From assembly GCA_038999215.1 (NCBI GenBank), contig JAWABM010000003.1:1-46169 (forward strand): a DNA stretch of 46,169 bases, written 5' to 3'. Each line of letters begins with the position of its first letter. Positions within the stretch are counted from its first letter, which is position 1. Both the position numbers and the translations under genes were made by a program. The notes beneath the pieces are model-generated. The model made no database searches. It was not told the DNA's origin and was given only the letters and a program-made list of their open reading frames with translations. This document shows, in pieces, positions 1 to 46,169 of the stretch. This DNA is from Candidatus Aenigmatarchaeota archaeon (GTDB taxonomy: Archaea; Aenigmatarchaeota; Aenigmatarchaeia; Aenigmatarchaeales; JACQIB01).

Positions 1-479
1 AGGCCCGCCTGTTGAGCGAGGCGCGCCGTGCTGGCGTGCCGACGCCCGCCATCCTCGAGGTCGACGAGAAGAACTTCAAAATCGTGATGTCATTCATTGA
101 CGGCGTGCGGCTGAAGGAGCTGATAAACGAAGGGTGCGATCTGAGGGAGATTGGCACTGAAGTTGGTAATGATATAGGAAAGCTCCATGCCGCCGGCATA
201 GTGCACGGCGACCTTACCACGAGCAACATGATACAGAAAGGCGCTGAGTTGTTCTTCATAGATTTCGGCCTCGGCTTCTTCTCGAACAGGCCTGAAGACC
301 AGGCTGTCGACTTGGCAGTCCTTCGCGAAGCGATAAGGTCGACGCATTTCAGGCATTCAAATGCGCTTTGGGGCTATATAGTCCAGGGTTACAAGGATGC
401 TTTCGGCGGCGCCGAAAAGGTTTTAAAGTCTTTGGACAATATAGAGAAGCGTGGCAGATATGTCAGAAGGGACGACTGA
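1..479 (+). CDS. bud32: KEOPS complex kinase Bud32 (5' partial)
   Basis: Kinase motifs IVHGDLTTSN and FIDFGLG, C-terminal RGRY tail; frame open to the window start. Confidence 0.93.
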   Translation, partial: ARLLSEARRAGVPTPAILEVDEKNFKIVMSFIDGVRLKELINEGCDLREIGTEVGNDIGKLHAAGIVHGDLTTSNMIQKGAELFFIDFGLGFFSNRPEDQAVDLAVLREAIRSTHFRHSNALWGYIVQGYKDAFGGAEKVLKSLDNIEKRGRYVRRDD

Positions 480-483
480 GGTC

Positions 484-756
484 ATGCAAAAGAACGAAAG
501 GAAATTCGTGAAGTGGCTGAAAGGCGATGACAGGGTGAGCCGCTGGGAAAACGTGAGCTATGCTATCATGTTCGCGGCTGCTGGCCTCATTTTCATCGGC
601 CTTCTTCTTGGGAGCTTCGTGAAATACGTCGTTTATGCGGGAGCTTTCGGCGCGTTCCTTCTGCTGGCCGGCATAGGGGTTTATATAGCTTCCCAATTAA
701 TTGAAAACAAGACTGGCTCGGTCTCGGCTGGACCAGATCATTCGGTGAAAGCTTAA
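484..756 (+). CDS. Small hypothetical membrane protein (2 TM)
   Basis: ATG 484 just after the bud32 stop; two hydrophobic segments; stop overlaps the rps15 ATG (TAATG). Confidence 0.7.
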
Positions 757-1214
757 TGGCGCGAATATATGCTAGGAAGAGGGGCAAGGCATCCAGCAAG
801 AAGCCTCCTGTGCCTGCGCAATGGGTGACTTATTCTGGAGAGGAAGTCGAGCGGCTGATTGTGAAGCTCTACAAGGACGGCCTGCAGTCCGCGCAGGTGG
901 GCCTGATGCTCAGGGACCATTACGGCATCCCGTCTATAAAGGCCGTGACCGGGAAAACGGTCGGCGAGATTCTTGCCGAGAACGGCCTGGCTCCGAAGAT
1001 ACCGGAGGACCTCTTCAACCTGCTGAAAAGGGCCGTGCGCCTGCGCGCGCATTTGGAGAAGAACAAGAGGGACGCGCACTCCATACGCGGCCTGGAACTC
1101 ATGGAATCAAAGATACGCAGGCTGGTGAAGTACTATGCCAGGACAGGCAGGCTGCCCGAGGACTGGAGGTACGACGCCGAGAGGGCAAAGCTCATAGTGG
1201 AGAAGGGTGAATGA
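756..1214 (+). CDS. rps15: 30S ribosomal protein uS15
   Basis: [14 protein letters not shown]..., [24 protein letters not shown]. Confidence 0.98.
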
Positions 1215-1762
1215 TAATGGCTAAGGTGAAGGCAAAGGAATGGTATCCGATTGTCGCCCCGAAGATGTTCGGCGGCAAAGTCATCGGGGAAACCTTCGTG
1301 CTCGACCCCGAGTCGGTCGCGAAGAGGACCGTCGAAGCGACTCTCTACGACCTTGGCGGCGATTCCTCGAGGTTCTATTTCAAGCTCTTTTTCAAGATCA
1401 CCGGAATAGCCGATGGCAAGGCCAGCACTGCCTTCGTCGGCCACGAATGCATGCGCGATTTCATCGCGAGGATAGTGCAGCCGAGAACGAACAGGATAGA
1501 CACCAATGACGTCTTCGATCTGAAGGACGCCAAGCTGAGGGTGAAGACGATAGCGATAACGAACAGGCTGGTGAAGGCAAGCATACCGACCGACATAAGG
1601 AAGAGGATATCCGAGCTGCTGAAGGAAAGGATGTCGGGGATGACGCTGGATGAGTTCGTCGGTCAGATGATAGAGGGCAAGCTGCAGGCCGAGGTGCGCG
1701 CGCAGCTCAACAAGATTTATCCTATCAGGGCATTCGAGCTGCATAAGACGCGCGTTTTATAG
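1211..1762 (+). CDS. rps3ae: 30S ribosomal protein eS1 (S3Ae)
   Basis: [31 protein letters not shown]. Confidence 0.96.
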
Positions 1763-1957
1763 TCACTCTAGGTGCGCTATTGCCACTGTTATCCAGAACA
1801 TCCCGCCCATGAGTATAAGGAAGAACGCCAGCGCGGTGCCTATCAGGTTGCTCGCCATGTTCGACCAGTTCGCTGCGGTAGCGCCCGCGAACATCGCGCC
1901 GAACAGTATGCACGCGCTTCCCAGTACCCAGAAGCCTATCGACCTTTCTCTGCTCAT
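1763..1957 (-). CDS. Small hypothetical membrane protein (64 aa, 2 TM)
   Basis: MSRERSIGFWVLG...; ATG ~25 nt downstream of the TATA-like box shared with SRP RNA. Confidence 0.6.
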   Translation of the reverse strand: MSRERSIGFWVLGSACILFGAMFAGATAANWSNMASNLIGTALAFFLILMGGMFWITVAIAHLE

Positions 1958-1981
1958 ACGGGAAAATATGAATCGCAAACC

Positions 1982-1989
1982 TTTTAAAA
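1982..1989. promoter_or_regulatory. TATA box for SRP RNA, probably bidirectional
   Basis: TTTTAAAA ~24 nt upstream of the SRP RNA 5' end and ~25 nt from the divergent ATG at 1957. Confidence 0.6.
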
Positions 1990-2012
1990 GGTTCGGAAAC
2001 GTAAGAATCATT

Positions 2013-2285
2013 GGCAGGAAGCTAGCTGGGGGGATAGCCCTACCCTGTGAGCGCAAACGGGCTTCATGGCGCGGCGAAGCTCAGGGCGGTGCGGATTGTC
2101 CGCAAGGTCCTGTCGGCCGACTGAGAAGCGCCGTCCTGCAGAGCAGTAATCGTAGTGAACCGGGTCAGGTCCGGAAGGAAGCAGCCCTAAGTTGCGGTGC
2201 CTGCGTTTGCGGGGTCGCGGCGCGGAGAAGGCTTTCAGGGTCAGCTTTGCGGGTTTTCTGCATCAACCGAAGCGCGCTTCCTGCC
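2013..2285 (+). ncRNA. ffs: Signal recognition particle (7S) RNA
   Basis: Helix-8 signature GGGUCAGGUCCGGAAGGAAGCAGCCC; terminal helix GGCAGGAAGC/GCUUCCUGCC. Confidence 0.95.
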
Positions 2286-2322
2286 GCTAACTTTATTTAG
2301 TAGGTTGCGGATATTGGTTTTT

Positions 2323-3099
2323 ATGCCGAAGAGAAAAAAATCCGATGATTTACAGATGGCTCTTGTGATAATTGTCGTTTTTCTGGCCGGCGTGCTCGTG
2401 GCCATGCAGTTCATCGAACCCAAGGAGATAATCAAGCAGCCTATAAATGTTGTCAGAAACCTGAATGCCCCGCAGGTTGGCGGAGGCACGCATGTGGAGA
2501 TGGTTGTTCCGGCCGTCGACAAGGACGGCAAAGGCGTCGCAACCACGCTGGTGGTCGACGCCCAGCCAGGCAGCGGAAAGATACTCACGAACATAGACAT
2601 ACTGCTTTTCTGGGTCGACACCCAGCAGTCCATACAGATCGCCCGCGATGTTGCCGAAAATGTCACCGGCATGGATGCGGGAAGTCTTGACATAACCTAT
2701 GCCATGGATGTGGACAATGTCACGCTCATAGGCGGGCCCTCGGCTGGCGCGGCCCTTACTTTGGCGACAATAGCCGCATTGAAGGGTCAAGCGCCCAACT
2801 CCGACGCGGCCATCACCGGCACCATAAACCCGGACGGCTCCATAGGCAGGGTCGGCTCAGTGCTCGAAAAGGCCGGCGCTGTCAAGAGGGCGGGCGTCAA
2901 GACCTTCCTGGTGCCAAAGGGCGAAAGCACTGAGAAGGTTGTCAGACCGCTGGAGAAGTGCGTCGAGGGCGTGGGCTTCACCTATTGCGAGACTGTGTTC
3001 AAGGAGGAGAAGGTGAACATAGGCGAGGCGCTTGGCATCGACGTAGTCGAGGTCTCCAGCATCGCCGAAGCTCTGCCCTATTTCTTCAGTCAGGCTTAA
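2323..3099 (+). CDS. Membrane-anchored Lon-like S16 serine protease (proteolytic domain only)
   Basis: N-terminal TM; GPSAG catalytic Ser, TGTINPDGSIGRVG, catalytic Lys in VLEKA; no AAA+ domain. Confidence 0.88.
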   Translation: MPKRKKSDDLQMALVIIVVFLAGVLVAMQFIEPKEIIKQPINVVRNLNAPQVGGGTHVEMVVPAVDKDGKGVATTLVVDAQPGSGKILTNIDILLFWVDTQQSIQIARDVAENVTGMDAGSLDITYAMDVDNVTLIGGPSAGAALTLATIAALKGQAPNSDAAITGTINPDGSIGRVGSVLEKAGAVKRAGVKTFLVPKGESTEKVVRPLEKCVEGVGFTYCETVFKEEKVNIGEALGIDVVEVSSIAEALPYFFSQA

Positions 3100-3124
3100 G
3101 AACTTTGATATTATATAGGTTATT

Positions 3125-3192
3125 GGCCCCGATGAGCACTGATAGGCGATTAGAGCTTCGGCTATGACCGCATAGAGGTGACGTGAGGGGCC
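3125..3192 (+). ncRNA. Box C/D guide sRNA (candidate)
   Basis: Terminal stem GGCCCC/GGGGCC; C box AUGAGCA, 12-nt guide, D' UAGA, GC-UUCG-GC stem, C' AUGACCG, 12-nt guide, D GUGA. Confidence 0.78.
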
Positions 3193-3251
3193 GCTATTGC
3201 TTGCGCTGGGCCGGTTGAAAACCTAAGAACAAAGCAAAAATCAAAGGCCCT

Positions 3252-3401
3252 TTACTTGGCCTTTCCCATTATCCTGCACACTTTGGTGCCGCAAGTCGGG
3301 CACTTGCCCTCCATCGCCTTCATCCCGTTCTTCCAGACAACTTCCTTGCTTTCCGCTATTTCGACCTGCTTCTTGCACTTCATACAGCGTCCTTCTGCCA
3401 T
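3252..3401 (-). CDS. Small zinc-ribbon protein, DUF5679-like (49 aa)
   Basis: MAEGRCMKCKKQVEI...KNGMKAMEGKCPTCGTKVCRIMGKAK; GGTGA RBS; below the ORF-track cutoff. Confidence 0.85.
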   Translation of the reverse strand: MAEGRCMKCKKQVEIAESKEVVWKNGMKAMEGKCPTCGTKVCRIMGKAK

Positions 3402-3461
3402 GGTATCACCTGCTCCCTATTTACTGTATATATTTAAAAACCTTCCATTCCTATAGGGATT

Positions 3462-4370
3462 ATGCTTACGGAAGCTCAGAAAAGGCAGCTACAGGAAGCC
3501 GATTACAGGCTTATTTGCGGAAACGGAGCTGTAAAACTCTGCCTTTGGTGCAAAAAGTCAATAAAAACAGGTGGAAAGGACTTCTGCTATAAGGAGAAGT
3601 GGTACGGCATCAAAAGCCACCGCTGCCTACAGATGACCCCTCTTATCACCGCCTGCAACCTCCGCTGCGAGTACTGCTGGCGCGACCATTCCTACTTCAG
3701 GCCCCAGCCCGAGGACTTTGCCAAGCCGAAGGAGCTTGTTGACGAGGCAATAGCGGCGCAGAAGGCGCTTCTGACAGGCCTTGGCGGCGTAGACCACTCG
3801 GCAAGGCACCTAAAGGAGGCGCAGGAACCGCTCAGCGCGGCAATAAGCCTGGACGGCGAGCCCACCCTGTATCCATACATAGTCGAGCTCGTCAGGGAGT
3901 TCCACTCACGCGGCATAAGGACCTTCCTTGTGACCAACGGCACCCGTCCGGAAGTGCTTGCCAAGATGGACCCCTTGCCTACGAACCTGTATCTTTCGCT
4001 CTCCTCGCCCACGAAGGAAATATTTGAGAAGCTCCAGCATCCGACGTCGCCCGAGCTCTGGGGCAACATCCAGGCAACGCTGCGGCTCTTCCCGAAGCTG
4101 AAGACCAATAGGGTCGTCCGCCTCACGCTGATCAAGGGCGTAAATATGGAGCCGTCGGCATACGCAGGCCATATCCTGGTCGCCCAGCCTGACTTCATCG
4201 AGGCCAAGGCTTACATGTTCATAGGCGGCTCGATCCGCAGGCTGAAGTTCGAGAACATGCCGTCGCTGGACGAGGTCCGCGCCTTCGCCAAGAAACTTGC
4301 AGAACTCACAGGATACAAGGTCGCGGACGAGCATGCTCCGAGCAGGGTCGTTCTGCTCAGTAAAAGGTAG
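3462..4370 (+). CDS. taw1: 4-demethylwyosine synthase TYW1 (radical SAM)
   Basis: AVKLCLWC, CYKEKWYGIKSHRCLQMTP, CxxxCxxC (CNLRCEYC), AISLDGEPTLY. Confidence 0.96.
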   Translation: MLTEAQKRQLQEADYRLICGNGAVKLCLWCKKSIKTGGKDFCYKEKWYGIKSHRCLQMTPLITACNLRCEYCWRDHSYFRPQPEDFAKPKELVDEAIAAQKALLTGLGGVDHSARHLKEAQEPLSAAISLDGEPTLYPYIVELVREFHSRGIRTFLVTNGTRPEVLAKMDPLPTNLYLSLSSPTKEIFEKLQHPTSPELWGNIQATLRLFPKLKTNRVVRLTLIKGVNMEPSAYAGHILVAQPDFIEAKAYMFIGGSIRRLKFENMPSLDEVRAFAKKLAELTGYKVADEHAPSRVVLLSKR

Positions 4371-4371
4371 A

Positions 4372-4476
4372 TGGTGGGCCCGTCGTGATTCGAACACGAG
4401 TCACCAGCACTTCGGTGCTTCATCAGCTTAGGAACATCCCCAAGCTGGCATTCTAGCCAAGCTAAACCACGGGCCC
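4372..4476 (-). tRNA. tRNA-Pro(GGG) with 28-nt intron at 37/38 (4410-4437), CCA encoded
   Basis: Acceptor GGGCCCG/CGGGCCC, anticodon stem CCAGC/GCUGG, loop UU-GGG-G|U, T-loop UUCGAAU, BHB at junctions. Confidence 0.93.
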
Positions 4477-4506
4477 TTCAGTAGAATAATGGGCAGAAGC
4501 TGGCAT

Positions 4507-4701
4507 TTATTTCTTGAATTTCACGACCTGCTTTGTCAGGTCGACCTGCGTCAGGAACGCTGCCCTGCAGCAGTAGCTCTTCACGCCGAGCTCGTCAAGG
4601 ACCTTCTTCGGCTCCTCGCCGCTTTCCACCCTACGCTTGTAGTTCTCCCAGAGCTGCGCTATCGGCCGTCCGCACGAGATGCAGCGTATCGGAATCATCA
4701 T
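4507..4701 (-). CDS. rpoN: RNA polymerase subunit N (Rpo10)
   Basis: MMIPIRCISCGRPI...YCCR; GAGGTGA RBS. Confidence 0.97.
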   Translation of the reverse strand: MMIPIRCISCGRPIAQLWENYKRRVESGEEPKKVLDELGVKSYCCRAAFLTQVDLTKQVVKFKK

Positions 4702-4706
4702 TTTTT

Positions 4707-5114
4707 TCACCTCTTGCTTCTCTGCTTGTGGCGCCGCGGCCCCGCCTTCGAGCGCGAAGGCTTGTGCGGCTCGTTCCTTCTTGGGTCGGCGACCAGCAGG
4801 GAGCGATCGTAATCTATGAAGGAAGCTTTGAGCTTCTTGTTGAACTCTAGCAGCGCGAGCGCGATGGCCTGCCTTATCGCGTCGGCCTGGCCCATTATTC
4901 CGCCGCCTGCGGCTGTTACATCGATGTCCACCTTGTTTGCCGTTTCGCCCGCAAGAATGATTGGTTCCATCACCCTAAGCCTCGCTATCTCAGGGGTCAG
5001 CGATTCCACCGGCCTCGAGTTTATTCTTATCTTCCCTGTGCCTGGCCTTGCGACCGCCCTTGCCACGGCCGACTTCCTTTTCCCAAGCGTGTTTGCTATC
5101 TTTTCCTTTGCCAT
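4707..5114 (-). CDS. rps9: 30S ribosomal protein uS9
   Basis: GKRKSAVARA, GGGIMGQADAIR, DRSLLVADPR; ATG 5114 overlaps the rpl13 stop. Confidence 0.97.
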   Translation of the reverse strand: MAKEKIANTLGKRKSAVARAVARPGTGKIRINSRPVESLTPEIARLRVMEPIILAGETANKVDIDVTAAGGGIMGQADAIRQAIALALLEFNKKLKASFIDYDRSLLVADPRRNEPHKPSRSKAGPRRHKQRSKR

Positions 5115-5524
5115 CAGGCCCTGCCCCCGAACTGTTTTGCCAAATCCTTGACAACTATGAACCTGCACCTCAAGTCCTCCGCGCTCTTGCCCATCTTCTG
5201 CACTTCCTTGAGCTCCTCCGGGCAGCCCACGTGGACGCGCAGGCGCGCGAACGCCTCCCTTCCCTTCTTGTTTTTCGGCAGCATGCCCCTCACGGCACGC
5301 CTGAATATCCCGTCGCTGCACTTGGGGTGGAACGGACCTTTGGTCGGCGTGCCCCTTTGTATCTTCGCCAAGTACCTTTCCTTGACCATGGTCGGCCTGC
5401 CGCTTATCACGGCCTTGTCAGCGTTCACGACGGTAATCTGCTCCCCGAGCAGCAGCTCCTTGGCTATCATTGATGCCAACCTTCCCATCACCGCGCCCTC
5501 TGCGTCTATTACCTTTGCCATCAT
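5114..5524 (-). CDS. rpl13: 50S ribosomal protein uL13
   Basis: VIDAEGAVMGRLAS, GPFHPK, RAVRGMLP. Confidence 0.97.
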   Translation of the reverse strand: MMAKVIDAEGAVMGRLASMIAKELLLGEQITVVNADKAVISGRPTMVKERYLAKIQRGTPTKGPFHPKCSDGIFRRAVRGMLPKNKKGREAFARLRVHVGCPEELKEVQKMGKSAEDLRCRFIVVKDLAKQFGGRA

Positions 5525-5529
5525 GACAC

Positions 5530-5895
5530 CTATTTGATTATCCTCACGCCTTTGCCGCTGCCGTGCTCCTTCAAGAACTCTGCAATGCTCATGGTCCTGC
5601 CTCCGGCCTTCGCTATCTTTCTTGCTGCTTCTGCGGAGCAGGAGAGCGACGCTATCTTGAAGGGCTTTGATATTTCCCCCGATGACAGCACCTTGCCGGG
5701 CACGAGGACTATCTCGCTTCCGTCAGCCTCCCTCTCTATCTTCGACAGGTTGACCGCCGGCCTCCTCCTTTCAGGCGTCTCCAGCAGGTCCGCAAGATTG
5801 AGCATGAAGCCGGACTTCTCCTTGCGCCCCCTGACCCGCAGGCCGGCTATCATTTCCTTGATTATCTCGTTTGACGGGCCTGTGGGCTTCGGCAT
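5530..5895 (-). CDS. rpl18e: 50S ribosomal protein eL18
   Basis: RRPAVNLSKIER, VPGKVLSSG, KIAKAGG. Confidence 0.96.
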   Translation of the reverse strand: MPKPTGPSNEIIKEMIAGLRVRGRKEKSGFMLNLADLLETPERRRPAVNLSKIEREADGSEIVLVPGKVLSSGEISKPFKIASLSCSAEAARKIAKAGGRTMSIAEFLKEHGSGKGVRIIK

Positions 5896-6105
5896 TCAGG
5901 GCACCTTCACCACGCCCAGCCTGGCTATGCCTGTGAGGTAGAGCGCCGTCATTATCAAAGAAAGGACTATAACGTATGTGCCGGTCCTGCGGTATTTCCT
6001 GCTGCTGTCCGTGTATAGCGCCACCCCCATCAACAGCCCTGCCAGCACCGGGTTAAGCACCGCAAAGACGTATGCGAGTATCTCCCACTTGTCCATTCCC
6101 ATCAC
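5896..6105 (-). CDS. Small hypothetical membrane protein (2 TM)
   Basis: Two hydrophobic helices; stop abuts the rpl18e ATG; exact start uncertain. Confidence 0.65.
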   Translation of the reverse strand: MMGMDKWEILAYVFAVLNPVLAGLLMGVALYTDSSRKYRRTGTYVIVLSLIMTALYLTGIARLGVVKVP

Positions 6106-6147
6106 TTTAGGATATGGGTGTTTGAACGTTTAAAAAGGTTTTGGTGA

Positions 6148-6390
6148 TTACTCCCATCTGCCGTCCTTGAATATGCTCGTGTTATCCTTGTTCAGCAAGC
6201 CTCTTTGCCTCAACCTTTTCAGGCTCTCCTGAATCTCCCTGCTGCCGTATTTCTGCGAGAGCCTGCTTATTTCTCCGTAGAAGTTGCCGTCCGGCCTAAT
6301 GTAGGCCTCTTCGACCTCGCGGTCTATCTCCTTTTCTTTCTCCGCCCTGTCCTTGTACTCCTGCGCATTGTCCTCAGGCAGCCTTGGCAT
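6148..6390 (-). CDS. Hypothetical protein (80 aa)
   Basis: MPRLPEDNAQEY...; charged and helical; the upstream part of the tracked ORF overlaps tRNA-Leu and is spurious. Confidence 0.6.
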   Translation of the reverse strand: MPRLPEDNAQEYKDRAEKEKEIDREVEEAYIRPDGNFYGEISRLSQKYGSREIQESLKRLRQRGLLNKDNTSIFKDGRWE

Positions 6391-6483
6391 ACGCAGAATA
6401 TCGGAAGAAAAGATTAAATAAGGCAGCGTTTTCTTGGTGTTCTTTCTTTTCTTAAAGGTTTTCCTTATTACAAGAAAAAAGTT

Positions 6484-6612
6484 TGGTGCGGGGGGAGTGA
6501 TTCGAACACTCGAACGCACTAAGCGACAGGATTTCCTTGCGCGGTCACGGCCGAAGCTCCCCACTTAAGCGCACTTAAGTCCTGCGGATTTTCCGGGCTT
6601 TCCTACCCCCGC
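6484..6612 (-). tRNA. tRNA-Leu(UAA) with 41-nt intron at 37/38 (6533-6573), CCA encoded
   Basis: GCGGGGG acceptor, CAGGA-CU-UAA-G|A-UCCUG, long variable arm, discriminator A73. Confidence 0.93.
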
Positions 6613-6650
6613 CTAGATAAGCATAAGCTTCAGAAATTTAAAAAAGCCCT

Positions 6651-7436
6651 TCAGAGCTTGTCCGCTTCCTTCACGAATTCCTTGAGCTTCTTCCTGAGCA
6701 CGTCCGCAGCGGCCATGACTATGTCCTCCGCCGACAGCCCTGAGATCGACTCCAGGCTGAACACGAACTTGTCAGGCTCTGCCTCCACTCTTAGGGCCCC
6801 TGCCGGCTGCGCAAGCTTCGCGCATTCCCCGCATAAGTCGCACGCGTCCGTTGCGCTGGCCTTGCCGTCCGATATAGACAGCGCCTTCTTCGGGCACGAC
6901 CTTACAACCTCCTCCGGGTTCGTGAGCTTGCCGTCCGCGGTTATTTTGGGATAGCCGTGGTACCACGCTCTGGCAGCGCTCCACTTCGCGTGATTCCTGC
7001 CGAAGCCCAGTATCGCCGTTGCCTCGAGTTTCAGCTTCTGCCCCTCGAAGAGCTCCACTATGGGCGTCTCCGGATAGAGCGGCGTAGCCACCTTCGGGTC
7101 AGCGGACTTTATGTCCTTCGCGTAGACCATTCCGGGCCCTTTCTTGTCGATGACCATGACTATCTGGCAGTTGGCGCACCCTTTGCCTTCGCATTTGCAG
7201 TCCGCCCTCAGGTTGAGTGCCTTCGGGTCGAACTTCAGCGGAAGCATGCCCAGCCTGTGCGCCAGGACCTCGTCGTAGAGCACGGAGTCGTTGCTGCTGA
7301 AATCCACGCTCTCTATCGCGAGCACCGGCACCTCGCCCATGGCTATCCTTCTGAGGCTGTTCGCGAACTGCAGGCTCGCGCCCTCGACCATTATTTTGAT
7401 TTCCTTGTCGGTTTTGGAAAGAACTTTTATCTTCAT
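6651..7436 (-). CDS. rpoD: RNA polymerase subunit D (Rpo3)
   Basis: FANSLRR, NDSVLYDEVLAHRLG, HAKW, Fe-S motif CP...CDLCGEC. Confidence 0.97.
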   Translation of the reverse strand: MKIKVLSKTDKEIKIMVEGASLQFANSLRRIAMGEVPVLAIESVDFSSNDSVLYDEVLAHRLGMLPLKFDPKALNLRADCKCEGKGCANCQIVMVIDKKGPGMVYAKDIKSADPKVATPLYPETPIVELFEGQKLKLEATAILGFGRNHAKWSAARAWYHGYPKITADGKLTNPEEVVRSCPKKALSISDGKASATDACDLCGECAKLAQPAGALRVEAEPDKFVFSLESISGLSAEDIVMAAADVLRKKLKEFVKEADKL

Positions 7437-7439
7437 CAC

Positions 7440-7838
7440 CTACACCCTCCTTCCCCTTCTCCCTCCCTTCTTCCTGCACGTGTCGTGCGGTATCGGCGTG
7501 ACGTCCTCTATCCTGCCTATCCTCATCCCGCCCCTCGCAAGGGCCCTTATCGCTGGCTGCGCCCCCGCGCCGGGGCTCCTCTTCTTTATTCCGCCCTGCG
7601 CCCTGACCTTTATGTGGACGCCTGTTATCCCCTTCATTATCGCTTCCGATGCCGCCTTGCTGGCCGCAAGCATCGCAGGATACGGGTTCCCGCCTTCCCT
7701 GTCCTTGTCAGTCATCATCCCGGCCGTGACCCTCGCTATGGTTTCCGCGCCTGTCAGGTCCGTGATGTGTATTATCGTGTTGTTTGAAGAGCTGAATATG
7801 TACGCCATCCCCCATCTTACCGCTTCTTTCGGCTTCAT
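7440..7838 (-). CDS. rps11: 30S ribosomal protein uS11
   Basis: [34 protein letters not shown]. Confidence 0.98.
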
Positions 7839-8311
7839 TTCTTGACACCTATTTCGCTGCTCCCGTAGAACTTGACCTCCGGTTCATCTCCGACCGGGAC
7901 TATCATGCTCGGCCATCTTACCCTGCGGCCGCCTACGGCTATGTGGCCGTGCACTATGTACTGCCTTGCCTGCTTGATTGTTTTCGCAATCCCTTTCTTG
8001 AAGACTATTGTCTGCAGCCTCCTTTCGAAAAGGTTGTCAGTTGTCATGCCAAGCACGTCCTCTATTGTCGCGCCCTGTCCGACGAGCCCCATTTTCGCTA
8101 GGCTCTCGATGAGCTGCTTCTCCCCCTCCTTGTCCTTCAGCGCCTCGAGCTCTCTCGCCCTTCCTCTGAACCACCTTATTACGGCCTCGGCCCTCCATAT
8201 TTCCTTCTTCCTTCTCAGGCCGTATTTCGCTTTCACTTCCTTCTCAAGCCCTATCCTTTCGCTGTCCCAGGGCCTTCTCGGCGTCGAGTGCTTTGGTACT
8301 AGCCTTCTCAT
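7835..8311 (-). CDS. rps4: 30S ribosomal protein uS4
   Basis: [29 protein letters not shown]. Confidence 0.97.
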
Positions 8312-8317
8312 TCTTCA

Positions 8318-9013
8318 TCACTTCTTCTCTGCCGGCTTCTCTTCTTGCTTCTTTGCCGGTGCTGCTGGCGCCGCCTTTGCGGGAGCTGCTCCTTTCGCGG
8401 GCGCTGCCGGCGCGGCTGCCGCGGGCGCGGCTGCGCCTGGCTTAGGCGCTGCTCCTGGCAGAGCCTTCTTTACCACGCCCACCCTCGCTCCTGTCCTGAA
8501 GCTCGAGCGCGTTCTCTGTCCGCGTACAGGCAGCCCGAGCTCGTGCCTTATTCCCTTGTAGCACCTTATCCTCTTGAGGAAGTCTATGTCAAATTTCTTC
8601 CTCAGCGCCAGTTCGGAGCCTGAAAGATGCGAATTCTGGTTCGTCTCCGTGTCCGATTGCCTGTTTAGCATGAATGCCGGCAGTCCGTACGCCGCTGGGT
8701 CCTTCAGAACATTCTCCAGCTTCATCAGCTGCTCCTCTGTTAGCTTTCCCATTGTCGCGTCCGGGTCTATGCCTGCGGCCCTAGGTATCGCCAGCGAGAA
8801 AGGCTGGCCTATTCCCTTGACCTTAAGAAGCGCGATTCTGAGTTTTTTCGTTCCGTCAAGGTCCGTGCCTGCGAACCTGACTATCCCCTGAACATCTGCT
8901 GCTATCTTCTTCACGGGCGCCTTCCTTTCCTCCTTCTTTTCTTCTTTCTTCTCGTCCTTTGCCCGCTGTTTCTCTTCCTCTTTCTTCTCGTCCTTAACGT
9001 CTTTTCCCGACAT
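8318..9013 (-). CDS. rps13: 30S ribosomal protein uS13 with charged N- and Ala/Pro/Lys-rich C-terminal extensions
   Basis: IVRFAGTDLDG, YKGIRHELGLPVRGQRTR; AAGGTG RBS before ATG 9013. Confidence 0.97.
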   Translation of the reverse strand: MSGKDVKDEKKEEEKQRAKDEKKEEKKEERKAPVKKIAADVQGIVRFAGTDLDGTKKLRIALLKVKGIGQPFSLAIPRAAGIDPDATMGKLTEEQLMKLENVLKDPAAYGLPAFMLNRQSDTETNQNSHLSGSELALRKKFDIDFLKRIRCYKGIRHELGLPVRGQRTRSSFRTGARVGVVKKALPGAAPKPGAAAPAAAAPAAPAKGAAPAKAAPAAPAKKQEEKPAEKK

Positions 9014-9082
9014 CAATACACCTTGAATTTGTGCCTCCGGAGGCAACCGGCATTGCCGGAATTGTATTTCCTATATGGATTG

Positions 9083-9098
9083 AACCTTTATAAAGGTT
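9083..9098 (-). promoter_or_regulatory. TATA-containing palindrome, promoter of the rps13 operon
   Basis: Perfect 16-bp palindrome AACCTTTATAAAGGTT ~70 nt upstream of rps13. Confidence 0.6.
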
Positions 9099-9146
9099 TC
9101 AGGGCTCGTCCGCTTTCGCAGCGGAGCTTTCTTTCCTAAAAAAACG

Positions 9147-9309
9147 TGGCGCCGGCGGCAGGATTTGAACCTGCGGGCCCCGAAGGGCACCAGATATCAT
9201 GACTTAAGGGACTCTACATTCTCCGCCGCTTTTCAGAGTCAAGCCATCCATTCATCTAACCCGGTTGGGTTCTCAAGTCTGGCGCACTGCCTGACTGTGC
9301 GACGCCGGC
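9147..9309 (-). tRNA. tRNA-Ser(UGA) with 76-nt intron at 37/38 (9196-9271), CCA encoded
   Basis: GCCGGCG acceptor, CCAGA-CU-UGA-G|A-UCUGG, long variable arm, G73. Confidence 0.92.
9196..9271 (-). ncRNA. Intron-encoded box C/D guide RNA (candidate)
   Basis: C-like AUGAAUG, D' CUGA, D AUGA preceded by CUUAAGUC complementary to the host anticodon arm; N+5 = U34. Confidence 0.7.
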
Positions 9310-9341
9310 TTAAAGATAACTAATTCCGCAGAATATTTAAA

Positions 9342-9503
9342 TCAGTATTTTTCCGCATCCTCAAGTAGCATGTCGGGAATTCCGCCTTCGAGCACCTTGA
9401 ACCTCAGCCTGCACTTTGGGCATAATATCTGCTCCTCTTCGAACTCCAGCGGGCCCTTGCATTTCGGGCAGGCCATCACTTCCTTCAGCGCTTCGTCAAT
9501 CAT
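9342..9503 (-). CDS. trm112: Trm112-family methyltransferase activator (53 aa)
   Basis: MIDEALKEVMACPKCKGPL...ICPKCRLRFKVLEGGIPDML; below the ORF-track cutoff. Confidence 0.9.
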   Translation of the reverse strand: MIDEALKEVMACPKCKGPLEFEEEQILCPKCRLRFKVLEGGIPDMLLEDAEKY

Positions 9504-9522
9504 TATAATACTCCCTCTCTCT

Positions 9523-10476
9523 TCATTTATCAGCTTTTGCCCAGGATTTCGGATAGGTCCCTTTCTTCATTATTACGCGCTCCGTGCGCACGGCCACGCC
9601 CTTCCTCCTCATCATGTCGCTGCTGTTCATCTGGGCCTTCCCTATCGATACGAGCTCGCCTTTGTGCGTGAGGACAGCTGTCCAGTCGCCCCTCTCTATT
9701 CCTTTCTCTATGCGTGCCAGCCCGCCCGTTGCGAGCGGCGCTCCGTTGCAGACCGCGTCCACGGCGCTGTCCCTTATCACGACCGCCTTCATGCCGTCCG
9801 CTACCCTTTCCATCGGCATTACCACGTCCCTCATCCTTCCAGTCTCGAGCGCGTCGCAGACCGCCTGCATGGTTACCGCGCATGCTTCGCTGAACGCCCC
9901 ACTCCTCGTCCTTCGCAGCTCCTGCAGATGTGCGCCTATGCCCAGCTTCTTCCCGAGGTCGTCGGCCAGACGTCTTATGTATGTCCCTGCCTCGCAGCCG
10001 ACCTTGATGAGGACGTTCCTGCCGCTTATCTCCAGGACTTCCAAGTAGTAGATCTCCCTTTCGCGCATGCGACGGGCTACGGCCGATTTCTTCGGCGGCA
10101 GCTGCTTTATCTTGCCTATGAACCTTTCCAGGGCCTTGTGCACGTCCGCTTCAGGCGCGTCCTTGTGCAGATTTATAAGCGCGACATATTCCTTTCTGCT
10201 GGAGAGCAGGATGGGCATCAGCTTCGTCGCTTCCTCGAGCGCTATCAGCAGGACGCCGCTGACCCTCGGATCCAGAGTCCCTCCGTGGCTCGCCTTGCTC
10301 ACGCCCGTTATCTGCTTAATCCATGCGTCCACTTGGTGCGATGTCGGCCCGCTGGGCTTGTCGAGAATTATTATGCCGGTTCTTAGCAGTTCCTTATCTG
10401 TCCGGGCCCCGGGGTATTTGCCGCGATCTGGAAGGGAAGTCTCGTCGGACTTTATGAGCCATTTTGCCATAGGCAT
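9523..10476 (-). CDS. cbf5: H/ACA RNA-guided pseudouridine synthase Cbf5
   Basis: LDKPSGPTSHQV, HGGTLDP catalytic Asp, GTYIR, ELRRTRSG, PUA domain. Confidence 0.97.
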   Translation of the reverse strand: MPMAKWLIKSDETSLPDRGKYPGARTDKELLRTGIIILDKPSGPTSHQVDAWIKQITGVSKASHGGTLDPRVSGVLLIALEEATKLMPILLSSRKEYVALINLHKDAPEADVHKALERFIGKIKQLPPKKSAVARRMREREIYYLEVLEISGRNVLIKVGCEAGTYIRRLADDLGKKLGIGAHLQELRRTRSGAFSEACAVTMQAVCDALETGRMRDVVMPMERVADGMKAVVIRDSAVDAVCNGAPLATGGLARIEKGIERGDWTAVLTHKGELVSIGKAQMNSSDMMRRKGVAVRTERVIMKKGTYPKSWAKADK

Positions 10477-10836
10477 CTATTGTTTCTTTTCCTTTGTCGC
10501 CTTCTTCTCGGCCGGTTTTGCAGCGCGCATCCTTGCCTTCGGCCTTTCCTTCGCCTCCTTGGCCTTCCTCTTCTCCGGCACCTGTATGCCGAGCTTCTCT
10601 ATAAGGCCGGACGACTTCCATGCGCTTTCAACAGAGGAATCGTCGTCTCCTGCGAGCTCAAGCACGTTCTCGGTCGGCTCGATGTGCATTATGTTGCACC
10701 TCCTCCTCTTCACGCACGTCACGCTCTTCGGCCCCGTGACCAGCACGAATCCTTCCTTCGGCTCCTCGAGCACGACGCAGTACCTGCCGGCTTCCCTGCC
10801 CGCTATCTTCATGCATACACGGCCCTTGCCTATCAT
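10477..10836 (-). CDS. rpl14e: 50S ribosomal protein eL14
   Basis: GRVCMKIAGREAGRYCVV, VKRRRCNIMHIEPT; Lys-rich tail. Confidence 0.95.
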   Translation of the reverse strand: MIGKGRVCMKIAGREAGRYCVVLEEPKEGFVLVTGPKSVTCVKRRRCNIMHIEPTENVLELAGDDDSSVESAWKSSGLIEKLGIQVPEKRKAKEAKERPKARMRAAKPAEKKATKEKKQ

Positions 10837-11081
10837 CCTCTCACCTTCCTCTTCATCTCCTCGCGCATGCACCTCGGGCAGTATTCCGGCAGCGGCCTCT
10901 CCGGCCTCTTCTGCACCTTCGGCGTGGTCTTCATTTCAACGACAGTCAGGCGCTTGCGGTTGAGCTTGCGGCCGCAGCATCCGCACCTGTGGTAGGCCGG
11001 CCTGCCTTTCACAATTTTCCATTTTGCGCCGCCGGGCACCCTTATCCTCTTCTTCTTTACAGATCTCAGCTGCCTTCTCAT
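10833..11081 (-). CDS. rpl34e: 50S ribosomal protein eL34
   Basis: RVPGG, CGCCGRKL, KRPERP...CPRC. Confidence 0.93.
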   Translation of the reverse strand: MRRQLRSVKKKRIRVPGGAKWKIVKGRPAYHRCGCCGRKLNRKRLTVVEMKTTPKVQKRPERPLPEYCPRCMREEMKRKVRG

Positions 11082-11551
11082 CAATTAACACCCATCATCT
11101 TTCTTGCGACCTGCGACATCGGCACCGACACCACCAGATACCACATCAGCCAGCCGAAGTCGTTTCCGAAAAACGGCAGGCTGAATGGTAGTATGGCCAC
11201 AGCACCTTTATATAGGGATGCGACCCATGGGAAGAATACCGCCGCTATGAGCAGCGTCGGCAGCATGGGCTTCATGCTCATTTTCATCTGCTCGTTGGTC
11301 ATCTTCATGACCTCGCTCATCAGCTTGTTGGCCTGCTCCGGGTCCTTGTTCTTGACCTCCTTTATCTTGTCCTGCAGCTTCTTGGTCTCCTCCCTTATCT
11401 TCTTCATCCTGTCCTGGTCCACCAGCTTCTTGTAGAACAGGGTTATTATCACTGTCATTATCGCTGCTATCACAATCTCCGAAAGTATCGGCGGCAGCGT
11501 CAGCACTGGCGCGAAAAGCGCGTTCAGCCATGCGAAATAGAAATCAAACAT
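11081..11551 (-). CDS. EMC3/TMCO1 (DUF106) Oxa1-superfamily membrane protein
   Basis: TM, coiled coil, MKPM, TM, GWLMWY; conserved position after adk. Confidence 0.9.
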   Translation of the reverse strand: MFDFYFAWLNALFAPVLTLPPILSEIVIAAIMTVIITLFYKKLVDQDRMKKIREETKKLQDKIKEVKNKDPEQANKLMSEVMKMTNEQMKMSMKPMLPTLLIAAVFFPWVASLYKGAVAILPFSLPFFGNDFGWLMWYLVVSVPMSQVARKMMGVN

Positions 11552-12185
11552 TCCTCAGCTCCTCCATTATCCTCCCAACCACTTCCTCTATCGGCGCGTT
11601 TATCTTGTCGTTCCTTATGTCGATTATGATTCCCTTCTTCCTGTAGTAGCCTATCAGGGGCTCGGTCAGCTTCCTGTACTCCTCCAGTCTCTTCCTTATC
11701 ACGTCCTCCTTGTCGTCGTCCCTCTGCACCAGTTCGCCGCCGCACCTGTCGCACACGCCCGGCTTTTTCGGCTTGAGCGTGAGCACGTTGTATATCGCCC
11801 CGCACTTCTTGCACATCCTCCTCGAGGTCGTCCTCTTGATTATGACGTCTTCGGGCACGTCCAGGTTGATGACTGCGTCTATCTTCGCCATCCTGTCCAG
11901 TTCGCGCGCCTGGCCTATCGTGCGCGGGAAGCCGTCGAATATGAAGCCCTTCTTCGCGTCCGGCTTTGCCAGCCTGTCCCTGACAACCTCCATCACTATG
12001 CTGTCAGGCACGAGCCCGCCCTTGTCGATTATCTCCTTCGCCTTCCTGCCTATTTCCGTGCCGTTCTTTATGTTCTCCCTGAAGATGTCGCCTGTCGATA
12101 TGTGCGGCACGCCAAGCTTAGGCGAGAGCTGCTTGGAATATGTTCCTTTCCCTGATCCGGGCGGCCCCAGCATTATTATCTTCAT
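11544..12185 (-). CDS. adk: Adenylate kinase (bacterial type, zinc lid)
   Basis: GPPGSGKGT, HISTGDIFR, FDGFPRT, CxxC...CxxC lid, QRDDD. Confidence 0.97.
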   Translation of the reverse strand: MKIIMLGPPGSGKGTYSKQLSPKLGVPHISTGDIFRENIKNGTEIGRKAKEIIDKGGLVPDSIVMEVVRDRLAKPDAKKGFIFDGFPRTIGQARELDRMAKIDAVINLDVPEDVIIKRTTSRRMCKKCGAIYNVLTLKPKKPGVCDRCGGELVQRDDDKEDVIRKRLEEYRKLTEPLIGYYRKKGIIIDIRNDKINAPIEEVVGRIMEELRNV

Positions 12186-12186
12186 A

Positions 12187-13695
12187 TCAACCACCAAGGA
12201 ATTTTCTCACTCCCGGCGTCAGCTCCTCCATGTACTGCTGCGCTATCGATTCGTAGAACTGGTAGACTATCATGACCGAGAGCAGTATTCCCGTTCCTGT
12301 TCCGAGCGCGTTGGTGAGGTCTGCGAAGCCTGCCAAGAAGCCGACAAAGGCCCCGCCAAGCACAGCAAGCGAGGGTATGTACCTCTCGAGCACCTGCTCG
12401 ATTATCCTCGGGTCCCTCCTGAAGCCTGGTATCATCAGGAATGACGACTTGAACTGCTCAGAGACGCTGGCGGCGTCCATGCCCGCTGTGTTGACCCAGA
12501 ACACCGAGAATATCACGGAGCCTACCATCATCGCCAGCATGTATGTCGCCGCCCTCGCGTAGTCGCTTAGCGCCACGGCAGGTATCTGGGGCACGCTCGT
12601 CAGCACGAGCATTCCTGCTGCCCCGCCGACGATTGCGCCTATGAGCGCCATCTTGATGTAGTGCTTCTTCCAGAGCCAGGCCGCAAGTATGGCAAAGCCC
12701 AAGCTGAGCACGCCTGCAAGCACCGCCACTATCATCAGCCCTATCGAGTTCGGCGAGGTCAGGTAATAGGCCAGCCCGCCCACGACCTGCCCGCTCTTGT
12801 CGTAGTTGCCGAGGAAGGTTATGCCCTTGGCGGAAAGCATCTTGGCTAGCACCTGCACGTTCGCTATCACTGCTGCGGTGAGTATGACGGGTATGTTCGA
12901 CGAGTAAAGGAACTTTAGCGGCCATCTCCTTGAGGCGAACTTGCCGAACGGCAGCGAGAAGGCCATCGGTATCTCTATCCTGATGCCCTGCACGTACACG
13001 ACTATCACGAAGACCACGAGGGTGGCTATCAGCGGCAGCAGGTTTATGGCGCCCATCACGGGCTGGCCCGATGAAAGCGACGTTATGAAGGAGGCTATCA
13101 GCCCTCCGCCTGTGTCGCCTATCGGCGGCGAGAAGGTCCTGACGAATATGGTCTTGGCCACGCCTGCGGCTATGAACAGCGAGACGCCGGATCCTATCCC
13201 CCACTTCTGGCACATGTCGTCCATTATCATGACTATGTATCCGCCAAGCGCGAGCTGGGCCATCACTACCGCTGCGAGCGCTATGCTCCCGCCTGCCGGC
13301 GGGACCGCGCCTGCGGCAACGTACGCGACGGCTTCGAAGACGCAGAACGCGATTGTGAGCACTTTCTGGGTGCCCATGAACTTCTTCTTCCCCTCCTCGC
13401 TCTTGGTGTCCCAGTTTAATATCTTGCTTCCGACGAGGAGCTGGAGAATGATTGACGCTGTGACTATCGGCCCGATTCCGAGCGTCAGCAGCGAGCCGAA
13501 CTTCGAGCCGAAGACTATCTCGAGGAACTCGAACTGGGCGACCGCGGCCATGTCCACCCCCCAGACGTTTATCGAGCCCAGGACGAAGAACATGACCAGT
13601 ATTATTCCCGTCCACTTGAGCTTGTCCCTGAACGTTACCTTCTGCTCCGGCTTAACGACGCTTGGGAACCTTGATGATATAGCTGTAAGGTCCAT
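12187..13695 (-). CDS. secY: Preprotein translocase SecY
   Basis: LGIGPIVTASIILQLL, WGIGSGVSLFI, YSSNIPVIL, IPGFRRDPR, GTGILL. Confidence 0.98.
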   Translation of the reverse strand: MDLTAISSRFPSVVKPEQKVTFRDKLKWTGIILVMFFVLGSINVWGVDMAAVAQFEFLEIVFGSKFGSLLTLGIGPIVTASIILQLLVGSKILNWDTKSEEGKKKFMGTQKVLTIAFCVFEAVAYVAAGAVPPAGGSIALAAVVMAQLALGGYIVMIMDDMCQKWGIGSGVSLFIAAGVAKTIFVRTFSPPIGDTGGGLIASFITSLSSGQPVMGAINLLPLIATLVVFVIVVYVQGIRIEIPMAFSLPFGKFASRRWPLKFLYSSNIPVILTAAVIANVQVLAKMLSAKGITFLGNYDKSGQVVGGLAYYLTSPNSIGLMIVAVLAGVLSLGFAILAAWLWKKHYIKMALIGAIVGGAAGMLVLTSVPQIPAVALSDYARAATYMLAMMVGSVIFSVFWVNTAGMDAASVSEQFKSSFLMIPGFRRDPRIIEQVLERYIPSLAVLGGAFVGFLAGFADLTNALGTGTGILLSVMIVYQFYESIAQQYMEELTPGVRKFLGG

Positions 13696-13696
13696 C

Positions 13697-14110
13697 TCAC
13701 TCGCTCTCCGGCAGCACGAGCTTGCCTCCAGCGGCCTCTATCTTCTCCTTCGCCCTTTCCGTGGCGCTTGCCGCCTTGACCGTTATGGCCTGCGTCATCT
13801 TCCCGCCCGCCAGCACCTTGTCAAAGCCTAGCGCGGCGATGTCGATTTCCTTCTTTCCGCTCTTCCTGCAGAGCTCGTCTATCTGCTCCACGTTTATCGC
13901 CCTTGATGCCGCCGCCCGGGGGTTCACGAAGCCCCTCTTGCCGTATTCGTAGCCGTGCAGCACCGCCCAGCTCTTCTTGTGCTTGAACATGCCGGACATG
14001 CCCCTGCCGCCGCGGCTGCCGCCGCCGCGGTTCTTCTTCTTGCCGCCGTGGCCGTGCCACTTGCTCCCCCTGTGCCTCGACATCTTTGTCCTGAACCTTG
14101 CCGTCATCAT
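13697..14110 (-). CDS. rpl15: 50S ribosomal protein uL15
   Basis: RGGGSRGGRGMSG, GKRGF, AKEKIEAAGG. Confidence 0.97.
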   Translation of the reverse strand: MMTARFRTKMSRHRGSKWHGHGGKKKNRGGGSRGGRGMSGMFKHKKSWAVLHGYEYGKRGFVNPRAAASRAINVEQIDELCRKSGKKEIDIAALGFDKVLAGGKMTQAITVKAASATERAKEKIEAAGGKLVLPESE

Positions 14111-14523
14111 ATCATCCTCTTGAGCAGCTCGTTTATCTTCTCCGCCCTGTACCCTATCTCGCCGTCCGGGTACTGCTGTTTTATGCTCTTCCTGAACCCC
14201 TTGCTCGGCGGAGTGAGCCTGAACACCGGCTTTATTGAAGGCCTCTTTCCGGCCTTTATATCCGCGAACGCCTTCTCCGCCTCCTCACGGGTGAGCCTCC
14301 TTTGGCCTATCCTCCCCCTCCTGGCGATCATCATCTTCAGCACCTCGTCCGATATCTCTCCCCATGTTATGTTGTCCTTGACCTTGCGCAGCATGCCCTT
14401 GGCGCTGTCGTCGTCCCGCAGGAGCACGCAGTGCATCCTCCTGTTCAGCCTGAGCATCCTGAGCGTGCTCTCAACGCCTTCTGTCCTGTGCGCCTCCCCC
14501 TTGAGCCTTATCACAGCGTACAT
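14107..14523 (-). CDS. rpl30: 50S ribosomal protein uL30
   Basis: TLRMLRL, KVKDNITWGE, FRLTPPSKGF. Confidence 0.96.
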   Translation of the reverse strand: MYAVIRLKGEAHRTEGVESTLRMLRLNRRMHCVLLRDDDSAKGMLRKVKDNITWGEISDEVLKMMIARRGRIGQRRLTREEAEKAFADIKAGKRPSIKPVFRLTPPSKGFRKSIKQQYPDGEIGYRAEKINELLKRMI

Positions 14524-15417
14524 TCACTCAATCCTCTTCTTTCCAAGGTTGACCCCGACTATCTTCTCGTACCTTCCCTGCACCTTGTAGGTGTTCAGCT
14601 CCTTGAGGGCGTTGAACACCGCCTTGACTAGGTTGACCCTGGTCTTGCTCGATCCTCTTGTCTTGCACCACACGTCCTTTATCCCGGCAAGCCTCATTAT
14701 CTTCTTCATTTCGTTGCACACGCAAAGCCCGACTCCCTTCGGCGCAGGCAGCAGCTCTATCTTCACCGACCCGCTCTTGCCTTTTACAGCGAACGGGATC
14801 GAGTGCGCGCCCCCGCAGTTGCACTCCCAGCTGCCGCAGCCCCTCCTTATCGGAACTATGTTTAGCTTTGCCTTCCTGAGCGATTTCTCCATCACTTCCC
14901 TGTGCCTGCCGGGCGGCCCCTTCGCGAGGCCGAGGCCTATGTAGCCGTCCGAGTTCCCTGCTACGGAGAGCACCGAAATCCTGTACCTCCTTCCGCTCTT
15001 GTGCATCCTTGACGTTCTTCGGAAGCTCGTCCTTCTTATTCCTCCTCCCTTTCCTGTGCTTCCCCCTATCAGTATGACATCGTTGCCCAGGTCCGGAAGA
15101 AGTATGTCCACTATCTCCGGCTCCATTATCTTCCTTCCTTCCGCAAATATGACGCCTATGTCGCTAATTGTTCCGGCCGCGACCTCCTTGCCAAGCGAGG
15201 TCACGGGCTTCCAGTCGCCCCTCGAGACTTCGAGCTTGGCTGGCTCCGCTGGCCTGGCCTCCGCAGGCACCGCCTCGATAACCGCCTCGCCTGCCACCTC
15301 CTTCTTCGCTTCCTCCTCTATATCCTTCTCCTCCTGCGGAACAGCCGCCTCATCGGCATTTATCTCCATCTCCACTTTCTCCTCCTGCGCCTTTTCGCCC
15401 AGTACCCTCTTCGTCAT
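14524..15417 (-). CDS. rps5: 30S ribosomal protein uS5 with acidic N-terminal extension
   Basis: WKPVTSLGK, RGCGSWEC, HSIPF, PAPKGVGL. Confidence 0.97.
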   Translation of the reverse strand: MTKRVLGEKAQEEKVEMEINADEAAVPQEEKDIEEEAKKEVAGEAVIEAVPAEARPAEPAKLEVSRGDWKPVTSLGKEVAAGTISDIGVIFAEGRKIMEPEIVDILLPDLGNDVILIGGSTGKGGGIRRTSFRRTSRMHKSGRRYRISVLSVAGNSDGYIGLGLAKGPPGRHREVMEKSLRKAKLNIVPIRRGCGSWECNCGGAHSIPFAVKGKSGSVKIELLPAPKGVGLCVCNEMKKIMRLAGIKDVWCKTRGSSKTRVNLVKAVFNALKELNTYKVQGRYEKIVGVNLGKKRIE

Positions 15418-15971
15418 CAGCCCACCGCCCCCGTTATCTTCGCCTTTGTTTCGTCGAAGTTCTTCGTTATCTCCTTTGCATCATGCTTTGAGAACGACGG
15501 CTTTGCCGCCTTCGCGGACCATGCGGCTATGTGACCGCCCCTTATTCTCTCGTCCTTCGGGAGTATCTCGGCGTCATGCGGCACCTTTATGCCAGCATCC
15601 AGCACGCCTTTCAGTGCCGCGTAGAGCCGCGAGCCCTTTGTGCTGATTTGCACGCCTATGTCGAGCACGGCTTCCTTGACCTTTCCCTTGGCCTTCGTTC
15701 CGGCCAGAAGACCTGTAAGGTAAGCTGCGGGAAGGTTGCCTGTTCCGCACGCCCATCCGTGCTTCTTAAGCTCCTGCGAGGTCGCGGAGGCTATTGTCCT
15801 GTCCCCGGAGGGAGAATATTCTATCAGCTGCACTCTCATGTGCGAAGAGGACTTTCTTATCACTACTCTGGGCTTTCCTGATTTGATCAGAGCCAGCCTT
15901 CTCCTGTAATCGGTTCTCTTCTCCGCCCTTCTCCTGTGGGGCGCCTTGTAGCTCTTCGTCACCTTTGCCAT
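15417..15971 (-). CDS. rpl18: 50S ribosomal protein uL18
   Basis: RTDYRRRL, NLPAAYLTG, LKGVLDAG. Confidence 0.97.
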   Translation of the reverse strand: MAKVTKSYKAPHRRRAEKRTDYRRRLALIKSGKPRVVIRKSSSHMRVQLIEYSPSGDRTIASATSQELKKHGWACGTGNLPAAYLTGLLAGTKAKGKVKEAVLDIGVQISTKGSRLYAALKGVLDAGIKVPHDAEILPKDERIRGGHIAAWSAKAAKPSFSKHDAKEITKNFDETKAKITGAVG

Positions 15972-15972
15972 G

Positions 15973-16410
15973 TCACTTCTTCTCCGCTATGAGGTTGTTC
16001 TCCTTCAGGTAGGCGTTCAAGTGCGCCTTGTTCCTGAAGCTCCCTCCCTTTATCAGCATGTAGACCTTCCTGTATGCGCCGCTAGCCAGCCTGCCTTCGG
16101 ACCTATATTGCGCGAGCAGCTTCCTTTGTGGCCTCACTTCCCTCAGCCATCTAGCCTTCTTCTGCTCCCTGCCGCCCTTCTTGCCTTTCCTGCTTCCAAT
16201 CCTCTGCTTCCTTCCCTCGAAATGGTCCCGCTCCATTTCCCTGAGTTTCTTTATCAGCCCGTCGGCAACGAGCCCCCTTATGTCGGATCTTGTTATGGCT
16301 TTCCCTATCTTTGCGCTTGCCGCGGGGTCCATCCATACTCTGTGGATCCCGCACTTCAGCACTTTCGCCGCCAGCTTCCTCTGCGGGTTTGAAATTCTTC
16401 TTTGCTTCAT
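15973..16410 (-). CDS. rpl19e: 50S ribosomal protein eL19
   Basis: QRKLAAKVLKCGIHRVW, AITRSDIR, GSRKG, YMLIKGGSF; ATG 16410. Confidence 0.95.
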   Translation of the reverse strand: MKQRRISNPQRKLAAKVLKCGIHRVWMDPAASAKIGKAITRSDIRGLVADGLIKKLREMERDHFEGRKQRIGSRKGKKGGREQKKARWLREVRPQRKLLAQYRSEGRLASGAYRKVYMLIKGGSFRNKAHLNAYLKENNLIAEKK

Positions 16411-16565
16411 GCTATCACGACATGTTCTGGGCTCTTCTTGCCCCCTTCGCTCACTATCCCGAATTCCGAAAACACCGTGCTGCACGACGGGCAGAGCAGG
16501 AAATTGTCGCACTTCTTGCCCTTTGTGCCGCATCTCGGGCAGTTGTTAATCGAAACCATCAGCAT
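16407..16565 (-). CDS. Small zinc-ribbon hypothetical protein (52 aa) inserted between rpl32e and rpl19e
   Basis: CPRC...CPSC; GAGGT RBS 8 nt upstream; ATGA overlap with rpl19e. Confidence 0.75.
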   Translation of the reverse strand: MLMVSINNCPRCGTKGKKCDNFLLCPSCSTVFSEFGIVSEGGKKSPEHVVIA

Positions 16566-16569
16566 GTCA

Positions 16570-17016
16570 TCATACCTCTTTCTTCTCGGCCTTGTGCTCT
16601 TCTTGTTTTGTCTCGGTTTGCTTGCTCTCCTTCTTTTCCTTTTTCTTTGACTCGACCTTCTTTCTCTCGGCCTTCGCAGCATTGAGCACCCTTATTCCCA
16701 TTTCCTGCGCCTTCTTGATTATAATCTCCCTTTTCTTCCTGCCGACGCCCGAGGCTATCTTGGCCGCCTGCCTCTCCTTCTCTACGCCTTCGAGGTCCGC
16801 GACGTTGCTCACGACAATCTCCCGCAGTCCGCAGGGATGCATCCCCTTAATCTCCGCCGGGCTTCCATATCCGGCGCTCGGAATGAAACCTTTGTTCTTT
16901 ATGTGCCTGCGCAGCTTGGACTGGTTGCCCTTCGGCGATCTCCACTTTTTTCCCAGTCCGGGCTTCCTGTACCATTCCTGCCTCAGGAATTTCGGTTTCT
17001 TTCTGTTATTCATCAT
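16570..17016 (-). CDS. rpl32e: 50S ribosomal protein eL32
   Basis: KPKFLRQEW, WRSPKG, GYGSP, GMHPCG; ATGA overlap with rpl6. Confidence 0.96.
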   Translation of the reverse strand: MMNNRKKPKFLRQEWYRKPGLGKKWRSPKGNQSKLRRHIKNKGFIPSAGYGSPAEIKGMHPCGLREIVVSNVADLEGVEKERQAAKIASGVGRKKREIIIKKAQEMGIRVLNAAKAERKKVESKKKEKKESKQTETKQEEHKAEKKEV

Positions 17017-17546
17017 GACGGCCTCTCCGTGAGGAAGCATCCGTCTTGGAACACCCTCCTGTCCCTAGCGGATATCCTCGTCGCTTGCTCTATGTTTGCG
17101 GCGGTCTGCCCGGCCTTCTCAAGATCCGGGCTCGTGATTATTATCTCTTCGCCTTTTATCTCGACCTTGACACCGTCCAGTATCTTCGCCTTCCTTGCGA
17201 ATTTTTCGCCGAGGAAGTTCGTTATGTGCACCTCGTTGCCGACGACCTTCACGGTCATCGGGAAGTGCACGAAGGCTATCTTGAGCTTGTATTCCCATGC
17301 TTTTGTAACGCCCTTCATCATGTTTGCTATGTGCGCTGCGATGCAGCCGACTTCTGACTTCACCCTCCTTCTCGGGTCGTCCGTTGATACTATGATCTTG
17401 CCGTCCCCGCTCTCTATCTTCACCGACTTGGAGAATATCGGACTCTTGAAGTTCCTCTTCATCTCGCCGAGCTTCCCTTTCACCTTTACTTCGAAACCGC
17501 GTAAATCGACTTCGACCCCCTCCGGTATCTTGACTTCTTTCTGCAT
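17013..17546 (-). CDS. rpl6: 50S ribosomal protein uL6
   Basis: HFPMTV, NFLGEK, GQTAANIEQ, DRRVFQDG. Confidence 0.98.
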   Translation of the reverse strand: MQKEVKIPEGVEVDLRGFEVKVKGKLGEMKRNFKSPIFSKSVKIESGDGKIIVSTDDPRRRVKSEVGCIAAHIANMMKGVTKAWEYKLKIAFVHFPMTVKVVGNEVHITNFLGEKFARKAKILDGVKVEIKGEEIIITSPDLEKAGQTAANIEQATRISARDRRVFQDGCFLTERPS

Positions 17547-17554
17547 GCGGTCAC

Positions 17555-17941
17555 CTAGTACACAAAGGCTATGAGCCTTCCTCCGAGCCCCTTCTTCTTG
17601 GCCTCTTCATGATTCATCACTCCCTGCGGCGTCGATACTATCAGGAACCCGAATCCTGCCGCCGGAAGGAACCTCATCTCGTACCTGTTGTACTCGTCCT
17701 TCTTCACGGCGAACCTCGGCCTCACCGCCCCGCAGCCGTTTATGTTCCCTATCAGCGACACCTTGAACTTGCCGCCCCTCCTGTCGTCTATGAACTCGAA
17801 GTTGCCTATGAAGTCGTTCGCCTGAAGTATGAGCAGCACGTCCTTCGCCATCTTTGACGCCGGGACCGTCGCTTCCTTCTTTCCCAGCCTGTCGTTGTTC
17901 TTGAGTGCCGACAGCACATCCGCAAGCACGTCGTGTATCAC
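17555..17941 (-). CDS. rps8: 30S ribosomal protein uS8 (GTG start)
   Basis: [37 protein letters not shown]; GGTGA RBS. Confidence 0.96.
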
Positions 17942-17949
17942 ATGATCAC

Positions 17950-18096
17950 CTATGAATATTTCTTGAAGCCGAGCTTCCTCGCTACCTCCCTCATGCACTG
18001 CCTGCAGTACATCAGGCCATACTTCCTTATCACTCCGCCCGTGCGCCCGCAGCGTCTGCACACGTACCTTCCCTTGCCGCATTTCTTTTCAGCCAT
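17950..18096 (-). CDS. rps14: 30S ribosomal protein uS14 (48 aa)
   Basis: [11 protein letters not shown]...[26 protein letters not shown]; below the ORF-track cutoff. Confidence 0.96.
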
Positions 18097-18097
18097 G

Positions 18098-18601
18098 TCA
18101 TTCCACCTTTACGTTGAGGTTCTTCTCCGCCCATTCCCTTGCTTCCTCGGGCCTTATCCTGTGCTCCGCCCCGACCGGCGCGCCGTTCCTTTTCCTGAGC
18201 ACCCTGTATCCTCTCCTTTCGAGCCTGACGCACACGTCCATCCCGTATATTCCTATTTCCGGCTCGTACCTTATGCCTGGTATGGAGATGTGCTCCTTGA
18301 TTCCGAATGAAAAGTCGCCCTGACTGTCGAACACCGATGCCGGAAGCTTGAAGTCAATCGCGTCCAGCACCCTCTTCAGGAATTCCATCGCATCCTTGCC
18401 CCTCAGGGTTATCTTGCAGCCTATCGGCCTGCCTTTGGCTACCCCGAACGTGGTCCTCTTGGTCGTCGAGGTCTCGACTATCTTCTTGCCCGTGAGCTTC
18501 TCGAGCACTTTCTTCGCCTTGTCGAGCTTCTCCCCTCCCGTGCCGCAGCCTATGTTGACCACGACTTTCTCCACCCTGATTTCGCGCATTTTGTTCGTCA
18601 T
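18098..18601 (-). CDS. rpl5: 50S ribosomal protein uL5
   Basis: [35 protein letters not shown]. Confidence 0.98.
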
Positions 18602-18605
18602 GTCA

Positions 18606-19277
18606 TCACGCCGTCCTTATCAGCGGCTCCTCTTTCCCGACCGCCACCACCAGTTTCAGGGGAGTTTCAGTCTTTTCACCCCCTATCTCCAGCCACGCCC
18701 TCTTCAGCAGCCCCTTCTCGACCTTCTCCAGCTTGGCTATCCTTCCGCTGTGCTTTCCGGATATCACCATCACGGTTGCTCCTGGCTCGAACTTGACAGA
18801 GCCGATTATCTCCTGGCTCGGCACCTTTATCAGCAGCGAGTCGTTCACCGAGTAGTTTCCGCTCTTGACAATGATGTTTCTTCCATCGTGCAGGTTGAGC
18901 TGGGTCCTTCCGCCGCGGAGCGTCTTCTTGCCGGCTATTTTGCATATCTTCCTGTCAGCTTCCTTGCCCTCTATCTCGACCAGCCTCATCTTCACGCCGG
19001 GAAGCATCCTGTAGTTCTTGCCTGCCACGCTCAGTGTGTCGAACAGCCCAACGCCCTGCCTCACGTTCCTTACCTTCTTTCCGTCAAGCAGCACATTGCC
19101 CCCGTTTATTATCTGCCTGGCCTCCCTGGCGCTGTCCCCGAGCTTCAGAACGTCCCTTATTATGACAAGCAGCGGCATGCTTTCGTCCCTCTTGTGGCTG
19201 CCGCGGGGCTTCATTATGAACTTCTTTTCTTTCTTCTCCATCGCCCATGCGGTGGCCACCCTCTTCAATCTTGTCAT
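18606..19277 (-). CDS. rps4e: 30S ribosomal protein eS4
   Basis: RLKR, PLLVIIRDVLK, QLNLHDGRN, GKHSG. Confidence 0.96.
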   Translation of the reverse strand: MTRLKRVATAWAMEKKEKKFIMKPRGSHKRDESMPLLVIIRDVLKLGDSAREARQIINGGNVLLDGKKVRNVRQGVGLFDTLSVAGKNYRMLPGVKMRLVEIEGKEADRKICKIAGKKTLRGGRTQLNLHDGRNIIVKSGNYSVNDSLLIKVPSQEIIGSVKFEPGATVMVISGKHSGRIAKLEKVEKGLLKRAWLEIGGEKTETPLKLVVAVGKEEPLIRTA

Positions 19278-19278
19278 C

Positions 19279-19638
19279 TCACTTCACCCTTGTCAGTATC
19301 CTCTGCCTCTTCTTGTCGGCCATGTCGGCCTTGATTATCATCAGGTTCGAGGCGTGCAGCGGTATCTGCACTTCCTCGCCGGAGACCTTCTTCCTCTTCA
19401 CGCTGTCGACGTATACCTTCCCTGCCCTGAGATCAACAGCCGTGACCTTCCCCGTCATCATCTTGTTGTCCCCCCTCATCACCTTTACCTCGTCGCCCTT
19501 CCTTATGCAGAGGCTCCTCCTCTTCATGTCTTTCGAAAGCCCGTCGCTCAGCCTTGCGAACAGCCTTTTCCTCAGCACGTGCATCTTCGCTTGGTGCACG
19601 GCCTTCCTCTGCTTCGAGGGTTTCTTTGTTACCATCAT
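19279..19638 (-). CDS. rpl24: 50S ribosomal protein uL24
   Basis: KPSKQRK, IRKGDEVKVMRG, PLHASNL. Confidence 0.96.
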   Translation of the reverse strand: MMVTKKPSKQRKAVHQAKMHVLRKRLFARLSDGLSKDMKRRSLCIRKGDEVKVMRGDNKMMTGKVTAVDLRAGKVYVDSVKRKKVSGEEVQIPLHASNLMIIKADMADKKRQRILTRVK

Positions 19639-20033
19639 ACCACCATCGTCGATATCTTGGCTATGCCCGAAAAGCGCTCTACCGCCTCCTTGGCAACAGG
19701 ACCTTTGACTCTTGTACCTTTGACATCGCCCTTCTCGTTCACCAGCACGCATGCGTTGTCCTCGAAGGACACGCGCATGCCGTTCATCCTCCTGTATTCC
19801 TTCCTCTGCCTGACTATCACGGCGTCCACGACCTCGTGCCTTATCTTGGGGTCGCCTTTCTTCACGGCGACCGATACCAGGTCCGCCACCCCTGCCATCG
19901 GCTTCCTTCTCTTGACTCCCTTGTATTTCTTGACCGCTATAATTTCCACTATGTCAGCGCCTGTGTTGTCTATGCACCTTAGTCTGCTTCCCACCTGCAG
20001 GCATCTTGTCACCGAGGCCGATACGGCTTTCAT
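19635..20033 (-). CDS. rpl14: 50S ribosomal protein uL14
   Basis: CIDNTGA, AVIVRQRKEYRR, FEDNACV, KGPVAKE. Confidence 0.98.
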   Translation of the reverse strand: MKAVSASVTRCLQVGSRLRCIDNTGADIVEIIAVKKYKGVKRRKPMAGVADLVSVAVKKGDPKIRHEVVDAVIVRQRKEYRRMNGMRVSFEDNACVLVNEKGDVKGTRVKGPVAKEAVERFSGIAKISTMVV

Positions 20034-20389
20034 CTGATTACCTCCACGACGGCGAACGACTTGGTCTTGCTGAGCGGCCTGCATTCCACTGCCTTAACGA
20101 TGCTGCCGGCCTTTGCTCCGACGCACTCAGGGTTGTAGGCCGCAACCCTCCCCTTCCTCCTTTCGTACCTCTCGTATTTGGGCACGTACTGCACAAAGCT
20201 CCACTCGATTATCGCGGTCTTCGCGGCCTTCGCGCTGATAACGGTGCCGCTTATGACTTTGCCCCTGAGCGAGAGCGAGCCGTGCCACGGGCATTTCGGG
20301 TCGCTGCAGTGCTTCTGGGGCGCATTCGCCTCTATTCCTATGTTTCTCTGCTTCCTCTCGCTGAGCTTCTTCTTTGATAGCGTCATCAT
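20030..20389 (-). CDS. rps17: 30S ribosomal protein uS17
   Basis: CSDPKCPWHG, VPKYERYERR, ECRPLSKTK. Confidence 0.97.
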   Translation of the reverse strand: MMTLSKKKLSERKQRNIGIEANAPQKHCSDPKCPWHGSLSLRGKVISGTVISAKAAKTAIIEWSFVQYVPKYERYERRKGRVAAYNPECVGAKAGSIVKAVECRPLSKTKSFAVVEVIR

Positions 20390-20670
20390 CACCACTTCCT
20401 TATCCTTATCTTTATCCTGTCCTCGGGCCTCTTCTCTATTATCCTGCCATCGACCCTGACCTTTGTTCTGTCGGGCAGCGTGAAAATGAACTCCGCCGAG
20501 CGCTTCGCCACCTTCTTCACGCCCTTCTGCGTCTTCACTGCGAGCATTCTCTTGGTCTCATCCACGACTTTCCCGCTCGTTCCGGCAAGCGACGCGTTCG
20601 TGCTGCGGCCGACCTTGACGCCGAGCCCTATCAACTCGTGCCTCACGAGGTTTTTAGGCGTTATCATCAT
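20389..20670 (-). CDS. rnp1: RNase P protein Rpp29
   Basis: ITPKNLVRHELIGL, GKVVDETK, RPEDRIK. Confidence 0.95.
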   Translation of the reverse strand: MMITPKNLVRHELIGLGVKVGRSTNASLAGTSGKVVDETKRMLAVKTQKGVKKVAKRSAEFIFTLPDRTKVRVDGRIIEKRPEDRIKIRIRKW

Positions 20671-20963
20671 TCCACCTCTATCTTCTCCGCGGGGAAGCCG
20701 TACCTGATCAGCAGACCCTTCACCTTTTCCTTGTGGTTTCCCTGGAGCTCTATCTTGCCTTCCTTGAAGGTCCCTCCGCAAGCCAGCTGCGATTTCAGCT
20801 TCTTCGCGATATCCTTTGAGTCCTTTTCCACTCCCTCCACGATTGTCACCCATTTTCCGTACGATCTCTTCACGCTGTAAACCTTTATCTTGGCTTCCTC
20901 CTTCGCCATCTTGCCGCAGACGCACAGCTCTTTCGGCAGCCCGCAGACCTTGCATACTGTCAG
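20667..20963 (-). CDS. sui1: Translation initiation factor aIF1/SUI1 (apparent CUG start, 98 aa)
   Basis: Conserved N-terminal CKVCGLPKELCVC lies upstream of the first ATG (20909); LKSQLACGGT, IELQGNH. Confidence 0.93.
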   Translation of the reverse strand: MTVCKVCGLPKELCVCGKMAKEEAKIKVYSVKRSYGKWVTIVEGVEKDSKDIAKKLKSQLACGGTFKEGKIELQGNHKEKVKGLLIRYGFPAEKIEVE

Positions 20964-21166
20964 CGCTTTCCACCTCTTTTCTTGAGCTCGGTGATTATCT
21001 TCGCTATCGTCCTCCTTGTCTCCTTCACCTTGCCCGTGTTGCTCGGCGAACCGCCGACCGCAGACTGCGCCCTCTCCTTGGCCAGCCCGATCCTGAGCTC
21101 GGACATCCTCTTCATGAGGTCCTCCTCGCTGAGCTCGTGCAGCTGTCTATTCCTTATTATCGCCAC
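20960..21166 (-). CDS. rpl29: 50S ribosomal protein uL29
   Basis: GGSPSNTGKVKETRRTIAKIIT; GTG start. Confidence 0.95.
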   Translation of the reverse strand: MAIIRNRQLHELSEEDLMKRMSELRIGLAKERAQSAVGGSPSNTGKVKETRRTIAKIITELKKRGGKR

Positions 21167-21935
21167 TTTCCTCCGCCTCCTCTATTTCAACGTAATCCTC
21201 TTCCTTTGCGCCGTCCGCATTATCCGCCCCTTCCACGGATCCTTCTGGCTTGCCATCTTTCCCGGGCTCCGTTTCCTTGGCCGTGTCCGCTGCCATATCC
21301 CTCCTTACCTTCACCGTCTTCATGACCTCGGGCGCGGCTGCCAGCTCCTTTTCCACCTTTCTCATGGCCTCTATGTCCTTCGGTATCTCGCTGAGTATCC
21401 TGACCTGTATGCCTATGTGCCCGAGCTTCACCTGCGCCGTCGCATAGGCCTTCCTCATCTTCTCCGCGGGCTCGCCCGTGAACTTCAGGTAGCCGGCCGA
21501 GAACTTCTCGGTTCTTCCTATCTCGCCGCCGAGCTTGCCGCTTATCCTTATCGCGACGCCAAGCGCGCCTGCCTGCATTATCCTGGTGAGCGCGAGGTTG
21601 ACGACCCTCTTGTAGTTCAGGCCGCGCTCTATCGCTGCCGCTATCTGCTTGGAAATTATGCTTGCGTCCAGGTCCGGGTTCTCGACCTCCTGCACGTCCA
21701 GTTGCGGGTTCTCTATGCCGAACTTTTCCTTGAGCGCCTGCGTCATCGCCTCTATGGTCTTTCCTCCGCGGCCTATCACCATTCCTGGCTTCTGTGCGAA
21801 GACCGTTATCCTCATGGACAGCGGCGTCCGCTGTATGTCGCTATGGCTATAGCCAGCGCGCGCGAACTCTTTCGAAAGGAACTCGTCCACCTGCAGCAGC
21901 CTGAGGTTCTCTTTTATGAATTTCTTCTCTATCAT
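21147..21935 (-). CDS. rps3: 30S ribosomal protein uS3 with acidic C-terminal extension
   Basis: ARAGY, PGMVIGRGG, ISGKL, KLGHIGIQV. Confidence 0.97.
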   Translation of the reverse strand: MIEKKFIKENLRLLQVDEFLSKEFARAGYSHSDIQRTPLSMRITVFAQKPGMVIGRGGKTIEAMTQALKEKFGIENPQLDVQEVENPDLDASIISKQIAAAIERGLNYKRVVNLALTRIMQAGALGVAIRISGKLGGEIGRTEKFSAGYLKFTGEPAEKMRKAYATAQVKLGHIGIQVRILSEIPKDIEAMRKVEKELAAAPEVMKTVKVRRDMAADTAKETEPGKDGKPEGSVEGADNADGAKEEDYVEIEEAEESGDNKE

Positions 21936-22345
21936 TTCTTCTCCGCCCCTGCCGCTTTCTTTGCCGCCGGCCTCAGTATCGCGTGGATGTGCGTGGACTT
22001 CATGTGATAGCCGTACATTCTCTTGGTCCTGCTCCTCATCATGTTCGTGCCCTGGTGAGCCGATATCAGCAGCGTCATTTTGGCCGGCTCTATGCTCCTG
22101 GCCTTTGCGTTGAACTCCAGCGATTCGAGCAGCCTGCCTATCTCCTCCGCGGTGGCGGTGTGATACCTGCCCCTTATGCTCTCCTTGCCCTCGGCTATCG
22201 CGGCAACGAGCTTTTTGGCCGCGCCGAACTCCATCCTGTTCAGCTTTCTGCAGACTATCGTCGCCGCCTTGGTCGACACGCTTGCCGTGGTCCTTGCGCA
22301 GACCATGTCCTTTGTTATCGGCATCGTGTAATCCATAGTTATCAC
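21932..22345 (-). CDS. rpl22: 50S ribosomal protein uL22 (divergent, short)
   Basis: Position rps19-rpl22-rps3; [19 protein letters not shown]. Confidence 0.88.
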
Positions 22346-22725
22346 TTCAGCGGCAGGAACTTGCTCGATCTTGTCGCGCCCACGCCAGGTGCGCTGTGCT
22401 GCACCTTCTTCCTTGTCAGCGCGAACTCGCCCAATCTGCGTCCGAGCATCTCCATCCTTATCTCTACTTCATCCCATTCCTTTCCGTTGTATATCGCCAC
22501 TTTCTTACCGACCATCTCGGGTATGATTGTCATGTCCCTGCAGTGCGTCCTTATGACGCCCTTCTTCGATGTTCTTATTGCCTCAAGGAACCTCTTCTGC
22601 GCGGCCGTGAAGCCCCTCTTCAGGCTTCTTCTTTCTCTCGATCTCACGAGCTTTGCGAAGTCCTCGAGGCTCATCTTCTGCAGTTCCTCGAGCGTCCTCC
22701 CCTTGTACGTGAACACTTTCGCCAT
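22342..22725 (-). CDS. rps19: 30S ribosomal protein uS19
   Basis: [30 protein letters not shown]. Confidence 0.98.
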
Positions 22726-22729
22726 GACA

Positions 22730-23422
22730 TCACTTCTTCTTCCTTCCGGTTCTCCTTGATGATATCGAGCCGACCTTGGCTCCCGGGGGCAGGCCTCTGG
22801 ACTTGCTCTTCGGCTGTCCGGGCTTTGTGCGCCCTCCGAACGGGTGGTCGACTGGGTTGCACTTGACAGGCGATGACCTCGGATAGAGCTTGTTCTTGGC
22901 CCTGTACTTGTAGAAGTTCTGCCCTGCTTTCACGAACGGCTTCTCGCCCCTCCCTCCGCCAGCCGGTATGCCGACAATCGCTCTGCACGCGGGCTTGAAC
23001 TCCTTGAATCCCTTCGAGGGCATCTGGATTATTACTTTTCCGGGCTCGTTCGATACTATCATGGCGTGCGTGCCGGCGGCACAGCAGAGTTGCGGTCCCT
23101 TGCCCGGTATGTTTTCCATCGCGAACACGTAAGATCCTTTGGGTATCGAGCCGAGCGGCATGACATTGCCGGCCTCCGCCACTTTTCCGACCTCGAGCAC
23201 CTTCCCGACCCTCAGCCCTTCGGCTGCCACTGTCAGGATTTCTTTTCCGCTCTCGAGCCTCAGCTTTGCGAGCGGCGTGTTCCTGCAGGCATCATGGACT
23301 ATGTCGACCACCGTGGCCCTGCCTTCTGTCGGAAACTCTATCGGTCCCTCGAACCTATGGCCAGGGCTCCTGTAGACCGGCCCGCCCTTCCCTCTCGCCC
23401 TTATGATTATCCTTTTTCCCAT
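22730..23422 (-). CDS. rpl2: 50S ribosomal protein uL2
   Basis: [42 protein letters not shown]. Confidence 0.98.
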
Positions 23423-23565
23423 CAACAATCCCCTTTCTTCAGGCCTGCCATGCGCCTTATCATGCCTTCGCTGTATCCGAAGCTCCTCGCCTTGTATATC
23501 GTTTTCTCCGCCTCATCACACACCTGCTTGGCCGCTTCCATCTCCCTCAGGTTGTTGTCAATCAT
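23422..23565 (-). CDS. Small hypothetical protein (47 aa) between rpl23 and rpl2
   Basis: MIDNNLREMEAAKQVCDEAEKTIYKARSFGYSEGMIRRMAGLKKGDC; ATGA overlap with the rpl23 stop and TGATG overlap with the rpl2 start. Confidence 0.7.
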   Translation of the reverse strand: MIDNNLREMEAAKQVCDEAEKTIYKARSFGYSEGMIRRMAGLKKGDC

Positions 23566-23846
23566 AACATGCCGAACCTCGTTGCGATATCAGCGGCATT
23601 GAAGCCCTTGGCCAGCTTGACAATCGCTCTCTTCCTTCCGTCCGTGTCTATCGCCGTGTTGACGTCCTCGACCTTGACCTCTAAGACTTTCTCGGCAGCC
23701 CATTTTATCTGCTTCTTCGTCGCTTTCCTCGAAACAACGAACATGAGCTTGTTCTCCTTTTCGACCATGCCTATCGCCTTCTCTGTGAGCATCGGATGCG
23801 TCAGTATGCTCCACGGGTCCACTGTTGCCGTTTTCTTTTCAGCCAT
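23562..23846 (-). CDS. rpl23: 50S ribosomal protein uL23
   Basis: PMLTEKA, ENKLMFVV, VNT, KRAIVKL. Confidence 0.97.
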   Translation of the reverse strand: MAEKKTATVDPWSILTHPMLTEKAIGMVEKENKLMFVVSRKATKKQIKWAAEKVLEVKVEDVNTAIDTDGRKRAIVKLAKGFNAADIATRFGML

Positions 23847-24630
23847 ACTTCTCGCCCAGGTAATTTATAGCCGACTCTGTCCAGATTGTCAGGCGCCCGC
23901 CTTCGCATCCGGGCGCCAGCAGCCCGATGTTCAAGTTCCTGACGTTGCATACGTCCGCGCCGTTAAGGTTTGACGCAGCCCTGCCTATTCCCTTGTCGCT
24001 GCTGACAACGAAGAGGAAGGACGTCTTGGTTCTGTATTTCCTTCCCCTCATCTTGCCGCGGCCCGGCCGCACTTTCTTCTCTTTCGCCCTTTCCAGTTCT
24101 GCATGCATTTTCATCGCGGCCAACACGGCCTCGAGCTCGCCCGTTTTCTTCAGCGATTCTATTTCATCCTTGAAAATGATTGGAAGCTCTATGCCCTCGG
24201 GCACGGCGTGCCTCCTCCTCACCATGTCCGAAGCCGTGGCCGCTATAGCGCACTTCAGCGCAGCAACGGCCTCTTTCTTATTTATCTTCTGCTCCCATAT
24301 CTTCTCCGCCTTGGGCGGGTGACAGCGCCTTCCGCTCCTTGCGCCCGGAGAAAAGCGGGCCCTCATTTCCTGGCCGGGCGAGGCATTGTGATTCCTCTGC
24401 ATCCTGGCCATCTCCCTGTTCATCATAGTGTACCTGCTGTGTCTCATGCCGTGGTAGTGGGCCGATGTCCTCTTTCCAGCCCACCAGTCCGTTCCGTACG
24501 CCTGCCTTGCAGCAGACTGTAGTGCGAGCGCGGCCCTGCGCACAAGGTCCCGCCTGTAAGCCGTTGAGAACACCTTGGGCAGCTTCGCCTCTCCGACCGC
24601 GCTTCCATGAACATCATAGATTTTTGCCAT
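23839..24630 (-). CDS. rpl4: 50S ribosomal protein uL4
   Basis: AGKRTSA, GRRCHPPK, GKMRGRKY, LLAPG, GRLTIW; ATG 24630. Confidence 0.97.
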   Translation of the reverse strand: MAKIYDVHGSAVGEAKLPKVFSTAYRRDLVRRAALALQSAARQAYGTDWWAGKRTSAHYHGMRHSRYTMMNREMARMQRNHNASPGQEMRARFSPGARSGRRCHPPKAEKIWEQKINKKEAVAALKCAIAATASDMVRRRHAVPEGIELPIIFKDEIESLKKTGELEAVLAAMKMHAELERAKEKKVRPGRGKMRGRKYRTKTSFLFVVSSDKGIGRAASNLNGADVCNVRNLNIGLLAPGCEGGRLTIWTESAINYLGEKYG

Positions 24631-24631
24631 T

Positions 24632-25603
24632 TCATACACCCTGCTTGCTTTCCAGCGAAACATATCTCAGATCAACCGGGAACCTGGTTTTCCTCGGCCT
24701 TATCGGGTGCCTGAGCATTATGAGCTGCTTCGTTGGACCGGGCACACTTCCCTCGAGCAAGAGCGCGTCGCCTCCGAGATTCCCGTACCTCAGGAAGCCC
24801 CCCTTCATCTTCACGTCCCCGCCCTTTCCTATTTTCAGTATCCTCTTGTTCAGTTCGCACCGCGAGAAGAATCCCAGCTGGCCGGCCGCAGGCACAGTAT
24901 GCCTGGTCTTCGCGGGCTCGTCCTGGCCGAGCGGCGCAATCTTCCTGTGCATGTGCTCGTGCTTCCTTCCCTGTATCCTTGCTCCGAACCTCTTTATCAC
25001 TCCCTCGAAGCCTTTCCCCTTCGTGACGCCGAGTACGTCGGCGTGGTCGCTCTCCTTGAACACGTCCGAAGCCTTGAGCTCCTTGCCCAGGTGCTCCTTT
25101 GCTGCTTTGAGCTGCGCCTCCACGCTCCCGCCGAGGCCCACCTCGAGCACGGCCGGCTTCTTCTTGAACGACGGGTTGGTGTGGCAGAGCAGCTTTATCT
25201 CGGATATTTTTGCTTTCTGCTCCTCTATTTTCTTGAGATTATCGTTGCGCTTCTTCGGCATGATTATCTTCCTGCCGAGCCTCTTGTCGAGCTTTTCCGC
25301 AAGGACATCGGAAAGGACTTTTTTGCCAGAGGTTGTGGAAGAATAAGCGCGGAAGCCGAACACGGATATCGGCGGGCAGTCGATTACGGTCACGGCCTTT
25401 GCTATCGCCTGCCCTTTGAGCTTTGAGACGGGGTTGGTCTCTGTCACGAGGGCATGCGTCATGCCCGCCTTGTACCCCGCGAAGCCCAGAGGCTTCGCCT
25501 CGCTGGCCTTGGGCCAGCTCTTCACACGGGGATACTCGCGTCTGGCCCTTTTTCGCGGGAAGAAGCCCATGCTTCCCCTTCTCGGTCTCCTTACCATCGG
25601 CAT
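24632..25603 (-). CDS. rpl3: 50S ribosomal protein uL3
   Basis: RPRRGSMGFFPRKRA, GYKAGMTH, TKGKGFEGVIKR, GSVPGP. Confidence 0.98.
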   Translation of the reverse strand: MPMVRRPRRGSMGFFPRKRARREYPRVKSWPKASEAKPLGFAGYKAGMTHALVTETNPVSKLKGQAIAKAVTVIDCPPISVFGFRAYSSTTSGKKVLSDVLAEKLDKRLGRKIIMPKKRNDNLKKIEEQKAKISEIKLLCHTNPSFKKKPAVLEVGLGGSVEAQLKAAKEHLGKELKASDVFKESDHADVLGVTKGKGFEGVIKRFGARIQGRKHEHMHRKIAPLGQDEPAKTRHTVPAAGQLGFFSRCELNKRILKIGKGGDVKMKGGFLRYGNLGGDALLLEGSVPGPTKQLIMLRHPIRPRKTRFPVDLRYVSLESKQGV

Positions 25604-25728
25604 CGTATCACTTTCTTATAGGCTGTTTTTAGCCTTTTTAAGCCTTTTGCCTGAGAACACGCGCACAGAGGCCGTTCAAAACCCCTGCTCTGGTACGAAA
25701 CTTTCCATTCCCTATTGCCTTTTCAAGC

Positions 25729-25736
25729 TATTTAAA
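25729..25736 (-). promoter_or_regulatory. TATA box of the rpl3 operon
   Basis: TTTAAATA on the minus strand, the same motif seen before tuf, rps10 and rps12. Confidence 0.6.
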
Positions 25737-25744
25737 GGTTCTTA

Positions 25745-27094
25745 TCACATGAAGTCGTCCAGACAGCAGCCCTTCCTGTCGAATTCGTCCAGTTTGGTGC
25801 CTCTCGTTGTCCCTATTTGTATCCCCCTGTTCTCAGAAGGCCCTCCTTTGAGGCCTGTCACTGCTTCGACGTCAAGATTGAGTATCCTTTCGAGCGCCGG
25901 ACCTGCCATATTATAGAAATAGAATTCCCTGTCCACTTTGCTGAAGTCCATTTTCGGGTCAGCCATCAGCCTGAACCTCGTGTTTCCGCTGACGAACTCC
26001 CTCCTCTCCGAAGGGCTCGTTTCGGCCCTGTTTTCAAGCTGCAGGCAGCCTGCGACATATATGCCGAGTTCCCTGAATTTCGGCTTCTTCATGACGCCCT
26101 CCGCCACGAGCCTGTCCAAAGCGAAGCCTGCGGCCTTCCTTATGTTGGTGTCCGCCCTGTCCATGTCGCCGTAGGTCTCGCTTTCCCTCGTAAGGACCGT
26201 GCAGACTATGAAATCCTCGCCTTTCATCTGCTCCACGCTCCTGCGGGCATCAAGCACGTAAGCTTTACTTGCCTCGGTCTTCGGTTCGGCCTCACTGAAC
26301 CTCAGCATCAGCGCCCCGTCTATTATGTCGTTTATCTTCCAGGGCCACAGTTTCGTCGTTGTCTTTATGCCGGCTGTGAACACGCTCCCGTTCCAAAGGT
26401 AGGCATAGCTCTTGCTGTCCAGGCCAAGAACCTTCATCTTGCTGTAAATCGTTTCGCCCACGTATTCCGGCCACTCCTCCCTTAACCCGTCCATGTCCTC
26501 GGCAAACACCTTGGTTAGCTCGAATATGTTCGCATCCGCCTTATCGACGAATTTCGCCCACTCCTTTTTCAGCAGCTCGTGCTCGGCCTTTGCCACGTAC
26601 TTGACGAACCAGTTGGTCGAGGGCGATGGTGTTCTCAGCAGCCTCGCTGTCGCGTTCCTCGCTTCAGTCGGGCACTCCTCGAGATAGCGCTTGAATATTC
26701 CGTCCTCCTCGAAGCAGAACCAGACTTTGTCCCTGTAAATGCCCTTCGTGTCTTTGTCCTTTATCTCTATATCTATCGTGGACCGTTCTGCGCAACTGCT
26801 GTGATGGCACTTGAACGTGCCGGGCGATATGTTGTATTTCCTTACGGTTGCCGGCTCGATGTATAGCTGCGCAACATCGACCTCGTACTGCCCTAGCTTC
26901 TTGACGTATCTGAAATTCTTCGTGTCCTGTGATGGGCTCAGGCTGTCCTTTGAAAAGCATTCTTGATCCTTGAACGAGTTCGGCACCCCCGGTATGACGT
27001 TGTTTTTCAGGCACCATCTATTGAAAAGTTTCGCGGCCAGAACCGTGTCAGGGCTGTTCTCGATGAACCTCGGCGGAAGGTATATCTCTGCCAT
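25745..27094 (-). CDS. Highly diverged family-B DNA polymerase, palm/thumb half with truncated fingers
   Basis: By-eye colinearity with archaeal PolB: DVAQLY...YNISPGT (motif A), WFCFEEDGIF, VFAEDMDG (motif C), SKSYAY...TAGI, VDREFYFYNMAGPALERIL; C-terminal LDDF. Confidence 0.78.
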   Translation of the reverse strand: MAEIYLPPRFIENSPDTVLAAKLFNRWCLKNNVIPGVPNSFKDQECFSKDSLSPSQDTKNFRYVKKLGQYEVDVAQLYIEPATVRKYNISPGTFKCHHSSCAERSTIDIEIKDKDTKGIYRDKVWFCFEEDGIFKRYLEECPTEARNATARLLRTPSPSTNWFVKYVAKAEHELLKKEWAKFVDKADANIFELTKVFAEDMDGLREEWPEYVGETIYSKMKVLGLDSKSYAYLWNGSVFTAGIKTTTKLWPWKINDIIDGALMLRFSEAEPKTEASKAYVLDARRSVEQMKGEDFIVCTVLTRESETYGDMDRADTNIRKAAGFALDRLVAEGVMKKPKFRELGIYVAGCLQLENRAETSPSERREFVSGNTRFRLMADPKMDFSKVDREFYFYNMAGPALERILNLDVEAVTGLKGGPSENRGIQIGTTRGTKLDEFDRKGCCLDDFM

Positions 27095-28516
27095 TCAACC
27101 ACCGAAGAAGTCTCCGCTTGTCTTCGAAGGGACGGTTATTTTCTTGGCTATCTTGTTCGTGGAAATGACGTCGTTTCTGTTGTGGATTATGGCGCCGGGA
27201 TACTCGTCCGCGTCCTCGAACACCTTCCATATCTGGAGACCGCGCAGCTCAGTCTCCCTTTCTGGCTCCAGCCCCAGCAGGGCTTCTATGTTCCCGAGCC
27301 TTTTGGGCATCATCTGCAGCTCGAGTATTCTCTTCTTGTTCACTTCCCTGTAGATGTCGTGGTTCCATGTGAACGGCATCACCAGCTCGACCCCGAACTC
27401 CGTCGGCCTGAAGGAGATGTCATATCCCCCCTTCTCCTTCCACCTTATCTCCATGCTCTTGAGCCGGACGAATTCCGCCTTGCCTAATGAAGATGCCGCC
27501 AGCTCTTCCTTCTGGCTTTCCCACGAGATTTTCCAGTCCTCGTTGATGGTCGCCGTCTCCCTGTACATTTCCCTCTGGTCGTAGCTCTTGTTGTTGTAGC
27601 CCGCGAAGACGTCGCACCACTCGGTGAAGTCCTTTTGCAGGTCCTTGCCTATCCTCCTGTACATGTCCCTGATGTCCTCGCAGCAGATGACCGTTTTCTT
27701 CAGGTCGAACCTTTCCACGTCGCCGGCGTATTTCTCGTTTTCATCTATGTGCCTTTTTTTGAACTCTTTCGCGTCGGTCTTTTCATCGGCATAGATGTAG
27801 CATCTGAGCACGCTCTTGCCGTGCGTGCCGCTTCCAGGAGTCGGAACCCATCCTGCCATTGAGAATGTCGCGGTGCGCCAGTCCTTCACATCGCTCTCTA
27901 TGTCGAAGGCCATTATGCCTATGTTCCTGTTCTTTTTTCCCGTGTATTCCTTGCTTATTATGTCCATGATTGGGCTGCCGTCTGGTGTGGAGCCAATCTG
28001 CTCGCCAGAAGAGACATCGTATTCGCCCTGCCATATCATTTCTTCGTCCTCATAAAAGGCCTCCTCTAGCGAGCGCTTGTCAACGCCGTCGGGTATCACG
28101 CTCACGAAGCTCTTCTTGCTGACCTTTCGTTCCCTTATCTCATTGAGCAGGGCGTTTCTGTCCGAATGGTTCTCGAGAACGACGGATATTCCTATGTTGC
28201 TTGTCCTGAAGTACTGCATCACGCCGTTCTTCCAGTAAGGTCTCTCCGTGTCCTTTCCGTAGGCCGCATCCATTATTTTCGGCGGCTCCTTGAAGATTAT
28301 GCTGTCGCCGTTCTTCCTTGCCAGGCCGCTGACCAGCAGCCTTTGATAATAGTCCGCCTCGTTCTGATTGGCGATGACTATCTCTGCCGGATGCCATCCG
28401 CTGTAGCTCCCGAAGTGCAGCCGACCTGTGGCGCTGTCCCTGAAGCAGAGCGTGACCCTGTCTTTGCTCTCTTCCGCCACGCCCAAAAAGTAGCCCTTGA
28501 ACGCCGCGGCTTCCAT
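27095..28516 (-). CDS. Family-B DNA polymerase N-terminal domain + 3'-5' exonuclease half
   Basis: ExoI MAFDIES, ExoII FAGYNNKSYD, HDIY, ExoIII HNRND; PolB-like NTD; ends where the pol domain would begin. Confidence 0.82.
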   Translation of the reverse strand: MEAAAFKGYFLGVAEESKDRVTLCFRDSATGRLHFGSYSGWHPAEIVIANQNEADYYQRLLVSGLARKNGDSIIFKEPPKIMDAAYGKDTERPYWKNGVMQYFRTSNIGISVVLENHSDRNALLNEIRERKVSKKSFVSVIPDGVDKRSLEEAFYEDEEMIWQGEYDVSSGEQIGSTPDGSPIMDIISKEYTGKKNRNIGIMAFDIESDVKDWRTATFSMAGWVPTPGSGTHGKSVLRCYIYADEKTDAKEFKKRHIDENEKYAGDVERFDLKKTVICCEDIRDMYRRIGKDLQKDFTEWCDVFAGYNNKSYDQREMYRETATINEDWKISWESQKEELAASSLGKAEFVRLKSMEIRWKEKGGYDISFRPTEFGVELVMPFTWNHDIYREVNKKRILELQMMPKRLGNIEALLGLEPERETELRGLQIWKVFEDADEYPGAIIHNRNDVISTNKIAKKITVPSKTSGDFFGG

Positions 28517-28532
28517 AAGACTGCTTGAAACT

Positions 28533-28550
28533 AAAAGGATTTATCCTTTT
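28533..28550. promoter_or_regulatory. Inverted repeat in the 51-bp divergent intergenic region (shared promoter/operator)
   Basis: AAAAGGAT-TT-ATCCTTTT centred between the two divergent start codons. Confidence 0.55.
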
Positions 28551-28567
28551 TTTGTCTGAATTAGGGG

Positions 28568-30568
28568 GTGAACTATTTCAAACTCAGGCCGCACATGGCA
28601 GGCTGGGCCACCAGCAGCGTCATGGCAATCATGCCTTCCGAAATGCTTATGCCCGAAGACACCTCTTTCCTCGGCTACAGGAGCGGCAGGAGGATACGGG
28701 AAATTGAGGGATATGTAAAGGCATTCGAGGAGAAGGTGGCCAAAAAGTGCAGGGATCTCAGGGCGCCGATAAGGGAGGACGTGAAGAAATATCATGCTGC
28801 GCTCAATGACCTGGAGAAGGCCGAAGTGGTCCTGCTGACGACCACGGACACCGTCAGCTCGCGCCCGCCTTACAACCTTACCAGGCTGGCCGCGGAGCAT
28901 CCTGCCAATCTTTCCACCAAGATATATTCCGACCTTCTCTTCGAGTTCGAGCAGAACACCGGGAAGGCCGCCTATCTTGCCGTGATTGATCCGCCTTATC
29001 TGCCGGCAGTCGTCGGCGCGAACGGCGAGATTGCTTTCGGGCCTGACAAATTTTACATCCCGCACCAGTTCACCAAATGGCACGACTTGGACGGGCAGAA
29101 AGAGCGGCTGGAATACGGCCAAGAGAGGGCCGAAGTTTACGAGAAGGAGATAAGGGGGCTTTACCCTGAATTCGAACCCTCCTTCAGGGCCAGGCAATGG
29201 GACAAGGATATGGAAAGCAACTTGCTCAAGGCACTGGAAGCCGTAGCAGCTGAGATGATTTCGCAGTTCATCGTGGACAAATGCGAAGGCAACCTTTATG
29301 TGCTCATGCCGGGTAGCGGCGCACAGAAAGGCATAAAGGAAAAGGTGATCGCGTCGGTGCTGGAGAGGAAGCCGCGAATAATGATGAAGCCGCACATAGC
29401 AGATGTCTTCGAATCGCTGAACCGCGACGCTTATGAGAAGGATCTCACATGCTCCAAGTCCGTATACAACCGCGTCGCCGCGCTGCTCAGCAACACGTAT
29501 GTTTACAAGCACGAACGCTATGATTTCCCGTATTCTAAGATGGACAAGGTCAACATCAACAGGAATGCAAGGCCCTGCCCTGACGGCTTCATCTATTCCG
29601 AGTGGGCGCCGGGCCCGGGCGAGTGTTGCATGCACAAGGACAGGCCCAAGCTCTGCCTGCAGCACCAGTTCAGGAAGATCCTCGAAGGTTATGAGAACAG
29701 GGAAATGATCAAGGCCTACATGACAGGCAATGATGTCGTTGTCGGCGGCGTGACCTTGAGAGGCAGGCGCATACATGTACCTAGCATCCACACAGTGCTC
29801 AAGGAGCTGAATCGCGACCTCCGCGAGGACCTGAAACCGCTGAGGCTCCCTGACATGAGGGTCGGGAGGGAGCAGGCAGATTGCAGCTGTTCCGAGATAG
29901 CCGGAGCGATGGACGCTGCCGAGTTTCACCTGAAGAAGATGGGCGCTCTCAAGACGCAGCCCTGGCTGGCGTTTCTGGCGGATGTGGGCAACGTCTGCCA
30001 TGAAACCATGTTCGCCAGCGCCCCGCCCGCTTGGAGGCAGGCCATGGAAAAGCCAGGTATTATGGAGTACCAGACAGAGGAGGGCTCGATGACAATACAT
30101 TTCAAGCCGGATCTTGCGGCATTTTACTCCGAGAAAGATGACGTTCTCGTCGTGATAGATGCCAAATCCGGCGTCGCCCCTTTCACGACTTGGCTGCCCA
30201 AGAAGAGCCATAGCACGCAGCTCGGAGGCTACACATGGTACTTGCACAAGGTATTTGAAGGTGAAAGAGGGTTCGGCGACTCTTACGGTGTGATACAGTA
30301 TCTGCAGGATTATCAGACGGAGGAGCCGAGAGCGATAAGGATAAGCACAGGCAGGGATAGTAGCGCAATGAAGGTGTTCCACCACAAGACCAGAGAATTT
30401 GCCAGGTTGCACAGGCTCTGGACCGATGAGCCCGGGCAGTTTCTTGAGGACTACTACGCCAAGCCGTATTACTACAAGAAGCATCTGAAATCCGGGCCCA
30501 GAGGCGCAGCCTGCATCGAAGCGGTCGAAAGCATGAAGAAGCAGCCGACGCTCGGCTCGTTCAGCTAG
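28568..30568 (+). CDS. Large protein with C-terminal PD-(D/E)XK (Cas4/RecB-like) nuclease domain and PIP-like box
   Basis: SCSEI...GNVCHE...FKPD...VVIDAKSG...HSTQLGGY; ends KKQPTLGSFS; N-terminal ~430 aa unassigned. Confidence 0.75.
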   Translation: MNYFKLRPHMAGWATSSVMAIMPSEMLMPEDTSFLGYRSGRRIREIEGYVKAFEEKVAKKCRDLRAPIREDVKKYHAALNDLEKAEVVLLTTTDTVSSRPPYNLTRLAAEHPANLSTKIYSDLLFEFEQNTGKAAYLAVIDPPYLPAVVGANGEIAFGPDKFYIPHQFTKWHDLDGQKERLEYGQERAEVYEKEIRGLYPEFEPSFRARQWDKDMESNLLKALEAVAAEMISQFIVDKCEGNLYVLMPGSGAQKGIKEKVIASVLERKPRIMMKPHIADVFESLNRDAYEKDLTCSKSVYNRVAALLSNTYVYKHERYDFPYSKMDKVNINRNARPCPDGFIYSEWAPGPGECCMHKDRPKLCLQHQFRKILEGYENREMIKAYMTGNDVVVGGVTLRGRRIHVPSIHTVLKELNRDLREDLKPLRLPDMRVGREQADCSCSEIAGAMDAAEFHLKKMGALKTQPWLAFLADVGNVCHETMFASAPPAWRQAMEKPGIMEYQTEEGSMTIHFKPDLAAFYSEKDDVLVVIDAKSGVAPFTTWLPKKSHSTQLGGYTWYLHKVFEGERGFGDSYGVIQYLQDYQTEEPRAIRISTGRDSSAMKVFHHKTREFARLHRLWTDEPGQFLEDYYAKPYYYKKHLKSGPRGAACIEAVESMKKQPTLGSFS

Positions 30569-30613
30569 GTCGTTGTTTCTTTTGATAAATGCCTTCTTTT
30601 CCGAAAGAAAAGA

Positions 30614-30698
30614 TGGCGCCGAGAGGGAGATTCGAACTCCCGAACCCCGAAGGGCACCAGCTTTCCAGGCTGGCGCAATACCGCTATGCGATCTCGGC
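30614..30698 (-). tRNA. tRNA-Ser(GGA), intronless, CCA encoded
   Basis: GCCGAGA acceptor, CCAGC-CU-GGA-AA-GCUGG, long variable arm, G73. Confidence 0.96.
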
Positions 30699-30730
30699 TT
30701 GAATTAGAATTATGCTGTGAAATTTAAAAA

Positions 30731-31054
30731 TTAATCCCTGAGCTCGATGGAAATCTGCACGCCTTCTGGCACGGTGACCCTCATTATCTGCCTGAGCGTG
30801 CGCTCGTCAGCTGTGACGTCTATTATGCGCTTGTGCACGCGCATCTCCCACCTGTCGAAAGTCGCGTTCCCGTGCCCCGTCCCGTCCCCGCATGGCGTCT
30901 TCATCGTCACGACTTTCAGCTTCTTCGTCGGAAGCGGGATCGGCCCTTTCATGGCCACCCCGAACTTCTCGGTTATCGTTTTTACCTCTGAGCAGATCTG
31001 GTTTAGCCTCTCCGGGTCGGTGCTGCTGAGCTTTATTCTCGCCCTTTGCGCCAT
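30731..31054 (-). CDS. rps10: 30S ribosomal protein uS10
   Basis: [29 protein letters not shown]. Confidence 0.98.
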
Positions 31055-31085
31055 GTCATCACTAAGAAAGTAGTATCTAACAAAG

Positions 31086-31095
31086 TATTTAAATA
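31086..31095 (-). promoter_or_regulatory. TATA box of rps10
   Basis: Palindromic TATTTAAATA ~32 nt upstream of the ATG. Confidence 0.6.
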
Positions 31096-31218
31096 GGTTT
31101 CTGGATCTCTGGCACCGTTCCGTTACTTGCTGCCTCCCGTTTCATGGTTATCATGCGGCACATAGCTAAGACTACGTGCCCATTATTAAAAAAGAAAAAG
31201 GAAAGGCCTGGAAAAAAT

Positions 31219-32484
31219 TTAGGCCTTCGCTACTTCGAGGCAGACGCCTGCAGCTACTGTCATGCCCATGTCCCTCACGGCGAAGCGTGCGAGCTCTGGG
31301 AAGTTCTTGCTGCTCTCGATGACCATCGGCTTGGTCGGAACGACCTTCACTATAGCCGCGTCACCGGTCTTTATGAAGTCCGGCTTCTCCTGTATGGTTT
31401 CTCCTGTCTTCGGGTTGATCTTCTTCGCAATATCCGTTATCTTGCAGGCGACCTGGCATGTGCCGACATGGAAGACCGGCGTGTAGCCCTTGGTTATCAC
31501 GTTGGGGTGCTGGAGCACGATTATCTGGGCCGTGAACTCCTTCGCCACTGTCGGCGGGTTGTTCGCGTGCCCGAGAACGTCCCCCCTCTTTATGTCCTTC
31601 TTGTCCACTCCCCTGACGTTGAAACCGACATTGTCTCCAGGCTTCGCTTCTGGCACCACCTCATGGTGCATCTCTATGGTCTTCACCTCGCCTGTAGCGC
31701 CTGAAGGCATGAAGACAACCTTGTCTCCGGTCTTCAGTACCCCTGTCTCTACTTTGCCTACTGGCACTGTCCCTATTCCTGTTATCGAGTACACGTCCTG
31801 TATGGGCAGCCTCAAAGGCTTGTCCACAGGCTGCGGAGGCAGCGTCAGGTCGTCCAACGCCTCGAACAACGTCTTTCCCTTGTACCATGCCATGTTCGTG
31901 CTCTTCTTGGCGACGTTGTCGCCTACATAACCCGATGTTGGTATGAACGGTATCTTGCTAATGTCATACCCCACTCCCTTGAGGAGTTTTTCGACCTCGG
32001 CCTTTGTCGCAAGATACTTCTTCTCATCATATCCGACGGCGTCCATCTTGTTGATGGCCACAATCAGCTGAGCGACCCCCAGGACTTTGATGAGAAAGAC
32101 GTGTTCTTTGGTCTGATCCTGTACCCCTTCCTTTGCCGAACACACTAATATTGCGGCATCCGCTTGCGAAGCTCCGGTTATCATGTTCTTGACAAAATCC
32201 CTGTGTCCCGGTGCGTCGATGACGGTGAAATAGTACTTGGGTGTGTCAAACCTCTGGTGCATGATGTCGATGGTGACTCCTCTTTCCCTCTCTTCCTTGA
32301 GTTTGTCCATGACGAACGCGAACTCGAAGGTTTCCTTCTTTAGTTCCTTCGCCAGTTCCTTCAGTTTTCTCATGTCTTCTTCTCTTATGCTCCCCGTATC
32401 GTAGATCAGCCTGCCCACTAGCGTTGACTTTCCGTGGTCGACGTGACCTATCGTTACGATGTTCATGTGTGGCTTTGCAGCCAT
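31219..32484 (-). CDS. tuf: Elongation factor 1-alpha
   Basis: [27 protein letters not shown]. Confidence 0.99.
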
Positions 32485-32549
32485 TTCTTACCACCCTCCT
32501 GTTTTCTTAGCTTGCGCTAAAATGATATATGCTTTATGACGATGGAACG

Positions 32550-32557
32550 TATTTAAA
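32550..32557 (-). promoter_or_regulatory. TATA box of tuf
   Basis: TTTAAATA on the minus strand in the fus-tuf spacer. Confidence 0.55.
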
Positions 32558-32566
32558 GATTTGGTT

Positions 32567-34744
32567 TTACTCGACCTTGGCCAGGCCTTTCCTTTCCCTT
32601 ATCTTGTTGACTATCTGCGGAACGAGGTCCTTTGGCACTTTCTCGAAGGTAACGTCCATCAGCGACTGGAATCCCTTTCCGCCGGTTGCGCTCTTAAGCT
32701 GCCCCTCGAAGCCGAACATCTCCGCAACCGGCAGCTTCACTGTCACGACAGCAGAGAATTCCTCCTGCTCCACGTTTATCAGCTCGCCGCGGCGGTTGTT
32801 CACTTCGCCAGAGACGTTCCCTATATAGTCCTGCGGCGTGTCGATGCGCAGGATCTGCTTCGGTTCTAGCAATCCTGCGCCTCCCTTGAGTATGGCCTCA
32901 TGTATCGCTTCCCTTACAGCCGGCATGACCTGCGCAGGCCCTCTGTGCACCGCGTCCTCGTGCAGCGTGACGTCGCTCAGCCTGACAACTATTCCCGCGC
33001 ACGGCTCTTTTGCCTGCGGACCCTCATCCATCGCTTTCCTGAACGCCTCCTTTATCAGCTCCATCGCCTCGTTCAGGTACTGTATGCCTTTGGTGTCGTC
33101 GATGAGCATGCAGTGGTTGTATATCAGCTTGACGCTTTTGGCCTGCTCCCTCTTCATCCCCATTTCCTCGAGTTTCTTCACAGTTTCCGTGTCCTTAGCC
33201 TTCATCTCGCTGTCCTTGAGCCTGCCTTCTATCATTTCCCTATACATCTCCGGCGGCACCGGTTCGACCGAGAAGTAGAACCTGTTATGCTTGTTAGGCG
33301 ACTTCCCCTCCACTATGGGGCTCTTTGCCATCACTGTCTCTCTGTAGACCACTATCGGCGGCGAAACCTCTATCTCCACGCCTTTCTCCTTTATTTTTCT
33401 CTCTACCTTGGCGTCAAGATGCAGCTCGCCCAAACCAGATACGAGAGTCTCGCCTGTTTCCGGATTTATCTGTATTTTGAGCGTCGGATCCTCCCTCCCG
33501 AGGGTCTTGAGGATGTCAATGAGCTTCGGCAGGTCCTGCGGGTTCTTCGGCTCCATGGCCTTCGTCACTACCGGTTCGAATATGTGCTTTATCGCTTCGA
33601 ACGGCTCTATCGGATGCGCCGGGTCGTACATGGTTTCTCCGACCATTGTTTCTGATAGGCCCACGAGGCCGACTATGTTTCCTGAAAGCACTACTTCGAC
33701 AGGTATTCTCTTGTCGGCTATGAACGTGGTGACCTGCTGCACTTTCGTCTCCTTGCCTATGTTGTGCATGAAGACCGACTGGCCTCGCATGAGCTTTCCT
33801 GAGAATATCCTTGCTGTCGAAATCATTCCGGCATGCGGGTCGGCTACGACTTTCGTGATGACAGCCGCCAGGTTGCCGTCCGGGTCGCAGCTCCTGAGCT
33901 GCTTGCCTGTTGCGCTCTCCGGATCGCCCTTCCATATCTTGCCTACCCTGTAGGGCTGCGCCTCTATCGGCGAGGGAAGGTGCTTCACCACCATGTCCAT
34001 GACCACTATGTTCATGGGCGCCTTTGTCGCGAGCTCCTCGTCCTTGTCCTGCGAGCACAGTTCTATGATATCCTTGAACGTGACGTTGAACTTCTTCATC
34101 GCCGGGATGGATATCGCCCATTTTCTCAGCGCCGAGCCGAACGCGACCGACCCGTCCTCGACCTTCACCACCCACTTGTCCTTGAATTCCGGCTCCACGT
34201 GCCGCTGGATGAACTTGTTCACTTCAACGACGATTCGTGCGAGCCTCTTCTGTAGCGCATCCGGCGTCAGCTTGAGCTCCTTTATCGCCCTGTCGACCTT
34301 GTTTATGAAAAGCACGGGTTTGACCCTTTCGTTGAGCGCCTGCTTCAGCACGGTCTCGGTCTGGGGCATTATGCCCTCGACAGCGCAGACCATCACCACC
34401 CCGCCGTCCACTGCCCGCATGGCCTGCGTCACGTCCGCCCCAAAGTCCACATGGCCTGGCGTGTCCAGAAGATTGATAAGGTATCGCTGCCCTTCGTATT
34501 CGTGGGCCATCGTCACCGTGGCTCCGTAGATGGTCATGAGCCGCTCCCGCTCTTGCTCGTCTATCCAGGTGAGCATTCGCTCCCCGACTAGGTCGCGCGC
34601 CATCATCCCGGCCGCAGCCGCAAGGTTGTCGGTGAGGCATGTCTTGCCGTGGTGGATGTGGGACACTATCCCTATGTTCCTTATGTTCTTCGGGTTGCTC
34701 ATCAGAGCTTGCACTCTTTCAGAATACTCGTCCTTGGCCGCCAT
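32567..34744 (-). CDS. fus: Elongation factor 2
   Basis: DTPGHVDF, NKVD, KSPNKHN, diphthamide loop HEDAVHRGPAQ; variant G1 SHIHHGKT. Confidence 0.98.
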   Translation of the reverse strand: MAAKDEYSERVQALMSNPKNIRNIGIVSHIHHGKTCLTDNLAAAAGMMARDLVGERMLTWIDEQERERLMTIYGATVTMAHEYEGQRYLINLLDTPGHVDFGADVTQAMRAVDGGVVMVCAVEGIMPQTETVLKQALNERVKPVLFINKVDRAIKELKLTPDALQKRLARIVVEVNKFIQRHVEPEFKDKWVVKVEDGSVAFGSALRKWAISIPAMKKFNVTFKDIIELCSQDKDEELATKAPMNIVVMDMVVKHLPSPIEAQPYRVGKIWKGDPESATGKQLRSCDPDGNLAAVITKVVADPHAGMISTARIFSGKLMRGQSVFMHNIGKETKVQQVTTFIADKRIPVEVVLSGNIVGLVGLSETMVGETMYDPAHPIEPFEAIKHIFEPVVTKAMEPKNPQDLPKLIDILKTLGREDPTLKIQINPETGETLVSGLGELHLDAKVERKIKEKGVEIEVSPPIVVYRETVMAKSPIVEGKSPNKHNRFYFSVEPVPPEMYREMIEGRLKDSEMKAKDTETVKKLEEMGMKREQAKSVKLIYNHCMLIDDTKGIQYLNEAMELIKEAFRKAMDEGPQAKEPCAGIVVRLSDVTLHEDAVHRGPAQVMPAVREAIHEAILKGGAGLLEPKQILRIDTPQDYIGNVSGEVNNRRGELINVEQEEFSAVVTVKLPVAEMFGFEGQLKSATGGKGFQSLMDVTFEKVPKDLVPQIVNKIRERKGLAKVE

Positions 34745-34755
34745 TCAAACGCCCC

Positions 34756-35022
34756 CTACTTCTCCTTTACCTTCTTCAGGTTCTCGGCGACGAAATCGAC
34801 GGTGTCCAGCGGTATCGAAACGCTCTTGGTGAATCTCTTTGTGCCGTCCGGCGCGAAGAAACCCCTGGAGACTGAAACGAACTCGTTCTCGCCCTTGCTC
34901 GATATCGCCTTCTTCCTTGCGACCTCGAGGAAGTTGTTGTTCCCGAACTTCGTTTCCTCAGCCTTTATGGTCTCGAATTCCACGTCTCTCGTCTGTTCGT
35001 CCCTTCTTGGTCTTTCTGGCAT
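34756..35022 (-). CDS. Conserved-looking hypothetical protein (88 aa), possibly PC4/PUR-like nucleic-acid-binding fold
   Basis: ATG 35022 ~24 nt downstream of TATA (35046-35053); beta-rich segment FLEVARK...FVSVSRGFF...KSVSIP followed by one helix. Confidence 0.65.
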   Translation of the reverse strand: MPERPRRDEQTRDVEFETIKAEETKFGNNNFLEVARKKAISSKGENEFVSVSRGFFAPDGTKRFTKSVSIPLDTVDFVAENLKKVKEK

Positions 35023-35247
35023 GGGACTATAATACGACAGAATGTTATTTAAAGGTTTTACCAAACCGATATTTTTAAGGCATTCGCATTTTCTTCTGTT
35101 CCTCCCCGTCTTCCCTGCAGCCGCCAGCACTTCGGCGCAGAACGCCTTCAGTCGCAGGAAGTGCTGCTTGTTTGCAGGGCATGCGTTGACCCTTATCATG
35201 AGCGAGTATCAGTGCGTCGGATTATGATCTTATTGAAGAAGGCGTTA

Positions 35248-35850
35248 TCAGCGTGCGCCCGCGGCTTCTCTCTCTATCCTTTCCTTCTCCTTTATCGCGT
35301 TCGACTTCGAGGAGTCGTAGTTGTAGCATGCTATAAGCTCTTCCGCAAGGCAGTCAGCCATCTTCTTGCCCTTGCCGTGCGATTTCTGGTAGCTTCCCTG
35401 CGTTATCAGCCTCAGCGCGAGGTCTATCCTGCGCTGCGGCGCGGTTATCACGGCCTTCCTTACCATTATGCCCCCAACCTGGTAGCCTGTTATCTCCTCG
35501 CGGAGCGCCGCGTTCTCTATGGCCTTGACAACGACCTCGATGGGGTTCTTCTTCGTCCTCTGCTCTATCAGCTCGAGCGTCTCCTTCATCAGCTCCCAAG
35601 CTGTCGTGGATTTTCCCGTCGCTATCCCGCTGCTTATGAGGTGCTTCTTCCCCCTGTGCCCGGGCACGAACATCCTGTTCATCAGCCTCTCGATTATGTT
35701 CATGCTGGACTTGTGGAACTGCTGGTGCGCCTGCCTTCCAGCGCTCCTCGGGGCGACGACGGGCTTCAGGTTTATGTAGCTCTTCAGGCCCTTGTCTTCG
35801 ACCTTTATGCCTTCAGTGCTCCACTTGTCGAAAAGCTTTATTTCAGCCAT
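35248..35850 (-). CDS. rps7: 30S ribosomal protein uS7
   Basis: KLFDKW, IIERLMN, NPIEVVVKAIENAA, ERIEREA. Confidence 0.98.
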   Translation of the reverse strand: MAEIKLFDKWSTEGIKVEDKGLKSYINLKPVVAPRSAGRQAHQQFHKSSMNIIERLMNRMFVPGHRGKKHLISSGIATGKSTTAWELMKETLELIEQRTKKNPIEVVVKAIENAALREEITGYQVGGIMVRKAVITAPQRRIDLALRLITQGSYQKSHGKGKKMADCLAEELIACYNYDSSKSNAIKEKERIEREAAGAR

Positions 35851-36278
35851 CACTTGGCACCCGCCGCCTTCTTGCCCTTCCCTTTGAGAAGTTCGCTCAG
35901 AGGGACGTTATTGACCTTGATGACCTTCCATCTGACGCCCCACATGCTGCCTATCGGCCCGCCCTGGGAGCCGCCCAAGCCTTCGACCATTACCTCGTCG
36001 TGCTCCTTTATCTGGTCTATCGCGCCCGTCTTCGGGCAGAAAGCCGTTATCTCCTTGCCGTTCTTGAGCAGCTGGACGCGGACCGCCTTTATGATGCCGG
36101 AGTGGGGCTGCTTCTGCTCTATGCCCTTTTTCGCTATGACTATGCCCTTTGCCTGCGGCGCACCGGCAAGCGGGTCTTTCTTCTCTTTGAGCTTTAGCGT
36201 CCTGACCTTGTATTTGGTCTTCATCCATCTCTTCCTGTGCCTGCTCTTCTTCATCGTCCTTGCTCCGAATTCTCCCAC
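35850..36278 (-). CDS. rps12: 30S ribosomal protein uS12 (GTG start)
   Basis: [28 protein letters not shown]; AGGTGA RBS. Confidence 0.97.
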
Positions 36279-36311
36279 CGTTTCACCTTTGTTAGTTTTG
36301 ACGCCCCAAGG

Positions 36312-36319
36312 TATTTAAA
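36312..36319 (-). promoter_or_regulatory. TATA box of the rps12 operon
   Basis: TTTAAATA on the minus strand ~34 nt upstream of the start. Confidence 0.6.
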
Positions 36320-36371
36320 CCTTGTTTATTGCCGCCTTCTTTGGCGCAGCTTTCTTTCTAAGAAAGGTGCA

Positions 36372-36486
36372 TGGTAGCCCCGGGAGGATTCGAACCTCCG
36401 TCCCGAGGTTTCTTCGTCATCTCCGAAGATCTGCGCTTTGGAAACGCTCCAAAGCCTCGTATCCTTGGCCGCTGGACGACGGGGCT
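36372..36486 (-). tRNA. tRNA-Gln(UUG) with 39-nt intron at 37/38 (36410-36448), CCA encoded
   Basis: AGCCCCG acceptor (A1-U72), CGAGG-CU-UUG-G|A-CCUCG, T-loop UUCGAAU. Confidence 0.93.
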
Positions 36487-36552
36487 GTTTCCTACTGTTA
36501 TTTCCCGCGCAGGGTTTAAATTATTTATATTGAGGATGGGCATAGTGGTCTT

Positions 36553-37947
36553 ATGGCAGAGGCCAAGAAGGAGTTCAAGATATTGGGCACCGACGGGAAG
36601 GTCTACGACCTCGATGAGTACAGATATAAGAAAGGCGAGGAGGACTTCAGGGTCATGGTGGAGAAAGAGGCTCTCGGCAAGGAGAATCCGGGAGGCGGCG
36701 AGCCTGAATATATCAAGCACTGCAGGCGCTTCGGCATAGATTGGGAGGACATGTCAGACTCTGGTCATATGCATTACGGCCCTGCCGGCGCCTTCATTTT
36801 CGACCTGATTGCGGCGTATTCGAAGGCTGTTGTAGAGAAGCTCGGAATCCCTGTTTACGAGGTCAAGGGAACGCCGCTTTTTAGGCTGGGTGAGAAGGCG
36901 ATCGCCGAGCACGCCAAGCTTTTCGGCGACAGGCTCTACCAGTTCGAGCTGGAGGACCGCGAGTTCGTCCTGCGCTATGCTGCCTGCTTCCAGCAGTTCT
37001 CGATAATGAAGAATTGGATAATCTCCTACAGGAACCTGCCTTACGGGGCCTTCGAGGTCGCGGATTCCTGGAGGCTCGAGCAGTCCGGAGAATTGCTGTT
37101 GTGCTTCAGGACAAGGAGGTTTTACATGCCTGACTGCCACGTGTTCTGCCGCGACATCGAACAGGCAAAGGAATGGACCCTGAAAGTGCACGACAGGATA
37201 TATTGCGAGAATGAGAAGCTCGGCCGAAACTACGTGTCGCTCTACAACATGACATCCAAGGAGTTCTTCGAGAAGGAGAGGGCTTTCCTTATGAAGATGG
37301 TGGAGCGCGAAAAGAAGCCTGTGCTGCTCTGCTTCTACCCGCCTGGAAAGAAGTATTACTGGCTCCTGAACGTGGAGTACATGATAATCGACAGGATGAA
37401 AAGGCCCAGGGAGATCGGGACCGTGCAGATAGACGTCGGCAACGCGGAGCGCTTCGGCATAATGTACACGGACGCCGACAACAGCAGAAAGTACCCTGTG
37501 ATACTCCATACCGCCATGATAGGCTCGATTGAGAGGTATCTTTTCAACCTGTTCGACACCGCCTTGCTCCGGAAGAACCCTATGCTGCCGATGTGGCTTT
37601 CGCCTGCGCAGGTAAGGCTCTGTCCCGTCAATGACTCTATGATTTCTTACTGCGAGGAAATAGCCGGGAAGATGCATGGGGTGCGAGTTGACATCGATGA
37701 CAGGAACGAGAAGGTGCAGAAGAAGGTGCGCGACGCGGAGCAGGACTGGGTGCCGCTGATAGTAGTTGTCGGGGAAAAGGAAAAGGAGAGCGGGCTGCTC
37801 GCAGTCCGTTTCCGCGAGAGCGGCGCGGTTGAGAGCATGAGGCCAGAGGACGTCGTGAAATACGTGAAGGAGAAGACCGCAGGCTACCCGTTCAGGGAGC
37901 TGCCGTTCCCTGTCCTGCTGACAAAGAGGCCTATTTTCCACGGCTGA
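36553..37947 (+). CDS. thrS: Threonyl-tRNA synthetase (archaeal type, no N-terminal editing domain)
   Basis: SDSGHM, LRYAACF, RLEQSGEL, RRFYMPDCH, GSIER, LPMWLSPAQVR. Confidence 0.95.
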   Translation: MAEAKKEFKILGTDGKVYDLDEYRYKKGEEDFRVMVEKEALGKENPGGGEPEYIKHCRRFGIDWEDMSDSGHMHYGPAGAFIFDLIAAYSKAVVEKLGIPVYEVKGTPLFRLGEKAIAEHAKLFGDRLYQFELEDREFVLRYAACFQQFSIMKNWIISYRNLPYGAFEVADSWRLEQSGELLLCFRTRRFYMPDCHVFCRDIEQAKEWTLKVHDRIYCENEKLGRNYVSLYNMTSKEFFEKERAFLMKMVEREKKPVLLCFYPPGKKYYWLLNVEYMIIDRMKRPREIGTVQIDVGNAERFGIMYTDADNSRKYPVILHTAMIGSIERYLFNLFDTALLRKNPMLPMWLSPAQVRLCPVNDSMISYCEEIAGKMHGVRVDIDDRNEKVQKKVRDAEQDWVPLIVVVGEKEKESGLLAVRFRESGAVESMRPEDVVKYVKEKTAGYPFRELPFPVLLTKRPIFHG

Positions 37948-38536
37948 ACTTTCTGTACAGCAGGTATGCCGCTGCCATGATTATCGCCGCTATCACGGCG
38001 ATGTCGATTTCTCCGAAAAATCCTAGTATGTCCTCCCAGTACGGGCCGAGGTAGAACCCTATGTACGTCACCGCCGTTGTGAAGGGAAGCGAGCCCATCA
38101 GTGTATAGAGCGTGAACTTCTTCACATTCATCTTCGCCAAGCCGGCGGGGAACGCGATGAACGTCCTCACAATCGGCACAAGCCTTCCGATGAATATCGC
38201 CTTTGCGCCCCAGCGCTCGAACCAGGCCTCGGCCGTGCGCAGGTGTCCGTTGTCAAGCAGCGCGTACCTGCCGTACTTCTCTATCAGCGGCCTTCCCCCC
38301 TTCGCTCCTGCGTAGTACGCGGCCAGCGAGCCGAGCACTTGCCCGAGCGTTGCCACGATTATCACTGCCGCCATATCGAAGGTGCCCTGGTATGTAATAT
38401 ATCCTGCGAAAGGGAGAACCACCTCGCTGGGTATCGGCAGGCAGGCTGATTCGCCTGCCATCAGGAAGAATATTCCAGGATAGCCCAACGCCGTGATTAC
38501 GGATATTATCCAGTCCGACAGCAGCTCGGCTATCAT
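37931..38536 (-). CDS. DedA family membrane protein
   Basis: GYPGIFFLMAGESACLPIPSEVVLPFAG, GRLVPIVRTFIAFPAG. Confidence 0.95.
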   Translation of the reverse strand: MIAELLSDWIISVITALGYPGIFFLMAGESACLPIPSEVVLPFAGYITYQGTFDMAAVIIVATLGQVLGSLAAYYAGAKGGRPLIEKYGRYALLDNGHLRTAEAWFERWGAKAIFIGRLVPIVRTFIAFPAGLAKMNVKKFTLYTLMGSLPFTTAVTYIGFYLGPYWEDILGFFGEIDIAVIAAIIMAAAYLLYRKFSRGK

Positions 38537-38576
38537 GGATATAATGTAAAGAAAAAGAAGTTAAAAAAGGCCACCT

Positions 38577-39374
38577 TTATGCCGAAAGGTTCTTCCACAT
38601 GTGCTCGAACATGGGTCCGATCACGTCGGATCCGACATGCTCACCCTGCGTCCAGAGCGCAAGGTCCTGCGACGGGTCCACTTCCTTGTCGTCCGTCAGG
38701 GCCATCACGACGTGCTGGTCGTCCACTATCGCGAACCTTCCTGCGGCGCTGTCAATCTTCCTCACTTCCGCGAATTTCTTCAACCCCATCACTATGGAGT
38801 CATCGCTCTTGTGGTGCGTTGCTATCCTTATCTTCACTCCCCTCGCCGCAGCCTTCTTCAGGAGCTCGCCGTGCTTCTCGTGCAGCTCCCTCAAACCGTC
38901 CGGAGTGGTCATTATCGCAACCTTCTTCTTCGCCCCTTTGAGCATGGACCCTATCTGGTCGTGGAACGCGTCCCTTCCTTTCAGCGAGCCTGTCATCTCT
39001 CCAGGCTCGATCAGCGTCACGCCCTTCTTGTGTATGGACTCCAGTTCCTTGAGGGTCGGGGACTTCTCTATCTGCTCTATTCTCGAGATTGCAACATCCG
39101 TTTTTTCCTTGAGCCTTTTCTTCCCCCTCTCAAGGGCCTCCTTGGGCGGGATGGCTACATACTTCAAGGGTTTTGTGTTCTGAATCATGACGAATCCTTT
39201 GTCAGCAAGGCTCTCCAGAACGTCGTAAGTCCTGCTGTGGGGCACTTTTGCCAGGCTCGAAAGAGTTCCGGCTGTCGCAGTCCCTCTCGACAACAGGGCC
39301 ACCCATAGCTTCCTTTCGTACAGGTTGAGCCCTATCTGCTTCAGCGAATCAAGCATGTTTTGTGTCGCTACCAT
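38577..39374 (-). CDS. TrmB-family (TrmBL2-like) regulator/chromatin protein
   Basis: IGLNLYERKLWVALL, VPHSRTYDVLESLADKGFV, PLD-like C-terminal domain. Confidence 0.92.
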   Translation of the reverse strand: MVATQNMLDSLKQIGLNLYERKLWVALLSRGTATAGTLSSLAKVPHSRTYDVLESLADKGFVMIQNTKPLKYVAIPPKEALERGKKRLKEKTDVAISRIEQIEKSPTLKELESIHKKGVTLIEPGEMTGSLKGRDAFHDQIGSMLKGAKKKVAIMTTPDGLRELHEKHGELLKKAAARGVKIRIATHHKSDDSIVMGLKKFAEVRKIDSAAGRFAIVDDQHVVMALTDDKEVDPSQDLALWTQGEHVGSDVIGPMFEHMWKNLSA

Positions 39375-39506
39375 TTCGAATCACCCACCCTTTTGTTGCT
39401 CCTTAATGGTCAATTCCTGTATTTAAACTTTTTTGCTGCCCCAACTTGCTGATAGTAAATAGACCTAAAAGGTATATAAAGCTTTCACTACTCAGATGTG
39501 AACAAT

Positions 39507-40352
39507 TTAATGAAGGATTACCCGCTCAAACGGGTTAATCATTTTGCTTTCCCAGCCTATCAGCGGATAGAGCACGAGCATTTTTCCCTTCTTCAGGCGC
39601 TCTTCCGTGCTTTTGGGCAGCTCCTTGCCTGAGACAACGGCGAACACGCCCTCTTTTTCGGCTATTTCCGCTATGTCGCCAGTCTTTTTATAGCTCTTCA
39701 TCTCCCTTCCTATGTGCCACGGCTTTAGCTTCGATGCGTTCCCTACCACGACAAGCTCCGCGCCTCTCCTCATCATGAGCCAGGCCGCGACAGCGTCCCT
39801 CCTGCCGCCCACCACTGCCAGCATCCTGCCGGCCGTGCCTAGCGGCAGCCCGCCGGCCAACTCCGTCTTGTCCGTGAAAACGTAAGTCTTCGTCGACCTG
39901 CACTCGATGAAGATTTCCCTGTCAGGCTTCGTGAGGTCCACTTTAGCGCCGGTTGCCCTGGCAACCGAAGCGCCCGCTGCCTCTGCTATCGCCCGCGAGC
40001 TGAAGTGGTGCCTTCCTGCGCGCCTGGCCCTTATCGCGAAGCTCTCGCCCTTCTTTATTTTTATGAGGGCGACCTCCGCGGCCAGCCTTCCTATCTCGTC
40101 CAGATCCGAGCGGCAGACCCAGCAGGGCGATACTGACGTCAGCCCGAACACCTTGGACAACCTGCTCTGGGCCGCGACCAGTCTTTTAGTGTGCACGAAA
40201 AACCTGCTAGGATTGGCATTCAGCTCGTAATCGATGCCATTCAGCGCGACCCTGATGTTTTCGGCCAATATCCTGTCCCACTTCCTCTGCACTTGCTCGC
40301 TCTTCAGCGACGCCTCGCCGACCCTGAGCAGCAGGCATTCGGGCTTTCTCAT
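39507..40352 (-). CDS. ThiI-like THUMP protein with degenerate PP-loop
   Basis: GEASLKS, THUMP (FAIRARR, VDLTKPD), GGLPLGTAG; SGGxDS replaced by GGRRDA; short C-terminal domain. Confidence 0.8.
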   Translation of the reverse strand: MRKPECLLLRVGEASLKSEQVQRKWDRILAENIRVALNGIDYELNANPSRFFVHTKRLVAAQSRLSKVFGLTSVSPCWVCRSDLDEIGRLAAEVALIKIKKGESFAIRARRAGRHHFSSRAIAEAAGASVARATGAKVDLTKPDREIFIECRSTKTYVFTDKTELAGGLPLGTAGRMLAVVGGRRDAVAAWLMMRRGAELVVVGNASKLKPWHIGREMKSYKKTGDIAEIAEKEGVFAVVSGKELPKSTEERLKKGKMLVLYPLIGWESKMINPFERVILH

Positions 40353-40362
40353 GAAGAAACAA

Positions 40363-40902
40363 TTATCGCTTTGCCTTTAAAATCTTCTCTATGCCCGCTA
40401 TGGTCTCGAGCATGTACCGTTGGAACGGTATGAACCTCTCCGGCTTCTCCTTCAGAAAGCTCTTGACATCCGCTATGGGATAGAATCCTGTTCCCCATAC
40501 CTCGCCGTCCTGCATCCTCGGCTCCGCCGCCTTTTTCTTTGCGGTCAGGAAGATGCAGGCTATTTCGTTTATTCTCACTCCCTTGCTCTTGTAGCTGATT
40601 TTCTTCTCGCCGAGCGGCGTGATGTCCTTCTTTGTTATCCTTATCCCGAGTTCCTCGCGCATCTCCCTTGCGGCCGCCGCTTCGCAGCTTTCCCCGCTGC
40701 GAACGTGCCCGTTGCACGAGAAGTCCAGCAGGTTCGGGAAAATGTCCTTCGTTGCCGCTCTTCTCTGCAGGAGCAGCTTACCGTCCGAAACCAGCCAGAT
40801 ATGAACCACTTTGTGCCAATCCCCGTCCCTGTGCACCTGCTCCCTGCCCTTCGTGATGCCAAGAAGCTTCCCGTTCTTGTCCGTGACATCCAGAAGTTCC
40901 AT
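40363..40902 (-). CDS. NUDIX hydrolase (IDI-1/YfcD-like)
   Basis: VHRDGDWHKVVHIW, LLLQRR, GHVRSGE...AAAREMREELG. Confidence 0.92.
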   Translation of the reverse strand: MELLDVTDKNGKLLGITKGREQVHRDGDWHKVVHIWLVSDGKLLLQRRAATKDIFPNLLDFSCNGHVRSGESCEAAAAREMREELGIRITKKDITPLGEKKISYKSKGVRINEIACIFLTAKKKAAEPRMQDGEVWGTGFYPIADVKSFLKEKPERFIPFQRYMLETIAGIEKILKAKR

Positions 40903-40906
40903 AATA

Positions 40907-42337
40907 TCACGCCTTCTTCAGCCTCGGCCCAGCAGGAGAGTCTTCTATCAGCCAGCCCTTCTTCTTTATTTCGTTCCTTATCTCGTCCGCCGTCTTCCAG
41001 TCCTTCTTCAGCCTTGCCTCCTCACGTTTCTGGGCTAGCATAACGATTTCCACAGGCACGCTCTTCTTCTTTCCGAGCTCAAGGCCGAGTACCTTGTCGA
41101 AGTCAAGCATCGCCGCATAGACGGACTCGGCCCCTTTCTTGCTCAGCTTCCTGTCCTCGATGAGCTTGTTCGTCCTGTTTATCATTTCCTGCATCGCCGC
41201 CAGCGCCTGAGGCATGTCGAGATCGTCGCTTATCCTCTCTTTGAAACTCTCTTTCGCCTTGATAACAATGTCCTTCGCTTCCCTGCCGCCGCCCGCGGCC
41301 TCTATAGCTGTTAGCTTGTCCATGAAGTCATAAAGCCTCTTTAGCGCCGTCTCGGCTGCCCTGAGCGCATCAAAGGAGAATGCGAGCTCTGACCTGTAAT
41401 GCGATGTGAGCGTGAAGTATCTGAAGGCCAGAGGGTCGATTCCTTTGTCAATGAGGGTTTGAACCGTGATTATGTTTCCTTCGGACTTCGCCATCTTCTC
41501 CGTTTCGCCCATCACGAGGAAGGCGCCATGCATCCAGTAATTGACGAATCTTTTTCCTGTGGCGCCTTCCGACTGCGCTATTTCGTTTGTATGGTGCACC
41601 TGTATGTGGTCTATGCCGCCGCAATGTATGTCGAATGTTTCGCCGAGGTATTTCATCGACATTGCTGAGCACTCTATGTGCCAGCCGGGAAAACCTCTCC
41701 CCCAGGGCGAATCCCACTGCATTATCTGCTTTGGCTGGTTCATTATCCATAGCGCGAAGTCGGACGGGTTCCTTCTCTCGGGGTCCGGCTCCAGCCTTGC
41801 CCCCCTCTTCAGCTGCTCGAGCGAGAGCTTCCCCAGCATGGCATAATCCTTGAACTTCGAGACGTCGTATATCATACCTACCTTCGTCCTGTAGACAAAG
41901 CCGTTCTTTTCCAGCCTTTTTATCAGCTCTATCATCTCAGGTATGTGCTGTGTCGCCTTGCACACTATGTCCGGCCTTATGATATTCAGAAGCTCGGCGT
42001 CCCTTTCAAATGCTTTTTCGTACACGGCGGCTATTTCCAGGACTGCCTCCGGCGTCAGCGGTTTTCCTTCCCTGCGCAGGGCCTTTATCATCTTGTCCTC
42101 GCCTTCCTCCGCATCGCTCGTGAGGTGGCCGACATCGGTGTAGTTCATGACGTGCTTCACATTGTAACCGTTGTACAGCAGCACGCGCTTCAATATGTCC
42201 TCAAAGATGTATGTTCTCATGTTGCCCAGGTGCGCAAACCAGTAAACGGTGGGTCCGCAGCAGTACATTCCAGCATGGCCCTTCTTGATGGGCTTGAATT
42301 CCTCCTTCTTCCTTGTCAGCGTATTGTACAGCTTCAT
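40907..42337 (-). CDS. cysS: Cysteinyl-tRNA synthetase
   Basis: CGPTVY, HLGN, GFPGWHIECSAM, DIHCGGIDH, KMAKS. Confidence 0.98.
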   Translation of the reverse strand: MKLYNTLTRKKEEFKPIKKGHAGMYCCGPTVYWFAHLGNMRTYIFEDILKRVLLYNGYNVKHVMNYTDVGHLTSDAEEGEDKMIKALRREGKPLTPEAVLEIAAVYEKAFERDAELLNIIRPDIVCKATQHIPEMIELIKRLEKNGFVYRTKVGMIYDVSKFKDYAMLGKLSLEQLKRGARLEPDPERRNPSDFALWIMNQPKQIMQWDSPWGRGFPGWHIECSAMSMKYLGETFDIHCGGIDHIQVHHTNEIAQSEGATGKRFVNYWMHGAFLVMGETEKMAKSEGNIITVQTLIDKGIDPLAFRYFTLTSHYRSELAFSFDALRAAETALKRLYDFMDKLTAIEAAGGGREAKDIVIKAKESFKERISDDLDMPQALAAMQEMINRTNKLIEDRKLSKKGAESVYAAMLDFDKVLGLELGKKKSVPVEIVMLAQKREEARLKKDWKTADEIRNEIKKKGWLIEDSPAGPRLKKA

Positions 42338-42367
42338 GCCATCGTCCCTTTCTTGATTAAGCTTGTT

Positions 42368-42479
42368 TGGAGCGGGGCCCCGGAGTTGAACCGGGCTGTC
42401 TCGCTTTCCGCTTTTCGATGAAGCCTTTTTCTAAGAGGCTTCTCTGCAGGCGAGCGCATGGCCGCTCTGCCAACCCCGC
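42368..42479 (-). tRNA. tRNA-Cys(GCA) with 38-nt intron at 37/38 (42406-42443), CCA encoded
   Basis: CUCGC-CU-GCA-G|A-GCGAG, U73 discriminator, T-loop UUCAACU. Confidence 0.92.
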
Positions 42480-42582
42480 GAGCTTCTAATTAATTCTGAG
42501 CCAAGTTCATAAATAAACCTATGTGGGAGACGGAGGAAGCTTTTTATACATAACAGCGTTATAAATATTAGGGGGTTTTCAA

Positions 42583-42963
42583 GTGAAGCCTGTCTGCGAA
42601 GTTGTGGTGCAGGACGTTCTTCCGGCCATACGCGCTCTCGTGGCAAAGGAGCTCATGGAGAAGTACAAGCTCACCCAGACCGATGTCGCCGAGCGCCTGG
42701 GCGTCACGCAGGCCGCGGTCTCGCAGTACACGCGCCACTTGCGAGGCTACAAGATCAAGGCCATGGTCAAGGACAGCGGCGTGATGAAGGAGGTTGAGAA
42801 CCTTGCAAAGGCCGTAGCCAAGGAGAACATCGGAGCAGTGGCTGCCATGCAGGAGGTCTGCGCTATCTGCAGGCTCATAAGGAACAAGAAGCTTCTTTGC
42901 GCCATGCACAAGAGCTGCGCCCCTCAGCTCGAAAAATGCGCGATATGCGCTGAAAAGTGCTAG
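42583..42963 (+). CDS. Archaeal HTH transcriptional regulator with Cys/His motif (ThiR N-terminal-like)
   Basis: KPVCE...LPAIRALVAKEL, LTQTDVAERLGVTQAAVSQY, CxxC...CxxH...CxxC. Confidence 0.88.
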   Translation: MKPVCEVVVQDVLPAIRALVAKELMEKYKLTQTDVAERLGVTQAAVSQYTRHLRGYKIKAMVKDSGVMKEVENLAKAVAKENIGAVAAMQEVCAICRLIRNKKLLCAMHKSCAPQLEKCAICAEKC

Positions 42964-45701
42964 CTGCCGTAGGAGTAATGATATCCGCTTGGGCTGCTGC
43001 TTCTTGCCGTCTTCTTCCTCTTGAACTTCTCCCTTAGCTTCTTCAGCTTCTCCGAAAGCTTGCCCTTCAGCACGTGCGCGTTTGTCTTGCCCATCGGGTG
43101 CGCGCCGAACGAGTATCCGCCTGCGCTCTTCCCGCCAGCAGGCAGGAGAAGGTAGATTATGGCCCCTATTATCGCCGCCGCTGCAACGCCAGCGGCAATC
43201 AGGCTTGCGCTGAACGGCATTGCGGCCGGCTTCTTTTGCGCCTCTGCGAGCGCCGCTTGCGCGTTATCAAGCGCGCTCCTCACGTCGTCCAAGAGGTTAT
43301 ACGAGTTGAACCAGTCGTTCGCATCGGCGTATCCCTTGGCCTGCTTTAGCCTGTCCTTAGCCGTGCTAAGGTGGCTTTCCGCAGCGCTCGTGTTGTAGCC
43401 GGCGTCCCTTGATGCGTTTATCTGCTTCTCCAGGTCCTCCAGGCTCTTGGTGAGGTTCGTGAGGTTCTGCAGTATCATGGTCTGCGTGCTGTTGCTCGGC
43501 ATGACCTTCAGCGTGGCATCGGACGTTGCCGAAGTGGATGAGGACGATGCCTTGTACTTTATGCTGTAAGCCTTCACATCTGCGTTCTCAGGTATGTTGA
43601 ATTCTATTGTGAAGCTCTTGGAGCTGCCCTTTAGAATGCTCTCGCTGTCCGGAGCGGTCCACCAACCGCTGCTTATGCCTTCTATCAAAATGCTCACTTT
43701 CTCTGTGTAGTCGCCTGTGTTCTTCACCGTTATCGCGGCGCTTCCTGTCTTGCCTTGTGTTATCTGCAGGCTGGACGGGAACTCTGTGATCGTGAGCTCG
43801 TGCTTTTCGGTCGTCTGGTTCTGCTGTTGCTGGTTTGTGTTTGTGCCCCCGGTCGAGCCTCCGCTGCTGCTAACGGTGACGCCTATCGTGGCTGTCTTGT
43901 CCTGCCATGCGCCCGTGGGCGACGCGCCTGTGAAGGTTATCGTGCACGTCCCGTTGGTTGTGGCGTTGAAGGTCCACTCGGTGGTGTTCTCCTTGTATTC
44001 GCCCGGGTTCACCGTCCCTATGTATATCACGCTGGGGCCCGATATCTTGTTCACGCATGACCCGCCGCTGTAGGTCACGTTGACTTCCTGCGCCGCAAGC
44101 GAGCCGTAGTTGAATATCCTCGGGTTGACGTCGAATGTTCCGCCTATGGATTTCGATACCGACGTTATAGCGGAGCCGTCGCTCAGCATTGTAGTGCGCA
44201 GGGCCGTGTCGTTTATGGTCAGGTTTCCCAGGGAGCCGCTGCCGGCGTTGCTGCCGTTCGTGTTCTTGTCTGTTACTGACACGCTAACGGTGTAGTTTCC
44301 GCCTATGACCGCGTCGTCTTCGCCGCAGGCGGAGCTTGTTGCGGGCACTATCGCGGTAAGGTTATAGTGCGGCGTCGTGGTGACTACTGTGACGTTGGCG
44401 AGCGTCACATCGCATGTTCCGAACGAGGCGCTGTTCACGTGCGACATGGTTGCCGTGAAGTTGCCTGTAGCCAGGTTCGGCACCATTGTACCGTTCGCAT
44501 ACCTCGGTGTGACCGTGATGTTTATCGTCGAGTTGGAATACGTCCACCTGCTGTATCCTGTGTGGTTTGTAATGTCGCTTACGTTGACATCCAGCAGGTT
44601 CGTAAGGTTTAATGCCAGGCTCAGGTTGAAGGTGTCGTACGGGTAGCCGTTGCTCGTGTTGAAGAATATCCATCCCCTGTAAATCCCGGGCGTGTTGTTC
44701 GTAAGGCTGGTGTTCAGCGTGAAGTTCAGCTCGAAGCGCTTCGCAGTGTTGTTCTCCAGCGTGCCGTTCGTGGCATTGGATGCGATTGTTATGTAGTGCC
44801 CGGAGCCGTCCGTCAGGTTCGTGGAGTTCGTCACGCTTGTGATGGTGAGGTTGTAGTCCGCGCTGTTGTTTATCCAGAACCCTGTTGTTATCGTCTTGTT
44901 GTAGCCTATGTTATCGCTCTTCTGCAGCGTACCTGTTTGGAATGTGTCGTTTACTATGAGGCTCGGCTTTTTCGCCTCTATGGTGCCGTTGAACGGAAGG
45001 CCTTCAGCGCTCGAATTGGAGACCGTTATGTACCAGTATCCCGAAGTCAGGGGGTATGTCGGGCTCACATAGCTGAAGCTTGCGGTGGAGTTGACTGTCG
45101 ATGACCCGAGCCCGCTTCCGCTGCTGTTGAAGAGGATTACTGTCGCTGCCGACGCTCCGGTGCCTGTAAGATTCACCTCGAATCCGACGGTGTTGCTGAC
45201 GTTCGTGCTGTTGAAGTAGAACCTCTCCCCCGCAGAAGTGGCGTTGCCCTTTATTGCGGTCAGCCTGCTCGAATTGAAGTAGGCCGGCACGTCAAGTATG
45301 TAGGAAAGGGTTATGTTCGCCGAATCCGGGTTGCTGCTGTTGTAGATGGTTGTCCCGCCCGCGTATCTTCCAGCAGTATTGCCCGAAGGCATGCCGCAGG
45401 AAAGCGTGAAGGTGCTGGAATTCGATTCGGTTGCGTTAAGCGTCACGTTGTTTTTCGTGGAGTTGACCTCGGCGGAATATAAAAGCGCCGATGTCACGGT
45501 GCTGTTCGGTATGGTCACGTTCGTGTAGTTGTATCCTGCGTTCAGGCTCAGGTTGAGGACCGAGGAATAGCCGTTCGTCCAGTTGAAGTATATCGTTGTC
45601 GCGTTTATTGCGAACTCCGCCGTCGGCGAGGAATCGTACGCGAATGCGGCCCCCGAAATTGCAACCGCCAAAACGAGCGCTGCGATATATAGCTTCTTCA
45701 A
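42960..45701 (-). CDS. Large secreted, membrane-anchored surface glycoprotein (913 aa)
   Basis: Signal peptide, dense N-x-S/T sequons, Ig-like beta segments (ITVKNTG), Gly/Gln linker, coiled coil, C-terminal TM and basic tail. Confidence 0.85.
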   Translation of the reverse strand: MKKLYIAALVLAVAISGAAFAYDSSPTAEFAINATTIYFNWTNGYSSVLNLSLNAGYNYTNVTIPNSTVTSALLYSAEVNSTKNNVTLNATESNSSTFTLSCGMPSGNTAGRYAGGTTIYNSSNPDSANITLSYILDVPAYFNSSRLTAIKGNATSAGERFYFNSTNVSNTVGFEVNLTGTGASAATVILFNSSGSGLGSSTVNSTASFSYVSPTYPLTSGYWYITVSNSSAEGLPFNGTIEAKKPSLIVNDTFQTGTLQKSDNIGYNKTITTGFWINNSADYNLTITSVTNSTNLTDGSGHYITIASNATNGTLENNTAKRFELNFTLNTSLTNNTPGIYRGWIFFNTSNGYPYDTFNLSLALNLTNLLDVNVSDITNHTGYSRWTYSNSTINITVTPRYANGTMVPNLATGNFTATMSHVNSASFGTCDVTLANVTVVTTTPHYNLTAIVPATSSACGEDDAVIGGNYTVSVSVTDKNTNGSNAGSGSLGNLTINDTALRTTMLSDGSAITSVSKSIGGTFDVNPRIFNYGSLAAQEVNVTYSGGSCVNKISGPSVIYIGTVNPGEYKENTTEWTFNATTNGTCTITFTGASPTGAWQDKTATIGVTVSSSGGSTGGTNTNQQQQNQTTEKHELTITEFPSSLQITQGKTGSAAITVKNTGDYTEKVSILIEGISSGWWTAPDSESILKGSSKSFTIEFNIPENADVKAYSIKYKASSSSTSATSDATLKVMPSNSTQTMILQNLTNLTKSLEDLEKQINASRDAGYNTSAAESHLSTAKDRLKQAKGYADANDWFNSYNLLDDVRSALDNAQAALAEAQKKPAAMPFSASLIAAGVAAAAIIGAIIYLLLPAGGKSAGGYSFGAHPMGKTNAHVLKGKLSEKLKKLREKFKRKKTARSSSPSGYHYSYGS

Positions 45702-45736
45702 GCTCTCTCCCTCAGTATTCTATTCGCGGCTGTTAT

Positions 45737-46168
45737 TTATACCTTTCGCCCGCGCCTTTTGCTTTTGCCGCTTCTTTTAAAGAGCATTAATAGGGCCGCG
45801 ATGTCTGCCAATATGACAGCAGTTATGCACAGAAGTATTGGCGTCTCTTGGCTTTCCGTCTCTGTCATTATTGTGGCTGTCTTGTTCTCCTTTGTCGGCG
45901 TTATTGTCGGCGGAGTAATCTCTTCGGTTGGCGGTGGCGTCTGGGCAGGCGGCTCGAGCCTGGCGAATTCCAGTTCGGCGTTCGAGCCTCTTATGGCCAG
46001 AAGCGTTATTGCCACGTCTTCTGTGCCGTCGGAGTCCAGGTCCACGCGCCTGGTCTCGCCAATGCCGATTGTAATCTCATATGGCGTTGATGCTATCCTG
46101 AGCGTCACGGTGCTCATGCCTACCATGATAACGGTTATCGTGTGGTTTTCTCCGCCAAAGGAATAGGT
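45737..46168 (-). CDS. C-terminal part of a membrane-anchored surface protein (start probably beyond the window)
   Basis: VDLDSDGTEDV loop, Pro/Thr linker, TM helix, basic tail; frame open to the window end. Confidence 0.75.
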   Translation of the reverse strand, partial: TYSFGGENHTITVIMVGMSTVTLRIASTPYEITIGIGETRRVDLDSDGTEDVAITLLAIRGSNAELEFARLEPPAQTPPPTEEITPPTITPTKENKTATIMTETESQETPILLCITAVILADIAALLMLFKRSGKSKRRGRKV

Positions 46169-46169
46169 C

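Follow-up and report, generated by a model that had tools for sequence, protein, structure and literature searches.

The introns that interrupt several tRNA genes of this Candidatus Aenigmatarchaeota archaeon probably carry methylation guides of the box C/D type, directed at the wobble ribose (nucleotide 34) of the very tRNA in which they sit. Three of these genes, for tRNA-Gln(UUG), tRNA-Leu(UAA), and tRNA-Ser(UGA), lie in the window, which is the whole 46,169-nucleotide stretch of DNA analyzed here. As a first-pass annotation had claimed, each of the three introns holds a segment complementary to its own anticodon arm, followed by an NNGA D-type box, and in each the fifth base upstream of that box lies opposite U34 (the N+5 register). 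By sequence reading, U34 of Gln (36452) pairs with 36438, 5 nt upstream of CAGA; U34 of Leu(UAA) (6577) pairs with 6566, at N+5 from GGGA; and U34 of Ser (9275) pairs with 9205, within a pairing that includes a G35.U wobble. Genes were called with an Rfam tRNA covariance-model search, ARAGORN with introns, and parsing of tRNA genes (Table 1). At E values up to 1, Rfam returned only tRNA over the three genes, and the introns had no family match.

Table 1. Positions in the window of the tRNA genes, introns, and intron elements discussed in the text
Feature	Position	Strand	Basis or remark
tRNA-Pro(GGG) gene, 28-nt intron	4372..4476	-	ARAGORN, read by eye
tRNA-Leu(UAA) gene, 41-nt intron at 37/38	6484..6612	-	ARAGORN with introns (labelled Ser, wrongly) and parse
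Leu(UAA) intron	6533..6573	-	Sequence and orthologs
Leu(UAA) 3b/4b, CC	6543-6544	-	Paired to GG of D-type box GGGA
Leu(UAA) C-type GA	6545-6546	-
Leu(UAA) bulge	6547-6549	-
Leu(UAA) C-stem hairpin, GC-UUCG-GC	6550-6557	-
Leu(UAA) D-type box GGGA	6558-6561	-
Leu(UAA) guide	6562-6569	-
tRNA-Ser(UGA) gene, 76-nt intron at 37/38	9147..9309	-	Rfam tRNA 42.6 bits and sequence
Ser(UGA) intron	9196..9271	-	Sequence; kept across order
Ser(UGA) D box AUGA	9197-9200	-
Ser(UGA) guide 2, 12 nt	9201-9212	-	U34 at N+5
Ser(UGA) C' box	9213-9220	-
Ser(UGA) D' box CUGA	9233-9236	-
Ser(UGA) guide 1	9237-9247	-	Complementary to 16S rRNA
Ser(UGA) C box	9252-9257	-
tRNA-Gln(UUG) gene, 39-nt intron at 37/38	36372..36486	-	Rfam tRNA 47.5 bits and parse
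Gln intron	36410..36448	-	Read from sequence, compared with orthologs
Gln 3b/4b	36415-36416	-
Gln C-type GA	36417-36418	-
Gln bulge, 3 nt	36419-36421	-
Gln C stem, 2 bp, UUCG loop	36422-36429	-
Gln D-type box CAGA	36430-36433	-
Gln guide	36434-36442	-	Complementary to nt 30/31-37
tRNA-Cys(GCA) gene, 38-nt intron without guide module	42368..42479	-	ARAGORN, parse, module scan; internal control

Two forms of the putative guide intron

The minimal form is about 30-45 nt long and, read from 5' to 3', opens with a variable linker and a 7-9-nt guide complementary to the anticodon. Next come the D-type box, usually UUGA or CUGA, a C stem or K-loop that is short, and a bulge of 3 nt whose last base is U; these are followed by the C-type GA, two bases that pair with the first two of the D-type box, and a tail. 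The tail pairs with nucleotides 32-35 and so makes the bulge-helix-bulge (BHB) splice motif, whose central helix is formed in this way in Gln. The guide is a second complement, separate from the BHB strand and further 5'; the RNA cannot adopt the guide:target fold and the BHB fold at once, and the two are of similar energy.

The annotation had described all three introns as guides of about 40 nt with a single K-turn, which holds for Gln and Leu but not for Ser. When orthologs were compared, the Gln and Leu mini introns had a single D-type and a single C-type box, and their 5' linkers showed no conserved box. The Ser intron, judged by its boxes, is a complete dual-guide box C/D sRNA with C, D', C', and D boxes and a 12-nt spacer from C' to D, and this layout is conserved order-wide. 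Its other guide has a 10-bp match in the 16S rRNA (G000 C5:17830-17839), and the decoding centre appears to be a further target. In three relatives (L063, L064, and L067), the main Ser intron has another D guide, and a second mini-intron, upstream of it, carries the U34 guide in the same register.

The register is not a product of chance

Archaeal introns at 37/38 always pair with nucleotides 32-35. It could be asked whether an NNGA, which is low in information, simply coincides with ordinary BHB pairing, which is general and here complete (4/4 pairs) in 70 of 85 introns. The genome's own 21 distinct intron-bearing tRNAs (an identical second Asn gene was left out) were scanned for the full module, defined as guide, NNGA, and downstream UGA. 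It occurs in the N+5 register in seven of the 21, with 7-8 bp of mini-guide pairing, or in eight, with Ser added, when the downstream-UGA rule is dropped. In 2000 dinucleotide shuffles, the mean was 0.26 and the highest count 4, GA at the other offsets from 3 to 14 was found in 0-2 tRNAs each, and noncognate intron/anticodon pairings had the module in only 13 of 418 cases. The expected enrichment over shuffled introns is thus present, and the module stands in register far above chance. Among 115 distinct introns having an anti-anticodon segment, the next GA is at offset 7 in 85.

The G34 intron of tRNA-Cys(GCA), proposed earlier as an internal control, has no module in the own-genome scan. It belongs to a second family of similar, guide-less introns that occupy six different tRNAs, one of them the initiator tRNA, where the intron sits in the D loop. 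The BHB strand, moreover, is the 3' end of the intron, whereas the guide is a distinct complement further 5'. Coincidence is refuted by the own-genome controls (shuffles, offset scan, and cross-pairings), the count at offset 7, and the K-turn statistics, covariation, and conservation given below, which leave it hardly any probability.

A K-turn beside the guide

The two boxes had been said to form a K-turn, and the 85 distinct introns of the K-turn sample bear this out. The 4b-4n position is paired in 75 of 81 (G-C 27, A-U 43, C-G 3, and G.U 2) against a mean of 55 in 5000 permutations, none of which exceeded 63, so the pair covaries. In 36 of 43 introns, exactly 3 nt separate the end of the C stem from the GA, and other lengths of bulge account for 0-7 of 43; the 3-nt bulge has U at L3, and the G.A pairs are in tandem. 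By these statistics, the GA/GA boxes behave as a genuine K-turn. The D-type box is UUGA in 39, CUGA in 24, UCGA in 8, and another sequence in 14, while the C-type box is GAUGA in 57 of the 85 and NNUGA in the remainder. The consensus boxes of archaeal C/D sRNAs are RUGAUGA and CUGA (PMC5539422); the C-type box here is often off its consensus, and the 3b.3n position is variable.

Conservation in the order and the phylum

The wider occurrence of the guide introns, which had been put forward as lineage-wide, is clearest for Gln. All 26 Gln orthologs of the order share register and layout, and so do 30 of the 34 genes that could be parsed (40 fetched) from other families of the phylum. Within the order, it is found in 8/8 Leu-CAA, 6/7 parsed Glu (the single miss is a misparse), 4/5 Met, 2/2 Arg-UCU, and 8/13 Lys-UUU introns; for Leu-UAA, it is found in 7 of 8 correctly parsed introns (7/11 of all parsed, with three misparses and one true exception). 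Since the genomes compared are related, these counts overstate independence. Further Leu(UAA) orthologs in register were noted by eye. The D-type GA is lost or shifted in 4 of the 13 Lys-UUU introns and in single Leu (L038), Met (L115), and Gln (L188) introns. Across the order and the phylum, guides are specific to their anticodons, and the conserved register covaries with the anticodon. Throughout the phylum, the Gln intron retains its guide, register, and K-turn, although the sequences of the linker and C stem turn over. Conservation of the module amid such turnover, together with the 4b-4n covariation, amounts to purifying selection on the module rather than decay.

The introns are not restricted to U34 targets, as had been thought, since those of Met-CAU, Leu-CAA, and Trp-CCA aim at C34. 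Five of the targets are thus U34 tRNAs that read split codon boxes (Gln, Lys, Glu, Leu-UAA, and Arg-UCU); Ser-UGA is another, and Met, Leu-CAA, and Trp are targeted at C34. In a single genome, as many as nine tRNA species bear guides, and the register extends over nine anticodons. This set fits a possible role in restricting wobble. In the own-genome scan, no module was found in the introns of Ile-UAU and Arg-UCG, although both tRNAs have U34. The aim of the Trp orthologs at C34 was read by eye, as was a second guide in three Trp introns (G000, L213, and L223), with C39 at N+5.

Enzymes and proposed mechanism

Absence of fibrillarin or Nop5 would have told against a guide, but the genome encodes both (PF01269 at 229.8 bits and PF01798 at 166.4 bits, in adjoining ORFs), as well as L7Ae (PF01248 at 93.7 bits). 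Intron anatomy, conservation, covariation, and the presence of the enzymes are observed; the mechanism would run as follows. L7Ae would bind the single K-turn and recruit Nop5-fibrillarin, and fibrillarin would then methylate the 2'-OH of the nucleotide opposite the fifth guide base, giving Um34 or Cm34. Methylation is predicted to take place either within the pre-tRNA or, as the annotation had proposed, in trans after the intron has been excised. In the pre-tRNA, the RNA would afterwards refold into the BHB and be spliced.

A fuller version can be offered tentatively, with slightly more doubt than confidence. Here, natural single-K-turn C/D RNPs would act in cis, so that every wobble-restricted tRNA would have in its intron the minimal guide for its own Nm34, formed ahead of splicing. 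Selection on this function would retain the introns, and 2'-O-methylation plus an Elp3-made base modification would replace 2-thiolation in split boxes. Elp3 was found in the assembly, which is 88% complete, and no Ncs6/NcsA-type or SpoU-type enzymes were found in it, which supports the replacement of 2-thiolation.

Comparison with known guides

The archaeal pre-tRNA-Trp intron (Haloferax volcanii; Pyrococcus sR50) directs Cm34 and Um39 formation as a box C/D RNA, and 2014 and 2024 reviews, in their passages on the subject, present tRNA-Trp as the single intron-guide case. Like that intron, the introns described here lie at 37/38, address their own nucleotide 34 by the N+5 rule, and have a guide fold that excludes the BHB fold. 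However, the Trp case involves one tRNA and an RNA of about 60-100 nt that has both the C/D and the C'/D' motif, whereas here up to nine tRNA species carry introns that are mostly 30-45 nt long, with one K-turn and one guide, mostly for U34. The hosts in the window are Gln, Leu, and Ser rather than Trp, and of nucleotides 34 and 39, their guides reach only 34; the sR50 type is a better fit to the lineage's own Trp introns. Another DPANN archaeon, Nanoarchaeum equitans, has a 66-nt intron in its elongator tRNA-Met for which a role as a C/D sRNA has been proposed (Randau 2012, PMC3491384). It too is an intron-borne C/D-like RNA outside Trp, and the Met-CAU intron described here has a C34 guide. 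The N. equitans case is a single long intron in one genome, and the passages of that paper on it give no target register; the present introns form a family of minimal guides that spans many tRNAs and the whole phylum.

Separate sRNA genes address the same nucleotide in other archaea. Pyrococcus trans sRNAs target nucleotide 34 of Leu-CAA, Leu-UAA, Met, and Trp, Pyrobaculum sR27 targets U34 of Gln, and Um34 has been measured in Sulfolobus acidocaldarius tRNA-Gln(UUG). The target nucleotide is the same, the set of tRNAs is largely shared, and the same enzyme would be expected to act. These trans RNAs have two motifs, whereas here the guide lies inside its target's own intron, has one K-turn, and is joined to the target by a 2-14-nt loop. 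The mini module resembles a C'/D' K-loop or K-turn, with a guide directly 5' of a D-type NNGA, a short loop or stem, a C-type GA, tandem G.A pairs, and a 3-nt bulge with U at L3; it differs in standing alone, with no terminal C/D, and in letting 3b and 4b vary as long as 4b-4n pairs. Of the features of archaeal box C/D RNAs, the K-turn, the guide 5' of D with an N+5 target, and the three proteins are present, and the Gln and Leu mini introns lack the two motifs, an upstream box, and the usual guide of about 10-12 nt with its 12-nt spacer between boxes. An engineered single-site C/D RNP is described in the relevant part of Hardin and Batey 2006 as active but not site-specific, with both motifs required for specificity.

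The claim that Gln, Leu, and Ser intron guides are unreported therefore survives in part. With the Trp and N. equitans Met introns and the trans nucleotide-34 guides already in print, what looks new is the variant, not the kind, namely a much wider and more minimal form of a guide known from one or two tRNAs.

Other readings of the module

The K-turn and anti-anticodon segment could instead form an L7Ae-binding folding or timing device that masks the anticodon or delays the BHB and splicing, with no methylation by fibrillarin. The exclusive, nearly isoenergetic folds would suit such a device, as would the lone K-turn, given the lost specificity of the engineered RNPs, and L7Ae also occurs in nonmethylating RNPs (PMC5539422). 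A folding device, however, needs no exact 7-nt GA spacing, and this is held in the 85 of 115 introns across nine anticodons. Also, the Ser intron has the boxes of a complete C/D sRNA in the same register, and the target set agrees with known Nm34 targets, making a purely structural role unlikely. Some features do count against the guide reading itself, among them the single K-turn of the mini introns, their short guides, off-consensus C-type boxes, and variable 3b.3n, as well as the lineages with a lost or shifted GA and the Ile-UAU and Arg-UCG introns that have no module.

The modules could also be remnants of mobile C/D-like elements, with the complement to the anticodon loop reflecting insertion (homing by pairing and BHB formation) and having no present function. 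The same module does occur at noncanonical sites upstream of the anticodon, in Leu-CAA (L052 and L053) and in the three Ser cases above; the guide-less second family of similar introns also counts in favour, and mobility of C/D sRNAs is discussed for N. equitans in parts of PMC3491384. Nevertheless, the orthologous Gln intron keeps guide, register, and K-turn phylum-wide through turnover of its linker and C stem, and 4b-4n covaries. Mobility may account for the origin of the modules but not for their maintenance, and as a full account it is quite improbable.

If the guide reading is true, many archaeal tRNA anticodon-loop introns would have a definite function and, with it, a reason to be kept by selection, where the reviews' passages discuss a guide role for one tRNA only. 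In a reduced DPANN genome, guide methylation would then be directly linked to the restriction of wobble, the targets being all five split-box U34 tRNAs along with Met, Trp, and Leu-CAA. A natural minimal guide, with one K-turn, 7-9 bp, and a cis-tethered target, would offer a handle on what sets the N+5 ruler, and it is useful for this because the engineered single-site RNPs lost specificity. If it acts in cis, one K-turn and a tethered target would suffice for site-specific guide methylation. Also, the motif is simple enough to be scanned for across all archaeal tRNA introns.

One more intron in the window has related elements. That of tRNA-Pro(GGG) contains CUGAUGA and a 9-bp complement to nucleotides 28-36, which by eye is off nucleotide 34: if AUGA is taken to be the box, U32 is the nucleotide at N+5.

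A putative guide module in tRNA introns

Many tRNA introns of this archaeon and its relatives carry a real, conserved, K-turn-based feature, which is best read from its sequence as an intron-borne guide for a predicted 2'-O-methylation of wobble nucleotide 34 (Nm34). The module consists of a guide complementary to the anticodon loop of its own tRNA, a D-type NNGA box, and a downstream C-type UGA or GA, and the fifth base upstream of the D-type box (N+5) pairs with nucleotide 34. The first-pass annotation had placed U34 at N+5 in the Gln, Leu, and Ser introns of the window, and the base-by-base arithmetic bears this out (see the table). It had also used the Cys(GCA) intron as a control; a scan of 21 introns finds nothing comparable to a guide element there.

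The assembly has 571 kb in 24 contigs, of which the window is contig C3, and is rated 88% complete. Among sequencing runs, none of RNA was listed as containing the window, and no run contained more than 0.15 of its words. Genome-wide, 22 tRNA genes representing 21 distinct sequences carry introns; the window also holds an intron-less Ser(GGA) tRNA. ARAGORN without introns recovers only one tRNA in the window, and with introns it recovers the genes and mislabels several anticodons, so our own gene parsing was used. Over the Gln, Leu, and Ser genes, Rfam at E values up to 1 reports no family besides tRNA.

The scan asked for five contiguous pairs to nucleotides 32-36, a GA at +7/+8 from the partner of nucleotide 34, and a UGA after another 2-28 nt. 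The module is present in 7 of 21 introns (Gln, Leu-UAA, Lys-UUU, Arg-UCU, Glu-UUC, Met-CAU, and Leu-CAA), whereas 2000 dinucleotide shuffles average 0.26 and reach at most 4; this is the enrichment over shuffled introns that the annotation had called for. With the GA at any other offset from 3 to 14, only 0-2 tRNAs score at each, and 13 of 418 non-cognate pairings of intron and loop do so. Since its C box sits upstream, Ser qualifies only when the UGA rule is dropped, and Trp fails solely by one C.A opposite nucleotide 36.

Coordinates of tRNA genes, guide elements, and other RNA features (window positions unless a contig is named)
Feature	Location	Strand	Remarks
SRP RNA, archaeal	2015-2283	plus	Rfam 129.5 bits; 40-position stretch of model missing
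tRNA-Pro(GGG)	4372-4476	minus	intron-bearing
tRNA-Leu(UAA)	6484-6612	minus	intron-bearing; guide 6562-6569, then GGGA 6558-6561; 6566 pairs with U34
tRNA-Ser(UGA)	9147-9309	minus	intron-bearing; guide end 9201, then AUGA 9197-9200; 9205 pairs with U34
sR44-like element	21763-21819	minus	weak Rfam match
tRNA-Gln(UUG)	36372-36486	minus	intron-bearing; guide 36434-36442, then CAGA 36430-36433; 36438 pairs with U34
tRNA-Cys(GCA)	42368-42479	minus	intron-bearing; second intron family
Other second-family intron genes	C1:13111-13231, C8:24739-24856, C1:48311-48429, C5:11651-11763, C10:8802-8919		own genome
tRNA-Asn(GUU), two copies	C1:6996-7112, C1:10909-11025		own genome; intron-bearing
tRNA-Ile(UAU)	C8:12702-12818		own genome; 39-nt intron
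tRNA-Trp, partial	C22:1-118
16S rRNA match	C5:16024-17971		own genome; 1948 nt
16S complement of Ser guide 1	C5:17830-17839		10 bases
23S rRNA match	C6:8235-11686		3452 nt

Conservation in relatives

At the level of the order, 40 relatives were searched with six genes, every fetched locus was parsed, and distinct genes with guide and GA in register were counted. The register that the annotation had expected across the lineage is kept in 26 of 26 Gln-UUG genes of the order and in 30 of 34 parsed from other families, counts that are not independent events because the genomes are kin. It is likewise found in Leu-CAA (8/8), Arg-UCU (2/2), Glu-UUC (6/7, the one miss being a misparse), Met (4/5; L115 has UCUA), Leu-UAA (7/11, with three misparses and, in L038, a GA two bases late), Lys-UUU (8/13; the D-type GA is shifted or lost in L114, L121, L122, and L124, and L141 is a misparse), and Ser-CGA (1/2). 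None of the parsed order loci for Tyr-GUA, Lys-CUU, Ile-UAU, Arg-UCG, Thr-UGU, Asp, or Val is in register. The misparsed loci (L043, L110, and L122 for UAA; L141 for UUU; L126 for UUC; L041 for CUU; L034 for GUA) are left inside these denominators, and L018 was mis-cut.

Across the phylum, the Gln gene is matched in 121 of 301 sampled genomes. From other families, 40 full-length Gln regions were fetched, six of which were not parsed, and three more Gln genes keep the register with one mismatch at nucleotide 32. Across genomes, the sequences of linker and C stem have been replaced entirely, while the guide, register, and boxes are kept. In seven relatives (L046, L049, L052, L053, L063, L064, and L067), tRNA genes have two introns or non-canonical anticodon-arm introns, some with the module upstream of the anticodon. 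For example, the Leu-CAA genes of L052 and L053 carry it there, as do second Ser introns.

The K-turn and its relation to splicing

The fold of the boxes was analyzed in 85 distinct introns that have the module. The D-type box pairs through its first two bases with the two bases that lie 3' of the C-type GA. Positions 4b and 4n are paired in 75 of 81 introns (A-U 43, G-C 27, C-G 3, G.U 2), whereas 5000 permutations of the partners average 55 and reach at most 63. Where the spacer is at least 10 nt, a hairpin begins directly after the D-type GA and, in 36 of 43 introns, closes exactly 3 nt short of the C-type GA; other bulge lengths account for 0-7 of 43 each, a bulge of 6 occurring in two, and the last base of the bulge is U. 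Short spacers give a K-loop. The D-type box is most often UUGA (39) or CUGA (24 of 85), and GAUGA forms the C-type box in 57 of 85. The canonical reading of GAUGA, in which its first GA would form the sheared pair, was discarded for introns with long spacers, where the C stem stops right before GAU.

One could ask whether this complementarity belongs to splicing, since intron bases n-5 to n-2 pair 4/4 with nucleotides 32-35 in 70 of 85 introns, forming the canonical central helix of the motif called bulge-helix-bulge (BHB) (shifted registers reach 4/4 in at most 10 introns). However, the BHB strand is made of the last bases of the intron, so the guide is another complement, distinct from it. 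In 57 of 85 introns, the C-type strand runs into the BHB strand or directly adjoins it. The guide and BHB folds are mutually exclusive because nucleotides 32-35 cannot pair with both; ViennaRNA predicts them to lie within about 0-5 kcal/mol of each other, with guide:target the minimum-energy fold in Gln, Lys, and Met. An H/ACA-like reading was also considered and dropped, as both intron strands complementary to the anticodon loop cover nucleotides 32-35, and they do not flank a single U.

Targets and machinery

By ARAGORN anticodons and the scan, all five U34 tRNAs of the split NNR boxes (Gln, Lys, Glu, Leu-UAA, and Arg-UCU) have the module. Of the seven U34 tRNAs observed in family boxes, Ser-UGA is the only one to do so; Pro-UGG, Ala-UGC, Leu-UAG, Val-UAC, and Gly-UCC are intron-less, and Arg-UCG has an intron in which the own-genome scan finds no module. 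The same scan finds no guide module in the intron of tRNA-Ile(UAU). With C34 as the target, modules occur in Met, Leu-CAA, and Trp. Published work reports trans-acting C/D guides to nucleotide 34 of Leu-CAA, Leu-UAA, Met, and Trp in Pyrococcus, a target set shared with the modules of this genome; a Pyrobaculum trans guide to U34 adds Gln, and Um34 has been measured in tRNA-Gln(UUG) of Sulfolobus acidocaldarius.

Fibrillarin and Nop5, whose absence would have spoken against the annotation, are both encoded, and in adjacent genes (216 and 331 aa), as is L7Ae. The fibrillarin is 75% identical to that of the closest MAGs, labelled Candidatus Aenigmatarchaeota (DPANN group). Elp3 is also encoded, and neither TIGR00269 (Ncs6/NcsA-type) nor a SpoU-class (TrmJ-like) methyltransferase was found in the 88%-complete assembly. 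We infer that ribose methylation might substitute for thiolation.

In reviews from 2014 and 2024, the case given for a guide borne by an intron is that of tRNA-Trp, and a 66-nt intron of Nanoarchaeum equitans tRNA-Met has been proposed as a C/D sRNA (PMC3491384). Full-text searches outside subscription journals returned no prior description of mini-intron guides or Aenigmatarchaeota tRNA introns; more guides to nucleotide 34 may be listed in the sRNA target tables of Lui 2018 and Wolff 2020. Compared to known intron guides, what is new is the minimal form and the many tRNAs that carry it. In the study of Hardin and Batey (2006), a C/D RNP engineered to have a single site was active but not site-specific; the natural modules, as putative guides, may offset such unspecificity through their tether to the target, a loop of 2-14 nt.

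Serine and tryptophan introns

The sequence of the Ser intron is conserved throughout the order, and the intron has a C box, guide 1, D' (CUGA), C', a 12-nt guide 2, and a D box. In this genome, on our reading of the sequence, the C stem of its terminal K-turn would be closed if the two intron ends were joined. The first-pass description of guides of about 40 nt with a single K-turn thus does not extend from the Gln and Leu mini introns to Ser, although its U34 at N+5 stands. In its own lineage, guide 2 places U34 there with a G35.U wobble and matches the Leu(UAA) loop perfectly; other families have another conserved sequence as guide 2. L063, L064, and L067 have a second mini-intron, located upstream of the anticodon, which by eye supplies a guide to U34 with unchanged register. 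Guide 1 varies hardly at all and is complementary to 10 bases in the 16S rRNA of its own genome. The rRNA base placed at N+5 is an A, which we take to correspond, in E. coli numbering, to A1408 of the decoding center.

The partial Trp gene and its orthologs have, by eye, a C34 guide in register. In Trp of this genome, L213, and L223, an extra UUGGU...UUGA element would put C39 at N+5 (also by eye). These elements mirror the Cm34/Um39 pair published for the tRNA-Trp intron.

Other introns and RNA features

The Pro(GGG) intron (28 nt) has CUGAUGA and a 9-bp complement to nucleotides 28-36; with AUGA as the D-type box, N+5 is U32, not nucleotide 34. A second intron family of about 37-43 nt, guide-less and of the Cys type, has a U-rich/A-rich hairpin followed by a CAC..GAAAAGGCGCGG-like sequence. 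Present in six tRNAs (Cys, Arg-UCG, Ala-GGC, Pro-CGG, His, and the D loop of initiator tRNA-Met), it seems to be an intron family that is spreading. The two copies of tRNA-Asn(GUU) are identical and about 3.9 kb apart. The 16S and 23S rRNA matches exceed their models of 1478 and 2987 positions, so both genes probably contain insertions or introns. The sR44-like element, a C/D sRNA match below the gathering score (22.8 bits, E 0.17), holds AUGAGGA and GGUGAUAGG, the latter resembling Ser guide 2 of other families.

Follow-up and report, generated by a model that had tools for sequence, protein, structure and literature searches.

The intron of this archaeon's tRNA-Ser(UGA) gene carries putative boxes and guides of a box C/D methylation guide RNA, with the D box at its 3' end and the hairpin of the putative terminal stem at its 5' end. 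How could the K-turn of such an RNA be built from two ends that the gene holds apart? The gene lies on the minus strand of the window, by which we mean the whole stretch of 46,169 nucleotides that was analyzed.

The Rfam tRNA model matched window positions 9150-9309 on the minus strand with 42.6 bits against a gathering score of 29, and the alignment has an insertion of 79 columns 3' of the anticodon. ARAGORN at default settings did not call the tRNA-Ser(UGA) gene at 9150-9309; with introns allowed, it returned tRNA-Ser(tga) with i(39,76), a 76-nt intron. On the loci and the genome this setting produced numerous doubtful calls, and the sequences were therefore judged by eye. The earlier note, made from the sequence alone, had placed a 76-nt tRNA-Ser(UGA) intron at 9196-9271; Rfam and ARAGORN with introns agree with it, on the minus strand, and every string that it quoted was found in the intron (the hairpin, the bulge, GA, AUG, both guides, CUGA, and AUGA). 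By reading, the anticodon stem is at 9282-9278 (minus strand), and the anticodon loop consists of C32 U33 U34 G35 A36 G37, the intron from 9271 to 9196, and A38 at 9195. An A stands at both splice edges, which makes the cut position ambiguous by one base and leaves the sequence of a circle unaffected. Intron nucleotide p corresponds to window position 9272-p. The single RNA run of the linked study had no read matching window positions 9050-9400, and another run gave just a 40-base piece of the 3' exon, 90-95% alike and with no joints; neither outcome bears on the question asked here.

The canonical bulge-helix-bulge motif has two 3-nt bulges around a 4-bp helix. In the precursor of this tRNA, the central helix has three of four pairs, U33 and U73 being mismatched, and the inner helix is 2 bp long; all four central pairs are present in 35 of the 61 introns of the guide family described below. 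The minimum-energy RNAfold structure of the whole precursor was not tRNA-like and was set aside.

The features are listed here, all on the minus strand. G000 is the genome of this organism, and introns that share its layout are called G000-type.

9150 to 9309, minus strand: tRNA-Ser(UGA) gene with intron (Rfam tRNA match, ARAGORN with introns, sequence read)
9309 to 9272 and 9195 to 9150, minus strand: 5' exon and 3' exon of tRNA-Ser(UGA) (sequence read)
9149 to 9147, minus strand: encoded CCA at the 3' end of tRNA-Ser(UGA)
9196 to 9271, minus strand: 76-nt intron at the canonical 37/38 site, predicted box C/D-type guide RNA (Rfam, ARAGORN, conservation across order and class)
9258 to 9271, minus strand: 5' hairpin, nt 1-14, 5 bp and a 4-nt loop, predicted capped canonical stem of the C/D K-turn (RNAfold and relatives)
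9257, minus strand: A15, predicted partner of U76 in the pair closing the stem over the junction (A-U in five of five aligned G000-type introns)
9249 to 9255, minus strand: C box AUGAAUG, nt 17-23 (sequence and family alignment)
9237 to 9248, minus strand: D' guide, nt 24-35, 12 nt, antisense to 16S rRNA helix 44 (complementarity)
9233 to 9236, minus strand: D' box CUGA, nt 36-39 (sequence)
9220 to 9232, minus strand: spacer, nt 40-52 (GGCGG conserved in the alignment and in many class members)
9213 to 9219, minus strand: C' box AUGUAGA, nt 53-59, degenerate (sequence)
9201 to 9212, minus strand: D guide, nt 60-71, 12 nt (seven Watson-Crick pairs and one G-U pair with the host tRNA)
9197 to 9200, minus strand: D box AUGA, nt 72-75 (sequence and family anatomy)
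9196, minus strand: U76, final intron base, predicted pair with A15 (circular fold and relatives)

In the consensus of C/D guide RNAs, the C box is RUGAUGA, with a bulge of three bases ending in U and then GA, the D box is CUGA, and about 12 nt lie from C to D' and from C' to D. The D box pairs with the C box via tandem sheared G-A pairs beside the terminal stem, and the methylation target pairs with the fifth base upstream of D or D' (N+5). In the G000 intron, the three-base bulge is nt 16-18, G19-A20 are the sheared-pair bases, and AUG is nt 21-23; its C box matches the first four of the seven consensus bases and differs in the last three. The D box AUGA keeps the GA and differs in its first base, and the C' box has GU where the first GA is expected, the relatives having AUGAAGA, AUGAGGA, or AUGUGGA. 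Both spacings, C to D' and C' to D, are 12 nt.

A 13-mer comprising the guide and the D' box was found exactly in 127 of 371 Aenigmatarchaeia genomes, against 12 matches in 11 genomes for the reversed control. Its hosts in the 127 genomes are without exception tRNA-Ser(UGA) introns or insertions in 16S rRNA genes. Within the order, the intron core (a 15-mer with at most one mismatch) is present in 21 of 42 genomes and the reversed pattern in 0. Behind this count stand 26 matched places, of which 5 were set aside by reading as unrelated: the matches in G023, G018, G041 (contig C2), G021 (contig C112), and G016 are coding sequence or the 5' end of 23S. Across the whole genome collection, a 14-mer gave mostly bacterial chance matches among those listed. 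The comparison set for the family consists of 61 parsed tRNA-Ser(UGA) introns with the conserved guide. Most of them have NAUGA at a constant distance 5' of the D' guide; at the C-box offset, ATGA is found in most, GTGA in two, and a version shifted by one base in two. By reading, CUGA/CCGA at D' covaries in relatives with the base after the C' box. By its conserved guide and boxes, the intron is a member of a predicted box C/D guide-RNA family spread across the class Aenigmatarchaeia.

The family also shows how its terminal stem is to be read. In 28 of the 61 introns, the D-box GA, the hairpin, the three-base bulge, and the C-box GA are contiguous, and the box order is circularly permuted relative to the splice sites. 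At least three consecutive pairs abut both GAs in 26 of these 28 permuted relatives, with a mean of 4.96 against 1.74 in shuffles; because of these 26, the hairpin before the C box is read as the canonical stem of the K-turn, for which a GA is needed directly 5'.

G000-type introns are laid out differently. They occur in five genomes of four families (G000, G001, G012, G011, and G020) and in four further distinct metagenome sequences (L235, L239, L230, which is identical to L237, and L236). All nine have a hairpin that begins at intron base 1 and a 3' end of GA plus one base, and their sole D-type GA stands one base from the 3' end. When the stem is closed over the junction, the genomes have 6, 5, 4, 4, and 3 bp and the metagenome sequences 6, 5, 4, and 4 bp; this gap-free K-turn stem of 3 to 6 bp arises solely by joining both ends. 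Many introns of the family end in GA plus one base, and the terminal GA alone proves nothing, since GA plus one base belongs to the splicing motif. Two-sided changes are seen in two of the three pairs of the non-canonical stem (A-U becomes U-A, and G-C becomes A-U), and 86.7% of cells are paired, against 34-49% with the partner column slid; the pairing is 1/3 in L239 and 2/3 in G011, G020, L230, and L236. The 3'-terminal CATG is confined to G000 and G001 (2 of 61 introns), in which one splicing-helix pair is lost and the A21-U73 pair gained. Compensatory change in the hairpin stems is limited because the nine sequences share an AAC/GUU core. The five genomes have C'-to-D spacings of 12, 12, 12, 13, and 12 nt; for the metagenome sequences L235, L239, L230, and L236 the values are 12, 11, 33, and 25 nt.

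RNAfold supports the 5' hairpin, with P(1-14) of 0.79-0.99 and P(5-10) of 0.996-0.997. Circular folding gives the A15-U76 pair a probability of 0.957; linear folding gives it 0.0. The nearest-neighbor model leaves G-A pairs unscored, and its fold favors guide-guide pairing over the non-canonical stem (P = 0.013). In silico, joining the ends makes whole a functional element that is split in the gene. The earlier note had drawn a K-turn over the splice junction, had offered a circular-versus-linear fold as a check, and had made its reading depend on box conservation in orthologous introns. The anatomy holds up in the GA at the intron 3' end, the gap-free stacking, and the family comparison; the two folds part as expected at A15-U76; and conservation was found, at the counts given above for order and class. 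A predicted K-turn that is split between the intron ends and whole just when they meet is thus supported by comparative sequence anatomy. A loose scan for GA-hairpin-NNN-GA in the other pre-tRNAs of G000 gave 12 of 15, which is not significant (shuffles, mean 7.3 of 15 and maximum 12).

What might the RNA guide? The D' guide is complementary to helix 44 in the 16S rRNA of G000 itself over an unbroken run of 10 Watson-Crick pairs, which includes the N+5 base: the fifth base 5' of the D' box is U31 (window position 9241), which pairs with the A1408 equivalent. A 10-bp run with 16S was reached by 29 of 5,000 shuffled guides, and the genome contains the 10-mer GTCAAGCCAT only twice, on the antisense strand of the intron and in the 16S gene. 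The helix 44 site is kept in 12 of 12 genomes of the order that have both the guide and an assembled 16S 3' domain, and all 20 of the 20 copies hosted in 16S genes pair over 8 to 11 bp with helix 44 of the same gene. With this pairing of the D' guide, methylation would fall on the A1408 equivalent, base 17833 of G000 contig C5. In the spacer, GGCGG at nt 45-49 (9227-9223) is complementary to the 16S positions immediately 5' of the guide target, from which we infer that this element may be functional. The host D-loop, which had been suggested as the partner of this guide, is not supported: D-loops differ from one another but the guide hardly changes, and the best pairing across the 61 introns runs to only 3 to 9 pairs. 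A further candidate, pre-tRNA-Leu(CAA) at C14:13451-13461, matches 10 of 11 D' guide bases but has a mismatch at N+2 and A35 as the N+5 base, and was rejected.

The D guide may be directed at the anticodon arm. Its nt 64-71 match tRNA-Ser positions 37-30 through the seven Watson-Crick pairs and one G-U pair. U34 lies opposite A67 (window position 9205), the fifth base 5' of the D box, and methylation of U34 of tRNA-Ser(UGA) is a plausible outcome. U34 of tRNA-Leu(UAA) is perhaps an additional target in trans. A tRNA-Leu(UAA) gene was not found in this assembly, which is 88% complete, and in 13 genomes of the order the Leu(UAA) anticodon arm has the predicted complementary sequence. Among the permuted relatives, U39 is at N+5 in 27 of 28, the D guide covaries with the exon, and its pairing spans the 3' exon-intron boundary in 27 of 28.

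G000 encodes the proteins that such an RNA would need: fibrillarin (229.8 bits), Nop5 (166.4 bits), an L7Ae-family protein (93.7 bits), RtcB (573.5 bits), and a splicing endonuclease with two adjacent endonuclease domains. Because RtcB and the endonuclease are encoded, circularization of the intron after splicing is plausible. We slightly favor, over all else, the reading that the intron is a C/D methylation guide whose K-turn is made from both ends, in a circle produced by endonuclease and RtcB, with the A1408 equivalent and U34 as targets. D-box G74-A75 would form sheared pairs with C-box A20-G19; A21-U73, U22-A72, and G23-C71 would form the non-canonical stem; and the canonical stem would consist of the 5' hairpin (A1-U14 to C5-G10) with U76-A15 stacked on it without a gap. 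G74 and A75 lie within the bulge-helix-bulge of the precursor, and the K-turn would therefore have to wait for this motif to open, most simply after excision. The splicing endonuclease would cleave, and RtcB would then ligate U76 to A1. The circle would be an ordinary C/D guide RNA, its terminal stem capped by a 4-nt loop, on which L7Ae, Nop5, and fibrillarin could assemble. K-turn formation, circularization, RNP assembly, and methylation are all steps that we infer.

A K-turn does not strictly require a continuous strand, and the same split K-turn could form with no ligation, in a nicked linear intron or in a k-junction-like three-way structure of the precursor that has the anticodon stem as its third arm and alternates with the splicing conformer; the circle would then be incidental. 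We consider this unlikely but deserving of some weight. A nested structure of the linear molecule accommodates every K-turn pair, and the D guide that spans the 3' exon-intron boundary in 27 of the 28 permuted relatives would by that pairing act on or within the precursor. PMC4090602 also reports the tRNA-Trp intron RNP to be active as precursor or excised intron, in trans. Set against this are the single U76-A15 pair that would have to hold the D strand, 0.0 in the linear and 0.957 in the circular fold, and the use of G74, A75, and nt 71-73 by the splicing helix and bulge in the precursor; in addition, excised archaeal introns are reported as circularized in PMC3326292.

The split K-turn itself would be illusory if the 3'-terminal GA served the bulge-helix-bulge only, the hairpin and C box being a decaying relic and the RNA, if it works at all, a half guide that works solely through C'/D' and its 16S guide. 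The exact abutment in G000-type introns could be the by-product of a deletion between two GAU repeats in a permuted ancestor like G006, and such a simple deletion would explain the geometry; GA plus one base at the 3' end is widespread in the family regardless of architecture, boxes C, C', and D are degenerate, and L239, L230, and L236 have a different D guide. We nevertheless find a relic improbable. The nine distinct sequences, which represent at least four families, all retain the hairpin, A15, the bulge U, and the GA in the same geometry; the loops of the nine hairpins differ, and some are stable tetraloops. The two-sided change in the non-canonical stem, the splicing-helix mismatch in G000 and G001, and a 12-nt spacing in five of the nine sequences (11 or 13 nt in two more) also speak for the split K-turn.

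It is very improbable that, in the precursor, the hairpin and C box of the intron use anticodon G35-A36 as their D box. The 5' exon does end in GA plus one base right before the hairpin, with geometry like that of the intron 3' end, but the stem closed by the 5' exon has 0 bp in nine of nine G000-type sequences because G37 faces A15, and the bases 3' of the C box differ between sequences whereas exon positions 32-34 do not, with 0/3 pairs in G012, G020, and L239. Scarcely credible, finally, is an intron with box-like motifs by chance and no guide function: in window positions 9050-9400 Rfam matched tRNA as the sole family, and E values up to 10 added three chance-level matches, none of them C/D, but the element occurs in 127 of 371 class genomes against 12 control matches, U39 at N+5 and exon covariation mark 27 of the 28 permuted relatives, and in tRNA introns and 16S insertions alike the D' guide has a complement in 16S helix 44.

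More tentatively than the guide reading itself, we propose that the circle is the selected unit, splicing being the obligatory maker of one ancient guide (for A1408, and for host U34 or U39) across Aenigmatarchaeia. If this is true, only the circle matters, and the splice junction could therefore have drifted to three sites: the apical part of the terminal stem, the D guide (in the 28 relatives), and the base of the K-turn (in G000). The guide RNA would also have moved between tRNA-Ser introns and 16S rRNA insertions near its own target. Archaeal tRNA introns circularize after excision, and C/D guide RNAs occur as circles; to our knowledge, beyond the permuted guide of Nanoarchaeum equitans there has so far been little reason to think that C/D circles are needed. 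The box order in the 28 permuted and 9 junction-split sequences makes sense mainly with joined ends, and whether circles matter becomes directly testable by comparing ligated with linear intron. One predicted guide RNA has two kinds of host, tRNA introns or 16S rRNA insertions, and tRNA splicing would be linked to a predicted modification of the decoding center in genome-reduced DPANN archaea. As far as the available sources go, tRNA-Ser(UGA) joins few known hosts of intron-borne guides, namely, tRNA-Trp and, in N. equitans, tRNA-Met. We found no description of a split-K-turn guide in a tRNA-Ser(UGA) intron in the open-access literature.

The known systems resemble the intron in different respects. 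By target it is like the stand-alone RNAs for which C/D methylation at E. coli A1408 has been predicted in Sulfolobus acidocaldarius and N. equitans (PMC4644070); their predicted helix 44 nucleotide is the same. The circularly permuted SRP RNA of Thermoproteus is restored by bulge-helix-bulge cleavage and ligation, with circularization shown experimentally (PMC4731332, PMC7994747), but it is another class of RNA, from a stand-alone permuted gene and not an intron by-product. N. equitans has a C/D-like RNA with a stable hairpin in its tRNA-Met intron, and its permuted sRNA24 has the correct box order in the circle only, a circle that was detected (PMC3491384). Like the tRNA-Ser intron in architecture, sRNA24 is a DPANN C/D guide with functional box order in the circle alone; it is, however, not intron-borne, whereas the splicing machinery would ligate the tRNA-Ser intron, whose break interrupts the K-turn in G000-type introns and the D guide in the 28 relatives. 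The intron of Haloferax volcanii pre-tRNA-Trp is a circular C/D guide for positions 34 and 39 (PMC3326292, PMC4090602). Like the tRNA-Ser intron, it is a C/D guide nested in a canonical-site intron that is excised by the splicing endonuclease, and it is reported to be circularized and stable (PMC3326292, PMC4090602). Both guide methylation of the host tRNA, by prediction at position 34 here and at position 39 in 27 of the 28 permuted relatives. Unlike the tRNA-Trp intron, the one described here has tRNA-Ser(UGA) as host, aims one of its two guides at 16S rRNA, and has more degenerate boxes; its D box overlaps the splicing motif and the hairpin that would form its terminal stem lies at its 5' end, and the predicted K-turn is therefore interrupted by the splice junction.

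On the minus strand of the window, Rfam placed a tRNA at 9150-9309 (42.6 bits) that has a long insertion 3' of the anticodon. ARAGORN missed this gene at default settings and, with introns allowed, called a tRNA-Ser(tga) with a 76-nt intron at the locus. The intron occupies the canonical 37/38 site; an A at both sides of the splice site makes the cut movable by one base, which leaves the sequence of the circle unaffected. All motifs quoted by the earlier note were found in the minus-strand sequence, and its parts are listed here, intron position p corresponding to window coordinate 9272-p.

Parts of the tRNA-Ser(UGA) gene and its intron, as read from the sequence
9309-9272, minus strand, tRNA-Ser 5' exon
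9271-9196, minus strand, tRNA-Ser intron
9195-9150, minus strand, tRNA-Ser 3' exon, with CCA encoded
Intron nt 1-14, minus strand, 5' hairpin
Intron nt 15, minus strand, A15
Intron nt 16-18, minus strand, bulge
Intron nt 19-20, minus strand, GA
Intron nt 21-23, minus strand, AUG
Intron nt 24-35, minus strand, 12-nt guide (D' guide)
Intron nt 36-39, minus strand, CUGA (D' box)
Intron nt 53-59, minus strand, degenerate C' box
Intron nt 60-71, minus strand, 12-nt guide (D guide)
Intron nt 72-75, minus strand, AUGA (D box)
Intron nt 76, minus strand, U76

The same layout was found in five genomes from four families (G000, which carries the window as its contig C3, and its relatives G001, G012, G011, and G020). 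In this G000-type, the hairpin begins with the first base of the intron, without an intron GA before it, and the 3' end is NNGA plus one base, so that the K-turn would be split between the two ends. The earlier note had proposed that the K-turn stem is completed across the splice junction, and the comparison supports this. Only with the ends joined is there a gap-free canonical stem, of 6, 5, 4, 4, and 3 bp in the five genomes, counting the junction-spanning pair between the last base and the A before the bulge, whereas closure by the 5' exon gives 0 bp in all five and in four metagenome sequences. These four further distinct sequences (L235, L239, L230, which equals L237, and L236) came from a scan of 13 metagenome stretches, three others of which were identical to G012 or G020. 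Their junction-closed stems have 6, 5, 4, and 4 bp; the hairpin loops differ and the stems share a core. The C'-to-D spacing is 12, 12, 12, 13, and 12 nt in the five genomes and 12, 11, 33, and 25 nt in the four metagenome sequences. ViennaRNA gave the A15-U76 pair a probability of 0.957 in the circular intron and 0.0 in the linear one.

In an alignment of the five genomic introns, two of the three pairs of the non-canonical stem change on both sides, and 86.7% of cells are paired, against 34 to 49% with the partner slid. The observed number of two-sided cells was reached in 14 of 500 shuffles, a weak control with five sequences. ViennaRNA does not favor this stem (0.013), because G-A pairs lie outside its scoring and because the two guides have 7 bp of mutual complementarity (intron nt 25-31 with nt 67-73; window 9237-9248 and 9199-9205). 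This guide-guide pairing, which rules the protein-free minimum-energy fold of the intron, arises because the 16S target resembles the complement of the tRNA-Ser anticodon loop.

We parsed 61 tRNA-Ser-hosted introns. Ordinary order, with the two intron ends forming a terminal stem, or other arrangements account for 28, and in another 28 (L153-L179, L151, L055, L056, and L057 are loci of this form) the boxes stand in an order that is circularly permuted with respect to the splice sites. The permuted order runs from the 5' splice site through a 9- to 12-nt guide, an NNGA box, a hairpin, a three-base bulge, and the C-box GA to a 12-nt 16S guide, the D' box, a spacer, the C' box, and a short tail before the 3' splice site. 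A hairpin with at least 3 consecutive pairs abuts both GAs in 26 of the 28 (mean, 4.96, versus 1.74 in shuffles), and the stem sequences are very unlike one another. It follows that the hairpin in front of the C box supplies the capped canonical stem of the K-turn and that a D-type GA has to stand immediately before this hairpin. The guide ahead of the D box pairs, in 27 of the 28, over 7 to 11 bp with the last two to three intron bases and the 3' strand of the anticodon stem, thus across the 3' splice junction, always with U39 facing the fifth guide base upstream of the box (N+5), the predicted methylation position. Guide and exon covary: CCAGATAT in the guide goes with ATATCTGG at the junction, and lineages with an ATCCGG exon have a matching guide.

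The D' guide matches the 16S rRNA of G000 itself (gene at contig C5:16024-17971) in an uninterrupted run of 10 Watson-Crick pairs, on the 5' strand of helix 44 (C5:17830-17839). Among 5,000 shuffled guides, 29 equaled this run, and the 10-mer GTCAAGCCAT occurs at just two places in the genome, the antisense strand of the intron and the helix 44 site. The site is kept in 12 of the 12 order genomes that carry the guide and in which the 16S 3' domain is assembled. In copies of the guide RNA hosted by 16S genes, the guide pairs over 8 to 11 bp with the helix 44 of its own host gene, 97 to 182 nt away, in all 20 copies (of 21 examined) with helix 44 inside the fetched stretch. The N+5 base faces the equivalent of E. 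coli A1408, a numbering that agrees with the sequence context in PMC4644070. There, Dennis et al. report that S. acidocaldarius and N. equitans are predicted to be methylated at this position. The earlier note had directed this guide to the host D-loop. That pairing is real in G000 (8 pairs, one G-U), but over the 61 introns the best run with the 5' part of the own tRNA is anywhere between 3 and 9 pairs long, with the guide itself almost constant, and we rejected the D-loop as its target.

In the spacer between D' and C', a conserved GGCGG (intron nt 45-49; window 9223-9227, minus strand) is complementary to a 16S CCGCC directly 5' of the target (C5, about 17824-17828); judged by sequence, it could add base-pairing beside the guide duplex. 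The facing 16S bases are invariant. Pre-tRNA-Leu(CAA) matches the guide at 10 of 11 bases across an exon-intron boundary (G000 C14:13451-13461), which would put A35, not the wobble base, at N+5. Genome G003 has two different helix 44 sequences (L054 on contig C56 and L089 on C19), one with the guide target and the other with a G-to-A change, pointing to either two copies of the rRNA or a mixed bin.

As the earlier note had stated, the D guide is complementary to tRNA-Ser: intron nt 64-71 pair with positions 37-30 (7 Watson-Crick pairs and one G-U), with U34 at N+5. This register is kept in seven of the nine introns having the stretch (shifted in G002 and G004) and in L235, and is absent from L239, L230, and L236. 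Since these bases may also contribute to the inner helix of the splicing motif, the guide role is putative. tRNA-Leu(UAA) is a possible trans target by complementarity: its anticodon arm carries a fully complementary 8-mer in 13 order genomes. The 88% complete G000 assembly (571 kb, 24 contigs) yielded no type-II tRNA with a UAA anticodon; the four Leu genes as read have anticodons UAG, CAG, GAG, and CAA.

The intron belongs to a conserved family and is not a single case. When the precursor was compared with 61 relatives by BLAST, its intron part had matches in 17 genomes. A 15-mer of guide plus D' box (at most one mismatch) was found in 25 of 42 order genomes, with none for the reversed control; on reading, 5 of its 26 places were judged unrelated (coding sequence or the 23S rRNA 5' end), leaving 21 genomes. 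The 23S matches (14 of 15 bases; G021 C112:6897-6911 and G016 C22:26078-26092) were judged chance because the number of off-target matches fits expectation. The exact 13-mer GGCTTGACTCYGA was present in 127 of 371 class genomes (reversed control, 12 hits in 11 genomes). We sorted 90 of its places by eye, or 91 when the copy in G003 is counted: 62 belong to the canonical tRNA-Ser(UGA) intron, 21, G003 included, to insertions that 16S rRNA genes carry in their 3' part, and 8 resemble chance matches in coding sequence.

The 16S-hosted copies (L054, L118-L120, L122, L125, L126, L128, L129, L131, L132, L134-L136, L138-L140, L145, L148, L182, and L183) sit in 3'-domain insertions, presumed introns. 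By eye, most have a second guide antisense to the 16S 3' end, as do the tRNA-hosted L116, L117, L123, L124, L127, L130, and L133. Relatives' tRNA-Ser genes also carry extra non-canonical introns in the anticodon stem and T arm, up to three per gene (L005, L007, L009, L010, L012, L016, L021, L033, and L230); the upstream intron of L230 contains a stretch resembling the D guide and D box of the permuted form.

G000 encodes fibrillarin and Nop5 side by side, an L7Ae-family protein, RtcB, and two splicing-endonuclease domains in adjacent, separate open frames. Before splicing, G74 is paired with C32 and A75 is part of the 3' bulge, so the splicing conformer and the K-turn are mutually exclusive. 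The splicing helix is fully paired (4/4) in 35 of the 61 introns; CATG before the terminal bulge, seen only in G000 and G001 (2 of 61), loses one splicing-helix pair and gains an A21-U73 pair. The simplest order of events would be endonuclease cleavage, ligation of U76 to A1 by RtcB, formation of the K-turn, binding of L7Ae, Nop5, and fibrillarin, and methylation of 16S A1408 and tRNA U34. Ligation may be unneeded if the K-turn can work in a nicked form or, within the precursor, in a three-way form. The split geometry may also be unselected, inherited through a deletion between two GAU repeats from a permuted ancestor such as G006.

Elsewhere in the window are a second intron-bearing tRNA (36375-36486, minus strand), read as a tRNA-Gln(UUG) whose intron is about 39 nt long, and an archaeal SRP RNA (2015-2283, plus strand, 129.5 bits). 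Five of 15 G000 pre-tRNAs with introns of about 40 nt (C21:6009, C21:9138, C9:19304, C14:13418, and C14:2807) have, at comparable positions of the intron 3' half, a short GA-hairpin-NNU-GA element recalling the family's contiguous K-turn hairpin; a looser motif was not enriched over shuffles (12 of the 15 pre-tRNAs versus a shuffle mean of 7.3). The 9-mer ACATAAGGG occurs 27 times in G000 against about 4 expected, always in apparent coding sequence, and its excess is probably codon bias (ATA, AGG), not a repeat.

In the open-access literature, we found no description of a guide RNA in a tRNA-Ser intron, of permuted intron-borne guide RNAs, or of 16S-hosted copies in DPANN archaea; the only hosts of intron-borne guides named in the available parts of two papers are tRNA-Trp (PMC4090602) and tRNA-Met of N. 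equitans (PMC3491384). Excised archaeal introns are reported to circularize, and the circular tRNA-Trp intron to be stable and active (PMC3326292). In a permuted C/D guide RNA of N. equitans, the boxes come into the right order only in the circular molecule (PMC3491384). The tRNA-Ser intron would be a variant of the known intron-encoded, circularizing C/D guide RNAs, with circularization here proposed. The predicted tRNA targets of the family, positions 34 and 39, coincide exactly with the positions to which the Haloferax tRNA-Trp intron guides methylation (PMC4090602, PMC3326292).

Follow-up and report, generated by a model that had tools for sequence, protein, structure and literature searches.

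The bacterial gene infC, which encodes IF3, has an AUU start codon and is subject to translational autorepression. As PMC6237735 discusses with reference to Ivanov et al. 2010, the gene for eukaryotic eIF1 itself has a conserved suboptimal start site, and eukaryotic eIF1 is also the only factor for which feedback is mentioned in that discussion. Regarding archaea, Sulfolobus aIF1 is cited as discriminating against non-canonical starts (in PMC6237735 and PMC4705826), and rejection of AUU by aIF1 in vitro is reported in PMC4705826. According to PMC8211752, a frameshift that had been suspected in the Sulfolobus aIF1 gene was later ascribed to a possible sequencing error. Furthermore, stop/start overlaps are described in PMC6728339 as supporting termination-reinitiation coupling in archaea. 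In a full-text literature search no paper was found that states a non-AUG start or an autoregulation of archaeal aIF1, and discrimination by aIF1 specifically against CUG was not found documented in the literature searched. The 2020 review PMC7531240 makes no mention of autoregulation, feedback, near-cognate, non-AUG or CUG.

Here, the aIF1 gene of an Aenigmatarchaeota archaeon was analyzed, which lies in a stretch of 46,169 nucleotides, in the following called the window. The host assembly comprises 571 kb in 24 contigs and is 88% complete. On the minus strand, a ribosomal protein cluster has the gene order rps19, rpl22, rps3, rpl29, a SUI1-family gene, rnp1, rps17, rpl14 and rpl24, and the succession rpl29 - aIF1 - rnp1 is also present in the 30 loci of the same taxonomic order that were compared. 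The features at and around the start of the SUI1-family gene are as follows.

20960..21166, minus strand: rpl29 (ribosomal protein L29), with a GTG start at 21166 and the stop codon TGA at 20962-20960
20971..20976, minus strand: Shine-Dalgarno (SD) sequence GAGGTG within the terminal part of rpl29, complementary to the 16S tail over 6 nt
20961..20963, minus strand: CTG, the proposed aIF1 initiation codon, sharing CTGA with the rpl29 stop
20667..20963, minus strand: aIF1/SUI1 coding sequence, 98 codons plus the stop codon TGA at 20669-20667
20916..20954, minus strand: N-terminal zinc knuckle CKVCGLPKELCVC, from the translation of the aIF1 frame
20907..20909, minus strand: first in-frame ATG of aIF1, an internal Met according to the open reading frame list and the relatives
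20389..20670, minus strand: rnp1 (RNase P protein component 1), whose ATG at 20670 forms ATGA with the aIF1 stop

The product of the SUI1-family gene matches the Pfam family SUI1 (PF01253) with 63.9 bits (cut-off 25.5) and NCBIfam NF002096 with 129.1 bits (cut-off 98), its residues 3-97 covering positions 4-101 of the 102 positions of the latter profile. The solved aIF1 chain 4mo0_A, which is also contained in 5jb3 and 5jbh, was matched with E=1.1e-29, residues 3-97 of the query aligning with residues 4-101 of the chain. In this alignment the knuckle CKVCGLPKELCVC, which is of the archaeal CxxC...CxC type, is placed on ICPRCGLPKELCVC, residues 4-17 of the chain. The closest named database records are from Candidatus Aenigmatarchaeota MAGs, and the gene is the sole SUI1 match in the 88%-complete assembly. 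Judged by these matches, it is a bona fide, intact aIF1. The identity of its two neighbours was established in the same manner, for rpl29 by PF00831 (E=6.1e-13) and TIGR00012 (45.1 bits, cut-off 22.6), and for rnp1 by PF01868 (E=2.5e-23) and NF046110 (91.1 bits, cut-off 90).

The locus resembles infC in that a fidelity factor would have a near-cognate start in its own gene, preceded by an SD sequence, in that this gene is part of a ribosomal protein operon, and in that the near-cognate codon differs between lineages. It differs from infC in that the fold of aIF1 is unrelated to IF3, the codon is CUG and not AUU, and the aIF1 start overlaps an upstream stop; moreover, feedback is established for infC, whereas for aIF1 it is a proposal. 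With eIF1, aIF1 shares membership in the SUI1 family by homology and the role of rejecting poor start sites. The eIF1 start, however, is weak because of the Kozak context around an AUG, on an mRNA that is scanned, whereas the weakness of the aIF1 start would be that of the codon itself, positioned by an SD sequence in a polycistronic mRNA. The characterised archaeal aIF1 proteins (4mo0_A; studies in Pyrococcus abyssi and Sulfolobus) are of the same family and length and have the same N-terminal zinc knuckle. The ATGA coupling of archaea and bacteria described in PMC6728339 is similar with respect to the 4-nt overlap and the SD sequence inside the upstream gene, but here the overlap is CTGA, with a near-cognate codon in place of ATG, and CTGA is not mentioned in PMC6728339.

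The minus-strand sequence around the start is AAGAAAAGAGGTGGAAAGCGCTGACAGTATGCAAGGTCTGC. The aIF1 frame is open from stop to stop between 21146 and 20667 and translates across the start region as EKRWKALTVCKVCGLPKELCVCGKMAKEE (longer stretch: EKRWKALTVCKVCGLPKELCVCGKMAKEEAKIKVY), while the open reading frame defined in it by ATG, GTG or TTG covers 20667..20909 and 80 aa. A preliminary description of this DNA had claimed that the zinc knuckle is encoded upstream of the first canonical start and that a CTG at a suitable distance from an SD sequence precedes it, and both claims were confirmed. The knuckle (20954-20916) lies 5' of ATG 20909 with no ATG, GTG or TTG before it, ATG 20909 being located 15 codons past the first Cys of the knuckle. 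The CTG at 20963-20961 follows GAGGTG (20976-20971) after 7 nt (20970-20964) and overlaps the rpl29 TGA as CTGA. Upstream of the knuckle, CTG 20963 is the only near-cognate codon with an SD-appropriate spacing, and both GTG 20973 and ATG 20955 are out of the aIF1 frame. The 3' tail of the 16S rRNA of this genome is GGATCACCTCC (contig C5); GAGGTG pairs with it over 6 nt, giving an aligned spacing of 9 to the CTG. The equivalent spacing in the model mRNA of a P. abyssi initiation study is 8 (PMC6237735). The fold of the region 20920-21020 was not more stable than that of shuffled sequences (z=-0.01), i.e. local RNA structure near the start was not detected by this comparison.

A 4-nt stop/start overlap and an SD sequence inside the upstream gene are thus both present at the rpl29/aIF1 junction (CTGA, 20963-20960). 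Overlaps of this kind had been described as a feature of the operon, and they indeed recur in it, as ATGA at rpl22/rps3 and aIF1/rnp1 and as GTGA at rps19/rpl22. Because 4mo0_A aligns from its residue 4, the knuckle starts 3-4 residues after the initiator Met in characterised aIF1, and this position of the knuckle relative to the initiator Met matches the CTG site in the window. The public protein record on the contig of the window, with 98 aa and the N-terminus MTVCKVCG, begins at the CTG, as do the NCBI-sourced calls on the contigs of loci L031 and L047. We consider it very likely that translation of aIF1 starts at CUG 20963, and we infer that the first residue of the protein is Met.

The first canonical start in the frame is ATG 20909, and some pipelines do call proteins of 80 aa (P0029, P0048). 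A start at this position would yield an 80-residue aIF1 without zinc knuckle and would leave the upstream in-frame stretch untranslated. However, when the 13 knuckle codons of 29 relatives of the order were compared to those of the window, 203 synonymous and 59 non-synonymous differences were counted, a ratio according to which the knuckle is under purifying selection and the upstream stretch is translated. The alignment of the solved aIF1 with the knuckle from chain residue 4 onwards also argues against the internal start, and no SD-like motif was found directly 5' of 20909 when the sequence was read by eye. Furthermore, the codon aligned with ATG 20909 in the 29 relatives is ATA, ATT or ATC in 17 cases, CTG in one and ATG in just 11, which is the pattern of an ordinary Met/Ile position and not of a conserved start. 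A protein starting at Met 20909, which had been named as the observation that would speak against the CUG start, is therefore disfavoured, and we regard it as highly improbable.

The preliminary description had proposed a survey of start codons in related genomes, in which relatives using ATG or GTG throughout would have spoken against a CUG start. They do not do so. Of 41 genomes of the same order, 40 have the gene, and at the homologous position there is CTG in 24, ATG in 7, ATA in 4, GTG in 3, TTG in 1 and a codon ambiguous between TTG and CTG in 1; among the 24 is genome G005, in which the SD sequence contains a mismatch and the CTG was assigned by hand. The codon in the order is always NTG or ATN, and CTT, CTC, CTA and TTA occur in none of the 40 genomes. 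All four genomes with ATA belong to one family. In two loci of the order (L004 and L005) a TAG stop immediately precedes the CTG, and therefore there is no other possible start for aIF1 in them.

In the rest of the phylum, 50 genomes were inspected, which were chosen non-randomly among the better-scoring rows of 260 others with a match and span 19 families. They have ATG in 37, TTG in 4, ATC in 4, ATA in 4 and ATT in 1 case, the ATA of one of them (G087) being ambiguous with a GTG. The near-cognate codons outside the order but within the phylum fall into four families. ATA, ATC or ATT is used for aIF1 in other Aenigmatarchaeota families at L114, L115, L117 and L119 (f2), L122, L134 and L140 (f9), L157 and L164 (f18) and L127 (f35). 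In each of these loci, the codon follows an SD sequence of 7-8 nt (GGAGGTGA or GAGGTGAT), the aligned spacing being exactly 9, and in many cases it comes right after a stop codon. In a further family (f16; L133, L148 and L151), aIF1 has an N-terminal extension with an additional CxxC pair before the knuckle, e.g. MTEVCPTCGAPASLGICSKCGLPTELCTC; the starts of these extended proteins are canonical, ATG or TTG.

A separate phylum-level group, the Hadarchaeota-type loci, contributes 35 loci (in the range L036-L090) to a set of 80 named loci. Here, the start position is occupied by CTG in 29, ATG in 4 and ATA or ATC in 2 loci. The CTG loci have GGAGGTG upstream, and in most of them rpl29 and aIF1 are in one frame, with an in-frame stop (TGA or TAA) and one further codon between them directly before the CTG. 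In the four ATG loci, the ATG is located two codons further 5', only 3 nt after GGAGG, and two loci have ATA where these four have their ATG. Two more Hadarchaeota-labelled loci, among the 80 nearest to a Heimdall aIF1, have ATG.

The remaining 42 of the 80 named loci, labelled Nanoarchaeota, Woesearchaeota, Pacearchaeota, Bathyarchaeia, Heimdall, Thermoplasmata and others, have ATG in 38 and GTG in 3 cases, and the motif is absent in one. Accordingly, near-cognate codons were found in none of the 41 scorable loci of other lineages among these 80, nor in any of the 80 loci nearest to a Heimdall aIF1 (ATG in 63, GTG in 17). The sampled Methanocaldococcus and Methanothermococcus loci have ATG. 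Among the Heimdallarchaeota-type loci, GTG is the start in 17 (L178-L193 and L196) of the first 22; it precedes the first Cys by five or six codons, and no SD-like motif was detected by the script upstream of these GTG starts. In total, a conserved near-cognate codon is present in 28 or 29 of the 40 genomes in the order, in 9 of the 50 from the rest of the phylum and in 31 of the 35 loci of Hadarchaeota type. By this survey, the near-cognate start of aIF1 is lineage-specific and recurrent, not universal.

The source of the window is a metagenome-assembled genome, and a sequencing or assembly error hiding a true ATG could be suspected. Since 24 genomes of the order and 29 loci of Hadarchaeota type, all assembled independently, have the CTG, the chance of such an error is negligible in our view. 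The comparison between lineages also bears on recoding, that is a frameshift or stop read-through from rpl29 leading to an L29-aIF1 fusion, or initiation at an AUG in another frame with a frameshift thereafter. In the window, no stop codon interrupts the aIF1 frame across rpl29, and in many Hadarchaeota-type loci an ATG that is out of frame lies 19 nt upstream of the first Cys codon. However, the relation between the rpl29 and aIF1 frames varies, with CTGA in the window, TAG-CTG in L004 and L005 and TGA-GAG-CTG in the Hadarchaeota-type loci, and therefore no one recoding event fits all of them. No slippery heptamer was seen by eye at 20990-20960. The upstream ATG is missing in the window, and it is absent in 10 of the 29 Hadarchaeota-type CTG loci, for which reason an AUG with subsequent frameshift was rejected for this group. 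We thus consider recoding to be most improbable.

The constraint on the start position was examined by comparison with a Leu codon in the same genes. Among the CTG loci, all 23 of the Aenigmatarchaeota (leaving aside one locus in which the motif varies) and all 29 of Hadarchaeota type have CTG at the start position. The invariant Leu of the CGLP motif, six codons further on, is encoded by 4-6 different Leu codons and by CTG in 2 of the 23 and 10 of the 29 loci, and the third positions of the Cys, Gly and Pro codons flanking it vary, too. Since the CTG is fixed while the CGLP Leu codons drift, the constraint acts on the nucleotides, as is the case for a start codon. An out-of-frame ATG over the first Cys codon (GTATGY or ATATGY) was considered as a possible correlate of the CTG starts. 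Within the order this hexamer is present in 19 of 22 CTG loci and in 2 of 8 canonical loci, but the idea was dropped because the hexamers are common in ATG-start lineages.

Furthermore, the SD sequences were compared between the codon classes in 85 of the 90 genomes, five being dropped (two hand-called and three whose aIF1 is extended at the N-terminus). On average, the contiguous SD match is 3.45 nt for ATG, 5.7 for GTG and TTG, 5.35 for CTG and 7.4 for ATA, ATC and ATT, the scores being somewhat inflated by a start-assignment script that favours candidates with an SD sequence. Before ATG, the SD sequence is absent in 13 of 42 cases and the spacing is scattered from 4 to 13. In contrast, the spacing is 8-10 in 22 of 23 CTG cases and exactly 9 in 12 of 13 ATA, ATC and ATT cases. 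A rank test of SD strength against codon class gave p=1.3e-7 on genomes and p=1.3e-4 on family means; the genomes are related to each other, and counts and p-values therefore overstate their independence. The bias of the script cannot produce an 8-nt SD sequence whose distance to ATA, ATC or ATT is fixed. By these measures, SD strength is higher the weaker the start codon. This inverse relation is also in line with a selection for a fixed total initiation rate.

A genome-wide screen for near-cognate starts with an SD sequence at suitable spacing yielded three CTG candidates, whose translations look out-of-frame by eye; with just 75 ATG starts having an SD sequence of at least 5 nt and 7-25 background hits for any codon, this screen had little power.

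The following mechanism could account for initiation at this site. The SD sequence GAGGUG in the end of rpl29 would pair with the 3' tail of the 16S rRNA and thereby place the CUG, which forms CUGA with the rpl29 stop, in the P site of a small subunit, either one fresh from termination on rpl29 or one newly bound. The initiator Met-tRNA would read the CUG with a mismatch at the first position, and the protein would begin with Met-Thr-Val-Cys. Regarding the tRNAs of this genome, ARAGORN, with introns allowed, found no tRNA with the anticodon CAT, i.e. neither initiator nor elongator tRNA-Met, among the 47 predicted in the 88%-complete assembly. The tRNA-Leu(CAG) has 89 nt, which is the length of a long-arm Leu tRNA.

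Initiation complexes that form on codons other than AUG are destabilised by aIF1, and a near-cognate start in its own gene, kept in place by a good SD sequence, should therefore tie aIF1 synthesis inversely to the amount of free aIF1. Synthesis would go down when free aIF1 is plentiful and up when it is scarce. The same principle applies to bacterial infC with its AUU start and to eukaryotic eIF1, whose AUG is in a poor context. Such an autoregulation fits with the observed pattern, namely a near-cognate start that is specific for aIF1, that is found repeatedly, in distinct lineages and with differing near-cognate codons, and that is accompanied by strong SD sequences. We give a self-limiting feedback through the weak aIF1 start about an even chance, and a CUG start combined with feedback on aIF1 synthesis, for which the probability is in our estimate slightly above one half, is the best overall explanation of the locus. 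ATG is the aIF1 start in 7 of the 40 genomes from the order and 37 of the 50 sampled elsewhere in the phylum; since many lineages have ATG at this position, any feedback would have to be dispensable or achieved otherwise.

The serious rival accepts the CUG start as real but takes it for a fixed attenuator, which would keep aIF1 output low and constant as compared to the ribosomal proteins on the same transcript, with no sensing of its own level. Among the relatives, a weak codon with a strong SD sequence alternates with ATG and a weak or absent SD sequence, as if total initiation were held constant, and the many lineages that manage with ATG are also in line with this explanation. The start codons of the neighbouring genes argue against it. 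In the 30 loci of the order, canonical starts were found for rps3 in 26 of 26, rpl29 in 30 of 30, rnp1 in 29 of 29, rps17 in 30 of 30, rpl14 in 30 of 30 and rpl24 in 27 of 27 cases, the denominators being the loci with a hit whose N-terminus falls inside the locus and four cases having been settled by eye. Combined, this amounts to 172 of 172 canonical starts in the neighbours as compared to 8 of 30 in aIF1. Especially rnp1, a non-ribosomal and presumably low-abundance product of the same operon, has a canonical start in all 29 loci, 27 of which are ATG. In addition, CTG, ATA, ATC and ATT arose in several lineages, but solely in the gene of the factor that judges start codons, and ATG with a weak SD sequence would be a simpler path to low output. 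We therefore regard fixed attenuation as rather unlikely. With respect to rpl29 itself, its start in the 30 loci of the order is TTG in 8 (L006, L008, L011, L013-L016 and L018) and GTG in 4, including the window.

Overall, the CUG start of aIF1 is very likely and is conserved, and autoregulation is the best available explanation for it. By analogy to the known systems, this suggests a control of aIF1 at its own start codon in a small-genome archaeon. On a wider scale, start-codon stringency might be under homeostatic control in all three domains, the aIF1 genes of Aenigmatarchaeota and Hadarchaeota having repeatedly gained CUG, AUA, AUC or AUU starts with SD sequences scaled to the weakness of the codon. 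This generalisation is tentative, and we rate it a little below an even chance; with the same reservation, the cell would sense how much aIF1 it has through initiation at this codon, and aIF1 could be listed next to infC and eIF1 as a third, independent case. If true, bacteria, eukaryotes and archaea would all gauge the proofreader of start codons by the poor start site of its own gene. As IF3 is unrelated and eIF1 related to aIF1, this would point to repeated convergent evolution. The graded compensation by the SD sequence would then represent an in vivo ranking of archaeal start codons, with AUG > GUG/UUG and CUG > AUA/AUC/AUU. The combination of an SD sequence with CUG or AUA is a simple natural construct with which the stringency of aIF1 could be measured in archaeal systems, either genetic or in vitro.

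The gene calls for aIF1 are inconsistent. Besides proteins of 98 aa beginning at the CTG, there are calls of 80 aa cut at the internal Met, of 96-99 aa from a Val codon beside the first Cys and of 104 aa from a GTG inside the SD sequence. Thus, many aIF1 sequences in the databases lack or misstate the zinc knuckle.

Some further open frames were observed in this region. The rnp1 frame (minus strand, 20389-20994) is open over 201 codons and extends backwards through the whole of aIF1 to GTG 20973 inside the SD sequence. The translation of this extension is rich in Arg, Gly and Glu, and the extension is not conserved, with 0-18 open codons upstream in most relatives; the long open rnp1 frame is probably a by-product of the purine-rich coding sequence. 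On the plus strand, two antisense open reading frames, 19018-20037 with 339 codons and 20982-22007 with 341 codons, span ribosomal protein genes. They exceed the real genes in length and thus defeat any gene picking by the longest open reading frame.

What the first reader, a model, noticed from the sequence alone, without database searches (positions are those of the whole stretch)
25745..30568. Three-gene module: split, highly diverged family-B DNA polymerase paired with a Cas4/RecB-like nuclease, with PCNA-binding-like tails
Seen: two adjacent minus-strand ORFs read in order as the two halves of an archaeal PolB (473 aa: NTD + ExoI/II/III; 449 aa: motif A, motif C, thumb up to the PALERIL helix). 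A 666-aa PD-(D/E)XK protein lies head-to-head only 51 bp away. The nuclease ends in QPTLGSF and the pol half in LDEF...LDDF, resembling the PIP box Qxx[LIM]xxF[FY]. Known: archaea carry aberrant PolB2 paralogues and a few split PolBs, and casposons link PolB with Cas1/Cas4. I know no described system with a split at the exo/pol boundary plus a divergent PIP-bearing nuclease and no Cas1/integrase. Inference: a clamp-associated repair, mutagenesis or anti-viral DNA-processing complex resident between the str and S10 operons.
Basis: partly seen in the sequence, partly recalled or inferred. Interest (0 to 1): 0.92.

Follow-up and report, generated by a model that had tools for sequence, protein, structure and literature searches.

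The report
Split pseudo-polymerase paired with nuclease
A tiny-genome archaeon carries a rare, conserved gene pair: a two-piece, very diverged relative of a DNA-copying enzyme that seems to keep only its DNA-trimming site, next to a second DNA-cutting protein. It is a new, untested variant of a well-known enzyme family.

Summary
The 473-aa and 449-aa ORFs are the two halves of a family-B DNA polymerase (PolB) homologue. A family-only profile matches canonical PolBs (hhalign E 5e-35). An AlphaFold model of the read-through superposes end to end on archaeal PolBs (VIA Z 21.6). The halves lie in one frame, separated by a single genuine TGA stop followed directly by ATG.

Exo I-III are conserved in every member, but motif B is deleted, and motifs A and C have lost their aspartates in the window's protein.

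The 666-aa partner ends in a Cas4/RecB-like PD-(D/E)XK domain, after about 460 aa of unknown fold. A head-to-head nuclease gene is present in all 5 split-type lineages with context. Fused forms also exist, and the fission point varies.

The family is rare: 4 of 371 genomes of the phylum and 17 representatives among 1.84 billion proteins. It is under purifying selection. It sits at a variable site beside rpl3.

PIP tails are canonical in 3 of 12 members and degenerate in the window.

Best reading: an accessory two-nuclease DNA-end-processing complex, not a polymerase. This is a new variant of a known kind.

The parts
27095..28516 (-). Gene for the N-terminal-domain plus 3'-5' exonuclease half of the PolB-like protein (473 aa; TGA stop at 27095-27097). 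It carries Exo I FDIESD, Exo II YNNKSYD and Exo III HNRND.
   Evidence: ORF. PolB fold over model residues 9-470. Exo motifs are conserved in 10 of 10, 11 of 11 and 10 of 10 family members.
27092..27097 (-). Fission point: an in-frame TGA stop directly abutting the ATG of the second half, with GGTGG just upstream. This layout suggests termination-reinitiation coupling.
   Evidence: Sequence. TGA also ends rpl2, rpl23, rpl4 and rpl3 in the window, so it is a real stop. The model's pLDDT is under 50 at residues 465-472, consistent with a linker. A contig of run X1 covers 26881-27231 with no differences, but it may come from the same sample.
25745..27094 (-). Gene for the palm/fingers/thumb half (449 aa). 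It has the PolB fold but a degenerate active site: Gln at the motif A Asp column, motif B deleted, motif C ELT.
   Evidence: hhalign columns. MAFFT motif tables anchored on 4 canonical PolBs. VIA alignment runs to model residue 888.
25748..25771 (-). C-terminal tail GCCLDDFM. It is PIP-box-like, lacking the Gln, at the end of a stretch modelled as disordered.
   Evidence: pLDDT under 50 for residues 890-923. Family tails are listed: canonical QxxLxx[WY][LY] in 3 of 12.
28517..28567 (.). 51-bp divergent intergenic region. A near-palindromic A/T-rich element, GGATTTATCC (28537-28546), lies about 25 nt from either start codon. I infer a shared bidirectional TATA-type promoter giving short-leader or leaderless transcripts.
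   Evidence: Sequence. The promoter reading is inference from recalled archaeal promoter geometry and was not tested.
28568..29950 (+). N-terminal ~460 aa of the 666-aa protein. It has a predicted alpha/beta region of unassigned fold, invariant LTTxDT, HPxN and (V/L)DPPY motifs, and several invariant Cys.
   Evidence: Alignments A4 and A6. No family or PDB sequence match. AF2 model is poor, pLDDT 57.5. Only generic Rossmann-like matches, Z 7.6 or lower.
29975..30568 (+). C-terminal Cas4/RecB-like PD-(D/E)XK nuclease domain (CHE, H..PD, DAK, QLGGY) and the tail QPTLGSFS.
   Evidence: Invariant C477, H478, E479, H511, P514, D515, D531, K533, Q551 and Y555. Homologues hit PF12705 at 27.2, 21.9 and 21.9 bits, and Cas4 models in PADLOC and NCBIfam. 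Weak fold hits: Cas4-family ACE1 at E 5e-3, and Cas4 chain 7mi4_A at Z 7.5 for model 485..616.

Best explanation
The locus encodes an accessory DNA-end-processing machine built from two nucleases.

The 473-aa and 449-aa products reassemble into a PolB-shaped heterodimer. The exonuclease half keeps a complete DEDD(h) 3'-5' exonuclease centre. The palm/fingers/thumb half has lost the dNTP-binding motif B and, in this organism, two of the three catalytic carboxylates. It therefore acts as a DNA-holding pseudo-polymerase that presents a 3' end to the exonuclease rather than extending it.

The divergently co-transcribed 666-aa protein supplies a Cas4/RecB-type PD-(D/E)XK nuclease, presumably acting on the 5' strand or on flaps, plus an uncharacterised N-terminal module.

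Flexible C-terminal PIP-like tails probably tether the proteins to PCNA.

Shown here: homology, fold, motif states, gene linkage, purifying selection. Inferred: heterodimer formation, loss of synthesis, joint action of the two proteins, PCNA tethering. The physiological role (specialised repair or degradation of foreign DNA) is unresolved.
For: - PolB homology and fold.
- Exo I, II and III are conserved in 10 of 10, 11 of 11 and 10 of 10 members. At the second motif C Asp column only 4 of 11 keep Asp. At the motif A Asp column none of 10 keeps Asp (6 have Glu). Motif B YG is deleted in all 10 members that cover the region.
- A nuclease gene lies head-to-head in all 5 split-type lineages with context.
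- The fused G031 form has a 272-aa Cas4-like gene two genes away (PADLOC Cas4, E 2.4e-5).
- Purifying selection on all three genes: G250 against L050 shows 21 synonymous and 4 non-synonymous differences, pN/pS about 0.05.
- The stop-ATG abutment, or 14- and 23-nt overlaps in relatives, fits translational coupling.
- Canonical PIP tails in L049, G250 and P0021. The nuclease tail QPTLGSFS resembles the tails of canonical PolBs of relatives (KQQKLGSF, KQTGLGSWS).
- PCNA is encoded in the genome.
- An RFC-large-subunit-like gene sits beside the nuclease in L049 and G250.
Against: - No activity was measured.
- 'Inactive by sequence' has been wrong before. PolB2/Dpo2 was predicted dead but works as a translesion extender (abstract of PMC8764526, seen in the listing; passages of PMC4104785).
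- Some family members keep Glu/Asp at all three carboxylate columns (L049 and G250: E, D-x-D), so the ancestor may synthesise DNA.
- The nuclease's own sequence misses Pfam thresholds and its model is poor.
- The window's two tails are non-canonical, and the nuclease tail is kept in only 2 of 6 homologues.
- The genome already has NurA, Rad50 and another PD-(D/E)XK protein, so the module does not fill an obvious repair gap.
Confidence: 0.55

Rival explanations
1. It is still a working, non-canonical DNA polymerase, for example a translesion or error-prone extender like PolB2/Dpo2. The nuclease prepares or trims its substrates.
For: - The first acidic residue of motif C is kept in 11 of 11 members.
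- A Glu sits at the motif A column in 6 of 10.
- L049 and G250 keep D-x-D in motif C.
- The full palm/fingers/thumb fold is retained.
- There is a precedent of PolB2 being mis-called inactive.
Against: - The motif B Lys/Asn/Tyr-Gly is lost through a 6-residue deletion in all 10 members.
- The window's protein keeps only 1 of 3 carboxylates: Q, E-L-T.
- The pattern is the reverse of PolB2, which loses the exonuclease and keeps synthesis (passages of PMC7544198; PMC12926913).
Confidence: 0.15
2. It is an anti-invader defence module. The dead polymerase senses replicating or free DNA ends of viruses or plasmids, and the two nucleases destroy them. This differs from the best explanation in role rather than in mechanism.
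For: - Patchy distribution: true members in 4 of 371 genomes.
- The site beside rpl3 is variable in the family. G029 has only a 223-aa gene there. G033 and G034 carry a different PD-(D/E)XK gene plus, in G034, another PolB-like ORF.
- Solo Cas4 in DPANN has been proposed to act in defence (passages of PMC5704561).
- Canonical repair genes are already present.
Against: - No PADLOC hit for the window's three proteins.
- No relatives in viral contigs, so no sign of arms-race exchange.
- Housekeeping neighbours.
- Strong purifying selection.
- PIP-like tails and an RFC neighbour point to the host's own replication forks.
Confidence: 0.2
3. It is a trans-acting proofreader or non-catalytic replisome scaffold, like the inactive C-terminal half of Pol epsilon. 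It would serve the genome's exonuclease-less PolB paralogue.
For: - The genome encodes a PolB paralogue that starts just before motif A, keeps motifs A, B and C, and has no exonuclease domain (L002).
- The module keeps exactly the activity that paralogue lacks.
Against: - No linkage or co-occurrence between the two was tested.
- This reading does not explain the obligatory PD-(D/E)XK partner.
- The genome's 886-aa PolB has its own intact exonuclease.
Confidence: 0.07
4. It is a decaying remnant of a mobile element or a pseudogene, broken by a nonsense mutation.
For: - An in-frame stop splits the gene.
- A tRNA-Ser gene lies 46 bp from the nuclease's end.
- The locus is variable.
Against: - Separate halves with the same boundary recur in lineages only 30-37% identical.
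- pN/pS is about 0.05.
- Exonuclease and nuclease motifs are invariant.
- No Cas1, no flanking inverted or direct repeats, no second copy of the tRNA end.
- No viral relatives.
Confidence: 0.03

Closest known systems
Canonical archaeal family-B DNA polymerases (e.g. Thermococcus/Pyrococcus PolB; PolB3/B1 groups)
   Same: - Same fold from the N-terminal domain to the thumb (Z about 20-21.6, about 680 of 757 residues).
- Same Exo I-III motifs.
- The (K/R)YNISP(G/D)T segment after motif A.
- A KxY-region equivalent.
- A C-terminal PIP-type tail in some members.
   Different: - Below all Pfam PolB thresholds.
- Motif B deleted and motif A/C carboxylates decayed.
- Usually encoded as two genes.
- Always next to a PD-(D/E)XK nuclease gene.
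PolB2 / Dpo2 ('inactivated' archaeal PolBs and bacterial G2)
   Same: - A diverged PolB paralogue with substituted catalytic residues.
- Encoded with partner proteins.
- Proposed to act in repair (passages of PMC4104785).
   Different: - PolB2 loses Exo I and Exo III and keeps one motif C Asp (passages of PMC7544198). Here the exonuclease is intact and the polymerase site decays.
- PolB2's partners are arCOG07300 and inactivated RadA, not a Cas4-like nuclease.
Split PolBs of Methanobacteriales and Nanoarchaeum equitans
   Same: A PolB encoded in two pieces.
   Different: - Those are active replicative PolB3 enzymes whose splits are ascribed to inteins (passages of PMC4104785).
- Here no intein domain was found.
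- The cut lies at the exo/pol linker and moves by about 65 residues in one lineage, and fused forms coexist.
Casposons (PolB + Cas1, sometimes a Cas4-like or HNH nuclease)
   Same: Co-occurrence of a PolB-family gene with a Cas4-family nuclease.
   Different: - No Cas1 in the genome.
- No terminal inverted repeats.
- Polymerase motifs are degenerate.
- The context is chromosomal and syntenic across an order.
Solo-Cas4 of DPANN archaea / Cas4-RecB PD-(D/E)XK nucleases
   Same: - D...(D/E)xK and QxxxY motifs.
- Weak profile and fold hits to Cas4, Csa1, ACE1 and AdnAB.
- Occurs without CRISPR.
   Different: - Fused to an unknown ~460-aa N-terminal region.
- The window's protein lacks the three C-terminal Cys seen in the G003 and L049 homologues.
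- PMC5704561 contains neither 'polymerase' nor 'PolB' (0 occurrences of each).
Inactive C-terminal PolB module of eukaryotic Pol epsilon
   Same: A PolB fold kept as a non-synthesising module (passages of PMC7544198).
   Different: [quoted passage not shown]
- Here the exonuclease looks active and the protein stands alone.

Membership tests
Family-B DNA polymerase superfamily (homology/fold) | PolB fold: N-terminal domain, DEDD exonuclease, palm, fingers, thumb in one co-linear arrangement | tested here: met
   AF2 pLDDT 83 from a family-only alignment. Foldseek best E 3e-26. VIA Z 21.6, 682 residues aligned, model 9..888 against chain 1..757. hhalign E 5.3e-35.
Family-B DNA polymerase superfamily (homology/fold) | Exo I (DxE), Exo II (Nx3[FY]D), Exo III (Yx3D) | tested here: met
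   FDIESD, YNNKSYD and HNRND (His in place of Tyr). Conserved in 10 of 10, 11 of 11 and 10 of 10 members.
Family-B DNA polymerase (as an active polymerase; Pfam DNA_pol_B PF00136) | Motif A DxxSLYPS Asp, motif B Kx3NSxYG, motif C DTD; score over the Pfam gathering threshold | tested here: not met
   Window protein: Gln at the motif A Asp column, R...T with YG deleted in motif B, E-L-T in motif C. No PF00136 or PF03104 hit, even at E 10 for the proteins and at E 1 in the genome scan.
PolB2 / Dpo2 group | Exo I not conserved and Exo III missing; operon with arCOG07300 and inactivated RadA | tested here: not met
   Exo I-III are present. The neighbours are rpl3, a Cas4-like nuclease, tRNA-Ser and rps10. 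RadA/arCOG07300 profiles were not run.
Casposon | Cas1 integrase plus PolB, bounded by terminal inverted repeats | tested here: not met
   No Cas1 in the 88%-complete genome. No flanking inverted repeats among 9 short chance-level pairs.
Intein-split PolB | Intein or intein remnants at the split site | tested here: not met
   No intein, Hint or LAGLIDADG hit in either half at E up to 10. The junction is a plain TGA-ATG.
Cas4/RecB-type PD-(D/E)XK nuclease | Core motifs D, (D/E)xK and QxxxY on the restriction-endonuclease-like fold | tested here: met
   D515, D531-A-K533 and Q551...Y555 are invariant in 6 of 6. Homologues hit PF12705 at 27.2, 21.9 and 21.9 bits against a cut-off of 22. The window protein itself is below threshold. 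Fold evidence is weak only.
Cas4/RecB-type PD-(D/E)XK nuclease | Four-Cys Fe-S cluster: one Cys before the core, three after (hallmark recalled from memory) | tested here: not met
   C477 is invariant, but the window's C-terminus has a single Cys (AACIEAV). The G003 and L049 homologues have three.
PCNA-interacting proteins (PIP box Qxx[LIM]xx[FYW][FYWL]) | Canonical PIP box at a flexible terminus | tested here: inconclusive
   Pol half: GCCLDDFM, with no Gln. Nuclease: QPTLGSFS, with Ser as the last aromatic position. Canonical boxes occur in 3 of 12 family tails. The tail is modelled as disordered. Binding was not shown.

The most novel reading that the evidence does not exclude
PolB has been exapted, repeatedly and in mutually almost unrecognisable forms, into a 'pseudo-polymerase/exonuclease' that works with a PD-(D/E)XK nuclease as a new class of two-nuclease system. 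Alternative versions of this pair replace one another at one chromosomal hot spot beside rpl3 in a DPANN family (G000 type, G031 fused type, G033/G034 type). That pattern would fit a diversifying anti-invader or replication-fork surveillance system in which the dead polymerase is the DNA-end sensor.
Probability: 0.25. Interest if true: 0.8.

Novelty: new variant of a known kind. Interest (0 to 1): 0.62.

Why it matters
Known 'inactivated' PolBs (PolB2, the Pol epsilon C-terminal half, poxvirus F12) lose the exonuclease or both activities. A bacterial survey states that proofreading sites are generally less conserved than polymerase sites (passage of PMC12926913). This family shows the reverse pattern: the exonuclease is kept and the synthesis site decays.

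It also has a naturally recurring fission at the exo/pol linker and an obligatory nuclease partner. If the biochemistry bears this out, three things follow:
- A new way in which the PolB scaffold is reused.
- A candidate accessory DNA-processing or defence system in genome-reduced archaea.
- A natural two-piece PolB that could inform polymerase engineering.

The family is invisible to Pfam and NCBIfam, so such genes are currently annotated as hypothetical.

Tried and rejected
- Single-sequence searches gave nothing usable. Pfam, NCBIfam, PHROGs and PDB phmmer were run on the three proteins. The only hit was RNase_H_2 at E 0.025, below its cut-off.
- Word-indexed homologue searches found only 3, 2 and 1 relatives besides the proteins themselves.
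- Stop-codon recoding is rejected. TGA also terminates rpl2, rpl23, rpl4 and rpl3.
- My first by-eye assignment of motif C to 'YAYLWNGS' was wrong. hhalign and MAFFT place that stretch at the KxY region and put motif C at IFELTK.
- Mobile-element reading: no flanking repeats, no second copy of the tRNA-Ser 3' end, no Cas1, no relatives in viral contigs for either gene family.
- 'Replacement for missing end-resection genes' is rejected. NurA, a Rad50 zinc hook and another PD-(D/E)XK protein are present.
- N-terminal region of the 666-aa protein:
  - The A6 profile against PDB sequences found nothing.
  - The Atlas gave no usable feature hit and only TM values of 0.34 or lower.
  - The AF2 model was poor, pLDDT 57.5.
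  - Foldseek found nothing at E 0.001 or better.
  - VIA-wide gave only generic alpha/beta matches, Z 7.6 or lower.
  - A methyltransferase or UDG-like reading of the DPPY and HPxN motifs is recalled resemblance only and is not supported by any search.
- Complex prediction of the genome's PCNA with the last 50 residues of the pol half gave no verdict (score 0.23 against a mark of 0.32). This is not evidence either way.
- Sequencing runs: no RNA holder is listed. One DNA run of a hot-springs metagenome holds part of the locus as short low-depth contigs. One of these spans the junction unchanged, but it may be the source sample.
- hhalign of the G033 and G034 neighbours of rpl3 against the family profiles found no relation.
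- The organism's name could not be obtained. Record titles say only 'uncultured archaeon'.
- No PolB phylogeny was attempted, because divergence is too high and no named references were on hand.
- Literature. Searches found no description of this architecture. I read passages only of PMC7544198, PMC4104785, PMC5704561 and PMC12926913. For PMC8764526 I saw only the start of the abstract. Supplementary tables were closed. Those of PMC7544198 and PMC5704561 might list such proteins.

Full report
**What is there.**
A 51-bp divergent gap separates the 473-aa and 666-aa genes.
- A 647-aa ORF on the opposite strand of the 666-aa gene (28541-30484) is a shadow frame. The homologues conserve the + frame, and the local strand skews turn positive there.
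They are separated only by ...GGT GGT TGA ATG GCA....
- TGA is a genuine stop in this organism. It also ends rpl2, rpl23, rpl4 and rpl3 in the window.
- The genome is small: 571 kb in 24 contigs, 88% complete. The only sequencing run that holds the locus is labelled a hot-springs metagenome.

**Is it a PolB?**
- On their own the proteins match nothing in Pfam, NCBIfam, PHROGs or PDB sequences. The single exception is a sub-threshold RNase_H_2 hit.
- The Pfam PolB model finds two other PolB genes in the genome, but not this locus.
- I read the stop through by reference (TGA=W). This was only to handle both halves as one chain.
- I aligned that chain with the few relatives. A 10-row profile then scanned 1.84 billion representatives.
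  - 17 proteins scored at E 1e-30 or better. These are the family itself: 2 fused forms of 862 and 841 aa, 8 N-terminal parts and 7 C-terminal parts.
  - The next hits begin at E 5e-12. Of 8 of these that I checked, 7 carry both PF00136 and PF03104.
- hhalign of a 20-row family alignment against 12 canonical PolBs gives probability 99.9 and E 5.3e-35 over 608 columns.
- An AlphaFold2 model used the family-only alignment, with no templates and no canonical PolB rows. It reached pLDDT 83 and pTM 0.84.
  - Foldseek's best 50 matches are PolBs, almost all archaeal (best E 3e-26; TM up to 0.60/0.71).
  - VIA-align gives Z 19-21.6 with about 680 of about 757 residues aligned. Model residues 9..888 cover chain residues 1..757.
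- The 449-aa protein therefore has the palm/fingers/thumb fold, and the refutation condition 'no PolB fold' is not met.
- The model's confidence drops below 50 at residues 465-472 (the fission point) and at 890-923 (the tail). Both are as expected for a linker and a flexible terminus.

**State of the active sites.** I anchored the family on four canonical PolBs with MAFFT and checked the result against hhalign.
- Exonuclease motifs are complete.
  - Exo I, DxE: 10 of 10 members.
  - Exo II, Nx3[YFH]D: 11 of 11 members.
  - Exo III, [YH]x3D: 10 of 10 members.
- The polymerase site is degenerate.
  - Motif B: the Lys column holds R, M, K or Q, the Asn column holds T, D, K or Y, and a 6-residue deletion removes the Tyr-Gly in all 10 members that cover the region.
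  - Motif A Asp column: Glu in 6 of 10, and Gln in the window's protein and its closest relative.
  - Motif C DTD: the first position is acidic in 11 of 11, but the second Asp survives in only 4 of 11. The window has E-L-T.
My own first guess for motif C was also wrong.
- The pattern of exonuclease kept and synthesis site lost is the reverse of PolB2 (passages of PMC7544198). It is also the reverse of the general trend described for bacterial polymerases (passage of PMC12926913).

**The split.**
- Separate halves with the same boundary occur in lineages only 30-37% identical to the window. Examples are G003 (404 + 390 aa, 14-nt overlap) and L049 (404 + 434 aa, 14-nt overlap). Several other representatives show the same.
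- G250 and its 99%-identical relative L050 are cut about 65 residues further on, at 508 + 374 aa.
- G031 (same family as the window) and P0015 are fused.
- Fission at or near the exo/pol linker is therefore recurrent and stable, not a lesion.
- Between G250 and L050 the three genes differ by 21 synonymous and 4 non-synonymous changes. By a simple counting script this gives pN/pS of about 0.05.

**The partner.**
- The 666-aa protein has only one relative in the word-indexed search. Four more came from neighbouring loci.
- In the 6-row alignment, C477-H-E, H511..P-D515, D531-A-K533 and Q551...Y555 are invariant. This is the PD-(D/E)XK / QxxxY signature of Cas4/RecB nucleases.
- Three homologues hit PF12705, at 27.2, 21.9 and 21.9 bits against a cut-off of 22. 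Some also hit Cas4/Csa1 models in PADLOC and NCBIfam.
- Fold evidence is weak because the model is poor (pLDDT 57.5). The best Foldseek rows are Cas4-family ACE1 proteins at E 5e-3. VIA-wide gives Cas4 in the Cas4/Cas1/Cas2 complex at Z 7.5 for residues 485..616.
- The first ~460 residues are unassigned. They carry invariant LTTxDT, HPxN and DPPY motifs.

**Linkage and distribution.**
- A nuclease homologue lies head-to-head with the PolB-like genes in all 5 split-type lineages for which I have context.
  - These are G000, G003/L048, G250/L050 and L049.
  - The fifth is the closest relative, whose pol half and nuclease are both recorded on a 46,428-nt contig.
- The fused G031 gene has a 272-aa Cas4-like gene two genes away on the divergent strand.
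- True family members occur in 4 of 371 genomes of the phylum.
  - The single-protein search gave 6 of 371, of which 2 were weak.
  - The profile search gave 118 of 371 at E 1e-3 or better, but only 4 below 1e-100.
  - The remaining profile hits are at 3e-12 or weaker, in frames of about 500-950 aa. I take these to be canonical PolBs but did not check each one.
- In G000, G003 and G031 the module sits beside rpl3. In G000 and G003 it lies between rps10 and rpl3.
- In L049 and G250 it lies elsewhere, next to an RFC-large-subunit-like gene.
- No relatives were found in viral contigs.
- No Cas1, no flanking repeats, and no duplicate of the adjacent tRNA-Ser end were found.

**A variable site.** I looked at the rpl3 neighbourhood in the other five genomes of the family.
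- rpl3 was found in 4 of the 5.
- G029 has only a 223-aa gene between rpl3 and rps10.
- G033 (same genus as the window) and G034 carry a different pair there.
  - One is a 392/391-aa PD-(D/E)XK protein. The G034 copy hits PF12705 at 23.5 bits, and the two are 57% identical to each other.
  - The other is a 287+/421-aa protein.
- G034 also has a divergent 853-aa ORF (P0095) that is unrelated to the family profile.
  - It aligns co-linearly with canonical PolBs: hhalign E 1.1e-4, probability 56%, 448 columns.
  - Its ten nearest Atlas clusters by language-model features are all PolB, with score 0.95.
  - It shows FDIE and YNIED. S-N-R sits where DTD should be.
- This is lead-level evidence that 'exonuclease-competent, synthesis-dead PolB plus PD-(D/E)XK nuclease' exists in several forms that replace one another at one site.

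**Tails.**
- Of 12 family C-termini, 3 are canonical PIP boxes: QSNLIDWL, QSSLNGWL and QRSLEAYY.
- 3 are GxxLDDF[FM], including the window's. The rest are partial or absent.
- The nuclease tail QPTLGSFS resembles the tails of canonical PolBs of relatives (KQQKLGSF, KQTGLGSWS). It is kept in only 2 of 6 nuclease homologues.
- The genome encodes PCNA.
- Clamp tethering is therefore plausible for the family and unproven for this locus.

**How it most likely works.**
- The stop-ATG abutment, with GGTGG just upstream, suggests coupled translation of two subunits that rebuild a PolB-shaped particle.
- With motif B gone and, here, only one of three carboxylates left, the palm/fingers/thumb most likely just grips a primer-template or DNA end. 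It would feed the 3' strand to the intact exonuclease.
- The co-regulated Cas4-like nuclease would cut or resect the other strand. The 51-bp gap, with a near-palindromic A/T-rich element about 25 nt from both starts, suggests this co-regulation. That is my inference.
- The genome already has NurA, Rad50 and another PD-(D/E)XK protein. The module is patchy and sits at a variable site. I therefore regard it as accessory.
- Whether it serves specialised repair at forks or attacks foreign DNA is open.
- The main rival is that it still synthesises DNA, as happened with PolB2.

**Novelty.**
- Five literature searches, and passages from the main surveys of PolB and Cas4 diversity, turned up no description of this architecture. 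Supplementary tables could not be opened.
- I file it as a new variant of a known kind: a PolB-superfamily member by fold and homology, not a member of any described PolB group, and probably not a polymerase.

Noticed in passing
window 30614-30698 (-): tRNA-Ser (GGA) lies between the end of the nuclease gene and rps10, with its 3' end facing the module. No second copy of its 3' part exists in the window. No tRNA lies at the equivalent place in 7 of 8 related loci scanned; the eighth (L058) has a tRNA-Val.
   Followed up: yes
window 28541-30484 (-): A 647-aa ORF runs antisense to the 666-aa gene. It looks like a shadow frame typical of 55% GC DNA. Homologues conserve the + strand frame.
   Followed up: partly
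L002 1465-2916 (-) (own genome, contig C12): A PolB paralogue whose conserved part starts just before motif A. It has intact motifs A (DFRNLYPS), B (KLAANIAYGY) and C (YADTDA) but no N-terminal or exonuclease domain, and no exonuclease gene next to it. It is the mirror image of the module's exonuclease-only state.
   Followed up: partly
L001 1258-3918 (-) (own genome, contig C2): The canonical 886-aa PolB has all motifs and ends in a CxxC...CxxC zinc-ribbon-like extension. This is reminiscent of the Zn-binding C-terminal domains described for a few archaeal PolB groups (passages of PMC7544198).
   Followed up: no
L059 1450-6064 (G034) and L056 2154-4164 (G033): Beside rpl3, relatives carry a different module: a 391/392-aa PD-(D/E)XK protein and a 421-aa protein. 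G034 also has a divergent 853-aa ORF (P0095) that looks like another extremely diverged PolB with a dead motif C. The contig of G033 ends before that position.
   Followed up: partly
L049 1653-2855 (-) and L015 4868-6070 (+): A 400-aa AAA+ protein with an RFC-type lid domain (probable clamp-loader large subunit) lies directly beside the nuclease gene in the L049 and G250 lineages.
   Followed up: partly
L015 488-3116 (G250) and L050: In this lineage the PolB-like gene is cut about 65 residues downstream of the usual point, with a 23-nt overlap in another frame. Its sister L049 is cut at the usual point. The odd cut is kept in a strain 99% identical.
   Followed up: yes
window 28568-29950 (+): The N-terminal ~460 aa of the nuclease protein carry invariant LTTxDT, HPxN, (V/L)DPPY and several invariant Cys (C239, C295, C337, C354, C363). 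No detectable family was found; it may be a new domain.
   Followed up: partly
L013 4691-6862 (G031): Next to the fused PolB-like gene lie a 135-aa ORF, a 272-aa Cas4-like protein with a C-terminal Cys cluster, and an overlapping 343-aa ORF with no family hit.
   Followed up: partly
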